Assembly (NCBI GenBank): GCA_963664305.2
Contig: CAXXLV010000002.1
Coordinates: 32,001-96,000, forward strand
Source: an uncultured Aliarcobacter sp.
GTDB taxonomy: Bacteria; Campylobacterota; Campylobacteria; Campylobacterales; Arcobacteraceae
DNA: 64,000 bases
Direction: 5' to 3'
The notes under the pieces: generated by a model
Seen by the model: the letters and a program-made list of their open reading frames with translations, nothing else
What the model was told of the DNA's origin: nothing
Database searches by the model: none
Made by a program: the position numbers and the translations under genes
Shown: piece after piece, positions 1 to 64,000 of the stretch
Layout of the letters: each line of letters opens with the position of its first letter
Numbering within the stretch: the first letter of the stretch is position 1

Positions 1-1215
1 AACAAATTAATTAAAAAGAGTTTAATTGCTACTTTAGCAGTAACATCAATTGCAACATCATCATTTGCAGCTGATACATTAGCTGATGCTTTTAGTAATG
101 GAAAAATAAAAGGTGATATTAAATCATACTATTTTGATGAAAATTATGATTCAGCAAAAACTTCTGATAATAGTATTTGGGTAAATGGTGGAAGTTTAAA
201 TTATGTTACAGATAGTTTTAATGGTGTAAAACTAGGTGCAACATTACAAACTTCACATGTTGGAACTATTGATGATGACACAGCTAAACAAGCAAAATTT
301 ATGGATGCATCAGGTTCAGTTTTATCTGAGGCTTATTTAGAATATAAATATGCAAATACAAGCTTTAAAGGTGGTAGACAATTTATCTCTTTACCTTTAA
401 TCAATGGTTCAGGTTCAAGACTTATAAAAGAATCATTTGAAGGTTACTTTTTAGCTAATAATGATATTCCAAATACTTTAGTATCTTTAGGAAAAGTTAC
501 AAAATATCAAACAAGAACAGATAGTGTAACAAGTGGAACAAATGGTGCATCTTTTTCAAATACAGAAGTAAATGATGGTGATGTTGGTGGATTTAATAAA
601 ATAGGTACAGATGGTGCTGTTTCATTATATATTAAAAATGATTCTATAAATAATTTAACTATTCAAGGTCATTATGTAGATTTTATTGATGAGGTTAAAG
701 ATTTATATGTAGATGCTACTTATAAATTTGGTGGAGATTTTAAACCATTTGTAGCAGCACAATATTATGATTCAAATTATGATAAAGCTACAGTTAAAGA
801 TAGCTCATTATATGGTTATAAAATTGGGGCTACATTCTTTACAGTAGATTTTCATGCTGCTTATACATCAGCAGATGATAAAGGAAATGTAAATAGAGGT
901 ATAGGTGAAGCTGCAACTGCATCATTTACTTCTTCAACAACAACAACTGGAAACTATACAGCGGGTACTGATTCATGGCAAATTGGTGCTTCTAAGAAAT
1001 TTGGAAATTTAACTACAAAAATTTCTTATACTGATAGTGATTCTTTATTAGTAAAAAATGATTTAAAACAAACATATTTAGGTGCACAATATAAATTCTC
1101 TGGGGCACTTAAAAATTTAGCAATGTCAGCTGATTATACTATCTATGAAAATGGAAAAGGTAATGAATCTAAAGATAAAGATGAGTTAAGATTAAAAGCA
1201 ATTTATTCTTTTTAA
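1..1215 (+). CDS. OprD-like outer membrane porin, 5' end just outside the window
   Basis: Frame 1 is open from base 1 (NKLIKKSLIATLAVTSIATSSFAADTLADAF, a signal peptide), continues into the 301..1215 ORF and ends in a beta-barrel-type terminal Phe (LRLKAIYSF). Confidence 0.8.
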   Translation, partial: NKLIKKSLIATLAVTSIATSSFAADTLADAFSNGKIKGDIKSYYFDENYDSAKTSDNSIWVNGGSLNYVTDSFNGVKLGATLQTSHVGTIDDDTAKQAKFMDASGSVLSEAYLEYKYANTSFKGGRQFISLPLINGSGSRLIKESFEGYFLANNDIPNTLVSLGKVTKYQTRTDSVTSGTNGASFSNTEVNDGDVGGFNKIGTDGAVSLYIKNDSINNLTIQGHYVDFIDEVKDLYVDATYKFGGDFKPFVAAQYYDSNYDKATVKDSSLYGYKIGATFFTVDFHAAYTSADDKGNVNRGIGEAATASFTSSTTTTGNYTAGTDSWQIGASKKFGNLTTKISYTDSDSLLVKNDLKQTYLGAQYKFSGALKNLAMSADYTIYENGKGNESKDKDELRLKAIYSF

Positions 1216-1223
1216 TAAAATAA

Positions 1224-1255
1224 ATAAAAAGTTTGAAGAAATTCAAGCTTTTTAT
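1224..1255. terminator. Probable bidirectional intrinsic terminator
   Basis: Imperfect hairpin ATAAAAAGTTTGAA-GAAA-TTCAAGCTTTTTAT between convergent genes. Confidence 0.55.
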
Positions 1256-1306
1256 ATTTGTGACTAAAATTTCGAAATCAAAAAAAAGCGAACAAAAGGA
1301 GAGATA

Positions 1307-1813
1307 TTAATATCTCTTCTTTAAATTACTACTATTTAATTCTTCAGAACAAACAATTATCCCATCTTCATCAGCATATAAAAAGTCGCCACTATTAAAA
1401 GTAACACCTCCAAATTTAAGTTCAATGTTTCTTTCTCCTTTATTTTTTTCAAAATTTCTTAAAGGACAAGTTCCTAATGCAATAAGACCAATTTTAAATT
1501 TATTAGTTTCTTTAATATCTCTTACATATCCATTTATAATAATTGCTTTATAGTTATTGTTTTCCGCAAATAATGATAGTTTATCTCCTACAATACCATA
1601 AAATTCTCTATCAACATCAACAACTACGATTTTCTCAGTTCCATCTTCATCTTTCAGCATAGAAAGTAAGTCCCAATTACTTTTGTTTAATTTGATAGTT
1701 GTTATTTGTCCGAAAAAACCAACTAAACCACCATAATTTCTGAATTCTGATGACAATACTTGTATGTTTTTATCTTGATTTTCATCACATAAATCTGCAG
1801 TGCTAAAATACAT
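1307..1813 (-). CDS. RraA / HMG-aldolase family protein
   Basis: STADLCD start, INGYVRD and GDFLYADEDGIIV motifs. Confidence 0.85.
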   Translation of the reverse strand: MYFSTADLCDENQDKNIQVLSSEFRNYGGLVGFFGQITTIKLNKSNWDLLSMLKDEDGTEKIVVVDVDREFYGIVGDKLSLFAENNNYKAIIINGYVRDIKETNKFKIGLIALGTCPLRNFEKNKGERNIELKFGGVTFNSGDFLYADEDGIIVCSEELNSSNLKKRY

Positions 1814-2384
1814 ATAGATACTCCTTTTTTTCTGAATAGTATAATATTAATCTTTCAGTAAGCTTGCAAATTAGTTTATTAATTTAAGTTTTTATTAATT
1901 ATTAAATAGGGAAAAGTGAGAATTTATAAAGTTATATTTTTAAGTATTAAAGATTATTTATTAGATTTATTGTTCTATCAACAGAATTTTTTGCTAATTG
2001 ATAGTTATTTTAAGAATATAATATTTTTCCAAATAAAGTTTTAAAAATAGTATTTTTTAGACAAGAATAATATTTATTGAAAAACATTATTCGTAATAAA
2101 TATACTCTTTTAAAGAAATTATTTTTAACATCTGTTTTCCGACACCCTAGTTTAAAATCAAAAAAAGTACAGAAAAAGCACAAAATGCCATGAAATAAGT
2201 ATATGATAAATACTATCGGATTCTAATGTAGTACGAAAATTAAGAATAAAGAGTTTTTCGTATACTTAGATTTTAATATAGAAAGTGAAGGATTGATTAA
2301 ATATGTAATAGAAGAAAGAATGTTTTGGAACTAAGAATTAATATAATAAATTATTATAAAAATATTATAATATTTTTTAATAAA

Positions 2385-2782
2385 TGGTGGAGATGTGCGG
2401 GATCGAACCGCAGTCTTAAAACAGATCATAGAAGCGTCTACATGCTTAGCAAAGTTGAAAGATTTCACTTCATGACAGCTCAACTTCCAAAAGCAATCAC
2501 AAAGCTAAGATTTAAAATTTCTCTTTAAAGCCCAATCACAACCTCAAAGATAATCTATCTAGGGTGAACCAGCGATAATCTACATAGATAGAATCTGTAG
2601 TGCTAGCCTCCGAAGACTCAAGCCGTTAGGCGAGTCAATAAGTTGTTAAACTTACGCAGCTTTTGCGTAAGCTGGAGCGTAATTTGTATTGTTTGCGTCT
2701 AAAAAAAATGAACCGCGTAACGGCATGTTCAGGCCGACATGCAACTAATACTCACTGCTCTAATCGATACCAAGTCATCCCC
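2385..2782 (-). ncRNA. ssrA: tmRNA
   Basis: Minus strand begins GGGGATGACTTGGTATCGA and ends in a T-arm plus CTCCACCA; internal tag reading frame ANNTNYAPAYAKAA* at 2696..2652. Confidence 0.97.
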
Positions 2783-2895
2783 ATAATTTAAAAACGAAGT
2801 TTACATAACAAATTATTAAAAGCATGTTAATTGTAATCAAATTGTTATCAAATACCAAATGAGTTTTTGTTTCAATGGTTCTTATACTTTAAAAC

Positions 2896-2903
2896 TGTAT
2901 AAT
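2896..2903 (+). promoter_or_regulatory. Probable sigma70 -10 box (TATAAT)
   Basis: TATAAT at 2898-2903, about 30 nt upstream of the 2935 start. Confidence 0.5.
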
Positions 2904-2934
2904 GGTTACATAAAAATATATCGGAGTGAATAAA

Positions 2935-4128
2935 ATGAGCAAAAAAGGTATTTTAATTATTGGGGCAGGTGGTGTAAGTAGAGTAGCCACTGTTAAATGT
3001 GCAATGAATATTGACACATTTGAACATATTACATTAGCTTCTAGAACAGTTTCTAAATGTGAAGCAATTGCTGCTGATATTTTAAAAAATCAAGGTGTAA
3101 AAATTGATGTAGCTAGTGTTAATGCTGATAGTGTTGATGAATTAGTAAAATTAATTGAAAAAGTAAATCCTAAATTAGTATTAAATGTAGCATTACCATA
3201 CCAAGATTTAACAATAATGGACGCTTGTACAAAATGTAAAGTTGATTATGTAGATACTGCAAATTATGAACATCCAGATGAAGCAAAATTTGAATATAAA
3301 CTTCAATGGGAAAGAGATGGACAATTTAAAGAAGCTGGAATTATGGGATTATTAGGTTCAGGTTTTGACCCAGGTGTTACAGGAGTATTTTGTGCATATG
3401 CTCAACAAAATTTATTTGATGAGATTCACTATATTGATATTATGGATTGTAATGCAGGTGACCATGGTTATAAATTTGCAACAAACTTTAATCCAGAAAT
3501 TAACTTAAGAGAAGTATCTGCAAATGGTAGATATTGGGAAAATGGTCAATGGATTGAAACAACTCCTTTAGAAATTAGAGTTGACCATGACTATCCTGAA
3601 GTTGGTGTAAAACCATCTTATTTACTATATCATGAAGAGTTAGAGTCTTTATCAAAAAATATTAAAGGTTTAAAAAGAATTAGATTCTTTATGACTTTTG
3701 GTGATGCTTATATTCAACATATGAATTGTTTACAAAATGTTGGAATGTTAGGTATTGAGCCAGTTGAACATAAAGGTATGATGATTACTCCAATTGAATT
3801 TTTAACTACATTATTACCAGATCCAGCAAGCCTTGGACCAAGAACTGTTGGTAAAACAAATATTGGATGTATCATTGAAGGTATTAAAGATGGAAAACCA
3901 AGAAAAGTTTATATCTATAACGTTTGTGACCACCAAGAGTGTTATAAAGAAACAGGAGCACAAGCTGTTTCATATACTACAGGAGTTCCTGCAATGATTG
4001 GTTCTAAATTACTTTACAAAGGTATTTGGAAAAATACAGGAGTATTTAACATTGAAGAGTTTGATGCAAAACCATTTATGGATGAGTTAATGACTCAAGG
4101 TCTTCCTTGGAAAATTTTAGAGTTATAA
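2935..4128 (+). CDS. Carboxy(nor)spermidine synthase/dehydrogenase (saccharopine dehydrogenase family)
   Basis: GAGGV Rossmann motif, YVDTANYE, GSGFDPGVT, NFNPEINLRE; next to nspC. ATG 2935 follows GGAG. Confidence 0.9.
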   Translation: MSKKGILIIGAGGVSRVATVKCAMNIDTFEHITLASRTVSKCEAIAADILKNQGVKIDVASVNADSVDELVKLIEKVNPKLVLNVALPYQDLTIMDACTKCKVDYVDTANYEHPDEAKFEYKLQWERDGQFKEAGIMGLLGSGFDPGVTGVFCAYAQQNLFDEIHYIDIMDCNAGDHGYKFATNFNPEINLREVSANGRYWENGQWIETTPLEIRVDHDYPEVGVKPSYLLYHEELESLSKNIKGLKRIRFFMTFGDAYIQHMNCLQNVGMLGIEPVEHKGMMITPIEFLTTLLPDPASLGPRTVGKTNIGCIIEGIKDGKPRKVYIYNVCDHQECYKETGAQAVSYTTGVPAMIGSKLLYKGIWKNTGVFNIEEFDAKPFMDELMTQGLPWKILEL

Positions 4129-4153
4129 TAAATCTTGAATAGAGGAGTTTATT

Positions 4154-4318
4154 ATGCAAAAATATATTTGTACAGCTTGTGACTACATATATGATCCAGC
4201 TGTTGGTGATCCTGATAGTGGGATTGAGGCAGGAACTGCATTTGAAGATTTACCCCAAGATTGGTCTTGTCCAGATTGTGGAGTAGGGAAAGAAGATTTT
4301 GAGCCATATGAAGAATAG
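4154..4318 (+). CDS. Rubredoxin, 54 aa (absent from the ORF track)
   Basis: [54 protein letters not shown], two CxxC motifs, GAGGAG RBS. Confidence 0.95.
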
Positions 4319-5456
4319 TTATACAACAGTAGATAGCTTTGATAAGCTTCCAAGCCCAAGTTTTGTTTGTGAAGAAGCATTACTTGAAAAAAATTTAAAA
4401 CTTTTAAAAAGAGTTCAAGATGAAGCTGATATTAGTATTCTTCTTGCTCTTAAAGGTTTTGCAATGCATTCAACTTTTGATTTATGTAAAAAATATCTTA
4501 AAGGTTGTTGTGCATCAGGTCTTCATGAAGCGATTTTAGCAAAAGAAGAGTTTGGTGGAGAAGTACATACTTATAGCCCAGCTTTTAAAGATGAAGAAAT
4601 AGATGAAATTATAGCTATTTCAAATCATCTTGTTTTTAACTCTTTTAGCCAACTAAAAAGATACAAAGATAAAGCTTTTGGAAAAGTATCTTTAGGTATT
4701 AGATTAAATCCTGAATACTCTTCAGTTGAAGTTGATTTATATAATCCTTGTGCACCATTTTCAAGAATGGGAACAACAAAAGCGAACTTTGATGAATCTC
4801 AACTTGAATTTTTAGATGGTTTTCACTTTCATGCACTTTGTGAACAAAATGTAGATGCACTTGAAGGTGCGCTTGCAGCTTTTGAAAAAAACTTTAGCCA
4901 ATATTTTGATAAATTAAAATGGGTAAATTTTGGTGGTGGTCATCATATTACAAGAGCTGATTATGATGTAGAAGGATTAATCAAACTTTTAAAAGATTTC
5001 AAATCAAGATATCCACATTTAAAAGTTTATATGGAGCCAGGTGAAGCAATTGGTTGGCAAACAGGTTATTTGATGGCAACTGTTTTAGATGTGATTCACA
5101 ATGGTATGGATTTAGCAATTTTAGATACAAGTGCTGAAGCTCATATGCCTGATACTTTAGCAATGCCTTATAGAGCTATGATTAGAAATAGTGGTGTTGC
5201 TGGGGAAAAAGCATATACATATAGATTAGGTGGAAATACTTGTTTATCTGGTGATATAATTGGTGATTACTCTTTTGATGAGCCATTAAAAGTAGGTGAT
5301 AGAATTATTTTAGAAGATATGATTCATTATACTATGGTAAAAACGACAACTTTTAATGGTATAAAATTACCTTCAATTGTTATAAAACATAATGAAAACA
5401 ATTATCAAATTATAAAAAACTTTGGGTATAATGACTATAAAGTAAGACTTTCATAG
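4308..5456 (+). CDS. nspC: Carboxynorspermidine decarboxylase
   Basis: LLALKGF PLP lysine, [34 protein letters not shown]. Confidence 0.93.
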
Positions 5457-5465
5457 GAGAAAATA

Positions 5466-6407
5466 ATGTCGGGGCACGAAAGAAATATATTAAATAGTGA
5501 ATTTTCAGATATGGAAGTTGTTGATACGAAAGAGTGTTTAAAACATGATTATAAAGATAAAAGTAGAAAAAGAAAAAAACTAAAAGAAAAAGAAGAAGAT
5601 GGAGTTGAAAAAGTTCAGATTTGGGTTAGAAAAGAGACTTTAGAGTACGAAAGAGAATTAACTAAACTTCAAATTGAACTTTTAAAACTTCAAAATCATG
5701 TAAAAGAAAAAGGTTTAAAAATCTTAATGCTTTTTGAAGGAAGAGATGCTGCTGGAAAAGGTGGAACGATAAAAAGAATTACTGAACACTTAAATCCAAG
5801 GGGAGCAAGAGTTGTTGCTTTAGAAAAACCAAGTGATATTGAAAAAACACAATGGTATTTTCAAAGATATACTCAACATCTTCCAAGTGCAGGAGAAATA
5901 GTATTTTTTGATAGGTCTTGGTATAACAGAGCAGGTGTTGAACCTGTTATGGGATTTTGTACAACAGAAGAACATCATGAATTTTTAAGAGAAGTTCCAG
6001 AATTTGAAAGAATGCTTGTGAAATCTGGGATTATTTTGATGAAGTTTTATTTTTCTGTTTCAAAAAAAGAGCAATTAAAAAGATTTAAAAAAAGAGAAAT
6101 AGATCCTTTAAAACAATATAAACTTTCACCTGTAGATAAAGAGTCTCAAAATTTATGGGAAAAGTATACTATTGCTAAATTCTCAATGTTAATGGCTTCA
6201 AATACAGACGTTGCCCCGTGGACTGTAATTAGAAGTGATGATAAGAAAAGAGCTAGATTAAATTGTATTAGATATATTTTATCAAATATTGATTATGAGA
6301 AAAAAACTGATGAAGATTTATTTAATATTGATAGAGATATTTTAATAACTGGTTCAGAAGAGATAGAAAATATGGAACAAGACAACAAATTTTCGAGGTT
6401 ACCATAA
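5466..6407 (+). CDS. ppk2: Polyphosphate kinase 2
   Basis: FEGRDAAGKGG Walker A, FDRSWYNRAGVE. Confidence 0.93.
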   Translation: MSGHERNILNSEFSDMEVVDTKECLKHDYKDKSRKRKKLKEKEEDGVEKVQIWVRKETLEYERELTKLQIELLKLQNHVKEKGLKILMLFEGRDAAGKGGTIKRITEHLNPRGARVVALEKPSDIEKTQWYFQRYTQHLPSAGEIVFFDRSWYNRAGVEPVMGFCTTEEHHEFLREVPEFERMLVKSGIILMKFYFSVSKKEQLKRFKKREIDPLKQYKLSPVDKESQNLWEKYTIAKFSMLMASNTDVAPWTVIRSDDKKRARLNCIRYILSNIDYEKKTDEDLFNIDRDILITGSEEIENMEQDNKFSRLP

Positions 6408-7525
6408 TGAATTTGAATGAATTTGAAAGAACAAATCATAGTGGATTATATATTTCAAAAGATACTCATCCTGAGTTTGGAAGAAAATATATAGTTCGAT
6501 TTCAACATGATAAAAAAAGATATGTAAAAGTTTTAGGTTATACAAAACGAGATAATTTAACAAGAAAAGATGCTATTGAATTGATGCAATCTTTTAAAGA
6601 TTCGATAATATCAAAAACAGAAGAAAAAACTACTTTAGAGGAAGAAGAATTGGTAACTAAAGATAATGAAGCTTTAAAAAAATTAAAAGAAGAAAATGAT
6701 TTTCTAAAATCAATTTTAGGTAACTATGAAAAGTTGAATCCTCATGTTTTATCTGAAGGTATTCAAAAGATTTATGATTTAGAAGCTTTAAAAAAATATC
6801 AAATAGAGTTAATCAAACTTCAAAATTGGTTGGAAAAAGAGAATAAAAGAATGATTATTATCTTTGAAGGAAGAGATGCTTCTGGAAAAGGTGGAGCAAT
6901 TAGAAGAATTACTAGATATATGAATAATAAACATTATAGAGTAGTTGCTCTTGGAAAACCAACAGAAACTCAAAAAAATCAATGGTTTTTACAAAGATAT
7001 ATTACTCATTTCCCAACAGGTGGAGAGATAGTTTTATTTGATAGAAGTTGGTACAATAGAGCGATGGTTGAGCCAATTTTTGGATTTTGTACACCTGAAG
7101 AACATGAAATTTTTATGGAAGATATTGTTAATTTTGAACAAGATTTAGTAAGACAAGGAATGATTCTAATAAAACTATATTTTTCTGTTTCAAAAGAAGA
7201 GCAAAAAAGAAGATTTGAAAGAAGAATTCATGATCCATTAAGACAATGGAAATTCTCAGAAGTTGACATGCAAGCTCAAGATTTATGGGATGAGTTCTCT
7301 GAAAAAAAATATGAAATGTTAAGAAGAACTACTTCAAGAAGTGCTCCTTGGCATATTGTAAGAAGTGATAATAAGCATCTAGCAAGATTAGAGGCTATGA
7401 AAATTATTTTAAATTCTGTTGATTATGATGGGAGAAACTATTCTTTAGATTTTGAAGCTAATGAAGATGTAAATATCTCTGTTCAAAAAGAGCTTTTACA
7501 AATGAGAAAAACAAAAGATTATTAA
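6407..7525 (+). CDS. ppk2: Polyphosphate kinase 2 with an N-terminal extension of about 120 aa
   Basis: FEGRDASGKGG, FDRSWYNRAMVE; TAATG overlap with the upstream ppk2. Confidence 0.9.
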   Translation: MNLNEFERTNHSGLYISKDTHPEFGRKYIVRFQHDKKRYVKVLGYTKRDNLTRKDAIELMQSFKDSIISKTEEKTTLEEEELVTKDNEALKKLKEENDFLKSILGNYEKLNPHVLSEGIQKIYDLEALKKYQIELIKLQNWLEKENKRMIIIFEGRDASGKGGAIRRITRYMNNKHYRVVALGKPTETQKNQWFLQRYITHFPTGGEIVLFDRSWYNRAMVEPIFGFCTPEEHEIFMEDIVNFEQDLVRQGMILIKLYFSVSKEEQKRRFERRIHDPLRQWKFSEVDMQAQDLWDEFSEKKYEMLRRTTSRSAPWHIVRSDNKHLARLEAMKIILNSVDYDGRNYSLDFEANEDVNISVQKELLQMRKTKDY

Positions 7526-7534
7526 TCTTTTGTT

Positions 7535-9217
7535 TTACCAAGGATTGGAAATGGAATCTTCTTTTGAAGATTCCATTTTTTTTAGCATTGAATTCGTTTT
7601 TTGATTTTCAAGTTCTTTTAACCATTTCTCTTCTTCAAAATTAGAGATTTCTTCCTTTTTATTTATTTGTTCATCTTTAGAGTTTTTTTGATTCTCTTTT
7701 TCTCTTTCTTTGGATTTATTTTCATTTTTTTGAGATGAATTTTCTTTATTTTCTTCTTGTTTTTGATTATCTTCTTTCTTCTTTTGCTCATCTTGCTTGT
7801 TTTTATTATCTTGATTTTTGTTATCTTCTTTTTTATTTTCTAAAAGTTTTTTTACCAATTCTAAATTTTCTTTTGTTTTTATATCATTTTTTAATTCTAA
7901 AGCTTTTTCATAACTATTAACTGCATTTTGAAAATCACTATTTTTCGCATAGGCATTTCCTAGATTGTGAAGCCTTTTAAACTCTAAATCATTTGATGAA
8001 GTTTTTATACTGTTATATGTATCTATTGCTTCTTTAAATTTATTTTCTTTATATAAACTATTTGCCAAATCATAATCTCTAAATTCATTTGAATCAAGTT
8101 TTTCAAACTCTTTTGATGCTTTAGTATAATCTTTATTTTCATAAGCTTTATTAGCTTCATTTATTGTTTTAAAATCAAAAATAGAAGAGGCAATTAATTG
8201 TGAATTTGTAAAATTAAAACTAAAAAATAGAATAAAAATTAGCAGTTTTATTTTTTTTAAATTTGGCATTGATGAAAAAGCAATCAGAAGTAAAAAAAGA
8301 GCAATAGCTAGAGGATAATAAAAAAGTTCAGTGTACGTTTTATATTTTCTTTCATCAAACTTTTCTTTATTAGATTTAGAATTTATATCGTCTAAAATCT
8401 GATTTATATCAGAATTGTCCAAAGAGTATTCAATATATCCACCATTTGTTTTTAAACTTAAATCTTTTATTTTTGAGTTTAATTTCACATTTACAATATT
8501 TCCATCTTTTGTTGTTAAAAAGTTTCCATTTTCTTCTTTTACAGCAGAGCCTTGAGAAGTTGCAAGAGCTAATGTATAAATTTTGATATTGTTTTTATTT
8601 GCAAAATTTATCTCTTCATCAAAATCTTCTTTATCACCGCCATCTGTTAATAAAAGAAGATTTTTATTTGAATAATCTTTCAATAATTTATTTGTTGACT
8701 CAAGAGTTGAATAGATATTTGTTCCATTGTCAAAATTTATTCCTGTATCTAGATTATTTATCAAAATTTTTAAAGAATTAAAATCTTCAGTTACAGGAGA
8801 GAGTAAAAAAGAGGATTTTGCAAACAAAATAACGCCAATAGCTTCTGTTTTTGAATTATCCAAAATATTTAAAAGTTTTTGTTTTGCAAATTCTAATCGA
8901 TTTGGATATAAATCAATTGCTTTCATTGATTTTGATACATCAATAGCAATTATTATTGGAGTTAATGAAGTCTCAGAATTATTTATTTTTTCATTAGTTA
9001 CTGGACGAGCTAATGCAATAATCATAAAAATCAGTGATAAAAAAAGAATAATATTTCTTGTTTTATTTGAAAAATATTGATTTGAAATACTTAGTTTATT
9101 TAGAGCAGTTTTGGAAAAATAGTTTTCTAATTTATTTTGTTTTGAAAGTATAAAATACATTAAGATAAAGCTAGGTATCAACATCAAAAATAGTACTTTA
9201 TAGTAGACAAAATTCAA
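7535..9217 (-). CDS. VWA domain plus TPR protein (BatB/BatC-like)
   Basis: IALARP, DVSKSM MIDAS motif, LLTDGG, TPR repeats (HNLGNAYAK), charged tail ending NPW. Confidence 0.8.
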   Translation of the reverse strand: MNFVYYKVLFLMLIPSFILMYFILSKQNKLENYFSKTALNKLSISNQYFSNKTRNIILFLSLIFMIIALARPVTNEKINNSETSLTPIIIAIDVSKSMKAIDLYPNRLEFAKQKLLNILDNSKTEAIGVILFAKSSFLLSPVTEDFNSLKILINNLDTGINFDNGTNIYSTLESTNKLLKDYSNKNLLLLTDGGDKEDFDEEINFANKNNIKIYTLALATSQGSAVKEENGNFLTTKDGNIVNVKLNSKIKDLSLKTNGGYIEYSLDNSDINQILDDINSKSNKEKFDERKYKTYTELFYYPLAIALFLLLIAFSSMPNLKKIKLLIFILFFSFNFTNSQLIASSIFDFKTINEANKAYENKDYTKASKEFEKLDSNEFRDYDLANSLYKENKFKEAIDTYNSIKTSSNDLEFKRLHNLGNAYAKNSDFQNAVNSYEKALELKNDIKTKENLELVKKLLENKKEDNKNQDNKNKQDEQKKKEDNQKQEENKENSSQKNENKSKEREKENQKNSKDEQINKKEEISNFEEEKWLKELENQKTNSMLKKMESSKEDSISNPW

Positions 9218-9308
9218 CTAAAACTCCTTTGAAAAAGGTATTTTAGTAAAGCCTTAGTAATTTTTAGATAAAATCTGCGTTAAAATTATAACAATCGGAG
9301 TAAATTTA

Positions 9309-10610
9309 ATGGAATTTAACGCAAATAGAGTTGATGAAGCAAATGCAGTTATTACTGCAACAGTTGCAAAAGAGATGATAGAAGCAAACTTAGATAAAGT
9401 TGCAAAACAAGCTTCTAAAACTATGAATATTCAGGGATTTAGAAAAGGTAAAGTTCCTGTTGCTGTTGTAAAACAAAGATTTGCAGAAAAATTAAAAGAA
9501 GATGCAGAAGCTGATGCAGTTAGAAAAGTTTTAAAAGATGGTTTAAAACTATTAGACATTAAAAATGAAGATTTAATTGGTGAACCAACTGTTAGCAAAT
9601 TTGATAAAAAAGAAGATGGTTCAATTGAAATCGAATTATCAGTAGCTTGTAAACCAAATATTGATTTAGGTGATTATAAATCATTAGTTCCTGAAGTTAA
9701 AGATATTGATGTTGATATTAAAGAAATTGATGCAAGATTAACAGAAATTGCTTCATCTTCTGCTCCATTAGAAAAAATTGCAAGAAAAAGAGCTGTAAAA
9801 GATGGTGATTTCGCATTAATCGATTTTGAAGGTTTTGTTGATGGTGTTGCATTTGAAGGTGGAAAAGCTGAAAAATATCCATTACAAATAGGTTCAGGTT
9901 CATTTATCCCAGGATTTGAAGAACAAATTATTGGTATGAAATATGATGAGCAAAAAGATATCACTGTAACTTTCCCAGAATCTTACCAAGCAAAAAATTT
10001 AGCTGGAAAAGAAGCTGTATTTAAAGTAACTTTACATGAAATTCAAGAAAAAGTTGCTCCTGAATTAAATGATGAATTTGCACAAAAAATGTTACCAGGT
10101 CAAGAAAATGTAACTATTGATACATTAAGAGATAGAGTAAAAGAGCAAATGAAAGCTGAAGAAAAATCTAAATACTATAGAGAAGAATTAAAACCTACAT
10201 ATTTAGAAACTTTAGTTGAGAGAATAGAATTTGCATTACCAAATTCTGTAGTTGATCAAGAAATCAATTTTGCTTTAAATAACAAAATTAGAGCAATGAG
10301 TGAAGAAGAGATTAACGCATTAAAAGAAGATGCTTCAAAAGTAGAAGAAATCAGAAATGAATTAAAACAAGATGCAGTAAATTCAGTTAAAGCTACATTT
10401 ATTATTGATGCTCTTGCAAAAGCTGAAAATGTTCAAGTAAATGATCAAGAAGTTATGCAAGTTCTTTATTATGAAGCAATGCAAATGGGACAAAATCCAC
10501 AAGAAGTGGTAAAACAATACCAAGAAGCTGGATATTTACCTGCAATTAAAATGTCTATGATTGAAGAGAAAGTTATATCTAAATTATTAGATGAAAAATT
10601 AGGAAAATAA
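9309..10610 (+). CDS. tig: Trigger factor
   Basis: GFRKGKVP ribosome-binding motif, FKBP domain (FIPGFEEQ). Confidence 0.97.
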   Translation: MEFNANRVDEANAVITATVAKEMIEANLDKVAKQASKTMNIQGFRKGKVPVAVVKQRFAEKLKEDAEADAVRKVLKDGLKLLDIKNEDLIGEPTVSKFDKKEDGSIEIELSVACKPNIDLGDYKSLVPEVKDIDVDIKEIDARLTEIASSSAPLEKIARKRAVKDGDFALIDFEGFVDGVAFEGGKAEKYPLQIGSGSFIPGFEEQIIGMKYDEQKDITVTFPESYQAKNLAGKEAVFKVTLHEIQEKVAPELNDEFAQKMLPGQENVTIDTLRDRVKEQMKAEEKSKYYREELKPTYLETLVERIEFALPNSVVDQEINFALNNKIRAMSEEEINALKEDASKVEEIRNELKQDAVNSVKATFIIDALAKAENVQVNDQEVMQVLYYEAMQMGQNPQEVVKQYQEAGYLPAIKMSMIEEKVISKLLDEKLGK

Positions 10611-10624
10611 TATAGGATTAAATT

Positions 10625-11209
10625 ATGAGTTATATACCATATGTAGTTGAAAAAACAGGAAGAGGTGAAAGAAGTTACGATATTTATTCAAGACTTCTTA
10701 AAGATAGAATTATTATGTTAAGTGGAGAAATAAATGATGCAGTAGCATCAACAGTTGTTGCTCAATTACTTTTCTTAGAAGCTGAAGATCCAGATAAAGA
10801 TATCTATTTATATATCAACTCTCCAGGTGGAGTAATTACAAGTGGTATGTCAATTTATGATACTATGAATTATATTAAACCTGATGTTTGTACTATTTGT
10901 ATAGGACAAGCTGCTTCTATGGGAGCATTTTTATTAAGTTCTGGAACAAAAGGTAAAAGATACTCTTTACCAAATTCTAGAATTATGATTCACCAACCAT
11001 TAGGTGGAGCACAAGGTCAAGCAACAGATATTCAAATTCAAGCAAAAGAGATTCAAAGAATGAAAGATTCTTTAAACTCTATCATTGCTGAACAAACTGG
11101 ACAGCCATTAGAAATTATCGAAAAAGATACAGATAGAGATAATTTTATGAGTGCAGAACAAGCATGCACTTATGGTTTAATTGACGAAGTTATAGCAAAA
11201 CATAAATAA
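10625..11209 (+). CDS. clpP: ATP-dependent Clp protease proteolytic subunit
   Basis: [30 protein letters not shown]. Confidence 0.98.
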
Positions 11210-11220
11210 GAAAGTTATTG

Positions 11221-11736
11221 ATGATTAGAGAAGTTATAACTTATCCAAATAAATTACTTCGATTAAAATCTAAAGATGTAGAGAAGTTCGATAATGAACT
11301 TCATACTCTTTTAGATGATATGTATGAAACAATGATTGCTCAAAATGGAGTAGGGTTAGCAGCAATTCAAGTTGCAATTCCATTAAATGTTTTAATCATT
11401 AATCTTCCAAACGAAGAAGATATTCAAGATAAAGAACAGTTAATAGAAGCAATCAATCCTGTTATTACACATAAAGATGGAACTCAAGTTTTCACAGAAG
11501 GGTGTTTGAGTGTTCCCGGATTTAGTGAAGATGTAACAAGAGCACAACATATTATTGTTGAATATTGTAATAGATTTGGTGAAAAAGAAAAAATGGAATG
11601 TGAAGGTTTTTTAGCAGTTGCATGGCAACATGAAATGGAACATTTAGCAGGACATTTATTTATTGAAAATTTATCTATTCTTAAAAGAAAAAAATTCGAA
11701 AAAGAGTGGAAAAAGAAGATAAAAGATAAAAGATAA
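11221..11736 (+). CDS. def: Peptide deformylase
   Basis: GVGLAAIQ, EGCLSVP, QHEMEHL. Confidence 0.96.
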   Translation: MIREVITYPNKLLRLKSKDVEKFDNELHTLLDDMYETMIAQNGVGLAAIQVAIPLNVLIINLPNEEDIQDKEQLIEAINPVITHKDGTQVFTEGCLSVPGFSEDVTRAQHIIVEYCNRFGEKEKMECEGFLAVAWQHEMEHLAGHLFIENLSILKRKKFEKEWKKKIKDKR

Positions 11737-11744
11737 AATATCTT

Positions 11745-12125
11745 TTATCCCTCTATACCCTTACTTAAAATATTTATTATTAGAGCAAATATAAGGCTAT
11801 TTGCTAAAATCCAAATTAACCAAAAAAATATCTTCTCAAATTTTGTGAAGAATATTTCTTTAAATGAAATAGGGCAAGATTTTATTGCTAAATAAAAAAA
11901 TACTGCTATACCAATAATCATTGTATATTTATTTAATTGTGCAAATATAATAGTAATAAAAGAGATAAAAGGTATAAATACTGTTAATGCAAAGAATTTT
12001 GCATATTTTTTTCTTTTTATATCTCCATTAAAATATCCTACTGTATAACCACAATTTGGGCAAATAGTTCCCATTCTTGTTAGAATTTCATGATTACATT
12101 CCGGACAATTCATTGTTGATGACAT
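11745..12125 (-). CDS. Zinc-ribbon membrane protein
   Basis: CPECxH...CPNCG followed by three hydrophobic segments. Confidence 0.65.
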   Translation of the reverse strand: MSSTMNCPECNHEILTRMGTICPNCGYTVGYFNGDIKRKKYAKFFALTVFIPFISFITIIFAQLNKYTMIIGIAVFFYLAIKSCPISFKEIFFTKFEKIFFWLIWILANSLIFALIINILSKGIEG

Positions 12126-12184
12126 ATAATAATTCCTAGATTTTTTCCGTATTATATCAAGAGAAGATAAAATCTATATTTACC

Positions 12185-12577
12185 TTATTGTTTATTCCAA
12201 GTTTCATAAAGTTTAGTAGCTTCTTCAATTTCTTTTGTTGAAGCTTTTCTTCTACAAGAGATATAACCTAACTCTCCTTTATAATTTTCAAATGGATAAA
12301 CAGTTGCAAATACCCAATAAAATCCACCATTTTTTGTTGCATTTTTTACATAACCTGTCCAGACATCTCCTTTTTTTACTGTTTCCCAAAGAGATTTAAA
12401 TGCAAGTTTTGGCATATCTTTATGTCTAACAAGATTATGAGGTTTTCCCATCATTTCTTCAAGTGAATAACCTGCTATTTTACAAAAATCATCATTTGCA
12501 AAAAGAATATTACCCTTAGAATCAGTTTCACTAACTAAAAATGCATAATCATCTAATAGATACTCTTTTTCTTTCAT
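12185..12577 (-). CDS. Stand-alone PAS domain protein (Aer/CetB-like)
   Basis: SETDSKGNILFANDDF, PHNLVRHKDMP, GYVKNATKNGGFYWV. Confidence 0.85.
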   Translation of the reverse strand: MKEKEYLLDDYAFLVSETDSKGNILFANDDFCKIAGYSLEEMMGKPHNLVRHKDMPKLAFKSLWETVKKGDVWTGYVKNATKNGGFYWVFATVYPFENYKGELGYISCRRKASTKEIEEATKLYETWNKQ

Positions 12578-12589
12578 AATAAATCCTTT

Positions 12590-14368
12590 TTAATTAAATT
12601 TCTTTGTTTTTGCATCAAGAACTAAATTTTGAGCCATTGTTGAAACATCAGATGCAATAGATGTTATTTGTGTAGCTTCATTTGCATTTTCTTGAGTTAC
12701 TTTATCAAGCATTGAAATAGTGTCATTAATTTGTTCTATTCCACTCATTTGTTCTTTCGCAGCAGTACTTACATCATGAATAATTGAGATAGTTTCACTT
12801 ATATGATTATTTAGTATTTCATAACCATTTATCATTTTTGATGATATCTCTTTTCCTTCATTTGCTTTAGAATGAGCCTCTTCAACCAAATGTTTAATTT
12901 CTCGTGCTGCTTCTGCACTTCTTGAAGCTAAATTTCTTACTTCTTGGGCAACAACTGCAAATCCTTTCCCAACTTCTCCTGCAGTTGCTGCTTCAACGGC
13001 TGCATTTAACGAAAGAATATTTGTTTGAAATGCTATTTGGTCAATTACTATTATTGCTTCATTAATTGCATTAACTTTATCATTTATCTCTTCCATTGAT
13101 ATTGCTGTTTTTGAAGCTAGTTCTTGACCTAAATGAACAGCTGATTTTACAGTTTCACCTAAAGTTGTCATTTTTTGTGCATTTTGTGTATTACTTCTTG
13201 TAATTGAAGTAATTTCTTCAACTGAAGCAGCCGTTTCTTCTAAAGTAGTTGCTTGTTCATTTGCTTTTGCTGCTAGATTAAGCATTGATGATTTCATAAT
13301 TGAAGAATTATTTTCAAGTATTTGACCATTTTCAAGATTTTGTTTTGAAACTTCTGCCAAAGTTTTTCCTAAAATATTTACTCCTTCCATTACAGCAAGT
13401 AATCTTGCCTTCATTTTTGAAGGAATTTCTATTTTATCTGTGAAGTCATTATTTGTGTAAGAGGTAACAACTTTTTGTAACTCTTTCATACTATCTTCTA
13501 AAGATGTTAAAGCTTGATTGATAGTATTTCTAAGTGTTCTAATCATTGGATTATTAGTATCAGATTTTATTCTACATCTAAAAATACCTTGTTGTACTTT
13601 ATCCATAGTTAAAACTATTTCTCCAATAACTTTCATGTCATCTTTTAATTTTTTATCAAATTCATCAACAACACTATTTATTTGATTTATCATAGATGAA
13701 AATTCATTGTTATTATTTGTATTAACTTTTGTAATTCTATTTTGTTTAAAAGTAATAAAATTTAAAAATTCAGCAAAATAATTATTGAAATCTTTAATAT
13801 TTTTATCAATTGATTTTAAAAGTTTAAATGACAAAATACCAATTATAAAAATAAAAGCCATACCTAATATGACTATATTTTGTATGAAATGTTGAAAAAT
13901 ATCTTCTAAAAAATCACTTTCATCTATTGAAGAGATTATTATAATATCTGAATTAGCTAGGAATTTATATGATATTATTTTATTTTTTCCTTCATATGCG
14001 TAAGAAAGATTTCCCTCTTTTTTATTTGAATAAATCTCTTTGAAAAATGATTCATTTGAAATATTTTTATTTTCAAGATTTGGATGAATTAAAATATTTC
14101 CTTTTAAATCAATGAAATAAATATATCCTTTTTCACCAATTTTTACATTTTTTATAAAATTTTTAAACTCTACTTTTTCAAAAAAATTATCATCATTTTT
14201 TGAAAATAAAAGGGAACTTTCATATATTGTATTTGTTACAGATTCGAGATTTATGAGTACAGTTTTTTTTACATCATCTTTTGCAGTGATAAAAGAAATA
14301 ATAATTAGTATTATAAAGCTTGATAGTGTAATTAAATTATTTGTAATAATATTTTGTCTTAAATTCAT
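12590..14368 (-). CDS. Methyl-accepting chemotaxis protein with a Cache-like sensor domain
   Basis: Two TM segments, GYIYFID..HP Cache motif, IAFQTNILSLNAAVEAATAGEVGKGFAVVAQEVRNLA. Confidence 0.92.
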   Translation of the reverse strand: MNLRQNIITNNLITLSSFIILIIISFITAKDDVKKTVLINLESVTNTIYESSLLFSKNDDNFFEKVEFKNFIKNVKIGEKGYIYFIDLKGNILIHPNLENKNISNESFFKEIYSNKKEGNLSYAYEGKNKIISYKFLANSDIIIISSIDESDFLEDIFQHFIQNIVILGMAFIFIIGILSFKLLKSIDKNIKDFNNYFAEFLNFITFKQNRITKVNTNNNNEFSSMINQINSVVDEFDKKLKDDMKVIGEIVLTMDKVQQGIFRCRIKSDTNNPMIRTLRNTINQALTSLEDSMKELQKVVTSYTNNDFTDKIEIPSKMKARLLAVMEGVNILGKTLAEVSKQNLENGQILENNSSIMKSSMLNLAAKANEQATTLEETAASVEEITSITRSNTQNAQKMTTLGETVKSAVHLGQELASKTAISMEEINDKVNAINEAIIVIDQIAFQTNILSLNAAVEAATAGEVGKGFAVVAQEVRNLASRSAEAAREIKHLVEEAHSKANEGKEISSKMINGYEILNNHISETISIIHDVSTAAKEQMSGIEQINDTISMLDKVTQENANEATQITSIASDVSTMAQNLVLDAKTKKFN

Positions 14369-14505
14369 AAAAAATCCCTTTTTTTAATGTGTTAAATTTT
14401 TCGAATTATAGAAAAAAAAATGTATTTCAAAAATAATTAACATAATAAAAATTAATCAATTTTTTAATATAATCAAAAAAATTATTAATTAAAAAGAATA
14501 TTGAT

Positions 14506-16017
14506 ATGAAAATTATAAAATCTGCTTCATTTGATACAATTGATGCTATATCAATCGATGTTGAATCAACTTTTACCAAGGGATTACCTACATTTACTAT
14601 TGTTGGAATGATTAGTAATAGTATTAATGAATCTAAAGACAGAGTCAAATCTGCATTATTAATCAATGGTTTTAAATTTCCTCCACTAAAAATTACTGTA
14701 AATTTATCCCCTTCAGAAATTTCAAAAAAAGGCACACATTTTGATTTATCCATTGCTTTACAAATTGCATTTTTTGATGATAAAAATATTAATTTTGATG
14801 ATTTTTATTTCTTTGGAGAATTGGCACTTGATGGTACAATCAAAGATACTACACTTATTTTTCCAATAGTTTTATCTTTAGTAAAAAAAGGAGAAATTAA
14901 AAAAGTAGTTGTTTGTGAAGAGAGCGCAAAAAAATTAGTAAATATACCAAATTTAGATGTTTACAAAATAAAAAATTTAAATGAAGCTATAGATTTTATT
15001 AAAAGTGATAGAAAAGAGATTTTTTTGTATGAAAGAAAAGAGATAAAATATAAAACTTTAGAAATTTTTAATGAAAAATATTTTTATGACACAAATTATA
15101 TTGATGATTTTTGTGATGTTTTAGGACAAGATATGGCTAAATATGCTGCGATGATTTGTGCAGCAGGAAATCATAATTTGATTATGGAGGGAAGTCCTGG
15201 TTGTGGAAAATCTATGATTTCAAAAAGAGTTCAATATATAATGCCTCCAATGAGTTTAGAAGAAATTTTAGAAAAAGCTAAACTTCAAGCTTTGGACTTT
15301 AAAGATGTAAATTTTTCACCTATAAGGGCTTTTAGGTCTCCTCATCATAGCGCAACAAAATCTTCTATATTTGGAGGAGGTAGCTCAAATGCAAAGATGG
15401 GAGAAATTGCTTTAAGTAATAATGGTATTCTATTTTTTGATGAATTACCTCATTTCTCAAAATCTGTTTTAGAAGCATTAAGAGAACCACTTGAAGATAA
15501 TAAAATTTTAATTTCAAGAGTAAATAATAAGATTTTATATGAAACAAAATTTACTTTTATTTCTGCGATGAATCCATGTCCTTGTGGTAATTTACTTTCA
15601 AGTGTAAAAGAGTGTAGATGTAATGAACTTGAAATTCAAAGATATAAAGGCCGTTTGAGTGAACCATTTTTAGACAGGATAGATTTATATCTTGTGATGA
15701 ATGATAGTTTTAATGATTCAAAAAATATAGTAACATCAAAAGAGTTACATGAAAATGTTATCAAAGCTTTTATAAAACAAAAACAAAGAGGTCAGAAAGA
15801 ATTAAATGGAAAATTAAGTGATGAAGAAATAAAAAAATATTGTATTTTAGATGATGAGAGTCAATTGATTTTAGAAAAAGCAAGAATAAATTATCAACTA
15901 TCATTTAGAAGTTTAAATAAAGTTTTAAAAGTTGCTAGAACTATTGCAGATTTAAACGATAAGGATATTATTACAAAAAATGAATTATTACAAAGTTTGA
16001 ATTTTCGAAGAAGATAA
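14506..16017 (+). CDS. YifB/ComM family Mg-chelatase-like AAA ATPase
   Basis: GSPGCGKSM, FRSPHHS, LFFDELP, AMNPCPCG. Confidence 0.9.
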   Translation: MKIIKSASFDTIDAISIDVESTFTKGLPTFTIVGMISNSINESKDRVKSALLINGFKFPPLKITVNLSPSEISKKGTHFDLSIALQIAFFDDKNINFDDFYFFGELALDGTIKDTTLIFPIVLSLVKKGEIKKVVVCEESAKKLVNIPNLDVYKIKNLNEAIDFIKSDRKEIFLYERKEIKYKTLEIFNEKYFYDTNYIDDFCDVLGQDMAKYAAMICAAGNHNLIMEGSPGCGKSMISKRVQYIMPPMSLEEILEKAKLQALDFKDVNFSPIRAFRSPHHSATKSSIFGGGSSNAKMGEIALSNNGILFFDELPHFSKSVLEALREPLEDNKILISRVNNKILYETKFTFISAMNPCPCGNLLSSVKECRCNELEIQRYKGRLSEPFLDRIDLYLVMNDSFNDSKNIVTSKELHENVIKAFIKQKQRGQKELNGKLSDEEIKKYCILDDESQLILEKARINYQLSFRSLNKVLKVARTIADLNDKDIITKNELLQSLNFRRR

Positions 16018-16089
16018 AAATACTATTTAAAGCCCTTTGGAGTAAAAATATGTTAAAATCATGGTAATTTATAAATCTAAAGGTAAATA

Positions 16090-16974
16090 ATGACAAAATG
16101 TGGATATGTTTCAGTTGTAGGTCGTCCTAATGCTGGAAAAAGTTCTCTTTTAAATTGGCTTGTTGGTGAAAAAATTGCAATGGTATCACACAAAGCAAAT
16201 GCTACAAGAAAAAGATCAAATATAATAGTAATGCACAATAGTGATCAAATTATATTTGTAGATACTCCAGGAATCCATGAAACGGAAAAACTTTTAAATC
16301 AATTTATGCTTGAAGAAGCTTTAAAAGCTATGGGTGATTGTGATTTAATTTTATATTTAGCTCCTGTTACTGACAAAATTTCTTATTATGAAGATTTTTT
16401 AGAAAAGAATAAAAAAGGAATAAAACATATTTTATTGTTAACAAAAATTGATTTTGTAAATAATGAGCAAATTATCGAAAAAATGAAAGAGTATGAGCAA
16501 TATAGCGACAAATATGAGTGTATTATTCCTGTATCTATAAAAAAACAAACAAAACAATCTGATATATTAAATAATGTAGTTAAATATTTACCTGTTCATC
16601 CATATTTATTTGACCCTGAAATTATTACAACTGAACATTTAAGAGATATTTTTAAAGAATTCATTAGAGAATCTATTTTTGAAAACATTAGTGATGAAAT
16701 ACCTTATGAAACTGATGTTATGATAAATAAAGTTGAAGAAAAAAGTAATGTTGATGTAATTAAAGCAACAATTATTGTACAAAAAGATACTCAAAAAGGT
16801 ATGATTATTGGAAAAGGCGCTACTGCTATAAAAAGAATTGGAAGAGATGCTAGGGTTAAAATAGAAAAATTAACTGGTAAAAAATGTTATCTTGAACTTT
16901 TTGTATCAATTAAAAAAGGTTGGACAAAAAATAAAGATGGATTAAAAGAGTTAGGATACGATATAAATTCTTAA
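16090..16974 (+). CDS. era: GTPase Era
   Basis: GRPNAGKSS, DTPG, TKID, KH domain (IIGKG). Confidence 0.95.
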   Translation: MTKCGYVSVVGRPNAGKSSLLNWLVGEKIAMVSHKANATRKRSNIIVMHNSDQIIFVDTPGIHETEKLLNQFMLEEALKAMGDCDLILYLAPVTDKISYYEDFLEKNKKGIKHILLLTKIDFVNNEQIIEKMKEYEQYSDKYECIIPVSIKKQTKQSDILNNVVKYLPVHPYLFDPEIITTEHLRDIFKEFIRESIFENISDEIPYETDVMINKVEEKSNVDVIKATIIVQKDTQKGMIIGKGATAIKRIGRDARVKIEKLTGKKCYLELFVSIKKGWTKNKDGLKELGYDINS

Positions 16975-17065
16975 AAAGATTATTAAATAATAATATATTT
17001 TATTATCATTAAGCTTGATTTTTATATACTTTATAACTTAAAAAGTTATAAAAAGAGAGCTTTAG

Positions 17066-17947
17066 ATGATAGTTTATTCTCCTTTAAATCAACAAAATTT
17101 TCTAGAAATAGAAGTAACTGAACAAATCAAAGAAAAAAATCTAAAAAAATTTATAAATACATCACTAAAATTCAATAATATAAATATTGAAAAAAGAGAT
17201 AAAGTTTTTGTATCTTATGTAAAAGAGTTGAATTTATATCAATTTTTTATTTTAGAAAACTCTTATAAATATTTTGAATTTCAAATTTTTGAGCTTTTTT
17301 ATAAAGATGAGATTAAAACAAAATTTGATTTATATGTATGTGAAGATTTTTTTTGTTTATATAAAAATCGCTCTTTTTACTATTTCCAAAGATTTAATTT
17401 AAATTTACCGATAGAAGAATTTATAGAGTTTTTGAATAAAAAATTTTCTATACAAATAGAAAATTATAAAATACTTGATAAAAATAAATTAGAAGAATTA
17501 AAAGTTGAATACTCTAAAAATAATATAAAATCAGATATAAAAGTTATAAATCTAAAGTATAGTTTTGGATTCTATTTTTATATCTTTTATCTGATTCTTT
17601 TTGTAATATTTTTTTATTTTATATATTTAGAAAAATCAACTATAAACAACTCTCAATTAATATCTAATAATTTAATTTCATCAAAACAATTTGAAAATGA
17701 GTATAAATTTGTTAGTTTTTATGAAAAATCTGATTTATTATTAAAAGAAATAAAATCAAATAATTTAGATTTAATTTCTTTTGAATTTAGAGAAAATAGT
17801 TCTAAAATAGTTTTAAATTCAAACTCAAAAGAAAAAATTTACTCTTTTTTAGAAAAGAATAAAAAATATTTACTTTCATCATCACTTAATTTTATTGAAA
17901 ATAAAAATCTTTATGAAGCAGTTATTCATGTTAAATTATCTGAATAA
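17066..17947 (+). CDS. Membrane protein, probable PilN/GspL-like assembly component
   Basis: Single central TM; first gene of the cluster containing GspE/GspF homologues. Function inferred from context. Confidence 0.45.
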   Translation: MIVYSPLNQQNFLEIEVTEQIKEKNLKKFINTSLKFNNINIEKRDKVFVSYVKELNLYQFFILENSYKYFEFQIFELFYKDEIKTKFDLYVCEDFFCLYKNRSFYYFQRFNLNLPIEEFIEFLNKKFSIQIENYKILDKNKLEELKVEYSKNNIKSDIKVINLKYSFGFYFYIFYLILFVIFFYFIYLEKSTINNSQLISNNLISSKQFENEYKFVSFYEKSDLLLKEIKSNNLDLISFEFRENSSKIVLNSNSKEKIYSFLEKNKKYLLSSSLNFIENKNLYEAVIHVKLSE

Positions 17948-18608
17948 TAAATTTTTAAATAGTTCAAGAAAAACAAAAATTGAATTATATGTTTTGCCTT
18001 TATTTGTTTTTGTATTTTTATATTTTTCTTTTATTGAAAATAGCACAAAAGAAAAATTAGAAATTTCTTCTAAAACAAATTTCTCAAATTACGAAAATAA
18101 AAAATTTAATGGTTCATTTTCAGAGTTGTTTTCTATATTTGAAGAACTTGCAAATAAAAACAATATCTCAATTTTTACAAATGAAAGGATTGAAAAACAA
18201 ATTTTATTAAAAGGAAAAGGGATAAAAGAATCTATTTTAGAATTTATAAATGAGATTGAAAATATAAATAATTTTACAAAAATAGATTCTTTGATTTTAT
18301 CTAAAGATGAAAATAATGAGTATAAATTTAATCTAAAAATCGATTTAAATAAGTTTTATATAAAGAGTTTGAAAAGCGTTGAAAATAAAAAATATAAGGT
18401 AGAAAAAATTGATAAAAAAATAGATTTTAAAATAAATGCAATTATTGCTGAATATGCTTTGATAAATGAAAAGTGGATTAAAGAAAATGAAAAGATAGAA
18501 AATTACGTAGTAGTAAAAATAGAAAAAAATTTTGTGTTACTTAAAAATGAATTTGAAGAGATTAAATTGGAGTTACATGATGAAAAGTATATTGAAAAAT
18601 TTAATTGA
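17928..18608 (+). CDS. Membrane-anchored protein, probable PilO/GspM-like
   Basis: N-terminal TM, overlaps both neighbours. Function inferred from context. Confidence 0.45.
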   Translation: MLNYLNNKFLNSSRKTKIELYVLPLFVFVFLYFSFIENSTKEKLEISSKTNFSNYENKKFNGSFSELFSIFEELANKNNISIFTNERIEKQILLKGKGIKESILEFINEIENINNFTKIDSLILSKDENNEYKFNLKIDLNKFYIKSLKSVENKKYKVEKIDKKIDFKINAIIAEYALINEKWIKENEKIENYVVVKIEKNFVLLKNEFEEIKLELHDEKYIEKFN

Positions 18609-19941
18609 TTATTCTTTATTTGAAAAATATGATAAAGAGTATTTTGTAAAAAATAAAATTGTGCCTATTTTTGAAGATAATATCTATTTAAAAGTTGCAA
18701 TCTGTAAAAATTCAAATCTTAATAGTATAAAGGATGATTTTACAAAATTAATAAGTTTTGAAGAGATAAATGAACTTGAATTACTTTTTATTTTATCCAA
18801 TTTAAACAGAAAAATTTCTCTTTATTCCCTTGCAAAAAAGTCTATATTTCAAAATAGTCTAGAGAAATATGTAAATAAATTTTTAGATGAATTATTGTCA
18901 TTTTCCATTGAAGTTCGAGCGAGTGATATACATATTGAAAAATATAAAAATTTAGTTATTTTTAAATTTAGAGTCGATGGGAAGTTAAAAACTTTTTTTA
19001 CATTTCAAAGTGAATTCTTTAAATTTATATCTTCATATATAAAACTTATTTCTAATCTTGATATGACACAAATACGTTTACCTTTAGATGGTAGATTTTC
19101 TTTAAATATTGAAGATAAAAAATATGATTTTAGAGTTTCAACTATGCCAACACTTGAAGCTGAATCAATAGTTTTAAGAATATTAGATAATAAAAATATA
19201 AATAAAAATTTAGAAACTTTAGGTCTTTCTTTTCATTTATTAAAAATTTTAAAAGAGAGTTTGAAATTAACACAAGGATTAATACTAATTTCTGGACCAA
19301 CAGGAAGTGGGAAAACAACAACTTTATATTCAATTTTAAAAGAGTTTAACAGTGAAGAAAAAAAGATAATTACTGTTGAAGACCCAATCGAGTATAAAAT
19401 AGATTCTATTTGTCAAGTTCCTATAAATCAGAAAATTGGACTAAGTTTTGAAGTTGTATTAAAAAATATTTTAAGACAAGATCCAGATATTATATTTATT
19501 GGAGAAATAAGAGATAAATTTTCATTGGATATTGCTTTACAAGCTTCTTTGACAGGACATTTAGTAATTGCAAGTATTCATGCTAATTCAGCAATTGAAA
19601 CAATATCAAGATTGATTGATTTACAAGCTGATCCATTTTTAATTTCAACAACATTGAAGCTTATTATGGCACAAAGATTAGTATTAAATTATTGTAAATA
19701 TTGTGGTTCATTGGGCTGTGTAAAATGTAACTTTACAAGATTTTATGATAGGTCTTCAATTGCAGAGATTTTAAGAATTGATGAAGAAATTTCATCTTTG
19801 ATTTTTAAAAAAGCTTCAATTAAAGAGTTCAAAGAGTATTTAAAAAGTATAAATTTTAAAACTTTATTAGATGATGGCAAAAATAAAGTAAAAGAAAATT
19901 TAACATCACTGGAAGAAGTTTATAAGGTGGTTACTTATTAA
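18577..19941 (+). CDS. GspE/PulE/PilB family ATPase (CtsE-like)
   Basis: ASDIHIE, GPTGSGKTTT, TVEDPIEY, LRQDPDIIFIGEIRD, CxxC...CxxC. Confidence 0.92.
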   Translation: MMKSILKNLIDYSLFEKYDKEYFVKNKIVPIFEDNIYLKVAICKNSNLNSIKDDFTKLISFEEINELELLFILSNLNRKISLYSLAKKSIFQNSLEKYVNKFLDELLSFSIEVRASDIHIEKYKNLVIFKFRVDGKLKTFFTFQSEFFKFISSYIKLISNLDMTQIRLPLDGRFSLNIEDKKYDFRVSTMPTLEAESIVLRILDNKNINKNLETLGLSFHLLKILKESLKLTQGLILISGPTGSGKTTTLYSILKEFNSEEKKIITVEDPIEYKIDSICQVPINQKIGLSFEVVLKNILRQDPDIIFIGEIRDKFSLDIALQASLTGHLVIASIHANSAIETISRLIDLQADPFLISTTLKLIMAQRLVLNYCKYCGSLGCVKCNFTRFYDRSSIAEILRIDEEISSLIFKKASIKEFKEYLKSINFKTLLDDGKNKVKENLTSLEEVYKVVTY

Positions 19942-21131
19942 TGAAAAAATATAAAATCAAATGTCAACATGAAAAAGAAGTTGAAGAATTTATTTTAGAA
20001 ACTTTCAATTTATCCAATGAAAAATTACCTAAAAATATTATTGAAATAGAAGAGTGTAAAAAGAGCTATTTATTTGAATTTAAAAGGAAAAAAAGATTAG
20101 ATGAAAAAAAATTAAATCTGCTTTTTTATGAATTAAATTTGATGCTTCAATCAAATATAAATATTTCAGATGCCTTAGATATTTTGATAAAAAATAAAAA
20201 AGATAAAAATTTAATTGAATTTTTAACAGCAATAAAATTTTCTTTATCAAATGGAAAATCAATAGAAGAAAATCTAGAACAATTTAAAATAAATCAACTA
20301 ATAATATCTTTTTTTAGGATATCCCAAGAAAATGGAAATTTAGCTTTAAATATAAAAGCTTTAAGTAAATTATTAAATGAAACAATTGAAATTAAAAAAA
20401 GTTTTTATAAAGCAATTTCATATCCCATGATTTTGTTAATCAGTTTTTTTATCTCTTTATTTACAATCTTTAATTTTGTAATACCTAAATTTAAACTGCT
20501 TTTTACTCAAACACAAACTGAATTACCACTTGCAACAAAAATATTATTAGATATTCAATATTTTTTTGAAAATTACTCTTCTTATTTCTTTATTTTTTTA
20601 TCTTTTATTATACTTTTTATAATATATATTTATAAAAAAAGTGAAAAATTTAGATATCTTTTAGATAAGTTAATGATAAAAAAATTAGTTTTGATAAAAG
20701 ATATTTATTTAAATATGCAACTTTATAAACTCTTTTTAGTAATCGATATAATGCTAAAATCAAATTACGAATTTCATAAAGCATTCATTTCTTCAAAAAT
20801 TTTATTAAAAAACAAATATCTATTGGATAAAATATATATAATTGATAGTTTATTACAAAATGGAAAAAGTATCAATGACTCTTTTTTAAGAACACAAATA
20901 TTTGATGATATAGTTTTAAATCTAATAAATACAGGAGAAGTTTCTAACTCTTTGAGTATTACAATAGATGAAATAAAAAAGATTTATAAAAATAGATTTA
21001 ATGATAAAATGAATTTACTAATATCTTTAATCCAACCCACATTTTTAGTAATGATTATGGGATTAATTCTTTGGATAGTATTGGCAATTTTTATGCCTAT
21101 TTGGGATATGGAAAATATGATAAACATTTAA
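19941..21131 (+). CDS. Type II secretion system F / PilC family protein (CtsF-like)
   Basis: AISYP, TGEVSN, LIQP motifs and three TM segments. Confidence 0.88.
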   Translation: MKKYKIKCQHEKEVEEFILETFNLSNEKLPKNIIEIEECKKSYLFEFKRKKRLDEKKLNLLFYELNLMLQSNINISDALDILIKNKKDKNLIEFLTAIKFSLSNGKSIEENLEQFKINQLIISFFRISQENGNLALNIKALSKLLNETIEIKKSFYKAISYPMILLISFFISLFTIFNFVIPKFKLLFTQTQTELPLATKILLDIQYFFENYSSYFFIFLSFIILFIIYIYKKSEKFRYLLDKLMIKKLVLIKDIYLNMQLYKLFLVIDIMLKSNYEFHKAFISSKILLKNKYLLDKIYIIDSLLQNGKSINDSFLRTQIFDDIVLNLINTGEVSNSLSITIDEIKKIYKNRFNDKMNLLISLIQPTFLVMIMGLILWIVLAIFMPIWDMENMINI

Positions 21132-21143
21132 AAAGGAGTAACC

Positions 21144-22097
21144 TTGATTAATTGTTATGTAAAAAAAGGAAATAGACTTACTGTAATTGAAGGAATAGAA
21201 TTTCTAGATACTACAGAAGATAAAAATAGTGTAATTTGGATAGATATGCTTTTACCTACAATTGATGAGATAAGAGCAGTTGAAAACTTATTTGATATGA
21301 AATTTCCTACAAAACAAGAGAGTGAAGAGATTGAGCTGAGTTCGAGATATTGGGAAGAAAATAATAGAATAGAAATAAACAGTTACTTCTTGATAAATGA
21401 TAATAAATCAGCTTTCAATGAAACAGTATCTTTTATTTTACAAGGTGCACTTTTAATTTCTGTTAGATATAAAAAGTTAGAGAGTTTTAACACTTTTACT
21501 AAAAAACTTTTAATATCTCCTAGAGAATTTAAAACAGGTTATTCAATTTTTTGTCAAATTATTGATATTAGAATTGATGCTGATGCGGATACAATTGAGA
21601 ATTTATCTAAAGAGATTACAAAGATTAGAAAACACGTATTTACAGATTATTCAAATGATGATGAAGAGATTCTTGAAAAAATCTCTACTTTTGAAGATTT
21701 GAATATGAAAATTAGAGAGAATTTAACAGATAAACAAAGAATTTTAAACTCTTTATTGAAGTCTCAAAAATTTGTTGATGATAAAAATGAATTACCAATT
21801 ATGTTAAAAGATATTAAGTCGTTAATCGACCATACAAATTTTAATTTTGAAAGATTAGATTATTTACAAAATATCTTTATTGGTATTTTGAGTATTGAAC
21901 AAAATAAGGTTATAAAAATCTTTACTATTGTAAATGTTATATTTCTTCCACCTACATTGATAGCAAGTATTTATGGAATGAACTTTGAGTTTATACCTGA
22001 ACTTCATTGGGAATATGGATATGTCTTCTCAATAATATTTATGATAATTGCATCAATTACTCCAATTCTAATATTTAAAAAGAAGGGTTGGATTTAG
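21144..22097 (+). CDS. corA: Magnesium/cobalt transporter CorA
   Basis: [17 protein letters not shown] signature. Confidence 0.93.
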
Positions 22098-22135
22098 TAA
22101 ATTTTATTAAAAACAAGTTTAAAGGAAAAATTTTA

Positions 22136-22708
22136 ATGGCTAAAGAAGTTGAATTTGAAAATGCAGTAAAAACAATTCTTACACATATCGGAGAAGATAT
22201 TACTAGAGAGGGATTAATTGATACTCCAAGTCGTGTGAGAAAAGCTTTTGAATTTATGTGTAGTGGATATAACCAAAATCCAAAAGAGATAATTGAAAAA
22301 GCACTTTTTACTTCGACAAATGATGAAATGGTAGTTGTAAAAGATATTGAGTTTTACTCTTTTTGCGAACATCATATGTTACCAATAATTGGAAAGGCTC
22401 ACGTTGCTTACATTCCAAATGGAAAAGTAGTTGGACTTTCAAAAATACCAAGAGTCGTAGATGTATTTGCAAGAAGATTACAAATACAAGAGCAAATGAC
22501 AGAACAAATTTGTGATGCATTAAATGAATATTTAAAACCAAAAGGTGTTGCAGTTATGATTGATGCAAGACACATGTGTATGGAAATGAGGGGAGTTGAA
22601 AAGATATGTTCAACAACAGTAACTTCTGCACTAAGAGGACTTTTTAAATCAAATAAAAAAACTAAAGATGAGTTTTTATCAATAGTTAGCTCATCACTTC
22701 ATAAATAA
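22136..22708 (+). CDS. folE: GTP cyclohydrolase I
   Basis: [39 protein letters not shown]. Confidence 0.96.
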
Positions 22709-22739
22709 ATCAATAGTTTTTAAACTATTGGTTTATTAT

Positions 22740-23930
22740 TTATAAAACATTTACTTCACTTCTATCAGTTGTTCTTTCAAATCTTTTTGGAGTAGTTCTA
22801 TTTTCGTTTTGCATTTCAGAATCAAATTTTTGTATTATATTTTTTGTATTAGCTAAGAATGCTGCTTTATCTTTACCATCAAGACCTTCAATTTTAGGTT
22901 TTGTAATAACTGTCATAGGATCAATTGCATTTCCATTTCTATATAAACCTAAATGTAGGTGAGGTCCAGAACTAAGACCAGTATTTCCAACATATCCAAT
23001 ATGTGTACCTTTTTTTACAGTTGCACCTTGTCTTATACCTTTTGCAAAACCTTTTTGGTGAGCATATAATGTTTTATAACCATTTCCATGATTTATAATA
23101 ATAACATTCCCATAACCACCTTTTACACCCATAAATTCAATTCTTCCATCTGCTGCTGCATAAATATTTCTTCCTGTTGGTGCAGCAAAGTCTGTTCCTA
23201 AATGTGCTCTAAATCTTTTTAAAACAGGATGCCAACGTTTGTTAGTAAATACACTAGAAATTCTTTGAAATGTTACTGGCATTTGGAAAAAATAAGATTT
23301 TGTAAATCCAACACCTTTTTCATCATAATATTTATCATCTTTATCATTTTTAAATCTATAAAATGGTTTTCCTGAGATTTGCACCATTGCAGCAGTTAAA
23401 TCAGGCATACCTAATGTTCTACCTAAATAAGATTTTTGAGAATATTTTAAAGCAATAAAATCACCTTTTTGCATTTTTCTAAAATTTACATCACTATCTT
23501 GAAAAAGGGATTTTAATACAGCTGCAAGAGTCACATCTCCTGTTGCTTTTTGTATATCATAAGATACAGATTCTGTAATTTGAATTGCAACAGTTTCTGT
23601 ATGTTCAGTATAATTTATTGGTAATGTTTGAAATTTATATTCGTTGTTACTATCTTTGTAAACATGTAGTTGAATATCCTCAGATACAGGAATTAAAACT
23701 TGGTTTAAACTACCATCATCTTCAGTGTAAAGATAATAAGTTTTATCTGCTTCAATTTCCGAACATAACTCTTTATCTTCTTTCTCTAAATCAAAATATA
23801 ATTTTTGAGGAATTTTATATCTATCTAAAAAAGTTAAAAAACTCTCTCCTCTTGGCCAATTTAACTCTTCAACTTGTGCTGAGTATAAAAAATTAAAAAG
23901 AATAATAGTTAATAAAATAATTTTTTTCAT
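22740..23930 (-). CDS. M23 family peptidoglycan DD-endopeptidase
   Basis: HLGTDFAA, YAH, GLSSGPHLH. Confidence 0.9.
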   Translation of the reverse strand: MKKIILLTIILFNFLYSAQVEELNWPRGESFLTFLDRYKIPQKLYFDLEKEDKELCSEIEADKTYYLYTEDDGSLNQVLIPVSEDIQLHVYKDSNNEYKFQTLPINYTEHTETVAIQITESVSYDIQKATGDVTLAAVLKSLFQDSDVNFRKMQKGDFIALKYSQKSYLGRTLGMPDLTAAMVQISGKPFYRFKNDKDDKYYDEKGVGFTKSYFFQMPVTFQRISSVFTNKRWHPVLKRFRAHLGTDFAAPTGRNIYAAADGRIEFMGVKGGYGNVIIINHGNGYKTLYAHQKGFAKGIRQGATVKKGTHIGYVGNTGLSSGPHLHLGLYRNGNAIDPMTVITKPKIEGLDGKDKAAFLANTKNIIQKFDSEMQNENRTTPKRFERTTDRSEVNVL

Positions 23931-23997
23931 AGATCTTCACTTTTTATTTATTGAATAATTAGGGGGAGTATTATACAATTACGCAACTTAAAGATAG

Positions 23998-24969
23998 TTG
24001 GAGTACGATTTGTTGAGATTTATAATAGTATTTATTATTACTTTTAATGTATATGCAAATGATTTTGTAAATTTATATAGACTTAAAGGTATTAGTGAAG
24101 TAGAAAAAGAGATTGAAAATAGTTTAAAAGATGTTAATTATTGGAAAAATTATTTAGTAGATAAAAATGTTGAATTAGGTTATTATGAATATAAAAAGTA
24201 TGTTATCGTTGCTCAAAAAGAACAATCGGAATTATCTTTATATGAAAAAATCGATAATGATTATAAATTAGTTTTAAGAAATAGTGTAATTGTAGGTGAA
24301 AATCAAGGTGATAAATATCTTGAGGGTGATAAAAGAACACCAGAAGGTGCATATGAATTAGTAGAAAAAAAGACACAAGTTGACCAATTTTATGGTCCTT
24401 TTGCATTAGTAACTTCTTATCCTAACTCTTTTGATATGAGTTTAGATAAAAAGGGTTCAGGTATTTGGATACATGGAATGCCATTTGAAGGTGATAGAGA
24501 AAAGTTTACTAAAGGATGTATAGCTTTAGATAATAATGAATTAGAAAATTTAGAAAAAAATATTGATTATAAAAAAACAATTTTATTAACAAGTGAAAAT
24601 GAATTTAAAAAAGCTTCTAAAGATGATATAGCATTGATTTTAAGTTCTATATATAAATGGAAAGATGCTTGGAAATATTCAAATATAAATGAATATTTAT
24701 CTTTTTATTCAAAAGAGTTTAAAAGATCAGATAAATCTGATTTTAATCAATTTGAAGATTATAAAAAACAAGTATTTTCAAAAAATGAAGATAAAACAAT
24801 AACTTTTAAAAATATTGATATAGCACCTTATCCTAACTCTTTAAATAAAAAAATGTATAAAGTTTTAATGGATGAAGAATATTTAAGTCCATCTGTAAAA
24901 TTTTATGGAAAAAAAGAACTATTTTTAGAAGTAGCAAATAATGAAGTGAAAATTCTAACAGAGGATTAA
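23998..24969 (+). CDS. L,D-transpeptidase (YkuD) family protein with C-terminal NTF2-like domain
   Basis: EGDKRTPEG, GSGIWIHG, TKGCIAL. The true start may be a few codons downstream. Confidence 0.85.
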   Translation: MEYDLLRFIIVFIITFNVYANDFVNLYRLKGISEVEKEIENSLKDVNYWKNYLVDKNVELGYYEYKKYVIVAQKEQSELSLYEKIDNDYKLVLRNSVIVGENQGDKYLEGDKRTPEGAYELVEKKTQVDQFYGPFALVTSYPNSFDMSLDKKGSGIWIHGMPFEGDREKFTKGCIALDNNELENLEKNIDYKKTILLTSENEFKKASKDDIALILSSIYKWKDAWKYSNINEYLSFYSKEFKRSDKSDFNQFEDYKKQVFSKNEDKTITFKNIDIAPYPNSLNKKMYKVLMDEEYLSPSVKFYGKKELFLEVANNEVKILTED

Positions 24970-25033
24970 AATTTTTTTCAACTCTTTTTAGATATAATCG
25001 CCCCTAAATAACAACCATATTTTAAGGCGAAAG

Positions 25034-27247
25034 ATGCAAAAACAAGAGATGAACCTTCAAGAGATAGCACTTGCTCACTCTTTAACACTTGAAGAATTTG
25101 AAAATATCAAAGAAATTTTAGGAAGAGAACCAAACTATGTAGAAATTGGTATCTTCTCTGCTATGTGGTCTGAGCACTGCTCATATAAATCAAGTAAAAA
25201 ATATTTAAGTGGTTTCCCAACAAAAGCTCCTTGGGTTATTCAAGGTCCAGGTGAAAATGCTGGTGTTATTGACATCGGTGATGGTTATGCTGCTGTATTT
25301 AAAATGGAATCACACAACCATCCATCTTTTATTGAGCCTTATCAAGGTGCAGCAACAGGTGTTGGAGGAATTTTAAGAGATGTATTTACAATGGGAGCAA
25401 GACCTATTGCAAATATGAATTCAATTAGATTTGCTTCAATTGAAGGAAACAGTGAAACTGCACAAAAACACAGATTTTTATTAAGAGGTGTTGTTGCAGG
25501 TATTGGTGGATATGGTAACTGTATGGGAGTTCCAACAATTGGTGGAGAAACTACATTTGAAGAGTGTTATGCTGGAAATAACCTTGTAAATGCATTTACT
25601 TTAGGATTAGCAAAAGCTGATGAAATTTTCTATGGAAAAGCTGAAGGTATAGGAAATCCAGTAATGTATGTTGGTTCTAAAACAGGAAGAGATGGTCTAG
25701 GTGGTGCAGTTATGTCAAGTGCAGCATTTGATGAAGATTCTGAATCAAAAAGACCAACAGTTCAAGTTGGAGATCCATTTACTGAAAAATTATTACTTGA
25801 AGCTTGTTTAGAACTGTTTAAAGCAGATTTAATTGTTGGTATTCAAGATATGGGAGCTGCTGGACTTACTTCAAGTTCTTTTGAAATGGCTGGAAGATCT
25901 GGTTCTGGAATGATTATGCATTTAGATAAAGTTCCAGCAAGAGAAGAGGGAATGACTCCTTATGACTTTATGCTTTCAGAATCTCAAGAAAGAATGCTTA
26001 TTTGTGCTAAAAAAGGTTGTGAACAAGCAATTATTGATATTTTTGAAAAATGGGAATTAGATGTTGCTGTTATTGGTGAAGTAACTGCAACTGGAAATAT
26101 GGAATTATTCTGGCATGGTGAAAAATGTGCGGAAGTTCCTGTTCAACCAGTTTCTGAACAAGCACCAGTTTTAGATAGACCAACAAAAAAACCAGCTTAT
26201 TTAGATGGAATTGAAAATATTAAATTAGACAAAGAGATTTCTAATCAAGTTGCATTTGATGATTTATTCTCTGATATGGAAGTTGTTGATAAATCTTGGG
26301 TTTATTCTCAATATGATTCAATGGTTCAAACAAATACAATTAAAGGTCCAGGTAAACTTGACGGTTCATCAATTAGAATCAAAGAAACAGGAAAAGCATT
26401 AGCAATGAGTGCTGATTGTAACACAAGACTTTGTTATATTAACCCAGAATTAGGAGCAGCGGCAGCTGTTATGGAATCTGGAAGAAATGTAGCAATGACT
26501 GGAGCAGTTCCAAAAGCAATTACAGATTGTTTAAATTTTGGTAACCCTACAAATCCTGAAGTTATGTGGCAATTTGCAGCTTCTTGTGAAGGTATTAAAA
26601 AAGCTTGTAAAGAATTAAATACTCCAGTAATTGGTGGAAATGTTTCACTTTATAATGAAACAAATGGAGTAGGAGTTTTCCCAACACCTTCAATTGCAAT
26701 GGTTGGAGTAAACGAAGATGCAAATAAAGTATTACCTTCTTGTGTTCAAGAAAATGGAAATATTTTATATATTTTAGGTGAAACAAAATCTGAATTTGGT
26801 GCTTCTTTATATATGAAAAAAATGTATGGAAAAGTTGCTGGAACTCATCCTGAAGTAAATTTCGAAAAAGAGTTAGCTTTATGGAATACTGTAATTGAAG
26901 CAAATAAACAAGGTTTATTAAAATCTGCAAAAGACGTAAATGTTGGTGGAATTGCTATTAGTGCAGCTAAAATGGCAGTTGTAGGAAATAAAGGTATTGA
27001 AATCTCTATTTCATTAAATGATTCAAAAGATATTTTTGCTGAATCTTTAAGTAGAGCTATCGTTGAAGTTACTCCTTCAAATTGTGAAGCGTTTGAAAAA
27101 GTTGCAAAATCATTTAATATCGAATGTAGTAAAATAGGTCAAGTTGGTGGAGATAAAATCTCTATTAATGATATCTATAAAGATTTAGATAAAGCTAGTG
27201 AAGTTTACTTTACAAGATTTAAAAAAGTAATTGAGCAAGATTTATAA
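25034..27247 (+). CDS. purL: Phosphoribosylformylglycinamidine synthase subunit PurL
   Basis: [33 protein letters not shown]. Confidence 0.97.
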
Positions 27248-27256
27248 TAAATAAAA

Positions 27257-27284
27257 TTTATTAGGAAGAATTCTTCCTAATAAA
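27257..27284. terminator. Perfect 28-bp palindrome between convergent purL and amt-GGDEF; probable bidirectional terminator
   Basis: TTTATTAGGAAGAATTCTTCCTAATAAA is its own reverse complement. Confidence 0.65.
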
Positions 27285-29094
27285 CAAAAACTCTGTTTCT
27301 TCCACTCATTTTAGCTTGGTATAAAGCTTGGTCTGCTTTTTTAAACACATCTTCAAACGTATCATTTTTTGTTTTAAATTCACTAATACCTATTGAAATA
27401 GTTATTTTCCCAACAGTTTTAAATTTAGAATTTTCAATCTCTTTTCTTAAATTATCAGATATATTTTGAGCTTGTAACAAATCAGGTGTATCTAAAATTA
27501 AAATAAACTCTTCTCCACCCCATCTTGCAAATATATCAGTTATTCTAATCTTATTTGAAATTAATGTTGCTAAATCTTTTAGAACATAATCTCCTACATC
27601 ATGACCATGTGTATCATTTATAGATTTGAATTTATCTATATCTATAATTGCAAGTGTGTATTTGTTGTTTGTTTCTGATAATTTTTTTAGAAGACCATTT
27701 CTATTTAAAATTTTAGTCAAATTATCATGGTATGCTTTGACACTTAAATTTTTATTTGATTTTTTAAGTTCAGCATTTTTTTCTTTTAATATACTAAGTA
27801 AATAGTTGAAAAATCTTGAAACAATTCCTATTTCCGTATCTCTTTCTTCATAAATTTTTTTGTCTAAATTTCCTGTTTTCATAATTTGAATAATACTTTG
27901 AATAGTGTCAACCCAAGGTAATTTTGCATTATGTTCACTTCTGTTTAAACCTAAAACTTCGTGTTTTTTTCGAACTCTTAAAAGGTTAACTTTTCTAAGA
28001 AATAAAAAAATTAGTAATCCAAAAGAAAAAGAGAATAAAAAAGCTACAAATACTCCTAAAGTTTGTACATAAATAAAATGTAATCTTGTAAAATTTTCAG
28101 GTAAATTTGCAAAAATTCCAACTGCTATTGTTCCCCAAACACCAACAAATCCATGAATACTTACAACACTTAAAGGGTCATCAATTTTTAATTTTTTTGT
28201 TAAAAATATATCAGTGAAATGCATTATAAATGATGATATAAAACCTACAAATGCAGATTGAATAGTATTAAATTCATAACAACCAGCAGTAATTCCTACA
28301 AGTCCAGCAATTATTCCAAAACTAAATATTTCAACACCAACTTTTTCTTTACTAAATAAAGTTATTATCCAAGCACTTAACCCACCAAATACACCAGCAA
28401 TTAAAGTATTTAATAAAATTGATGTAACTTCAGGTTTAAATTCAAGTAAACTTCCTGCATTAAAACCAAACCATGCAAAAAATAGGATAAATACACCAAA
28501 AACTATAAAATTATGATTACTTGGTGCAAAATATATGGTTTTATTTTTTCTAAATTTTCCAAGTCTTGGTCCTAAAACAATTGCACCTGCAAGTCCAATC
28601 CAAGCTCCAATCGAATGAACAACAGTAGACCCTGCAAAATCAATAAATCCTAACTCTTTTAACCAACCATTATCACTCCATGCCCAATGTCCAAAAATTG
28701 GATAAATTATAGAGCTTACAATAATTGCAACAACAATATATCCATTAAATTTTATTCTTTCTGCTACTGCTCCTGAAACAATTGTTATTGCAGTTGCTGC
28801 AAACATTGCTTGAAAAAAGAAAAATCCATTTAGTTGTAAATCTTTTCCATCAATTAAAAATTTATCTGTACCTATAAGTCCAAAACTATCCATTCCAAAC
28901 ATTAAGCCAAAACCAAATAACCAGAAAAATATAATACTAAAGACTGTATCAATAAGATTTTTCATTGCAACATTTATTGTATTTTTACTTCTAACCACAC
29001 CTGTTTCAACTAACGAAAAACCTAATTGCATCATAAAAACTAAAAATGCACTAACTAATATCCATAAAAGGTTTATTTCATTAAAACTTACCAA
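27277..29094 (-). CDS. Ammonium transporter (Amt) fused to a GGDEF diguanylate cyclase domain
   Basis: FMMQLGF, DFAGSTVVH, WFGFNAGS, IDDPL..VSIHG; C-terminal DIDKFKSINDTHGHDVGD and RWGGEEF. Confidence 0.92.
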   Translation of the reverse strand: MVSFNEINLLWILVSAFLVFMMQLGFSLVETGVVRSKNTINVAMKNLIDTVFSIIFFWLFGFGLMFGMDSFGLIGTDKFLIDGKDLQLNGFFFFQAMFAATAITIVSGAVAERIKFNGYIVVAIIVSSIIYPIFGHWAWSDNGWLKELGFIDFAGSTVVHSIGAWIGLAGAIVLGPRLGKFRKNKTIYFAPSNHNFIVFGVFILFFAWFGFNAGSLLEFKPEVTSILLNTLIAGVFGGLSAWIITLFSKEKVGVEIFSFGIIAGLVGITAGCYEFNTIQSAFVGFISSFIMHFTDIFLTKKLKIDDPLSVVSIHGFVGVWGTIAVGIFANLPENFTRLHFIYVQTLGVFVAFLFSFSFGLLIFLFLRKVNLLRVRKKHEVLGLNRSEHNAKLPWVDTIQSIIQIMKTGNLDKKIYEERDTEIGIVSRFFNYLLSILKEKNAELKKSNKNLSVKAYHDNLTKILNRNGLLKKLSETNNKYTLAIIDIDKFKSINDTHGHDVGDYVLKDLATLISNKIRITDIFARWGGEEFILILDTPDLLQAQNISDNLRKEIENSKFKTVGKITISIGISEFKTKNDTFEDVFKKADQALYQAKMSGRNRVFVY

Positions 29095-29241
29095 TTATTG
29101 CTCCTTCTTATAATACAATGAATAAATTGTAACATAGAAAATAATTATTCTAGAGATAAAAAATATACAATTTCTAATGAAGCAAGTCCTAATTGGTTTT
29201 TTTGTATAATCACAAAAAATTATAAGACTTGGGGAAAACAA

Positions 29242-30774
29242 TTGAGAGCATTAATTAGTGTAAGCGACAAAAGTGGTGTTGAGAATTTTGCTAAAGAATT
29301 AGTATCATTAGGTTATGAAATTATTTCAACAGGTGGAACATATAATAAGTTAAAAGATGCAGGAATAGCTGTAATTGAAGCAAATGAAGTTACAAAATTT
29401 CCAGAATGTTTTGAAGGAAGAGTTAAAACATTAAATCCTTATATCCACGGTGGTATTTTACATAGAAGAGATAAACAATCTCATCTTGATCAAGCTAAAG
29501 AACTTGGAGTTGAAGGTATCGATTTAGTTTGTGTAAATTTATATCCATTTAAAGCAACTATTGAAAAAACTGATGATTTTGAAGAAATTATTGAAAACAT
29601 TGATATTGGTGGACCAGCGATGGTTAGAAGTGCAGCTAAAAACTTTGATTCAGTAATTATTGTTACTGATGTTGCTGATTATGATTTAGTATTAAATAAT
29701 CTTAAAAATGACACAAATACTGTTGAATTTAGAAGAGATATGATGATTAAAGCTTATGAGCATACAGCTGCTTATGATTCAATGATTGCAAACTATATGA
29801 ACAAAAGATTTAATAATGGTTTTGGAAATAAACAATTTATTGTTGGAAATAAAGTATTTGATACAAGATATGGTGAAAATCCACATCAAAAAGGTGCTTT
29901 ATACGAGTTTGATTCACAATTTACAAATAAATTTAAAACAATAAAAGGTGAAGCAAGTTTCAATAATATGGGTGATATTTCTGGAGCTGCTAGAATTGCT
30001 GCTGCATTTGGAAAAGAAAAAGCTATTTGTATAGTAAAACATGGAAATCCTTGTGGATTTGCAATTAAAGATACATTATTAGAATCTTATGTTGAAGCAT
30101 TAAAATGTGACCCAGTTTCTGCTTTTGGTGGAGTAGTTGCTGTTAATGGTTGTGTTGATAAAGAATTAGCTGAAAAAATGAATGAAATTTTCTTAGAAGT
30201 TATTTTTGCTGCAAGTTTCACTCCTGAAGCAGTTGCAGTATTTGATGCTAAAAAAAGAATTAAATTATTTGAGCAAGGAACTGAATATTTAGAACTTGCA
30301 AACGATGCAATTGACTTTAAAAGAGTTGATGGTGGATTTGTATTCCAAGATGCTGATAAAGTACAAGAAGATGAAGTTAGAAATTCTATTTTAAAATCTA
30401 AAAGAATTGCAACAGAGCAAGAAGTAAAAGATATGGAAATCGCTTATAAAATTGCTTCTTTAACAAAATCAAACTGCGTAGTTTACGTTAAAAATTCTGC
30501 AATGGTTGCTGTTGGTATGGGTATGACTTCAAGAGTTGATGCTTCAAAAGCAGCTTTAAGAAAAGCAGAAGATATGGGATTAGATGTAACTGGTGCTGTG
30601 TTAGCATCTGAAGCATTTTTCCCATTTAGAGATAGCATTGATGCTGCAGCTGAAGCTGGTGTTAAATGTGTAATTGAACCAGGTGGAAGTATCAGAGATG
30701 ATGAAATCATTGCTGCTGCTGATGAATATGACATGGCTTTATACTTCTCAGGAATTAGACACTTCTTACATTAA
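29242..30774 (+). CDS. purH: Bifunctional AICAR transformylase/IMP cyclohydrolase
   Basis: [36 protein letters not shown]. Confidence 0.97.
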
Positions 30775-30782
30775 TTATTTTT

Positions 30783-30834
30783 ATAAAATTTATACTCAAA
30801 ACTTTTTTGTTTTGGTATAAATTTTATCTTTTTT
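30783..30834 (+). terminator. Intrinsic terminator after purH
   Basis: ATAAAATTTATAC...GTATAAATTTTAT stem followed by a T run. Confidence 0.6.
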
Positions 30835-30893
30835 ATATTTACATTTTTAATAAAAATTAGATATACTCAGTTAGCATAAACTGAGGAATTTAC

Positions 30894-33500
30894 TTGATAT
30901 TTAGAAAAAAATTAAAGTTTCTTATTTTCTTATTATTACTTGTCTCAACAATATCTTATTCAAAAGAATTAAAAAAAGTTACATTACATTTGTCTTGGTT
31001 TGACCAATTTCAATTTGCTGGTTATTATATGGCAAAAGAAAAAGGTTTTTATGAAGAATTAGGATTAGATGTAGAAATTATTCCTTTTCAATTTGGTGTA
31101 GATATCCCAAAAGAAGTAAGTGATGGAAAATTTGATTTTGCTGTGGGAAGAGAAACTTTAATTTTAGAGCGAACAAAAGATAGAAATATAGTTGCTTTAT
31201 ATGCACTTTTTCAAGCAACTCCATTAATTTTGATTAGTACAAAAGAATCAGGTATTAATACTATTGAAGATTTCTCAAATAAAAGAGTTATGACAACTAT
31301 TGATGATTCAAGTGAAGTATCATTAAAAGCAATGATTGTATCAAACAAAGTTAAATTAGAAAATTTAAAATTTCTAAAACACACTCATAACATAAATGAT
31401 TTAATAGATAAAAATACAGATGTGATTTCTGCATATATCTCAAAAGCACCATATGAACTTCAAAAAAAAGGTATAGAATATAATGTTTTTGATCCAAAAA
31501 AATTTGGATTTGATATGTATAGTGATATGTTATATACAAGTGAAAATTTAATTAATAATGATTTAAACACTGTATTATTATTTAAAAAAGCATCTTTAAA
31601 AGGTTGGGAGTATGCTTATTCAAATATTGAAGAGAGTGCAAATTTAATTATAGAAAAATATAACACTCAAAATTTAAAGAAAAGTGAACTTATTTATGAA
31701 GCTAAAGAATTAAGAAAATTATCTTATTTTAATACAGCAAATTTAGGTGAAATTAAAAAAGATAAAATTCAAAGAATATATGACTTATATAATCTAATGG
31801 GATTAATTCAAAAACCAGTTGATTTAAATAAATTTGTATTTGATTTAAATAATCTAAGAAATTTAACTTTTTCAGATTTTGAAAAAAAATATTTAGAGCA
31901 AAGAGATATCATAACTATGTGTGTTATTCCAAATGCGATGCCATATAGTGATATAAAAGATGAAAAATTTGTGGGATTTGTAGCTGATTTTATTTCATTG
32001 ATAGAACAAAGAATTAAAAAACCAATAAGACTTGTTCAAACTTCAAGTTTTCATGAATCTTTAGAAGCAGCAAAAAATAAAAAATGTGATATTTTATCTT
32101 CAGCAGTTTGGACTAAAGATAGAGAAGAATATTTAAGTTTTACAAAACCATATTTAAATGTTCCTTTAGTTCTTCTAACAAAAAGTGAGACATCATTTAT
32201 AAACAATTTGAGTTCTTTAAAAAAGAAAAAAATATCAGTTATTGAAAATTATGCGATTATAAGAGAATTAGAAAAAAAATATAAAGATATAGAGTTTATT
32301 CCTGTAAAAAATATTGATGAGGGAATTAAAAAGATTTTAGATGGTGAAACATTTGGTCACGTTGATGCGATTTCAACTTCGTGGTATAAAATTCAAACTA
32401 AATATTTGAGTAAAATAGCAATTTCAGCAAAATTAGATGAGAGTATGGATGTTTCTATTGCTGTAAATCATGATGATAATATTTTATATGGAATATTACA
32501 AAAAGCTGTTTTAAGTATAGATGAATTAGTTAAAAATGAGATGCTTAATAAATGGATTTTTACTGAACATAAAAAAGAGTTTGATTATTCAATTATTTGG
32601 AAAATTTCATTAGGATTGTTATTGATTTTTATAGCAATTTTATATAGACAAAAGCTTTTGAAAAAGTTAAATGAACAATTACAAAATGCTGTAAATGACA
32701 AAACAAAAGAATTAAAAGAGATAAATGTTCAGCTTGAAGATAGAATCAAAAAAGAGGTTGAAGAAAATCTAAAAAAAGATAGACTTTTATCTCAACAACA
32801 AAAAATGGTTTCTATGGGACAAATGATAGAAAATATTGCTCATCAATGGAGACAACCATTATCTTTGATTACAACAAGTGCAAGTGGAATGAAATTAAAA
32901 AAACAGATAAATGATTTAGATGATGAATTCTTTTATAAAACAGTTGATTCAATATTAAATACATCAAAATATTTATCAAATACAATAGATGATTTTAGAT
33001 ATTTTTTCAAACCTCAAAAAGATAAAGAAGATTTTTATTTAGAAAAATGTTGTAAAAAAACAATAGATTTATTAAGTGCAAATTTTGTAGAAAATAGAAT
33101 AAAAATTGTAGATAATATTGAAAATATCAAAATTTGTGGATATGAAACAGAGTTAATTCAAGTATTGATTAATATATTAAATAATGCAAAAGATGCTTTA
33201 TTAGGAATTGATGATGAAAGATTGATTTTTATAGATATTACTAAAGATAATGGAAAAGCAATTATTAAAATAAGAGATAATGCAGGTGGAATCGAACCTT
33301 CAATCATTGAAAAAGTTTTTGAACCATATTTTACAACTAAGCATCAACATCAAGGAACTGGTATTGGATTGTATATGTGTCAAGAAATAATCAATAAACA
33401 TATGGATGGATATATAGATATTTCAAATACTGAATTTAATCATATGGACAGAAATTATAAAGGAACTTTAGTTTTAATAGTAATAGATAGTATCTGCTAG
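30894..33500 (+). CDS. Sensor histidine kinase with NMT1/THI5-like and PBPb substrate-binding domains
   Basis: QFQFAGYYMAKEKGFY, second SBP domain, TM, IAHQWRQPL H-box, NAKDA, DNAGG, GTGIGL. Confidence 0.88.
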   Translation: MIFRKKLKFLIFLLLLVSTISYSKELKKVTLHLSWFDQFQFAGYYMAKEKGFYEELGLDVEIIPFQFGVDIPKEVSDGKFDFAVGRETLILERTKDRNIVALYALFQATPLILISTKESGINTIEDFSNKRVMTTIDDSSEVSLKAMIVSNKVKLENLKFLKHTHNINDLIDKNTDVISAYISKAPYELQKKGIEYNVFDPKKFGFDMYSDMLYTSENLINNDLNTVLLFKKASLKGWEYAYSNIEESANLIIEKYNTQNLKKSELIYEAKELRKLSYFNTANLGEIKKDKIQRIYDLYNLMGLIQKPVDLNKFVFDLNNLRNLTFSDFEKKYLEQRDIITMCVIPNAMPYSDIKDEKFVGFVADFISLIEQRIKKPIRLVQTSSFHESLEAAKNKKCDILSSAVWTKDREEYLSFTKPYLNVPLVLLTKSETSFINNLSSLKKKKISVIENYAIIRELEKKYKDIEFIPVKNIDEGIKKILDGETFGHVDAISTSWYKIQTKYLSKIAISAKLDESMDVSIAVNHDDNILYGILQKAVLSIDELVKNEMLNKWIFTEHKKEFDYSIIWKISLGLLLIFIAILYRQKLLKKLNEQLQNAVNDKTKELKEINVQLEDRIKKEVEENLKKDRLLSQQQKMVSMGQMIENIAHQWRQPLSLITTSASGMKLKKQINDLDDEFFYKTVDSILNTSKYLSNTIDDFRYFFKPQKDKEDFYLEKCCKKTIDLLSANFVENRIKIVDNIENIKICGYETELIQVLINILNNAKDALLGIDDERLIFIDITKDNGKAIIKIRDNAGGIEPSIIEKVFEPYFTTKHQHQGTGIGLYMCQEIINKHMDGYIDISNTEFNHMDRNYKGTLVLIVIDSIC

Positions 33501-33563
33501 AATTTATTATTTTTCTAATTTTCTTTGGATATAATTTAATCAATTAAAATATAGGAAAACTAT

Positions 33564-34832
33564 TTGAATTGGTTAGATATAGATAAAACTCATGTATGGC
33601 ATCCTTATAACGCACTTCCTTCAAAAACAAAAATTCTTCCTGTAAAAAGAACAGATAAAACAACAATATTTTTAGAAACAGGTGAAGAATTAATTGATGG
33701 AATGAGCTCTTGGTGGAGTGCAATTCATGGATATAATAATCCAAAATTAAATGAAGCCTTAAAAAAGCAAGTCGATATTATGCCACATATTATGTTTGGT
33801 GGATTAGCACATGAACAAGCTTCACTTCTGTGTGAAAAATTAGTTAAATTAACTGGATTAAATTCTGTTTTTTTATGTGATAGTGGTTCTGTTTCAGTTG
33901 AAGTTGCACTAAAAACAGCAATTCTTTATCAAAAAGCAAAAAATCTAAATAAATATAAATTTTTAGCGTCAAAAAATGCATATCATGGTGATACTTTAGG
34001 TGCTATGAGTGTTTGTGACCCTGAAAACTCAATGCATTCAATCTATGGTTCATATTTAAGTGAACATATTTTTACAAAATCACCAGCTCTTGGATTTAAT
34101 ACTGATTGTTCAAAAGAGATAGAAGAATTAGAAAAAATATTTGAAAAACATCATAATGAAATTGCTGGATTTATTTTAGAACCAATCGTACAAGGTGCAG
34201 GAGGAATGAGAATTTATAATCCTACATATCTAAAAAAAGCAAGAGAACTTTGTTCTAAATATGACATTCTACTTATTTTAGATGAAATTGCAACTGGTTT
34301 TGGACATACTGGAAAAATGTTTGCTTTTGAGCATGCTAATATTAAACCAGATATTATAACTGTAGGAAAAGGTTTAACTGGTGGTTATATGACTATGGCT
34401 GCTATGATTACTTCAAAAGATGTGAGTGATACTATTTCTAATAGTGAAATCGGTGTATTAATGCATGGACCAACCTTTATGGCAAATCCATTGGCTTGTA
34501 GTGTAGCAAATGCAAGTATAGATTTACTTCTAAATTCTTCTTGGCAAAATAAAGTAAAAAGAATTGAAGAAATTTTTACAGAAGAGTTAGAAAAAATAAA
34601 AGGACATCCTTTAGTAAAAGATGTAAGAAATATTGGAGCTATTGGAGTAATAGAATTAAAAGATGATTGTTACGCTCAAGAAGTTCAAGATTTCTGTGTT
34701 AAAAATGGAGTTTGGTTAAGACCTTTTGGAAAGTTAGTTTATTCAATTGTTGCATATACTATAGAAGAAAAGGATTTAGTAAAAATAATAAGAACAATGT
34801 GTGAAGCAATAAAATCTATAAAGAAAAGTTAA
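33564..34832 (+). CDS. bioA: Adenosylmethionine-8-amino-7-oxononanoate aminotransferase
   Basis: WHPY, SSWW..HGY, DSGSVSVEVALK, DEIATGFG, GKGLTGGY, HGPTFMANPLAC. Confidence 0.96.
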   Translation: MNWLDIDKTHVWHPYNALPSKTKILPVKRTDKTTIFLETGEELIDGMSSWWSAIHGYNNPKLNEALKKQVDIMPHIMFGGLAHEQASLLCEKLVKLTGLNSVFLCDSGSVSVEVALKTAILYQKAKNLNKYKFLASKNAYHGDTLGAMSVCDPENSMHSIYGSYLSEHIFTKSPALGFNTDCSKEIEELEKIFEKHHNEIAGFILEPIVQGAGGMRIYNPTYLKKARELCSKYDILLILDEIATGFGHTGKMFAFEHANIKPDIITVGKGLTGGYMTMAAMITSKDVSDTISNSEIGVLMHGPTFMANPLACSVANASIDLLLNSSWQNKVKRIEEIFTEELEKIKGHPLVKDVRNIGAIGVIELKDDCYAQEVQDFCVKNGVWLRPFGKLVYSIVAYTIEEKDLVKIIRTMCEAIKSIKKS

Positions 34833-35489
34833 ATGAAAAAAGATAATTTAAAAAAATTAGTAGCAAATTTGCCAAAACATCCAAATGTTTTAGGAAGACA
34901 TAGATTTTTTAATAGTGCTGTGTTAATTCCTCTTGTAAAAATTAAAGGTGAATATCATTTACTTTTTCAAAAAAGAGCTTCTCATATTAGACAAGGTGGC
35001 GATATTTGTTTTCCTGGTGGTGGTTTTGAAGAAGGTGTTGATAAAGATTTTAAAGATACAGCTTTAAGAGAGACTTTTGAAGAGTTAGGAATTGAAAAAA
35101 AAGATATAAAAATTTTAGGACAACTTGATACTTATGTAGCTCCAATTGGTGCAGTGATTGAATCATTTGTAGCAAGAGTTAAGAAAAAAGCATATAAAAA
35201 TATGAAAATTGACCATAATGAAGTTGAAAAAACTTTATTAATTCCTATTACTTTTTTTAAAGAAAATGAACCAGAAGAGTATACTTTAGCCCATGAAATT
35301 CAACCATATAAAGTTGATGAAAATGGAAATAAAGAGGTGTTCTTCCCTGTTGAAGAGTTAGGACTTCCTGATACTTATAAAAAACCTTGGGGAAATAAAA
35401 AACATAAAATTTGGGTTTATAAATATGATGGTGAAGTAATTTGGGGAATTACTTCAGTTTTAATAAAAGATGTAATAGATAAGTATTAA
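34833..35489 (+). CDS. Nudix hydrolase, CoA pyrophosphatase-like
   Basis: SAVLIPL, ICFPGG, ALRETFEELG, IWGIT. Confidence 0.88.
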   Translation: MKKDNLKKLVANLPKHPNVLGRHRFFNSAVLIPLVKIKGEYHLLFQKRASHIRQGGDICFPGGGFEEGVDKDFKDTALRETFEELGIEKKDIKILGQLDTYVAPIGAVIESFVARVKKKAYKNMKIDHNEVEKTLLIPITFFKENEPEEYTLAHEIQPYKVDENGNKEVFFPVEELGLPDTYKKPWGNKKHKIWVYKYDGEVIWGITSVLIKDVIDKY

Positions 35490-35827
35490 ATAGTCATTAC
35501 AGCATAAGTTTCATCTTTTAAAGCTTTAGTTAAAAGCTCTCCTGTATGTGTGATTTCTATATTTAATTCATTTAAAATAGAAGTTGCATCATAATCTTCA
35601 ACGCAAACAATACAAGCACTCATTTTTACACCAGTTTTTTGGATTTTTAGAAGTTGTTCTTGGATATTTTTATTTTCTTTTGCAAGTTTTATAGATGGTC
35701 CCCAAAGCATTAAGTGAGCTGTTTGCCAATATCCTCTATCTAAAATAACTGAAGAATAAAGTAATGGAAATTTATTTGCAACTTCAATATCACCATTTGT
35801 CCAAACAATTAATAAATTATCTTTCAT
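35486..35827 (-). CDS. DsrE-family protein
   Basis: LIVWT...WGPS...ACIVC pattern. Confidence 0.7.
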   Translation of the reverse strand: MKDNLLIVWTNGDIEVANKFPLLYSSVILDRGYWQTAHLMLWGPSIKLAKENKNIQEQLLKIQKTGVKMSACIVCVEDYDATSILNELNIEITHTGELLTKALKDETYAVMTI

Positions 35828-35947
35828 ATTTTTCCCTATAATTAATTTTTTGAATTATATAATAATCATTATATTTTTTGTAAATAAGCTTTATGGCATG
35901 GTATGATATTATAATTTTTATAAAATAAAATTATATTAGGTAGTTAG

Positions 35948-36751
35948 ATGTTCGGATTTGAATTCTTATTTGCGTATGCTTTATTAGGTATAGTTGTTGG
36001 AATTGCAGCTGGTTTATTAGGAATTGGTGGTGGAGGAATAATAGTTCCTGTACTTACAACACTTTTTTTAGCACAAGGGATTTCTACTGAAAATGTTGTA
36101 CATCTTGCACTTGGGACTTCAATGGCTACGATAGTTATAACATCAATTTCTAGTTTAAGAGCTCATAATAAAAAAAATGGTGTTATTTGGGATGTGGTAA
36201 AAATGATGGCACCTGGAATTTTAATAGGAACATTTTTAGCAACATTTTTAGCTTCTGTTTTAAGTTCATTATTTTTAGCTGTTTTCTTTTCTATTTTTAT
36301 GGCATATGTTTCTATTCAAATGTTTTTAAATAAAAAGCCAAAACCTAGTAGAACTTTGTTCACTCCAATAATCCAATTTTTTTCCGCTTCAATAATAGGA
36401 GCAATTTCAGCCTTAGTTTCTATTGGTGGTGGATCACTTAGTGTTCCTTATTTATTGTGGCAAAATGTTGAGTTGAAAAAAGCAATAGGTACAAGTTCAG
36501 CTATTGGTTTACCAATAGCAATAAGTGGAACATTAGGTTATATGATAAATGGTTGGTCACATACAAATTTAGATAATTTGATGTTAGGTTATGTTTCTTT
36601 ACCAGCTTTTTTTATGGTTGCCTTTTTTAGTTTTTTAACTGCACCAATTGGTGTTAAATTGGTTCATATTTTACCTGTTGAAATTGTAAAAAAAGTTTTT
36701 GCTTGCTTATTAATGTTTTTAAGTATTAAAATGTTACTAACATTTATTTAA
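35948..36751 (+). CDS. Sulfite exporter TauE/SafE family protein
   Basis: GLLGIGGGGIIVP, ALGTS, SIGGGSL, AIGTS; multiple TM segments. Confidence 0.9.
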   Translation: MFGFEFLFAYALLGIVVGIAAGLLGIGGGGIIVPVLTTLFLAQGISTENVVHLALGTSMATIVITSISSLRAHNKKNGVIWDVVKMMAPGILIGTFLATFLASVLSSLFLAVFFSIFMAYVSIQMFLNKKPKPSRTLFTPIIQFFSASIIGAISALVSIGGGSLSVPYLLWQNVELKKAIGTSSAIGLPIAISGTLGYMINGWSHTNLDNLMLGYVSLPAFFMVAFFSFLTAPIGVKLVHILPVEIVKKVFACLLMFLSIKMLLTFI

Positions 36752-36765
36752 AAAAAGAGAGAATT

Positions 36766-36843
36766 ATGAATAGAATATTATTAGAAGATATAGAGATCAA
36801 ACCTTCAAAAGTTGTTTGTATAGGAAGAAATTATATGGATCAC
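36766..36843 (+). pseudogene. 5' fragment (26 codons) of the host FAH-family gene interrupted by the island
   Basis: MNRILLEDIEIKPSKVVCIGRNYMDH, homologous to the N-terminus of 42778..43398, then stops within the island end. Confidence 0.9.
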
Positions 36844-36859
36844 ACCCATTAGTTAGATA
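36844..36859 (+). repeat. Left terminal inverted repeat ACCCATTAGTTAGATA
   Basis: 14/16 match to the reverse complement of 63144..63159. Confidence 0.75.
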
Positions 36860-36947
36860 CATAAAACTTACACTCATTAGTATAAATTTTATGTACAATA
36901 GTTGATTTACTATGATAATATAGGGAAAATTATTTTTAGGATTTCCT

Positions 36948-38366
36948 ATGTTAAAAAATTTTATTACAAATTTAGAAATTTACACTCCCACAATTAAATC
37001 AAATAATAATCTCCCAATAGCTAACGAAAATGGTGAGGTCATTTATTATAAAAAGATTGAAAATAATAATGATGAATCAAACATCTATTATGAATTTCCT
37101 TTTGTAGTTAAAAGTGATGGAACTCTTTGGTATGAAGCTAATATGTATTTATTATGGAAAATTGATAATAATCCTACAATTGATCCCCAAACATTAAAAA
37201 ATCACTCTTTTTCATTGCAAGATTATATTAATTTTTGCGAGAGAGAAAATATTGATTGGAGTGTTGCAAAAAAAATTACATCTAGACCTAATTGGAAATA
37301 TAGAAAATATTTAGATGAAAGACTATTAAATGGTGAAATATGTCCAAATACACTGAAAAAAATTATTAGTCCCAATACATCTTTTTATAATTATATGATA
37401 GATGTTAGAGGACATTCTTTTGATGTTAAATTATTTAATTTAATAAAATCAACTATTTTCAATAAGAATAAGTATGGAAGAATTTTTCTCAAGGATGTAA
37501 ATTGTTATGATATTAATCAAGTTAATATATCTGTGAATCGTTATGATGAAAGTATAATAGATGATGGTAAAAAATTAAAACCATTGACTTATAAAGAGCA
37601 GAGTATTTTGTTTAATACATTAAGCATTTTAAATAATTATGAAATGAAATTGATTTTTCTTTTTTCAGTTCTTACTGGAGCTAGAATTGAAACAGTTCTT
37701 ACATTACGCTTGAAACATTTTGTTAATAGTTTACCTATAAATTATTCTGAGAATGAAATTTTAAAATGGCAAAATAATCAAGAAAAGTTTGATTCTATTT
37801 CAAAATATTTTTTACCTGTAGGTCCAGGAACAGGTGTAGATACTAAAAAAGATAATAATTATGATTTAGTTTTGTCAAAAAGATTAAAAGAATTAATCAT
37901 TACGTATATAATTTCTAAAACAGCATTTAATCGTAGAAGTAAAGCAAAGCCTCAATCTAGTGAATTAGAACAATATGTATTTCTTTCAAATAGAAGTAAC
38001 CCTTATTTTATATCATCTACTGATATACATAGAAAAGAAAATAAAAATAAAAATAAACAAAAAGGGGGAACAATAAATACTTTTATTTGCAATACTTTAA
38101 AACCTAAATTAAAAGAATTAAATAGATTTTTTCCTTTTCATTTTCATAACTTGAGAGCAACTTTTGCAATGAATTATCTGATAATAAATCAACCATTAGT
38201 AGATAAAGGAATGATGACTCAACTTCAATTAGCTTTAAATTTACAAAAGTTAATGGGTCATAAAAAAATAACAAGCACCATGAAATATATTGATTATTAT
38301 AGTCTAACTAAAGATATAAATCAAGCTCATGACTTTCATGAAGAAAAACTTTTAAGTTGGTTATAA
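36948..38366 (+). CDS. Tyrosine recombinase (GinA-like)
   Basis: LTGARIE (R), HNLRAT (HxxR), LMGH...STMKY (H, Y): catalytic residues present. Confidence 0.88.
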   Translation: MLKNFITNLEIYTPTIKSNNNLPIANENGEVIYYKKIENNNDESNIYYEFPFVVKSDGTLWYEANMYLLWKIDNNPTIDPQTLKNHSFSLQDYINFCERENIDWSVAKKITSRPNWKYRKYLDERLLNGEICPNTLKKIISPNTSFYNYMIDVRGHSFDVKLFNLIKSTIFNKNKYGRIFLKDVNCYDINQVNISVNRYDESIIDDGKKLKPLTYKEQSILFNTLSILNNYEMKLIFLFSVLTGARIETVLTLRLKHFVNSLPINYSENEILKWQNNQEKFDSISKYFLPVGPGTGVDTKKDNNYDLVLSKRLKELIITYIISKTAFNRRSKAKPQSSELEQYVFLSNRSNPYFISSTDIHRKENKNKNKQKGGTINTFICNTLKPKLKELNRFFPFHFHNLRATFAMNYLIINQPLVDKGMMTQLQLALNLQKLMGHKKITSTMKYIDYYSLTKDINQAHDFHEEKLLSWL

Positions 38367-38367
38367 A

Positions 38368-40332
38368 ATGAAGAATAAAAAATATTTTAATATAGAAAAT
38401 TTGACGGAAATTCACACATTATATATAAATTATGATGAGTTATTAAATATGATTATTGATGAAGAACGTAAAAATATTGATTATTCACGTATTGGATTAA
38501 TGTATAAAAAATTAAGAATCAATTTATCTCATATTATGTATAAAAAAGTTGTTAAAAAAACTTACGGTAATAAAGGGGCTAAATATTTTGTAGATTTAGA
38601 AACTTTAAATAGTAAAAATTCAAAAATAATTGATGATTTAATAAAAATGCTTTGTCAATATAACATATGTAATCCAATAAAAAATATTAATTCTATAAAG
38701 AATATTATAAATAGTGTACTATATTTTATTAATTGGATTAATGAACAATCCAAAGATTATCCTATTATATTGGATGAAGGAATTAATTGTTTTATAGAGT
38801 ATAAAATATATTTAAGAAGTTTAATTAAAAATAATTTAATTGTTTCTACTACTGCACATTTTAGAAGTGTATGGGCATTGAAATTATTAGAAATTTCAGT
38901 AAATGATAATGAAGGAATAATATCAAAAGATATCAATGTTATAAAAGGGAAGGAAATTAAAAATAATGATTTCTCAATCACTACGAAGTCTGAAAAAGAA
39001 TTTGAATATGTATTTGCTTTTTATTATAATTTTTTCAATCAAGTTAGTGATTTCTTACTTGAAAAAAGATCTTATCCCTATTCAATTTCATTACCAAGAG
39101 GTCCTGCAACCATAATTCCAAGTTTAAAAGCAAAAGTTATCCCTTCATATCAAGAATATGGTAATAATAATATTGCAATTGATCATTATGATGGTCATAT
39201 ATTAAATGATCATGAAATTGAATTAATAACATCTGAATTAAAAGGAAAAGAACGTTGGAATAAGAAAAGTAGTATTAAAGTTGCAAGGAATAAGCTATTA
39301 CTATTATTATCAGAAGTTAATGAACAATTTAATCATGAACATAGACTTTCCCTTTCCAAAAGAGCAATGGATGCCTGGTATATGATTATGCTTGCAATTA
39401 CTGGTACTAATGAATCTTCATTAGGTAAATTAAAGTGGAATAATAAGTTTTGTATTACAAGAGATGAATATAATTTTTTAGCTATAAAAAGTAGAGCTAA
39501 TAATAAAAAAGTTCTTTTCAAAATTAGAAAAGGATTTAAAAAAGCATTTGAAAAGTTTCTTAAATTACGTGAATTTGCTTTAAATGGTTATAGTTGTGAA
39601 TATTTATTTTTTGGTGGATATTCTGAAAATTCAAAAATTGTTCAAAATCAAATTGAGGGTTCTCGGGCAGCTGAAATTTATAAAACATTTCTATCTATAG
39701 ATAATAAACTACCCCGTATTTTATCAAGAGATTTTCGTAAAGATTATGGGAATGATTTTTATAAGACAAAGGGTTTAATTGTTGCTTCTGTTGCTCTACA
39801 ACATGATCTCAGTACACATTTACAGCATTATTCTGGTGAAACAAAAGAAGAAAAAGCAAAACAAATAGAAAATTTTTTTGCATCAGTACATACAACAGTT
39901 ACAAATGATATTAATAAAAATATTCAAAAAACTGCATCAGGAAATTGTGATTGTATAGAGGAATTAACACCTGAAATAATAATTGAACAAGATCTAGAAA
40001 TAGAACTTGAATGTATGGATCAAAAAAGTTGTTTGTGGTGTGTGCATTATAGAATTCATAATAATGAAGAAGATATTAGAAAATTGATGAGTATTAAGTA
40101 TATTGTTATAGAGATTTCTTTATCAAGGGCTGAAAATAAAGAACATTATAAAAAAGTTATAAATCCTTGGTTAAATCGTATTGAAATGATATGTAAAGAA
40201 ATGATTAGCTTAGATTCAAATTCAAAACTATTAATAAATAAAATATGGGAAGAAGTAAAATATGAAGGCAAGCTTACTCCATATTGGTTAAGATGGTTAG
40301 ATTTATTAGATGAGTTAGGAGTTTTAAAATGA
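38368..40332 (+). CDS. Degenerate tyrosine-recombinase-fold protein (GinB-like)
   Basis: ITGTNES in place of TGxR, SRDFRK, LQH...LQHYS; C-terminal Cys cluster (GNCDC, CLWC). Confidence 0.65.
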   Translation: MKNKKYFNIENLTEIHTLYINYDELLNMIIDEERKNIDYSRIGLMYKKLRINLSHIMYKKVVKKTYGNKGAKYFVDLETLNSKNSKIIDDLIKMLCQYNICNPIKNINSIKNIINSVLYFINWINEQSKDYPIILDEGINCFIEYKIYLRSLIKNNLIVSTTAHFRSVWALKLLEISVNDNEGIISKDINVIKGKEIKNNDFSITTKSEKEFEYVFAFYYNFFNQVSDFLLEKRSYPYSISLPRGPATIIPSLKAKVIPSYQEYGNNNIAIDHYDGHILNDHEIELITSELKGKERWNKKSSIKVARNKLLLLLSEVNEQFNHEHRLSLSKRAMDAWYMIMLAITGTNESSLGKLKWNNKFCITRDEYNFLAIKSRANNKKVLFKIRKGFKKAFEKFLKLREFALNGYSCEYLFFGGYSENSKIVQNQIEGSRAAEIYKTFLSIDNKLPRILSRDFRKDYGNDFYKTKGLIVASVALQHDLSTHLQHYSGETKEEKAKQIENFFASVHTTVTNDINKNIQKTASGNCDCIEELTPEIIIEQDLEIELECMDQKSCLWCVHYRIHNNEEDIRKLMSIKYIVIEISLSRAENKEHYKKVINPWLNRIEMICKEMISLDSNSKLLINKIWEEVKYEGKLTPYWLRWLDLLDELGVLK

Positions 40333-42357
40333 TTGTAGAAAATTATCCTTTTTATGATTTTGAAGATATTGAAGATTTAAGAAATCCTGATAAGTTATTT
40401 TCTGATTCATCAAAAAAATACATAGAACCTAAAGCGGATTTTGTAATTAGTAGAAACTCTTTAGGGGAAAAAATTTCTTCGTATGGAGATGATATTTGGG
40501 ATTTGACCCCCTTATTCAAGAAAAACTATAAATATTCATTTTGAAACGATTTTAGATGATGAACTAAAAAAAGAATCTAAACGTATTTTATTTATGTATT
40601 TATTTAAAACAGAAGGAAAAGGATCATCACATGTAAGTGGAGAAAGTTTAAATGGTGTTTATTTAATGGGAGTACGACCAATAATAGATTTTATTTTTCC
40701 TAAGAAATTCACACTTAAACAATTTTTTGAAAATGATAAATATATAAATGATTATTTAAAATATATAGAAAAAAATTGTTTATATATATGTATTCATTTT
40801 CAAATCATTTTGAATCTTTTAAATAAATTGAGAGTAGAACACAGTGGCATAAATTATAAAGAATCAAAAAATAATAATCAGAAATTAGCACAACTTATTA
40901 AAACTTATACTGATAATATGAATCAAACTGAAGTTATTCCAGTCGGAATTTATGTAAAAGCTGCACAAATGCGTTGGCAATATATTGAAGAAATAGAAAA
41001 AAATATTGGAAATATAGTTGGTTTTCTAAAAGAAATGATAGAAAATGAAAATTTTGCATATTCTACTAAAGGCTGCAAAATTGATAAAAATGGTAAAACA
41101 AAAAGATGGATACAAATAGAAAATTTTATTTCTTGGGGAGATGCTGTAAATAAGTATAATTTAAAAGATTTTTATGAAAAATATAATGTAGAATGTAGAC
41201 AACAAGTTCAAAAAATAATTAGATTGATTCAAGGTACATGTCGACATTTAATTCATATGTATACGGGGATGAGAGATAATGAGTGCAGAACTTTAGAAAG
41301 TGATTGTTTTCTTGAAGCAAATGATGAACTACCATGTAGAATACAAGGGATAGAGACCAAAATACATGGAAAATCTACAAAACAAGTATGGATTACGCAT
41401 TCTGAAATAAAAAGAGTAATTACTATTTTAAATCTTATAACTGAACCAATATATGAATTTTATACACCATACTTAACAAAAAAACCTTTAATTATTTCTC
41501 CTGGATTTTTATTAAATCAGAAAAGGAACAAATATTATGAATATCAAGCTTCAGTTGCACGAAGTCTTGGAAAACATAGTTTAAGTGAAATGAAATTAAA
41601 TAATGAACAAATTTCAGTTAAACAATCTCATATAGAAGATGAATTAATGGTGATTGATCCAATTCGTAATTGGACTAATCACAAATGGTTAAAAATTGGA
41701 AAAGCTTGGAATTTTACTTCTCATCAATATAGGAGAAGTTTAGCTGTGTATTCATTAGGAAGTGGTTTAGTTTCCATTTTTGCTTTAAAAGAACAATTTG
41801 GACATCTTTTATCAGATATGACAGAATACTATGGTAATGGATATTTAAAAGCAAAAAATATTTTAGGTATAGAAGATAAAGATCACATTGCAAATTATAT
41901 TAAACGTAATGCTATATATATTGAGGCTATGACTTTTACTAAGGAGGTACTATTATCTGATGAAATACTTTTTGGTGGGGGTGGGATTTTTTTTGATAAA
42001 TATCTAGTCGCAAAAACTCCTGAAGCAAAAAATGTAATTTTAAAAAATCTTTCATTAACAATAAAACAAGTTGAAAAAGGTGAATTACGTTGGCATTCCA
42101 CACCATTAGGTGGGTGTGTAACTTTAGATCCTTGTGATAAATATTTGATACCTACTTCTCTTTTTTCATGTATTAAATGTGAGTATTCTGTTCAAAAAAT
42201 TTCAAAAATTGAAAAAATCATAACATTACAAGAAAAATATATTAATGAGTTTGATATAAGAGATTTAAATTCTATAACACATAGAACAGAAGTTAAAAAA
42301 TTATCAGAATTAAAGAATTATTTAAATTTTTTAAAAGCAAAAGTAAAAATTAATTAA
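40329..42357 (+). pseudogene. Tyrosine recombinase (GinC-like) with a +1 frameshift
   Basis: ORFs 40329..40544 and 40594..42357 join into 675 aa if one C is removed from CCCCC at 40507-40511; YTGMRDNE, HQYRRS, FGH...TEYY motifs; C-terminal Cys cluster. Confidence 0.82.
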
Positions 42358-42368
42358 AGGAAAATTCT

Positions 42369-42725
42369 ATGTCAATTGAAGAAGAATATGAGGCTGCAAG
42401 ATTAAGAATTAAAAAAAATAAGCCACTAATAGTTCCAAAATTTACAAAAGTATCTTATGATTCAGTAGCTTTAGAAGCGGGAAAAAAAGAAGGTTCTATT
42501 AGAAAATCAAGATATCCAGAATTATATGAAAGAATTACAAAAGATAAAGAAGAGTATGAAACAAGTGAAGTAAATGAGTGTAAAGCTTTAAATAAAAGAT
42601 ATAGAAAAGATATTGAAGATTATAAAGTTAGATTGTCAGAAATGTATAATAGGGAGCTAATGTTATTAAAAAGATTAGAAGAATTGGAAAAGATTATTGA
42701 AAATTTTAATAAAAGAAATTTTTAA
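42369..42725 (+). CDS. Small HTH plus coiled-coil accessory protein (GinD/TnpC-like)
   Basis: SYDSVALEAG..GSIRKSRYPEL then a coiled coil; fourth gene of the module. Confidence 0.65.
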   Translation: MSIEEEYEAARLRIKKNKPLIVPKFTKVSYDSVALEAGKKEGSIRKSRYPELYERITKDKEEYETSEVNECKALNKRYRKDIEDYKVRLSEMYNRELMLLKRLEELEKIIENFNKRNF

Positions 42726-42777
42726 AATAGGTTTTTAAATAAACTTATTTTATTATAAAATAAAAAAGGTATAGAGC

Positions 42778-43398
42778 ATGAATTGTATAAATTTTAATAA
42801 TGAAAAGATCAATCCATCAAAAATAATATGTGTCGGAAGAAATTTTGTTGATCATATTACTGAATTGAACAATGAAATACCAGAAAATATGGTAATCTTT
42901 AATAAACCCAATTCTTCAATTTCTCAAGATCTATTTTATTTTTCTGAGGATACTCGATTTGAAGGAGAACTTTGCTTTTTAGTTGTAAATAAAAAAATAA
43001 CAGGTATAGGTTTTGGACTTGATTTAACTAAAGCAAATATACAAAATAAAATGAAAGAAAAGGGATTACCATGGGAAAGAGCAAAGTCGTTTAATGGTTC
43101 TGCTGTTTTTAGCAACTTCATTGAATTTGATGGTGATATGAAAAATTTAACATTTAAACTTTTTATAAATGAAAAACTTCAACAAGAAGGCAATTATGAA
43201 CTGATGATTTATAAACCTGAAATAATGGTTGAAGAAATTGAAACGTTTATGAGTATAGAAGATGGTGATATTATTATGAGTGGTACTCCTAAAGGAGTAG
43301 GAACTTATAAAGTTAATGATACCTTTAAATCTGTAATATATTATAAAGAAGAAATTTTAATAGAACATATTTGGGATGTAAAAAATAACAATAGTTAA
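42778..43398 (+). CDS. FAH family protein, intact island-borne homologue of the disrupted target gene
   Basis: KIICVGRNFVDH, FEGEL, GLDLT, GLPWERAKSF, DGDIIMSGTPKGVG. Confidence 0.92.
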   Translation: MNCINFNNEKINPSKIICVGRNFVDHITELNNEIPENMVIFNKPNSSISQDLFYFSEDTRFEGELCFLVVNKKITGIGFGLDLTKANIQNKMKEKGLPWERAKSFNGSAVFSNFIEFDGDMKNLTFKLFINEKLQQEGNYELMIYKPEIMVEEIETFMSIEDGDIIMSGTPKGVGTYKVNDTFKSVIYYKEEILIEHIWDVKNNNS

Positions 43399-43484
43399 TT
43401 AGAAGTCATAAAATTACATTATTTAAATTAAACAGTTAATTAGAGTTTAATATTTTTTAAATAAAAGAAATTAGTCTATATTTT

Positions 43485-44588
43485 GAGACCGTTAAATATT
43501 CCGTGTCAAAGTAATTCTGATAGGAGAAATCCTATCACACATGAACTTAAATTTTAAGTTCACTATCCAGTCTACCCTCGAAAAATATTGCCAGTTGTGA
43601 AAGTGTTAAACTCCAATTCCATACTGGCATTGTCCATTTTTTCTCAGCATTTTTTATTCCCATAAAAAGCAATTTTAGCAAAGAATTATCATTTGGAAAT
43701 GCACCTTTAGTCTTAGTTAGTTTCCTAAATTGTCTATGTACTGATTCAATTAAATTTGTTGTATTTGTAAGATTTAATTTCTTGTGATTTTTATAGATAA
43801 AAAGATATGGCAAATTATTTCTAATACTACGATAAGCAGCTACAAGTTTTTTTGAGTAAAAAAATATTTTTGACTATCTGGATGAAGAGTAATTTCATTA
43901 AGGAAATCTTTATATTTGATATACCAAATATCTAATGCTTTTATAAATCTACTCTCATCACTATATTTCAATCTAGTCACAATTTTCTTTAACTCTTGGC
44001 TAGCTTCTAGTTTTAGATGTAATGTTATATATCTTTGAATAATACGTTTCTGGTAAAAATGACTCATTTGTACAGGATAATCTTTAAATACGTTAGATAC
44101 CCCTCTTTTACCATCTATTGTTACAGATAAAATTGTATATCCTAGATTCAATAGTTCTATTAATAAATATTTATAATCATCTAATCTTTCTGTTTGTATA
44201 TGTTTCCAAATTAGAATCTCATGGGGGGAAGGCTGTCCATAAAAACTAAAGTACCTAACTTATCTTTTCTTTTACTATAGAAGGTTGTATCACATATTAA
44301 ATTTACTGGTCTTGGATTATGTACTTTTTCAATAGGAAGATATTCTTTAATTTTATAATGAACCCATTGTATAGATTTATTATATTTATCTGCTAAGTTT
44401 TGTAAAGATTGTCTATGATAAACATATTCTTTGAAAAGATGATTTTCTAGTTTTTCTGGTCATCTTTTTGATTGAAATTTTTACCACAATTATTACATTG
44501 ATAACGTTGAATTTCTTTTCTTTTACCAATCTTTTTTGTGTTTTTAGATAAACATTTTGGACATATTTAAGTGTTTTTTTACAGACAT
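43485..44588 (-). mobile_element. Decayed IS256-family transposase region (Zn-ribbon variant N-part, canonical IS256 C-part)
   Basis: CPKC...YQCNNC near 44560, [40 protein letters not shown]; several frameshifts; IS256-like end GAGACCGTTAAATATTCCGTGT at 43485. Confidence 0.75.
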
Positions 44589-44737
44589 CTGTAAATAATC
44601 CTTTTTAACTAACGATAGTACCGAAGTTTACTTAACTTTTTAGACCCTTTTTTAATTAATCCTTTTTTTATATTAACAGGAATAGATAATTATCTATATA
44701 GATGAAATGCCATTTTAAATAATAAACAAAATTTAAT

Positions 44738-44974
44738 CTATTTAACTAATATTTCAATATCAACATCTAAAATTTTTGAAATTTTATATAAATGTTCAAG
44801 ATTAAAATGCTTTTTATTTTTATATAGTTCAGCTGCAGATACTAGACTTACAGATTTATAATTCATTTCATAACTTAATTGTAATTGAGTTATACCTTTT
44901 ACTTCTCTATATTTCTTGACATTTTTACCAATTTTTATATAAAACTCTTCAATTTCATTTTTGGAAAAATTCAT
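44738..44974 (-). CDS. XRE-family HTH regulator
   Basis: IGKNVKKYRE.KGITQLQLS...NLEHLYKISKILDV. Confidence 0.85.
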   Translation of the reverse strand: MNFSKNEIEEFYIKIGKNVKKYREVKGITQLQLSYEMNYKSVSLVSAAELYKNKKHFNLEHLYKISKILDVDIEILVK

Positions 44975-45049
44975 TTAAACCTACTATAGTAATTTATTTT
45001 AAGTTTATTTGTTATAGAATTTTTCTTCAAACTACTATAGTGGGTTAAA
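44974..45049. promoter_or_regulatory. Divergent promoter region with two ACTATAGT palindromes
   Basis: TACTATAGTA at 44982-44991 and CTACTATAGTGG at 45032-45043. Confidence 0.6.
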
Positions 45050-45052
45050 AGA

Positions 45053-45667
45053 ATGGAAGAGATTTATAAAGCAGAATTTTTAGAAATACAATTAAAAATT
45101 TTAAAAGATACTATAAAAGATTTAGAAAAAATTTTATATTCCAATATACATAAAAATTCAAATACATATAAAGAACTTAAATTATATATTAATTCACTGA
45201 TTCAAGAAAAATATATTTATGAAAGAGAATTAAATTCCTCAAAAGAATTTTATTTAGAAAAATCAATTTCAACAATTAAAGTAAAGACTAAAATATTAGA
45301 TAATTTATTTAATATAAAAAAAACTTTTAAATGTCGTTCTATATCAGATACACTTGAACTACTTTTAGAGTTTTATATGGATGATAAATATTATGATCAA
45401 TTAAATGAAATTATGGAATGTGTTATTCCAAGTAAATTAGAAAGAAATTTAAATAAATCTTTTTTTTATATATGTAAATGTGAAAATATAGATTGTAAAG
45501 TAATTTACTTTATTGATGATGTAATAATTAAAAATGATACTAAATATTTAGACTTGAGAAAATTTAAATCATTTAAAAAATCAAATTTTGAAGAATATTT
45601 ATTTTCACCAAATCTTAATTTAGATGATTTGGATAATTTCTATAAAATACTTGCTGATTCATTTTGA
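45053..45667 (+). CDS. Hypothetical protein divergent from the XRE gene
   Basis: 204-aa ORF; no family recognised. Confidence 0.55.
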   Translation: MEEIYKAEFLEIQLKILKDTIKDLEKILYSNIHKNSNTYKELKLYINSLIQEKYIYERELNSSKEFYLEKSISTIKVKTKILDNLFNIKKTFKCRSISDTLELLLEFYMDDKYYDQLNEIMECVIPSKLERNLNKSFFYICKCENIDCKVIYFIDDVIIKNDTKYLDLRKFKSFKKSNFEEYLFSPNLNLDDLDNFYKILADSF

Positions 45668-46024
45668 TTTTATTTTGTTGACAATACAACATTCAATTAA
45701 AATGATTAAATATAATAAAATGAAGTGTTTTTTTATAAAAAACAAACTTTTTATTTTAATTAGATTTATAAGCTTATTTTTTTATTCCATAATCCCTTAA
45801 GGTTTGTTGAACTTTGCATTTTTTATTTTTTGAACACTTTTTGGAACATGGAAAATGCATTAATATAGTATATGTTATATATCCTAGAGGTTTTGGATAA
45901 AGCTGTTCAGAATTTTGTATCTTATTTCTTGTTGCCAGATCACAAATCTATATTTTATATATTTCAATTTAGTTCTCTTCAGCTGGTTCTACTTGAAATA
46001 ATTTTGGTATAAGTTCATTATACA

Positions 46025-46316
46025 TTATTTAAATTATTTCCTACATTTAAATTTAATGTATCATTTGCTCTTACATTTACACCTACAAAGTTTGCATCAT
46101 TTATCTCAATAATACTAATTTTCCTTTTGAAATATTTCATCAAATTTATTTTGATTATCTTTTATCAAAGTTCTAAATTCTGTATTATTTTCCAATTTAT
46201 TATAAACTTCTTGTTTTGACAAACCCATATTTTTTAGAATAATTATTTTCTCTTCTATTGTTCCATAATTATATTTGTACTTTTCTTCTTCTGACTGGAA
46301 AACTGATTTTTGTTGA
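46025..46316 (-). repeat. Near-identical duplicate of about 53884..54174 (immunity C-terminus plus start of the hemagglutinin repeat)
   Basis: Shared QQKS.FQ.EE.KYKYNYGTIEEK...FQKEN coding DNA continuing into NDANFVG. Confidence 0.85.
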
Positions 46317-46609
46317 AAAATTACTTTTGAGTTATTTGATTCATTTTTATCAACATTCTTGAAATATTTAAACTGAAATTTAAATATAAAAATTAATAAT
46401 AAAAATTGAATAATAAAAAAAATTGTAAAAAACTTTTCATTATTAAAAAATTTTCTTTCAAAAATAAAAATTATTGCAGAAAAAATTACATAGAAAAAAA
46501 CTAATACATAAATATTTATTTGATACATTTTAGCTATATATGAAAATAAAGCTATTCCTATTAAAAATATAAATATCACTAACAAATAATAAAATATTTC
46601 TTTAATCAT
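46115..46609 (-). CDS. Putative membrane immunity protein
   Basis: Three TM segments, overlaps the stop of a toxin-tip fragment; C-terminus nearly identical to 53971..54471. Confidence 0.6.
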   Translation of the reverse strand: MIKEIFYYLLVIFIFLIGIALFSYIAKMYQINIYVLVFFYVIFSAIIFIFERKFFNNEKFFTIFFIIQFLLLIFIFKFQFKYFKNVDKNESNNSKVIFQQKSVFQSEEEKYKYNYGTIEEKIIILKNMGLSKQEVYNKLENNTEFRTLIKDNQNKFDEIFQKEN

Positions 46610-47100
46610 TTGACAATACTCCTTCGATTATTTCTCTTGGCTTCTGTGTTGCAATTTGTTCAATAATAATTGGTGTTACAATTGTTCCAACTCTTTTTTT
46701 TATTTCAGAATCTATACTTGATAATTTTTCTTCAAATTTTAATCTTTTAGTATTACTAGTTAAATTTGGATTGTTAATTTGATTTAAAATTGTATTTCTC
46801 GCCGATATTCTTTCTTTTAATTCTTTTATACCATCATATTTTGTATCAGAAAAAGAACCTATTGTACTTGCAATCATTGTTTCATTTAAATTAATTTTTT
46901 CTAAATCTATCTTATTATAAATTTCACTCAAAGTTTCAGCAGGATTATTATTTTCTGTTCCTCTATCAGTTGCTTGATATTGGTTTTTTTGGGTAAAAAT
47001 ATTTCCATTTGTATTATATCAAATGCTCCACCTGCAAGCAAAGTATCTATCGCAAATCCCGAACTAGCATTTTAATAAACTCTTGAACTCTTACATCATT
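46602..47100 (-). pseudogene. Orphan toxin C-terminal fragment
   Basis: ARNTILNQ...IDSEIKK resembles the tip of 54461..57004 (ARNTVQNQ...IDNQIIDK); upstream part degraded. Confidence 0.55.
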
Positions 47101-47131
47101 ATTATCTAAATTATCTAATTATATTTCTTTT

Positions 47132-47184
47132 AGAAGGTAACTTTTAAAACAATTTAACTGCCTATTTTTTCACTTTCTTTAACA
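47132..47184 (+). repeat. 53-bp IS-end-like repeat, inverted partner of 58956..59008
   Basis: 45/53 identity by manual alignment; terminates in ACA. Confidence 0.75.
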
Positions 47185-47188
47185 TTTA

Positions 47189-47521
47189 TTACTTCCCTTC
47201 AATTTTATTGTTTTGGAAGACTTCTTTTTCTTTGTCCGTTAATGGAATAAAAAGTTTCTGATCAAATTCCTGTTTAGGCATATTTTTTAAATTTGTTGCT
47301 TCTTCATATTTATCTACTATCCAATAAAGTGTAAAAACAACAATAAATCCAAATAATAAATTCTTTATATCTTTTTTTATTATAGAGAATACATATGATT
47401 TACTTTTCGTTTTGTTATATGATTGTATCCAAGTGTATAAATAAAAACCAATAATTAAAGACCATATAATAATTAATTTAATCATTTTATTTTTCTTCTT
47501 CGATGAAAATAAAGTTTGCAC
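47189..47521 (-). CDS. Putative membrane immunity protein
   Basis: Two TM segments; located in the toxin/immunity array. Confidence 0.5.
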   Translation of the reverse strand: MQTLFSSKKKNKMIKLIIIWSLIIGFYLYTWIQSYNKTKSKSYVFSIIKKDIKNLLFGFIVVFTLYWIVDKYEEATNLKNMPKQEFDQKLFIPLTDKEKEVFQNNKIEGK

Positions 47522-47651
47522 CTTCTGTTATACCATATGTTGCACCTTGAAATTTTATATGATTCCACTGATTTTGGATATGAGCATCAATTCTAGGTTA
47601 TGGTTTATCTATTTTTGATTGAGTTTGTGCCATTTTTTTTGTAATTTTGAA

Positions 47652-47924
47652 TTACTTTTTATTAAAAATATTCTTTATATTATCAAAAACAAATTTCTTA
47701 GAAGGTGGATAATTTAAAATAAAAGCAATTACTATTAGGATACAACTTAAAATCCATTTAGCATAATCGCTAAAATATATAGATATTAAACCTGTAATTC
47801 CACCTAATAAAACTATATATACGGAATATACTAGCCCTTCCTTAAGTCCATTTTTTCGACTAAAATAAATTATTCCTATGACTATTAATATAATTCCAAT
47901 TACAATATTACTATTCATTTTCAT
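47652..47924 (-). CDS. Putative membrane immunity protein of module 4
   Basis: Three TM segments, start overlaps the stop of 47911..49020. Confidence 0.6.
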   Translation of the reverse strand: MKMNSNIVIGIILIVIGIIYFSRKNGLKEGLVYSVYIVLLGGITGLISIYFSDYAKWILSCILIVIAFILNYPPSKKFVFDNIKNIFNKK

Positions 47925-49976
47925 TTCCTACTTTTTTTTCATCTAATTCTTTCACAATAATTTTTCCTCCTGCTATCATTCCTTGTGTTACTACATTATC
48001 TATTATATTATTTGTATGTGCATCAATTCTATTATCCAACTTATTAATTTTTGTTATAGCTGTTGCTGTCTCTTTTTGTTTTTTCAAACTAACTATTGCT
48101 TTAGAAGAATTATATACACTTTTAGCAGCTCCTAAACCACTTGGTGCAACTGCACCAATAGCTGTCATCATTCCAACATCAAACCAATCAACTTCAACTT
48201 CATCGACATTTATATTTTTTGGTTGCCAACCTTTATCATTTAATTGACCAACAACTTGAGGTACTGTTTGCATTCCAAACTCTATACCTCCACCAACTGA
48301 CATACCTATTATAACTGGTATTACAAAAACTGGTAAATCATCCCCATTACTCTTATCCAAAGAAGCAAATTCGTTATTGTTATTTACCAACCAACTATTA
48401 TCTTTATTAAATATTGAAGGTTCTGTTGTAACTATTCCTGTATTATGATTATTAGTATCTGATAAGTAACTATTAAAGAGATTATTCAATATAAAACTCA
48501 TATCATTTACTGTATCTTGTGCTATTGCATTTTGATATTCATTGTGTACATCTCTATTTTGTGTTATATCTATACCATTTGCATTTTGTATTGCTCCTGC
48601 AAATTCCTGTCCAAGTGTATATATTGTATCTTTTGTTGAATCTTGATTTTTATCATTTGAATAAATTGTATCATTTTCAAGTGAGATATACCCTTTTACT
48701 TGTGTACTATTTACTCCTGTTTCATCTGTTGATATTACTTTTACACCATTTGCTAAAGAGTAACCTAATTCATTTTCTAAAGCTTTTAACATTTGGTTTG
48801 CATATATTTGTTTTTCTTCAAGTGATAAATTAGAATCTTGTAGTTTTTCAGCTAATTGAGGATTTTCCATTAAAAGTTTTTTATATGCGTTATATTGATC
48901 TACACTTTGTCCTGTTTGTTTAAAGAAATCTTGAATTCCTACATCATCCAATGTTGCTATTTTTTCAACTGTATCTATTATCTTTGAAGCTATTTTTGCA
49001 TCTTCTTTTATTTGATTCAATCCATTTACAGTTAAAATCTAGTATCTAAAGTTGCATCTACTTTTGTTCCTGTTGAGCTTGAATATAAATCTTTATTTAT
49101 ATTTTGTGTATCTGTATTTAATTTTGTTAAATCATCACTATTCTCTTTATCTTTTATAGTTATATTCCCTTGACCTAATGTTGCTAATGTTTTACTTACA
49201 TTTACATCTAATCCTGTTGATGAGTTATATCCTACTGAAGATATTCCACCTTGTTGTGGTTCTTCTTTTTGATTTACTATTTTTGTACTACTTAAATTAT
49301 AATTTAGATTTAAACCTAAACTTTGATTTGAAGAGAAAGAAGAGTTTGACAAGTTTGAAAAAGTTAAAGTATTTGTTGATAAATTTAGATTTTTATTATC
49401 TACAAAGTTTTCATTCTCATTATAATTTCCACTTGCTAACAAAGAACCTTTTAGATTAGTATTTTCACCAACATTTACATTTAGATTATTTGCAGTAACT
49501 GAACTCAACACTGTTTGTTTTGTTTGTGTTACTCCATTATTTACACTAAATCCTCCATTTACAGAACTTACTTTTCCTACATCTAAACTTGGTGTTCTAT
49601 TTGCTGCTGCTCCTGCACTTCCAAATCCTAGTCCTGCATTTACATTAAATCCTTTTGAATTTGAAGAATATTCATCTCTTAGGGATTCTATATTTAAATT
49701 ATTTCCTACATTTAAATTTAATGTATCATTTGCTCTTACATTTGCACCTACAAAGTTTGCATCATTTGAAACATTTATATTCATATTATTTGCTAATAAT
49801 TGTGAGTTGTTATTTATTATAGTATCACTTGAAGAATTACTTTTTCCATAACCCAACCCAGCGGTTCCACCACCACCTCCATACATTGTAAATGCTATAC
49901 TTCCATTTATATTTTCACTATCATTTGTATTTGAGTAATTATCTTGACTTGCTTTTACATTTAAGTTATTTGTATT
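47911..49976 (-). pseudogene. Orphan hemagglutinin-repeat toxin module 4, frameshifted
   Basis: Repeat part (49032..49976) and tip part (47911..49020) are split by a 1-nt deletion near 49038 (AGA-TTTTA versus AGA-CTTTTA in sister copies). Confidence 0.8.
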
Positions 49977-50008
49977 TTATTGATTTTAGATTCAGACTCA
50001 ATTTTTAT

Positions 50009-50452
50009 CTATTTCACTTTTAGATAATCATATTTATTTGGATTATTCAACAAATTTGGATTAATCTCTTTTGTGTAACTTTGAGGTTCTTTTTTTGGGA
50101 AACCTCCATTAATGTCTTTAATTATGAGGTATGTTAAGCCTAAAATTGATGCTATTAACATACATAATGATATTAACAATACAAATTTATTTTGTCCTTT
50201 TCCAAAGTTACATTTATTTTTCCACATTATGAACATTAATAATAATCGTCCCTCTGCAATTGATAAAAAAATTAATAATGCATATTTATATTCATTATTA
50301 AAATTAAAAATAATTATATATATAAAATAGTTTAAGATAAGGGAAGGTACTATACATAGTATGGAACCTATAAATAATTTAAAATTTTTATTAATATCTG
50401 TATAGTTCAAGATTAATCGTTCATACCACTTCCATAATTTACTTAGACTCAT
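50009..50452 (-). CDS. Putative membrane immunity protein of module 3
   Basis: Three TM segments, overlaps the stop of 50439..51860. Confidence 0.6.
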   Translation of the reverse strand: MSLSKLWKWYERLILNYTDINKNFKLFIGSILCIVPSLILNYFIYIIIFNFNNEYKYALLIFLSIAEGRLLLMFIMWKNKCNFGKGQNKFVLLISLCMLIASILGLTYLIIKDINGGFPKKEPQSYTKEINPNLLNNPNKYDYLKVK

Positions 50453-51860
50453 ATTTTATATCTCCTACTTTTATAAGATTTAAATTTAATCCACTATTCT
50501 CTATTGTCCATATCGGTCTAGGTTTTATTATATTATTTCGATTAAATATTTTTATATCTTTTATATTATTATTTTCATAAGATGGTAAATCATTTGATAT
50601 ATTTACTATTTCATCACTATTTGCACTATCTCTTTGTATCTCCAATATTTTTGCATTTGTATTAAATGTATTTATACTTTGCACTAAATTATAATAACTT
50701 AATCCTGCTCCTAATTTTTGATATATTACTTTATTAGTTGGTAATCCCAATAATGCTGGAATATAAGTATTCTGTGCGGCACTAAAAGTATCATCATGTG
50801 TTTCATTTGAAATATTCCTAACCGTATCAACTCCCCAAGCAACACCTGAAACTATTGGACTTGGTACTAATCCAGCTGTTGTTAAGGCTGCACTATTAAA
50901 TACATTTGTATTTTGTTCTCCTAAACTTGAAGGTTGATATTGTGTATCTTCATAATTATTTACATCCATCATTCGAACTAATTTTCCTGTTTGCAAATCT
51001 ACATAATAGTTATTTTTTGCATCTTCTTGTATTTGTTGTTTTATTTCATTTATTACAAACAACACTTCATCTTTTATATTTTGATTTTCTGCTTTTTTTA
51101 ATACTTCATCTAATTTTTTCTGTCCATATTCATCAATCATAGCATTTTGAGTTAATTCATACAAATAATTTATATTTTCCAAAGAAAGATTTGAACTATT
51201 TTGAGCAAGAGCTTCTTTCAAATCATTCGCATTTTGTGTAAATAATAATGCTTTTTCTTCTATTGATAATTGTCTATCATCAATTCTTCCTTCACCACTA
51301 TTTAGCTTACTTGCATCTTGAAGATACAAACTTGTATTTGCTTTTAATGTATTTAAATCTTGATTTGTTACAACAATTTTATTCAATATAGGATTACTAT
51401 TTAATTGAACATTATTATACACGTAAGAAGAAAAATCTAATCCACTTGCTGAGTAATTACCAAATATATTCGCATATTCTTCTTGTAATTGTGTTGTATC
51501 TCTTAAGTAAGTTTCTCCTTGATTTTGTCTTACATGAGCTACTTCATGTCCTAAAGTGTTTGCAGAACTTAGAGCATTTTGATTTAGGATTTTATCAAGG
51601 TAGATATTTGAATTTATATTATCTTCATTTGTATATGTTGAACCATATTTATTTAATATCGCCATTTTTACTATATCTATATTTACTCCATAAGTACTTG
51701 CATATATTTGTGCATAATCATTTATTGCTGTATCTATTTGTGTTTGTGAATAATTAAATTGATTCTCTATAATATCTACAGTTTTTCCATCATTTTTTAG
51801 AGCTAGGGCTTTTTGTACATCTAAATCTATTGAAAATGGAGCTGTAACTGCCCTTTTCAA
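50439..51860 (-). CDS. Orphan toxin module 3 (HEVAH domain plus variable tip, no hemagglutinin repeat)
   Basis: DLDVQKALAL...GHEVAH...GRIDD closely matches module 1, then diverges. Confidence 0.7.
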   Translation of the reverse strand: MKRAVTAPFSIDLDVQKALALKNDGKTVDIIENQFNYSQTQIDTAINDYAQIYASTYGVNIDIVKMAILNKYGSTYTNEDNINSNIYLDKILNQNALSSANTLGHEVAHVRQNQGETYLRDTTQLQEEYANIFGNYSASGLDFSSYVYNNVQLNSNPILNKIVVTNQDLNTLKANTSLYLQDASKLNSGEGRIDDRQLSIEEKALLFTQNANDLKEALAQNSSNLSLENINYLYELTQNAMIDEYGQKKLDEVLKKAENQNIKDEVLFVINEIKQQIQEDAKNNYYVDLQTGKLVRMMDVNNYEDTQYQPSSLGEQNTNVFNSAALTTAGLVPSPIVSGVAWGVDTVRNISNETHDDTFSAAQNTYIPALLGLPTNKVIYQKLGAGLSYYNLVQSINTFNTNAKILEIQRDSANSDEIVNISNDLPSYENNNIKDIKIFNRNNIIKPRPIWTIENSGLNLNLIKVGDIKYESK

Positions 51861-52111
51861 AAATTGTCATTTTTATTATTTCCCTTATCTTTTTTATAAC
51901 TTTTATAAATAGAAATACCTTGAACAATAGCTACTATAGAACCTCCAACAATAATTAATATCCCCATCATAATATTGGATATTTCATCTGTTCCCCATTT
52001 TGTATAAGAAGGGTCTAAAATTGTTACAATACCCATAAATATTGCAATAATAGCAGTTAAAAATGTACTATTAATTTTTGATAATAAACTATTTCTCATT
52101 ATTTTTCTCAT
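51857..52111 (-). CDS. Putative membrane immunity protein of module 2
   Basis: Two TM segments, overlaps the stop of 52089..53999. Confidence 0.6.
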   Translation of the reverse strand: MRKIMRNSLLSKINSTFLTAIIAIFMGIVTILDPSYTKWGTDEISNIMMGILIIVGGSIVAIVQGISIYKSYKKDKGNNKNDNF

Positions 52112-53999
52112 TTTCCATTAATTTATTATTCCCATATCCTAACCAGCCCCATTTAGATGTAGGTATTGTGTCAAAATTCTGCCCAGAATAAATATCATAG
52201 GAGTTGGCTATAGGTTTTGGAAGCCAACCAGTTGCTCCATATTCAACAATTGTCATTGCAGGTCTAATAGTTAAATTTCTAGCCCACTCTGGCATATTAT
52301 TATAAGCAGTTGAAATATCTTGTGATATATCATCTCTTTTTAAATAAACTGTACTTACATTATTTCCAAACTGATTAATCACTTCTCCTGATTTATTTAT
52401 TACTTTTATCATTGGTTGATTCATATTTTTATCTATTTCTCCTTCTATTTCTCTATGTATATCATTTTCATTTGTTGGTGTATTAAGATAACTTTGTATT
52501 GCTAATACAGCCGGGATTATTAAAAGAGGACTATCATCCCCACCAGACTTATCAAGTGAAGAAAATTGTACATTATTTCTATTTAGCAGATTATTACTAA
52601 TATTAAATACACTTGGTACTGATGTTACTATCCCTTGATTATGTGTATTTGTATCAGCTAAACTTCCACCAGTAATAATACTTAATGCTCCATTTGTATA
52701 AAAGGCTAAATCTTCTCCAAAGTTTGTTGCATATATATTTTGGTCTTTATCATTTGACACAAATATTTTATCTTGTTTATCCATATCATGACTTATTTCA
52801 TGTCCCAAAGATGCTATCAATTGTGTTGTCGAGTCATTATATTTATCATTTACATAACTAGTATTAGTTTTATCATCAAAGTATCCTTTTACTTGTGTAT
52901 TATTTACTCCTGTTTCATCTGTATAAATTAATTTTACATCATTTGACACATATCCTAATTCTTGCATTACTGTTAGGGCTAATTCTTTTAACATATTTTG
53001 TTTATCTGTTGGGTTTAAATCTGAGTTTTGTAATTGTTTAGCTAATTCTTCATCATTTGCTATTTTTGCTTTAACACCATTATATACATCTATATTTTTT
53101 TGAGTTTCACTAAAAAAATCAGTTAATCCTACTTTATCATTAGTTACTATTTGTTCTATTGCGTTTGTTATTGCCGTTGCTGTATTATAATCATCTTTTA
53201 TTTGATTCAATCCATTTACACTTAAAAGTCTTGTATCCAAGGTTGCATCTACTTTCGTTCCTGTTGAGCTTGAGTATAAATCTTTATTTATATTTTGTGT
53301 ATCTGTATTTAATTTTGTTAAATCATCACTATTCTCTTTATCTTTTATAGTTATATTCCCTTGACCTAATGTTGCTAATGTTTTACTTACATTTACATCT
53401 AATCCTGTTGATGAGTTATATCCTACTGAAGATATTCCACCTTGTTGTGGTTCTTCTTTTTGATTTACTATTTTTGTACTACTTAAATTATAATTTAGAT
53501 TTAAACCTAAACTTTGATTTGAAGAGAAAGAAGAGTTTGACAAGTTTGAAAAAGTTAAAGTATTTGTTGATAAATTTAGATTTTTATTATCTACAAAGTT
53601 TTCATTCTCATTATAATTTCCACTTGCTAACAAAGAACCTTTTAGATTAGTATTTTCACCAACATTTACATTTAGATTATTTGCAGTAAGAGAACTCAAC
53701 ACTGTTTGTTTTGTTTGTGTTACTCCATTATTTACACTAAATCCTCCATTTACAGAACTTACTTTTCCTACATCTAAACTTGGTGTTCTATTTGCTGCTG
53801 CTCCTGCACTTCCAAATCCTAGTCCTGCATTTACATTAGATCCTTTTGAATTTGAAGAATATTCATCTCTTAGGGATTCTATATTTAAATTATTTCCTAC
53901 ATTTAAATTTAATGTATCATTTGCTCTTACATTTGCACCTACAAAGTTTGCATCATTTATCTCAATAATACTAATTTTCCTTTTGAAATATTTCATCAA
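52089..53999 (-). CDS. Orphan hemagglutinin-repeat toxin module 2
   Basis: Repeat NDANFVG...TLDTRLL, GHEISH, GGDD, variable tip; no signal peptide or TPS domain. Confidence 0.75.
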   Translation of the reverse strand: MMKYFKRKISIIEINDANFVGANVRANDTLNLNVGNNLNIESLRDEYSSNSKGSNVNAGLGFGSAGAAANRTPSLDVGKVSSVNGGFSVNNGVTQTKQTVLSSLTANNLNVNVGENTNLKGSLLASGNYNENENFVDNKNLNLSTNTLTFSNLSNSSFSSNQSLGLNLNYNLSSTKIVNQKEEPQQGGISSVGYNSSTGLDVNVSKTLATLGQGNITIKDKENSDDLTKLNTDTQNINKDLYSSSTGTKVDATLDTRLLSVNGLNQIKDDYNTATAITNAIEQIVTNDKVGLTDFFSETQKNIDVYNGVKAKIANDEELAKQLQNSDLNPTDKQNMLKELALTVMQELGYVSNDVKLIYTDETGVNNTQVKGYFDDKTNTSYVNDKYNDSTTQLIASLGHEISHDMDKQDKIFVSNDKDQNIYATNFGEDLAFYTNGALSIITGGSLADTNTHNQGIVTSVPSVFNISNNLLNRNNVQFSSLDKSGGDDSPLLIIPAVLAIQSYLNTPTNENDIHREIEGEIDKNMNQPMIKVINKSGEVINQFGNNVSTVYLKRDDISQDISTAYNNMPEWARNLTIRPAMTIVEYGATGWLPKPIANSYDIYSGQNFDTIPTSKWGWLGYGNNKLMENEKNNEK

Positions 54000-54471
54000 A
54001 TTTATTTTGATTATCTTTTATCAAAGTTCTAAATTCTGTATTATTTTCTAACTTATTATAAACCTGTTGTTTTGACAAACCCATATTTTTTAGAATAATT
54101 ATTTTCTCTTCTATTGTTCCATAATTATATTTGTATTTTTGTTCTTCTGTTTGAAAAGCTGATTTTTGTTGAATGGTCACTTTTTCATTTATCGGTTGAC
54201 TATTCTTAGTGAATTCTGTATATAATGCATGTGATGCCACTATTAAAAACGCTCCTAAAAAAAAGTATTTATCTAAAAACTTTTGTAAAAAAATTTTTAA
54301 AATGAAAGATAAAAATATAAAAGTTAAGATATATATAAAAATTAATAAATATACATTATTTATAGCTATATTATCATAACTAATCAATGTTATTAAGGAA
54401 AAACTAAAACCTAAAAATATTGAGAATATACCCTTAAAAAAATCATTAATTTCATTCCAATTAATTTTCAT
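53971..54471 (-). CDS. Putative membrane immunity protein of module 1
   Basis: Three TM segments, overlaps the stop of 54461..57004. Confidence 0.6.
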   Translation of the reverse strand: MKINWNEINDFFKGIFSIFLGFSFSLITLISYDNIAINNVYLLIFIYILTFIFLSFILKIFLQKFLDKYFFLGAFLIVASHALYTEFTKNSQPINEKVTIQQKSAFQTEEQKYKYNYGTIEEKIIILKNMGLSKQQVYNKLENNTEFRTLIKDNQNKFDEIFQKEN

Positions 54472-57004
54472 TAGTATTTCCTTCAGGTAAGTTGTCTTGT
54501 ATTATTTCTTTCACTATTTCCTTTGGTTCAGTATTTAAAATTGTTTTAGTAACCTCAGGTATCAAAAGAATTTTTGTTTTATCAATAATTTGATTATCAA
54601 TTTTTTCTACTCTATTATTAAGTTTATTTTGCAAAGTAGGGCTTGTTGCTTTATCTAATTGATTTTGTACTGTATTCCTAGCTTTAACTCGGTCAATAAC
54701 ATTATTTACATTAGTTGATGTTTTTGTACCTGTTGAACCAATTCCCACAGATACAGCGGTTTGAGTCCAATCAATATTATCTACAATTTTTTTAATAGCC
54801 TCCGCTGGATTAGCTAGTAATTCTTGTCTTATTTGTTCATTATTAACCAATTGTGTAACAGTTTGGTTAAGTAAATCAGAACTAGCCGTAAATCCTGCAT
54901 TTTTAAGTGATAATTCCATACTCTTTTTAGTAATAGCTTCAGCAATATTTTTTACTACTTCTCTTCCACCTAAAGCAAGTTCACTAGCTTTTAAAGATAA
55001 TATCATATTATCCACTAACTTATTTGCGTCATCAACTTGTTGTTTTTGAGAAACATATATATTATCAAATTCTTCTTGACTTAATCCTCTTAAAGTACCA
55101 TCATTTATTACTTGTTTTAAAATTTCACTTTCTGTATTTCCTGTTTCTATCAATGCTTTTATTCTATCTTTTGCATTATCTGATTGTAAATCTTTTGTTC
55201 TATCCATATCTTGAAGCGTCCAGTAACTTTCGTCATCAATTCTTCCTTCACCACTATTTACCTTACTTGCATCTTGAAGATACAAACTTGTATTTGCTTT
55301 TAATGTATTTAAATCTTGATTTGTTACAACAATTTTATTCAATATAGGATTACTATTTAATTGAACATTATTATACACGTAAGAAGAAAAATCTAATCCA
55401 CTTGCTGAGTAATTACCAAATATATTCGCATATTCTTCTTGTAATTGTGTTGTATCTCTTAAGTAAGTTTCTCCTTGATTTTGTCTTACATGAGCTACTT
55501 CATGTCCTAGAGTGTTTGCAGAACTTAAAGCATTTTGATTTAAAATCTTATCTAAATATATATTTGAACTAGTACTATCTGCATTTGTATACGTTGAACC
55601 ATATTTTCCTAATAAAGCAACTTTTGCTGTTTCAATATTTATTCCATAAATATCTGCATAAATTTGAGCATAATCATTTACTGCATTGTCTATTTGTTCT
55701 TGAGAATAATTTTGTTGATTTTCCAAGATATTTATTGTTTGTCCATTATCTTTTAATGCTAGTGCTTTTTGTACATCTAAATCTTTTTGTACATCACCTA
55801 TATGATCAAATGTATCAGTAATTTTAAATGCATCAGAGGTTGCAACATCACCTATAGCTTGACCTAATCTTTTTGTTCTTTCTAAATCTTCTTTTATTTG
55901 CTTTCTACCATCTTCAGTTAAAAGTCTAGTATCTAATGTTGCATCTACTTTCGTTCCTGTTGAGCTTGAGTATAAATCTTTATTTATATTTTGTGTATCT
56001 GTATTTAATTTTGTTAAATCATCACTATTCTCTTTATCTTTTATAGTTATATTCCCTTGACCTAATGTTGCTAATGTTTTACTTACATTTACATCTAATC
56101 CTGTTGATGAGTTATATCCTACTGAAGATATTCCACCTTGTTGTGGTTCTTCTTTTTGATTTACTATTTTTGTACTACTTAAATTATAATTTAGATTTAA
56201 ACCTAAACTTTGATTTGAAGAGAAAGAAGAGTTTGACAAGTTTGAAAAAGTTAAAGTATTTGTTGATAAATTTAGATTTTTATTATCTACAAAGTTTTCA
56301 TTCTCATTATAATTTCCACTTGCTAACAAAGAACCTTTTAGATTAGTATTTTCACCAACATTTACATTTAGATTATTTGCAGTAACTGAACTCAACACTG
56401 TTTGTTTTGTTTGTGTTACTCCATTATTTACACTAAATCCTCCATTTACAGAACTTACTTTTCCTACATCTAAACTTGGTGTTCTATTTGCTGCTGCTCC
56501 TGCACTTCCAAATCCTAGTCCTGCATTTACATTAAATCCTTTTGAATTTGAAGAATATTCATCTCTTAGGGATTCTATATTTAAATTATTTCCTACATTT
56601 AAATTTAATGTATCATTTGCTCTTACATTTGCACCTACAAAGTTTGCATCATTTGAAACATTTATATTCATATTATTTGCTAATAATTGTGAGTTGTTAT
56701 TTATTATAGTATCACTTGAAGAATTACTTTTTCCATAACCCAACCCAGCGGTTCCACCACCACCTCCATACATTGTAAATGCTATACTTCCATTTATATT
56801 TTCACTATCATTTGTATTTGAGTAATTATCTTGACTTGCTTTTACATTTAAGTTATTTGTATTTATATATAAATTCTCATCTGCAACAACATTTGAACCT
56901 ACTATATTTGTATTTGTACTTAATTTTTCATCTGTATTTATATAAATATTTTTTGCATTTAGGTTTGACAATAGATTTTTATTTACTATTAGGTTTACAC
57001 TCAA
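54461..57004 (-). CDS. Orphan hemagglutinin-repeat toxin module 1 (CdiA/TpsA-like C-terminal part)
   Basis: Asn/Gly/Ser-rich hemagglutinin-type repeats, GHEVAH, GRIDD, variable tip; no N-terminal TPS domain. Confidence 0.78.
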   Translation of the reverse strand: MSVNLIVNKNLLSNLNAKNIYINTDEKLSTNTNIVGSNVVADENLYINTNNLNVKASQDNYSNTNDSENINGSIAFTMYGGGGGTAGLGYGKSNSSSDTIINNNSQLLANNMNINVSNDANFVGANVRANDTLNLNVGNNLNIESLRDEYSSNSKGFNVNAGLGFGSAGAAANRTPSLDVGKVSSVNGGFSVNNGVTQTKQTVLSSVTANNLNVNVGENTNLKGSLLASGNYNENENFVDNKNLNLSTNTLTFSNLSNSSFSSNQSLGLNLNYNLSSTKIVNQKEEPQQGGISSVGYNSSTGLDVNVSKTLATLGQGNITIKDKENSDDLTKLNTDTQNINKDLYSSSTGTKVDATLDTRLLTEDGRKQIKEDLERTKRLGQAIGDVATSDAFKITDTFDHIGDVQKDLDVQKALALKDNGQTINILENQQNYSQEQIDNAVNDYAQIYADIYGINIETAKVALLGKYGSTYTNADSTSSNIYLDKILNQNALSSANTLGHEVAHVRQNQGETYLRDTTQLQEEYANIFGNYSASGLDFSSYVYNNVQLNSNPILNKIVVTNQDLNTLKANTSLYLQDASKVNSGEGRIDDESYWTLQDMDRTKDLQSDNAKDRIKALIETGNTESEILKQVINDGTLRGLSQEEFDNIYVSQKQQVDDANKLVDNMILSLKASELALGGREVVKNIAEAITKKSMELSLKNAGFTASSDLLNQTVTQLVNNEQIRQELLANPAEAIKKIVDNIDWTQTAVSVGIGSTGTKTSTNVNNVIDRVKARNTVQNQLDKATSPTLQNKLNNRVEKIDNQIIDKTKILLIPEVTKTILNTEPKEIVKEIIQDNLPEGNTNEN
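55919..56865 (-). repeat. About 0.95 kb near-identical direct repeat (other copies about 53222..53959, 49032..49976, partial 46025..46101)
   Basis: Near-identical translated blocks; identical antisense 93-aa ORFs at 49178, 53369 and 56065. Confidence 0.92.
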
Positions 57005-57033
57005 TTTTTACCTCTACTTCTTGCTTTCATATG

Positions 57034-57059
57034 CGTTCCCAACGGGGACGTTGGGAACG
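57034..57059. repeat. REP-like GC-rich hairpin
   Basis: CGTTCCCAACG-GGGA-CGTTGGGAACG, perfect 11-bp stem. Confidence 0.7.
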
Positions 57060-57061
57060 AA

Positions 57062-57222
57062 AAAAAGTTTCCATTCTCATCATAGTTTCCACTTGCTATT
57101 ACTGAGCCTTTTAGGTGTGTATTATTTTCTACATTTACATTTATATCTTAGGCTTTGATATTTGCACCTTCTATTTTTCCATCATTAGATATATTTAGGT
57201 TTAATTTTTCTGATTGAACCAT
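57062..57222 (-). pseudogene. Degenerate hemagglutinin-repeat fragment
   Basis: MVQSEKLNLNISNDGKIEGANIKA*DINVNVENNTHLKGSVIASGNYDENGNF, similar to the repeat block. Confidence 0.6.
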
Positions 57223-57244
57223 ATAGACCTATATTCCTTTTGTA

Positions 57245-57436
57245 TTATCTATGTTTTTCATAAAGTTCCGAAAGTGGTATTTGTTTTGTAGGTGAAGAAG
57301 AATCATAATAATACCCTTTTTGAGGAGTGAAATTTTCATTACCACAACCAATAATACAAGAATAATATTGTGGTTCAGATTCAACACAACCACTAAATAT
57401 TATTACTGTTAATAAAATTAATATTAAATTTTTCAT
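57245..57436 (-). CDS. Small lipoprotein
   Basis: Signal peptide with FSGC lipobox. Confidence 0.55.
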   Translation of the reverse strand: MKNLILILLTVIIFSGCVESEPQYYSCIIGCGNENFTPQKGYYYDSSSPTKQIPLSELYEKHR

Positions 57437-57445
57437 ATTTTAAAT

Positions 57446-58147
57446 TTATTCATCCCAACCATCTTTTATATACAAACTATCAAGCATTCTTTTTGCTCTT
57501 TCTTGCAAGTCTTCATAAGTATAATCTTTTATTAAATCTAATGTCTCTTTGGGATAATCTATAGATTTGCTGTAAGTGAAAGTAATTACAACACCTTTAG
57601 CCATTGCTCTTTTTTTATTAAACTTATGACAATCATAAGTTTTAGATATTTCATTTTTTCTATTATCTTTTGTTTCTTTTACAATACAAATATAATTTTC
57701 TTTACCTTGTGTTTCATAATGAACATTAATATTTCCTTCTATATCATATTTTTTATTTATTCTATTTTTCATATTAGCTTTAAGATATGATTCATCTTTA
57801 TACTCTACTGCTCTCTCTTTATATTTATAAATAAATGTTGATACATAAATATGATATAAAATACCATGATTATCTAGATATACTCCCATATTTTTATTAT
57901 AAGAAGTTACACCTTCCCAACCATTCATTAAAGTAAAATCTTCCTCTTTTGCACTTGGCAAAGCAATAGTATAATCTGGCATATCAAACACATAATCTCT
58001 CATTGTCTCTACATTTGCTATTTTAAAATTACTTGGTGGTTTATTTCCACTTGAAGCTACAAATAGATTTTCTACAGTATTCTCTAAACTTTTTGGTGAA
58101 CATCCATTTAAGATAAAAACTATCATAAATAAAAAAATATATTTCAT
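57446..58147 (-). CDS. Lipoprotein, putative periplasmic immunity protein
   Basis: LNGC lipobox; tandem paralogue of 58147..58823; C-terminus DLQERAKRMLDSLYIKDGWDE. Confidence 0.65.
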   Translation of the reverse strand: MKYIFLFMIVFILNGCSPKSLENTVENLFVASSGNKPPSNFKIANVETMRDYVFDMPDYTIALPSAKEEDFTLMNGWEGVTSYNKNMGVYLDNHGILYHIYVSTFIYKYKERAVEYKDESYLKANMKNRINKKYDIEGNINVHYETQGKENYICIVKETKDNRKNEISKTYDCHKFNKKRAMAKGVVITFTYSKSIDYPKETLDLIKDYTYEDLQERAKRMLDSLYIKDGWDE

Positions 58148-58823
58148 TATTCATCCCAACCATCTTTTATATACAAACTATCAAGCATTCTTTTTGCTCT
58201 TTCTTGCAAGTCTTCGTAAGTATATTCTTTTGCTATATTTGGATTATTTGATCTATTATATGTTAAATTAATCCCAACAATTTTTGCCTTTGTTCGTGTA
58301 GTGTTAAACGTATAACATCCAAATGAAATTTTTTCCTTATTTTGATAAATATCTCTATTTGTTACTCCTTCCTTAACCTCACAAATATAATTTTCTTTGC
58401 CATGTCTTTGCAGTGATATATTCTTATTTGGGTAATATTTATGATAACGATTGTTTAAATATACTAAGTCTTCATTTTCAACAGCCCTCTCTCTTCATAT
58501 TTATAAATAGATGATGTTACATGTATATGATAAACAATGGAATCTTTTAAGCCTAATACGATGGTCTTTCCATCTCTCATACTCATACCATCCCATCCTC
58601 CCATCTTTGTAAAATCAGATTCCTTTGCCAATGGCAAAGAAAAAGAGAAATCTTTTGTATTAAAAACATAATCTTTCATAGTTTGAAGATTAGCTACTCT
58701 AAAAGATTGAGGAGGTTCATTACCACTTAATGAAATCATCATGTTTTCTACAGTATTATCTAAATTTTTTGGAGAGCAACCATTAAAAGTAAAAACTAGT
58801 ATAAATAAAATTATATATCTCAT
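58147..58823 (-). pseudogene. Paralogous lipoprotein with a frameshift
   Basis: FNGC lipobox; 3' ~70 nt identical to 57446..57515; frame broken in an (AG)n run near 58486-58494. Confidence 0.75.
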
Positions 58824-58955
58824 CTTTACTCTTTTGTCGTATCTAAAACAGTTTGTTTATTTTGCTGTGTAGATTCAGGTAATAAATTCATATTGATAGT
58901 TATTTGACCTTTTTCATTAGTGAAATTATTTTTATAATACTCAATTCTTGAATGT

Positions 58956-59008
58956 TGTCAAACGAAGTGTAAAAATAGGCAATTAAATTTTTAAAAAAGT
59001 TACCTTCT
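58956..59008 (-). repeat. 53-bp IS-end-like repeat beginning TGTCAAACGAAGTG
   Basis: Inverted partner of 47132..47184. Confidence 0.75.
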
Positions 59009-59013
59009 GAAAC

Positions 59014-59274
59014 TTAAACCACCTCAGTTTTTTCTACCATTTTGATTGAAGATTTTGCTCCAAATTTATAAATATCTGAATTTAAGATTCCCTGATTTTT
59101 TATATCTTTACTAACTTCAATAAGTTTCATTTCATAAACTTTATTTTCTTCTATTCTTTCATTTTTCTTTTGCTCTTCAAAATCTTTAATATTTTTATTT
59201 ATAACATTTGTTGCTATATCTGCATATGAAAAATTTAAAATAGTAAGTAACAATAATAAATATTTCTTTTTCAT
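59014..59274 (-). pseudogene. Probable truncated N-terminus of a TpsB (ShlB/FhaC/CdiB) transporter
   Basis: Signal peptide and a charged helix at the head of the toxin array, then truncation. Assignment is mostly positional. Confidence 0.35.
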
Positions 59275-59590
59275 TATTTCTCTTGTTTTACTTTAGATGA
59301 AATTGTAAAGAAAAGTCGTCACATATCGTGTCACAATTATTATTTTTTTATAAAATAATTAAATTTGATTTTAAATCATTAGTTTATTATTAAAAATATC
59401 TTAATTTTACTATACAAGCTTTTAGAATAAGTAAGTATCAAATGAGACCTAAATAAAAGAAAGATCATTATTAATCTTATGCATTTTTCAATCTATTATA
59501 AATATATACGAAAATTTCTTATACATTTTTCATTTATTAAACGAAAAACTTGTTTTTTTATTATCGCATAAAATATTGATTTTTTAGAAT

Positions 59591-59690
59591 ATTAAATATT
59601 TATAGTACCGAAAAACAGATGTTTTAAATAATTTCTTTTATGAATGATAAAATAAGAGTAAATTTAATACATTTAAATATTTGAAATAGC
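59591..59690 (+). repeat. 100-bp imperfect inverted repeat, partner 62619..62718
   Basis: Shared core GAAAAACAGATGTT..AAATAATTTCTTTTATGAATGATAAAA. Confidence 0.8.
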
Positions 59691-59699
59691 GTATTTATT

Positions 59700-60134
59700 T
59701 TAATTTTCTTCAACAATTATACAATTTGTTTTATAGTAATTCATATCTTCAATTAAAATATCAAATATATCATAAATATTTTTCATTCTTATATTTACAT
59801 AAAAATTTGATAAATTATCTGCATTATGGTTTAAATTTGGTTTGTTATTTGGTACATTACATATATTTTCTTCAAAGCTCCATATCGCATCTTTTATAGA
59901 CAACTTTGAAAGCTCATTTTTTATAGTTTTTAACTCATTTTTAAATTTTTCTAAATCTTCAAACTTTACACCATTTTTTTCATCATAATACAAATTATTC
60001 ATTACTATTGGAAATCTACTCCCCCATTTACTATTTTCCAATCTATAACAGATAGTTGAAAACCAAGAATATAATGTTTCAGAATAACCAAATTCCATCC
60101 AATCCGAATATATTTTAAACCCTACATTTTTCAT
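59700..60134 (-). CDS. Imm70 family immunity protein
   Basis: VGFK...LYSWFSTICYRLENSKWGSRFPIVMNNLY matches the Imm70 pattern as I recall it. Confidence 0.75.
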   Translation of the reverse strand: MKNVGFKIYSDWMEFGYSETLYSWFSTICYRLENSKWGSRFPIVMNNLYYDEKNGVKFEDLEKFKNELKTIKNELSKLSIKDAIWSFEENICNVPNNKPNLNHNADNLSNFYVNIRMKNIYDIFDILIEDMNYYKTNCIIVEEN

Positions 60135-60367
60135 TTATTTATCCTAATATTTGTCATACGAACAACATATTTTATTTGACAAAGCTCCAAAATAAAATAT
60201 TTTCTTATAATTTTGATGCCAATTTTTAAACTTCGTTTAACAACTGTATTTAAAATATCTGCTGTAGAACAAAACTTATCAATATAATTAGAAATCTCTA
60301 TATATTTATCATACTCTTCTTTACTACAAAAAGCTTTTGTACCAATTTGATATTCTTGTGTATCCAT
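60131..60367 (-). CDS. Small hypothetical protein or toxin remnant
   Basis: 78-aa ORF coupled to Imm70. Confidence 0.35.
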   Translation of the reverse strand: MDTQEYQIGTKAFCSKEEYDKYIEISNYIDKFCSTADILNTVVKRSLKIGIKIIRKYFILELCQIKYVVRMTNIRINK

Positions 60368-60370
60368 GTT

Positions 60371-61405
60371 TTAGTCTTTTAATTTATTTTTAAAATTATT
60401 TAACTCTTCTTCATATCTCTGTTTTATTTTTGGATGAAAATACTCTAATATTTCTTTTGGTTCTTTTTCTAAATTTTTGCATTCTTGTAACATTAAAGTT
60501 AATTGATAAAGCCAAATACTCTTTTCAAATACATTTACTATATAATCATCTAGCATTTGTTTTTCTTTTGTTTTTAAGTTTTTTAGTTCTTTTATTTTTG
60601 TTAGTAATAATTTATATTTTTCATCATTACAATATATTTGTCTTTTTTGAAGATATTCTTTATATGTAATAAATTTTAAAAAAAATAAAATTTCGTCATG
60701 AAGTGCTACAAGATTATTTTTATCTTGTTTATTTGCCAAAGGTAAGTATTTATCTCTAAATTGCTTATAATAAATATATATCTCATTTAAATCTTGTGTA
60801 TACCTATTTGAAACAAAAAATTCTTTGCTTAATAAACCTACTGTTTTATCATATTCATTTACTAAATCACTCATGAATTCAAATTTATAGTTTGTTACTC
60901 TTGGTACATCATAATTAAAATCATTTATTGCTAATCTTTTTATTTTATCAACTATTTCTTCATAATGTTTTTTATATTCTTCTTTTGTTAAAGTTGTTTT
61001 ATATGCCATTGACATATCATAATCATCTGGTATTTCTCCTATTCCATATATCCCTCTATAAAGTATCACATACCAATATACATCTTCTGCTGATGTTTCT
61101 GGAAGCAATGATTTTCCTTTTTCATACTCTTCATTCATCTTAGTTAATAATGGTCTCATCAAAAAATTATCATAATCTACAAAATTATGTATATGTGAAA
61201 TGTAATTTCTATATTCCATTGCTTTTATAAAATGTTCTGTTGCTTGTGGATTTGGAGATTTATCTAAGGGAAATTCATTTTTTGAGATTAAAGTTACATT
61301 TACTACATATTGAAAAGCATAACTAAGAGGAATTGACAATACTAAAATTAACATTACATATCTAAATTTTAATTTTTTAAATAATTCTCTAAACAAAAAA
61401 TTCAC
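60371..61405 (-). CDS. Membrane-anchored helical protein, possible immunity protein
   Basis: N-terminal TM; co-oriented with Imm70. Confidence 0.5.
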   Translation of the reverse strand: MNFLFRELFKKLKFRYVMLILVLSIPLSYAFQYVVNVTLISKNEFPLDKSPNPQATEHFIKAMEYRNYISHIHNFVDYDNFLMRPLLTKMNEEYEKGKSLLPETSAEDVYWYVILYRGIYGIGEIPDDYDMSMAYKTTLTKEEYKKHYEEIVDKIKRLAINDFNYDVPRVTNYKFEFMSDLVNEYDKTVGLLSKEFFVSNRYTQDLNEIYIYYKQFRDKYLPLANKQDKNNLVALHDEILFFLKFITYKEYLQKRQIYCNDEKYKLLLTKIKELKNLKTKEKQMLDDYIVNVFEKSIWLYQLTLMLQECKNLEKEPKEILEYFHPKIKQRYEEELNNFKNKLKD

Positions 61406-61792
61406 TTATTTCCTTTTAATTCAACTATGAATTTAAGATGAAATAATATTATCAAATAAAAAACTCACAAATTACTCTTTTTATAATTCAGAAATTAAAT
61501 TATAATTTTTTATTTAAAATTAATCTTATGTATTTTCAATCATTTATAAATATATACGAAAACTTGATATGATTTATCAACACTAAATAGGACAAAAAAT
61601 AAGTTATCAAAATGCTTGTTTCACAACCTGTAGATTGAGGAAGAAGCTGTTCAAAATTTTATGTTATATTTAGGGGAACCAGAATATTCATATCAGTTAG
61701 TATTTTTTACACTTCCAACAAATTTAAAATCATTTTTTATAAAAAATTTATAATTCATTATCAGTTTAAAGTATCTTTTGTCTTTTTTAGTA

Positions 61793-62356
61793 TTATCTTT
61801 TCCTGGTAATATATTTAGCATGCTGATTAAAAGATTTTAATAATTTTATATCTTTTTGTTTTAGTATATATGGTTTAAGTCTATCAATACCAAAATATTT
61901 AATAAGTAACATTAATCTTTTTTCATCCCAATTAAAAAGTATAATACTGATAAAATTTGGAATCTCATAAACATGACCATTTTCTACACTATAAAATAGT
62001 TCATTACCAAATACTTCTTTATCTAAAATTATTTGTTTTTGTTTTGTTTGTATAATCGGTTTTAGATATATATTCTCATTATTGGCATTTTTATTATTTG
62101 AAGTTCTTTTTTTTTGTTCATTAAATTCAAATCCATCTAAAAATTCTAAAAATTGGTCTTCTTTTTTTAATTTTATTAAAATTTGAACAAAATTCTCAAA
62201 TGAAATTTTTCCTGTTTGTTCAAAACTTTTATAAGTAGCATATTTAATTTCTATAAAATCTGAGAACTCTTCTTGCGTTAAATCTAAAGCAATTCGTTCT
62301 GCTCGTATTTTCTTACTTGCTAATTTTAAAATTTTAAGTGTAGTATTTAAAATCAT
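61793..62356 (-). CDS. XRE-family HTH protein with an extra C-terminal domain
   Basis: IRAERIALDLTQEEFS...TYKSFEQTGKISFENF. Confidence 0.75.
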   Translation of the reverse strand: MILNTTLKILKLASKKIRAERIALDLTQEEFSDFIEIKYATYKSFEQTGKISFENFVQILIKLKKEDQFLEFLDGFEFNEQKKRTSNNKNANNENIYLKPIIQTKQKQIILDKEVFGNELFYSVENGHVYEIPNFISIILFNWDEKRLMLLIKYFGIDRLKPYILKQKDIKLLKSFNQHAKYITRKR

Positions 62357-62618
62357 ATTTAAAACCTTATTTTTTTATTATAATTGCTATTACTATGTCA
62401 ATTATATATTAAATATATTATTTTATTTATTTAATTGATATTATTTTATCAATTATAATTAATTCATAAGTTAAATATTTTATTTCCATTAATAATATGT
62501 ATATATTTATATATTTAAGTATTATCATTTTAATAATTGGGCTACACTAAATTATACTCAGAAATAAATATTTCTCTTAAATGAACTATATAATTGGTAA
62601 AAATTAATAAAAAGATAT

Positions 62619-62718
62619 GCTATCTCAAATATTTAAATATATGAGAATTACTTTTCTTTTATCATTCATAAAAGAAATTATTTTTAACATCTGTTTTTCA
62701 GCACTGTAAATATTTAAT
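62619..62718 (-). repeat. 100-bp imperfect inverted repeat, partner 59591..59690
   Basis: Core also matches 2113..2138 near ssrA. Confidence 0.8.
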
Positions 62719-63038
62719 CTGATTACATTAAGTAGGACATAAAAAAATGATGGACAAATTGGTACAAATATGAGTTTAATATACGAAAGTTTAATAAACT
62801 GTTCTTTTGGGAGAATGTTCAAAAATTCAACTCTTTTTGAGAAAAACTTTTTGTTAGCAAAAATTGCTCAAAAAGTAAGAATTTAGGGAAGAAACTGCTC
62901 AGAGTTTTATATACTGGTTAACGTTGACAGATCAGGTTTTGTAATAATGATCAAATTAATTGGAATATATTTCAAATATTATTTGACAATATTGTTTTTT
63001 TTTGTTAGGATAAATGAACCTTAAATTATCGTAGTTTT

Positions 63039-63159
63039 AAAATGTACATTTTATATTAATAATTTGCACATTTTTAGATAAATTAATGTACATTTATAAA
63101 AATTTTTAAATTTGATTTTATCGGGTTTATGAAATGTACATTTTATTTAACTAATAGGT
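63039..63159. repeat. Right end of the island: three AATGTACATT palindromes plus terminal inverted repeat
   Basis: Boxes at 63041, 63085 and 63133; TATTTAACTAATAGGT at 63144..63159. Confidence 0.78.
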
Positions 63160-63167
63160 AATGTCTT

Positions 63168-63704
63168 ATTGCAGAACTTAACAATGAAGTTCCAGAAGAT
63201 ATGGTGTTTTTTATAAAACCAAATTCTGCAATTTCAGATAAATTAAATTTCCCACAAAATCAAAATTCTTGTCATTATGAAGCGGAAATTTCTTTTTTAA
63301 TTGAAGATGATAAAATCACTGGTGTTGGATTTGGTTTGGATTTGACATTAAGAGAAGTACAAAGTAAATTAAAAGAAAAAGGACTTCCTTGGGAAAGAGC
63401 AAAAGCATTTGATGGTTCAGCTGTTTTTTCTAAATTTGTAAGTTTTGCAGATGAAATTTCTAAATTAGGAATAGAGCTTTATATAAATGGAGAACTAAAA
63501 CAAAAAGGTGATTACTCTTTGATGATAAATAAACCAATCGATATTATAAAAGAGGCAAAAACTTTTTTAAGCTTTGAAGATGGAGATATTCTAATGAGTG
63601 GAACTCCAAAGGGAGTAGGGGCATTTAAAAAAGGTGATATTTTTCTTGGAAAGATACTTTTTGATGATAAAATTATATTAGAGCAAGAGTTTAAAGTCTT
63701 TTAG
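63168..63704 (+). pseudogene. 3' fragment (178 aa) of the interrupted host FAH-family gene
   Basis: IAELNNEVPEDMVFFIKPNS... continues exactly after MDH of 36766..36843, giving a 204-aa protein. Confidence 0.9.
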
Positions 63705-63761
63705 AAAAAATATTTTTTTATGTTATAATATTTCATTTTAACTTTTAAAGAAAGGCTTAAA

Positions 63762-64000
63762 ATGAAATATATAATTTTTTTACTTCTCTTTGTTTCGGTG
63801 CTTTTCTCTAATGTTGAAAAAAATAATAATTTAATATTTACAAAAGAAGAGTTAGACTGGATAAAAAATAATCCTAAAATAAAAGTTGGTATTGATACCA
63901 ATTGGCCTCCATTTGATTACATAGATATCACAGGACAACATCAAGGTATTTCTTCTGAATATTTGAATTTAGTTTCAAAATATACTGGTTTAAAATTTGA
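63762..64000 (+). CDS. Substrate-binding (PBPb) domain sensor protein, runs off the window
   Basis: MKYIIFLLLF signal, FTKEELDWIKNNPKIKVGIDTNWPPFDY. Confidence 0.75.
   Translation, partial: MKYIIFLLLFVSVLFSNVEKNNNLIFTKEELDWIKNNPKIKVGIDTNWPPFDYIDITGQHQGISSEYLNLVSKYTGLKF

Follow-up and report, generated by a model that had tools for sequence, protein, structure and literature searches.

How can a mobile element settle in the middle of a protein-coding gene when its ends do not rebuild that gene? The question is raised by a locus in a 64,000-nucleotide stretch of DNA from an uncultured Aliarcobacter sp., here called the window, in which a 204-aa FAH-family gene is broken after codon 26 and its two pieces are separated by 26,324 bp (63168 − 36843 − 1). 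The split, already described in an earlier note on this DNA, was reproduced when both fragments were translated and the gap was recomputed. The host features are as follows.

35948..36751, + strand: TauE/SafE-family exporter gene in the host flank (Pfam PF01925, E 1.8e-50)
36766..36843, + strand: host FAH gene, 5' fragment, codons 1–26 (translation, alignment with intact alleles, synteny with contig L003)
63168..63704, + strand: host FAH gene, 3' part, codons 27–204 (translation; PF01557, E 2.6e-25)

The 5' fragment is translated as MNRILLEDIEIKPSKVVCIGRNYMDH and runs through two codons (TH) into a stop inside the element. The 3' part, translated as IAELNNEVPEDMVFF... up to its stop, is an open frame lacking its own start or promoter, and an in-frame stop lies two codons 5' of I27. 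With stops in frame on both sides, neither junction therefore restores the gene, just as the note had held. The split host pieces and a second gene inside the element match the Pfam family PF01557 (FAA_hydrolase) with E values of 2.6e-25 and 2.7e-26; the two PF01557 scores, 93 and 89.8 bits, exceed the curated cut-off of 23.9. The YcgM-type NCBIfam model NF007967 gives just 116–117.5 bits for a cut-off of 201, so that the FAH match is at the superfamily and not at the equivalog level. In a quick tree, the host 3' part clusters with the FAH clade of the genus (SH-aLRT 100).

Uninterrupted FAH alleles are found in 11 of the 24 other same-genus genomes searched, and nine of them are 204-aa ORFs in which ...GRNY(M/I/V)(D/E)HI(K/N)ELNNE... 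is continuous over the break point. The gene is missing from the remaining 13 genomes, so that losing it may carry little cost and may call for no compensation. A search of relatives for an empty site, proposed together with the original observation, led to contig L003 of the same-genus genome G019, which carries an intact allele and both flanks: its positions 2036–3531 align with window positions 36842–35351 (86%) and its positions 1204–2028 with 64000–63174 (85%), with 7 unaligned bases between the two matching flanks. L003 is thus an empty site. The TauE/SafE gene is present in the window and in G019, and missing at this position from other isolates; the contigs of three such isolates from three studies (X5, X6, and X12) jump from 35827 to 36766, with 62 different letters in place.

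The second FAH gene lies 52 bp 3' of the last of four genes at the left end of the element, on the same strand.

42778..43398, + strand: complete FAH-family gene of 206 aa, a xenologue of the broken host copy (PF01557, E 2.7e-26)

Its translation bears out the earlier description of an intact, diverged gene behind four others. It is 53% identical to the C-terminal part of the host protein, 62–70% identical to FAHs of other Campylobacterales, and 93% identical to an A. butzleri protein. In the quick tree, the element copy and the host gene fall in separate clades, with SH-aLRT values of 98 and 100, the former grouping with two proteins, P0002 (93%) and P0003 (81%). These identities and this branching show a foreign origin of the element copy, in another FAH/Campylobacterales lineage.

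The four preceding genes have the organization of a recombination module.

36948..38366, + strand: gene 1, tyrosine recombinase, IntA/GinA-like, 472 aa (Pfam, conserved residues, homologue match)
38368..40332, + strand: gene 2, large protein of recombinase-like type, 654 aa, at the position of Tfp/GinB (homologues, motif blocks)
40329..42357, + strand: gene 3, large tyrosine recombinase, IntB/GinC-like (conserved residues, match to pKA9-4)
42369..42725, + strand: gene 4, small accessory protein, Srap/GinD-like, 118 aa (family loci, match to pKA9-4)

Protein 1 matches the Pfam Phage_integrase model with an E value of 9.6e-5, which is under the cut-off, and retains R254, K300, H400, R403, H438, and Y447 in at least 90% of 14 homologues. 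In protein 3, R227, K256, H377, R380, H404, and Y413 are conserved in a 14-sequence alignment. Homologues of gene 2 occur in 10 of 184 family genomes, and sequence searches of Pfam and PDB with protein 2 gave no match. In its 14-sequence alignment, (R/K)xxR replaces HxxR, and Q(N/H) also stands in place of motif residues. We read these alignments as indicating catalytic-type RHRY residues in proteins 1 and 3 and a degenerate set in protein 2. The "three integrases" of the earlier note consequently need qualifying, because protein 2 is devoid of the His of the HxxR motif; proteins 1 and 3 fit that description, the latter encoded by a gene that is frameshifted here. The four genes are indeed present at 36948–42725, and this frameshift had been overlooked. 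It lies at a C run (about 40506–40511) and splits gene 3 into ORFs 40329–40544 and 40594–42357; the N-termini of homologues, compared with the window, pass there from its frame 2 to its frame 3, and the contigs X3, X5, X6, and X12 have one letter less at 40507. The window copy may therefore be immobile, or the assembly may be wrong at this point.

Genes 1–4 are collinear in all nine other family loci, where gene 4 adjoins gene 3 with 37–44% identity, and also in loci from other phyla. The protein comparison with integrative elements of the strand-biased circularizing kind (SEs) was made with the SE-PaeBT2436-type module of pKA9-4 only (tblastn, E 1e-3), whose second gene is the Tfp identifier given for SE-PaeBT2436. 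Gene 3 of the window matches gene 3 of pKA9-4 (E 3e-9) and gene 4 matches gene 4 (33%, E 8e-12). Gene 1 of the window found no match in pKA9-4 at E 1e-3, while in the relative L047, genes 1, 3, and 4 match their pKA9-4 counterparts with E values of 2e-32, 8e-30, and 1.5e-7, gene 1 thereby matching intA. The second proteins of the window and of L047 gave no tblastn match to the pKA9-4 Tfp at E 1e-3. Identity to this module is 20–33% for genes 1, 3, and 4. By order and size, the window genes fit the arrangement intA-tfp-intB-srap, genes 1, 3, and 4 being collinear with intA, intB, and srap of SE-PaeBT2436.

The ends of the element were read largely by eye.

36844..36859, no strand: left terminal imperfect inverted repeat ACCCATTAGTTAGATA (by eye; direct repeat D1)
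63041..63143, no strand: AT-rich right end, with exact AATGTACATTT boxes at three positions (exact-match search, family D2)
63144..63159, no strand: right terminal imperfect inverted repeat TATTTAACTAATAGGT (by eye)
63160..63167, no strand: AATGTCTT, eight bases that separate the right repeat from the host frame where it resumes (sequence)

The two terminal repeats are complementary at 14 of 16 bases by eye, and lie 1 base (left) and 8 bases (right) from host sequence. A second box resembling the left repeat, ACACTCATTAGT, is present at 36870–36881, and was the one chosen by automatic local alignment of the ends, with a score that 1.7% of random island pairs reach. The end of the element in genome G056 carries the related motif ACCCTTTAGT. 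The right-end boxes start at 63041, 63085, and 63133 (family D2, spacing 44 and 48), and AATGTACAT matches exactly nowhere else in the window; three ATGGACAT/ATGTCCAT boxes lie at the right end of the element in G056. These boxes are candidate recombinase binding sites. No target duplication is seen at the junctions, where the best register for direct repeats gives 5 of 11 matches by eye, and the eight bases at 63160–63167 could be a donor-site footprint or a piece of the element end.

Does the FAH copy belong to the module or to the cargo? The sequence behind it is composed as follows.

43399..63040, no strand: variable cargo (Pfam, NCBIfam; contig coverage of other isolates)
43547..44151: IS256-family transposase remnants, within the variable cargo
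49032..57004: three haemagglutinin-repeat C-terminal ORFs and, downstream of them, small ORFs, within the variable cargo
59700..60134: Imm70 immunity-type gene, within the variable cargo

HTH regulators and unknowns are also found in the cargo. For X5, X6, and X12, single contigs extend from the host flank (83–85% identical) through 36766–43396 at 93.5–95.3% identity, with the module and the FAH copy attached at the same host codon as in the window. The similarity ends at 43396, the FAH stop codon; beyond it, contig coverage from other isolates falls, and X5 links 43396 to 49262. Since module and FAH are about 95% identical, are attached at the same codon, and lose similarity only at the FAH stop, the copy belongs to the conserved module, as the note had proposed. 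That FAH is ordinary cargo, homologous to the target by chance, is highly improbable when three other isolates have kept it together with the module while their cargo differs.

The copy might, alternatively, be a by-product of the mechanism, acquired when aberrant recombination took up the target of a former host, or a tool, that is, an internal attachment site or homology patch. In the latter case, it would serve cargo exchange or entry. The copy retains a GATCATATT stretch resembling the host site, cargo variation begins directly behind it, and the mechanism by which such elements acquire cargo is described as unknown (bioRxiv 10.1101/2024.06.12.598671). However, variation starts past the stop codon and not at the codon-26 site, and a complete gene that has a start and an upstream region of its own and lies 5.9 kb from the left end is no product of a junction. 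We regard both versions of this explanation as quite unlikely.

The homologous modules of close relatives share the site and the FAH gene, so that for them the refuting condition set in the note came out in favor of its proposal; distant ones (27–40% identity) occupy other sites and carry no FAH. Four lineages nevertheless bring a full copy of their own target. Module-bearing elements split a Na+/H+ exchanger gene in P. cremoricolorata, a Maf gene in another Aliarcobacter, and a glyoxalase-family gene in G255, and in all three the first gene after gene 4 is a full-length copy of the target, 74–88% identical to it. With bcp in SE-6283 (see below), such repeated coincidence is unlikely, which again argues against chance homology. 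How the copy is oriented with respect to module and host gene varies among the four cases, which speaks against an aberrant-recombination product or a homology patch. The layout is a minority trait, found in about a tenth of the sampled loci: homology of the gene-1 flank to the gene behind gene 4 was detected in only 4 of 39 loci, and the window's own flank-versus-cargo match (35.8 bits) is inside the cross-locus background (up to 38.1 bits). In most related elements, the first genes are unrelated to the target, in line with chance homology, and in most loci they are of defence type; three further first genes searched genome-wide revealed no split paralogue. Also in line with coincidence, an endonuclease I gene lies behind gene 4 in G267 with no split host copy nearby, the one further copy located in this genome being 360 kb away. 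This distant copy is open over the aligned part.

Integrative elements commonly protect their target in another way. Phages with attP sites in tRNA or icd genes rebuild the target by a partial duplicate, and dusA-specific islands reportedly do the same. Like these classical elements, the island uses a conserved gene as its attachment site and, as we infer, keeps its function; the classical elements bring only the displaced gene end at the junction, whereas here a whole separate gene is brought and the junctions are left unrebuilt.

The closest parallels are the SE-6283-like elements of Vibrio. They share with the window a four-gene module at the left end (a recombinase, a degenerate recombinase-fold protein, a large recombinase, and a small protein), short imperfect terminal inverted repeats, and the absence of conjugation genes. 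As described, the RHRY motif is present in IntA and IntB and absent from Tfp, a pattern that proteins 1 and 3 versus 2 of the window appear to repeat. SE-6283 (Tn6283) inserts in bcp and bears a bcp homologue (Nonaka et al. 2022, PMC9345347), VYA_19800, directly behind srap VYA_19790 (Idola et al. 2023, PMC10214605). Both elements thus insert site-specifically within a small housekeeping-type gene, bcp in one and FAH in the other, and place a full target homologue right behind the fourth core gene. The SE terminal repeats (motifs C and C′) are described as 13–19 bp long and imperfect, against 16 bp with 14 matches here, and the SE attR as having a 6-bp donor-derived footprint beside C′, against eight bases here, in both cases with no target duplication. 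The host differs, tfp-srap blocks being reported only in Gammaproteobacteria (PMC9345347, PMC10214605), and the window belonging to Campylobacterota.

GInts (ginABCD islands, PMC5385486) resemble the window, judged by their description, in having an operon at the 5' end with three recombinase-type genes and a small one, cargo that starts directly behind the fourth gene, and a short, AT-rich far (3') end with conserved stretches. They are described as inserting with high specificity, often at gene ends (PMC5385486). Their degenerate protein, lacking part of the catalytic motif that GinA and GinB possess, is given as the third, GinC (PMC5385486, PMC10214605), and not the second as in the window, and their junctions as having 10–11-nt imperfect direct repeats, none of which is evident here. 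The relevant part of the GInt description does not take up carried target copies as such (PMC5385486). A further parallel is the recA mobile element (RME) of Vibrio cholerae S24 (PMC4405046), with a similar 30-kb insert in recA of V. parahaemolyticus (PMC4334540). The RME, too, has a specific insertion site within a gene and brings along a full, divergent copy of that gene (23–24% divergence), and its authors stated that its own functional recA copy spares the cost of disruption (PMC4405046). It differs, as described, in its recombination genes (a phage integrase and an XerS-type recombinase), in the position of the copy, at the end opposite the integrase and not beside the module, and in its 9-bp inverted repeats. 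The compensation strategy, which had been thought new, is thus already in print for SE-6283/bcp (PMC9345347) and RME/recA (PMC4405046); the window island is a known strategy with a new target and in a new phylum.

We consider it probable that an SE/GInt-type element has inserted in the FAH gene and that the copy it carries most likely supplies the lost activity. On this reading, a site-specific element of this type has integrated after codon 26 of an Aliarcobacter YcgM-like FAH-family gene and inactivated it. Its conserved left unit consists of the module and a complete FAH from another Campylobacterales lineage, with variable cargo only behind it, and the carried FAH would most likely provide the activity destroyed by insertion, allowing the element to use a conserved coding sequence as attachment site at no cost to the host. 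The split, the empty site, the homology of the module, the foreign descent of the copy, its conservation with the module at one target in further isolates, and the return of the layout with three more targets are observed. We infer expression and activity of the copy, selection for compensation, and continued mobility of a window element whose third recombinase gene is frameshifted. The same arrangement could also serve to stabilize the element, which would destroy the host gene, supply the sole working copy, and so make its own loss costly. This would weigh more if recombination of the ends regenerated no empty site, as reported for SEs and for three of seven GInt strains (PMC10214605); in addition, copy and module are closely linked and have been conserved together, and the eight right-junction bases would break the frame if left behind. 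Dependence is nevertheless doubtful in a genus in which 13 of 24 genomes lack the gene, and excision of the RME is described as restoring its target recA (PMC4405046). The present results do not separate stabilization from simple compensation; we hold the former to be rather unlikely.

The strategy of breaking a gene and bringing a spare is therefore not confined to Vibrio: it is found in a distant branch of four-gene elements in Campylobacterota and, with different targets, in Pseudomonas-family genomes and a second Aliarcobacter. Modules of the SE type reach beyond the Gammaproteobacteria, to which SEs had been assigned. For annotation, a complete housekeeping-type gene behind the fourth core gene is a reason to seek a split homologue and so to locate the ends of the island; by the same route, foreign alleles can take the place of single-gene markers. 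Whether a whole target xenologue as the first gene after the module is a general, repeatedly evolved design of SE/GInt elements is a more tentative matter, which we think possible, on the grounds of at least four independent target genes here and bcp from the literature, without favoring it. If it were so, the attachment site could be predicted from the first cargo gene, conserved coding sequences would be open to colonization by SE/GInt elements in many phyla, and the host might come to depend on the gene copy of the element.

The host FAH gene, a 204-aa reading frame, is present in the window as two pieces separated by an insert that carries a second, complete FAH gene. The features of the region are the following (window positions).
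35948–36751, TauE/SafE exporter gene, flanked by the upstream host gene on one side and by FAH on the other
36766–36843, first piece of the host FAH gene, codons 1–26
36844–36859 and 63144–63159, 16-bp imperfect inverted repeat (14 of 16 positions complementary, by eye)
36948–42725, module of four co-oriented genes (472, 654, 587 and 118 aa), the insert starting 105 bp upstream of them
42778–43398, complete FAH gene of 206 aa carried by the island
43547–44151, two adjacent fragments of an IS256-family (Mutator-type) transposase, directly behind the carried FAH gene
49032–57004, minus strand, three ORFs (284, 636 and 847 aa) with PF13332 haemagglutinin repeats at their start, each followed by small ORFs
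59700–60134, Imm70-type immunity gene
63160–63167, eight bases accounted for by neither the host frame nor the repeat
63168–63704, second piece of the host FAH gene, the remaining 178 codons

In translation, codons 1–26 of the first piece run into two foreign codons and then a stop, and an in-frame stop stands just before the second piece, 26,324 bp away. PF01557 matches both host pieces and the complete 206-aa gene, whereas the YcgM-type NCBIfam model matches them only below its cut-off. The C-terminal part of the host gene was searched against 40 relatives: an uninterrupted FAH gene was detected in 11 of the 24 other genomes of the genus and was not found with this query in the remaining 13. 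Among the 11 intact alleles, nine are 204-aa ORFs that run unbroken over the break point. The empty site sought in a related genome is locus L003 of G019, from the same genus, which aligns to the window to the left and to the right of the insert with 85–86% identity, with 7 bases unaligned between the two flanks. The intact alleles and the empty site, together with the translations and the PF01557 matches, therefore confirm the earlier reading that an insert of 26,324 bp splits the FAH gene. The adjoining TauE/SafE gene is a small strain-variable insertion, present in the window and in G019 and without counterpart in two other extracted loci, L002 and L004.

The module at the left end of the element encodes two tyrosine recombinases (proteins 1 and 3), for which alignments of 14 homologues keep R, K, HxxR, H and Y; in the same kind of alignment, protein 2 shows (R/K)xxR in place of HxxR. 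Of 184 genomes of the family, 10 have a homologue of protein 2, counting the genome of the window itself, and genes 1–4 are collinear in all nine other loci, with identities of 27–44%. An alignment scan with protein 3, using one genome per species, gave 14 loci, among them loci from Aliarcobacter, Poseidonibacter, Sulfurimonas, Elusimicrobiaceae, Flavobacteriaceae, Gracilibacteria and Gammaproteobacteria, including Pseudomonas cremoricolorata, in which the four genes are also collinear as far as the contigs reach. Close relatives of the module were not found in the species-representative genomes and JGI metagenomes searched, and surfaced only through public sequencing runs: identity did not exceed 37% in the family search (10 of 184 genomes), 40% in the species-representative contig scan (14 loci) and 23% in the metagenomes (one locus). 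Sequence searches of the PDB with protein 1, protein 2 and a protein-3 profile returned no recombinase match. Over positions 36700–43700, a promoter scan was uninformative (64 promoter-like sites vs 58 expected) and a terminator scan found none on the plus strand.

Two side observations concern the relatives of the module. In the two closest Aliarcobacter relatives, L034 (G048, 6966–7835) and L035 (G051), protein 2 has about 970 aa, with an N-terminal extension, composed of several tandem repeats of about 65 aa, that the window protein does not have. In L027 (G089, 2349–12226) and L031 (G021), the module and a YhcG/DUF1016 nuclease gene lie inside a Tn3-family transposase gene, whose N-terminal 796 aa stop within the DDE domain and whose 262-aa C-terminal piece is on the opposite side; no transposase copy is carried by these elements.

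The N-termini of protein-3 homologues align to one frame of the window, a 71-aa ORF at 40329–40544, before passing to the next, with the switch located at a short run of C around 40507. The contigs of four other sequencing runs have one letter fewer at this run and read through it. The frame switch and the missing letter together indicate that gene 3 is frameshifted in the window copy, unless the assembly is wrong there; the gene could be truly inactivated, the C run could be prone to slippage, or the assembly could be in error.

The carried FAH gene is only 53% identical to the host gene. Its product shares 62–70% identity with many FAH proteins from Sulfurimonas, Arcobacteraceae and other Campylobacterales, and its nearest matches are a protein named from A. 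butzleri (93%) and one without a name (81%). A maximum-likelihood tree from a quick IQ-TREE run on 61 sequences places the host fragment inside the genus clade (SH-aLRT 100) and groups the island copy with two close relatives in a separate clade (98) among other Campylobacterales sequences. By this placement, the island copy is a xenologue, as the earlier note had proposed.

Among public sequencing runs, two contain the whole query and are probably its source, about twenty contain a part of it, and the contigs of four runs were mapped on window positions 30001–50000. In X5, X6 and X12, runs of three isolates from three studies, the contigs pass from the host gene on the left of FAH straight into position 36766, with 62 other bases in place of the missing TauE/SafE gene, and cover the left junction, the module and the FAH copy up to 43396. 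The stretch 36766–43396 is contained in one contig of X6, in two overlapping contigs of X5 and in two contigs of X12 that lie 15 bases apart. Over the module and the FAH copy, identity to the window is 93.5–95.3% (342 differences in 6,631 bases for X6); the host flank is 83–85% identical. The similarity ends at the FAH stop codon, from where the X5 contig jumps to 49262. It follows from these contigs that the target codon in FAH is the same in other hosts, that the FAH copy and the module move together and that the variable cargo begins only behind it. The proposal that a full-length FAH xenologue belongs to the mobility module thus holds. That the module is more similar to the window than the flanks are indicates horizontal spread. 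We infer that the island FAH compensates functionally for the broken host gene.

In the cargo behind the FAH copy, the minus-strand ORFs at 49032–57004, with the Imm70-type gene, resemble orphan contact-dependent-inhibition toxin tips arrayed together with immunity genes. The IS256-family fragments sit where the cargo of the other isolates diverges.

The same layout is observed with other target genes. In L047, from P. cremoricolorata, gene 1 directly adjoins a gene for a Na+/H+ exchanger (PF00999) that lacks ~60 codons at its start. Gene 4 is followed first by a complete copy of 547 aa with 88% identity, and the missing 70 codons are found 37.6 kb off. A Pseudomonadaceae sample of 401 genomes contained 31 with a protein-3 homologue, from which 29 loci were retrieved. 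For 39 loci, the window among them, the 500 bp before gene 1 were then compared with the ORFs lying within 3 kb behind gene 4. Homology within the same locus was found in four of the 39, which is a lower bound, as this comparison misses short fragments; the window's own score of 35.8 bits does not rise above the cross-locus background (up to 38.1 bits). Besides the window and L047, the four comprise L029, from another Aliarcobacter (G056), where an 11.5-kb element interrupts a Maf gene (PF02545) near codon 150 and carries a full copy, 78% identical, after gene 4, and L061 (G255), where the break in a glyoxalase-family gene of 131 aa comes after codon 122 and a full 74%-identical copy follows gene 4. 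Copy and split gene point the same way in the two 5′-proximal insertions and opposite ways in the two 3′-proximal insertions, which argues against a simple by-product of junction formation.

A carried copy of the target is not a general trait of these elements, whose first cargo genes are mostly of defence type. For three other first genes, those of a 4HBT thioesterase and a sulphur transporter and an ORF of 127 aa, the respective genomes contain no split paralogue, and the piece of a Na+/H+ exchanger gene that L055 has behind gene 4 shares only 23% identity with the L047 gene. Endonuclease I is the first gene after gene 4 in L068 (8511–9152) from the Pseudomonadaceae genome G267, whose sole other copy lies 360 kb away and is stop-free over the matched residues 16–207. 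In the Poseidonibacter-type elements L030 (G188), L033 (G110) and L036/L032 (G187), a complete endonuclease I gene immediately precedes gene 1 and a C-terminal fragment of the host gene (about aa 100–206) lies behind the cargo, the N-terminal one being seen only in G110, one of the three genomes. The endonuclease I copies of G110 and G188 are ~90% identical in hosts of different genera. Endonuclease I thus occurs with two modules that are very distant from each other; the Poseidonibacter-type case was not counted as a further example, as a carried whole gene and a junction hybrid could not be distinguished there.

As described in PMC5385486, PMC9345347 and PMC10214605, the integrative elements with strand-biased circularization (SE, intA-tfp-intB-srap) and the ginABCD islands (GInt) have the same architecture as the window element. 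IntA and IntB of SE are reported as catalytic and Tfp as not (PMC10214605), and the conserved residues of the window element follow this pattern, whereas in GInt the third protein is described as degenerate (PMC5385486, PMC10214605) and in the window element it is the second. On this residue pattern, the element would be of SE/GInt type, leaning SE, and is set apart from GInt by published description rather than by GinABCD sequences. A plasmid search with protein 3 of the P. cremoricolorata relative matched pKA9-4, a tmexCD1 plasmid, the second gene of whose array has the protein ID listed for Tfp of SE-PaeBT2436 by Idola et al. (PMC10214605). Genes 1, 3 and 4 of the P. cremoricolorata relative match genes 1, 3 and 4 of this array, as do genes 3 and 4 of the window their counterparts; the second proteins of both have no match to it. 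In this Klebsiella plasmid (L098, 2434–13380), the tmexCD1 tigecycline-efflux cluster lies directly behind the four-gene module, and gene 3, annotated as a hypothetical protein, aligns with the large recombinase of the window family.

The ends of the element fit the SE/GInt type. In addition to the inverted repeat, three exact AATGTACATTT boxes, with no other exact copies in the window, occupy the last 120 bp, and the distant G056 element has alike end motifs and an alike triple box. The eight bases at the right junction might, by analogy, be a donor footprint of the SE kind, although that of SE is 6 bp. The GInt1 attB motif (bioRxiv 10.1101/2024.06.12.598671), searched in all loci, gave one irrelevant match.

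The earlier interpretation that the element breaks its target and carries a replacement copy is supported, but its supposed novelty is not, as the strategy is already in print. SE-6283 targets bcp and carries a bcp homologue (Nonaka et al., PMC9345347), which the locus tags in Idola et al. (PMC10214605) place right after srap. Rapa et al. (PMC4405046) describe a V. cholerae island in recA (RME) that carries a divergent recA, and argue for cost avoidance; a comparable insert has been reported for V. parahaemolyticus (PMC4334540). Bardaji et al. (PMC5385486) record P. aeruginosa GInts adjoining a duplicated RNR gene, without comment, and we found no earlier report of a carried target copy in the GInt literature searched beyond this remark. 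Campylobacterota are not mentioned in the main text and one supplement of that paper, and the text of that supplement contains none of the terms Arcobacter, Campylobacter, Sulfurimonas, Epsilonproteobacteria, fumarylacetoacetate and 'duplicated'; SE core blocks are reported from Gammaproteobacteria only (PMC10214605). New here are FAH as the target and Campylobacterota as the host phylum, as well as the evidence that this layout arose with several unrelated genes.
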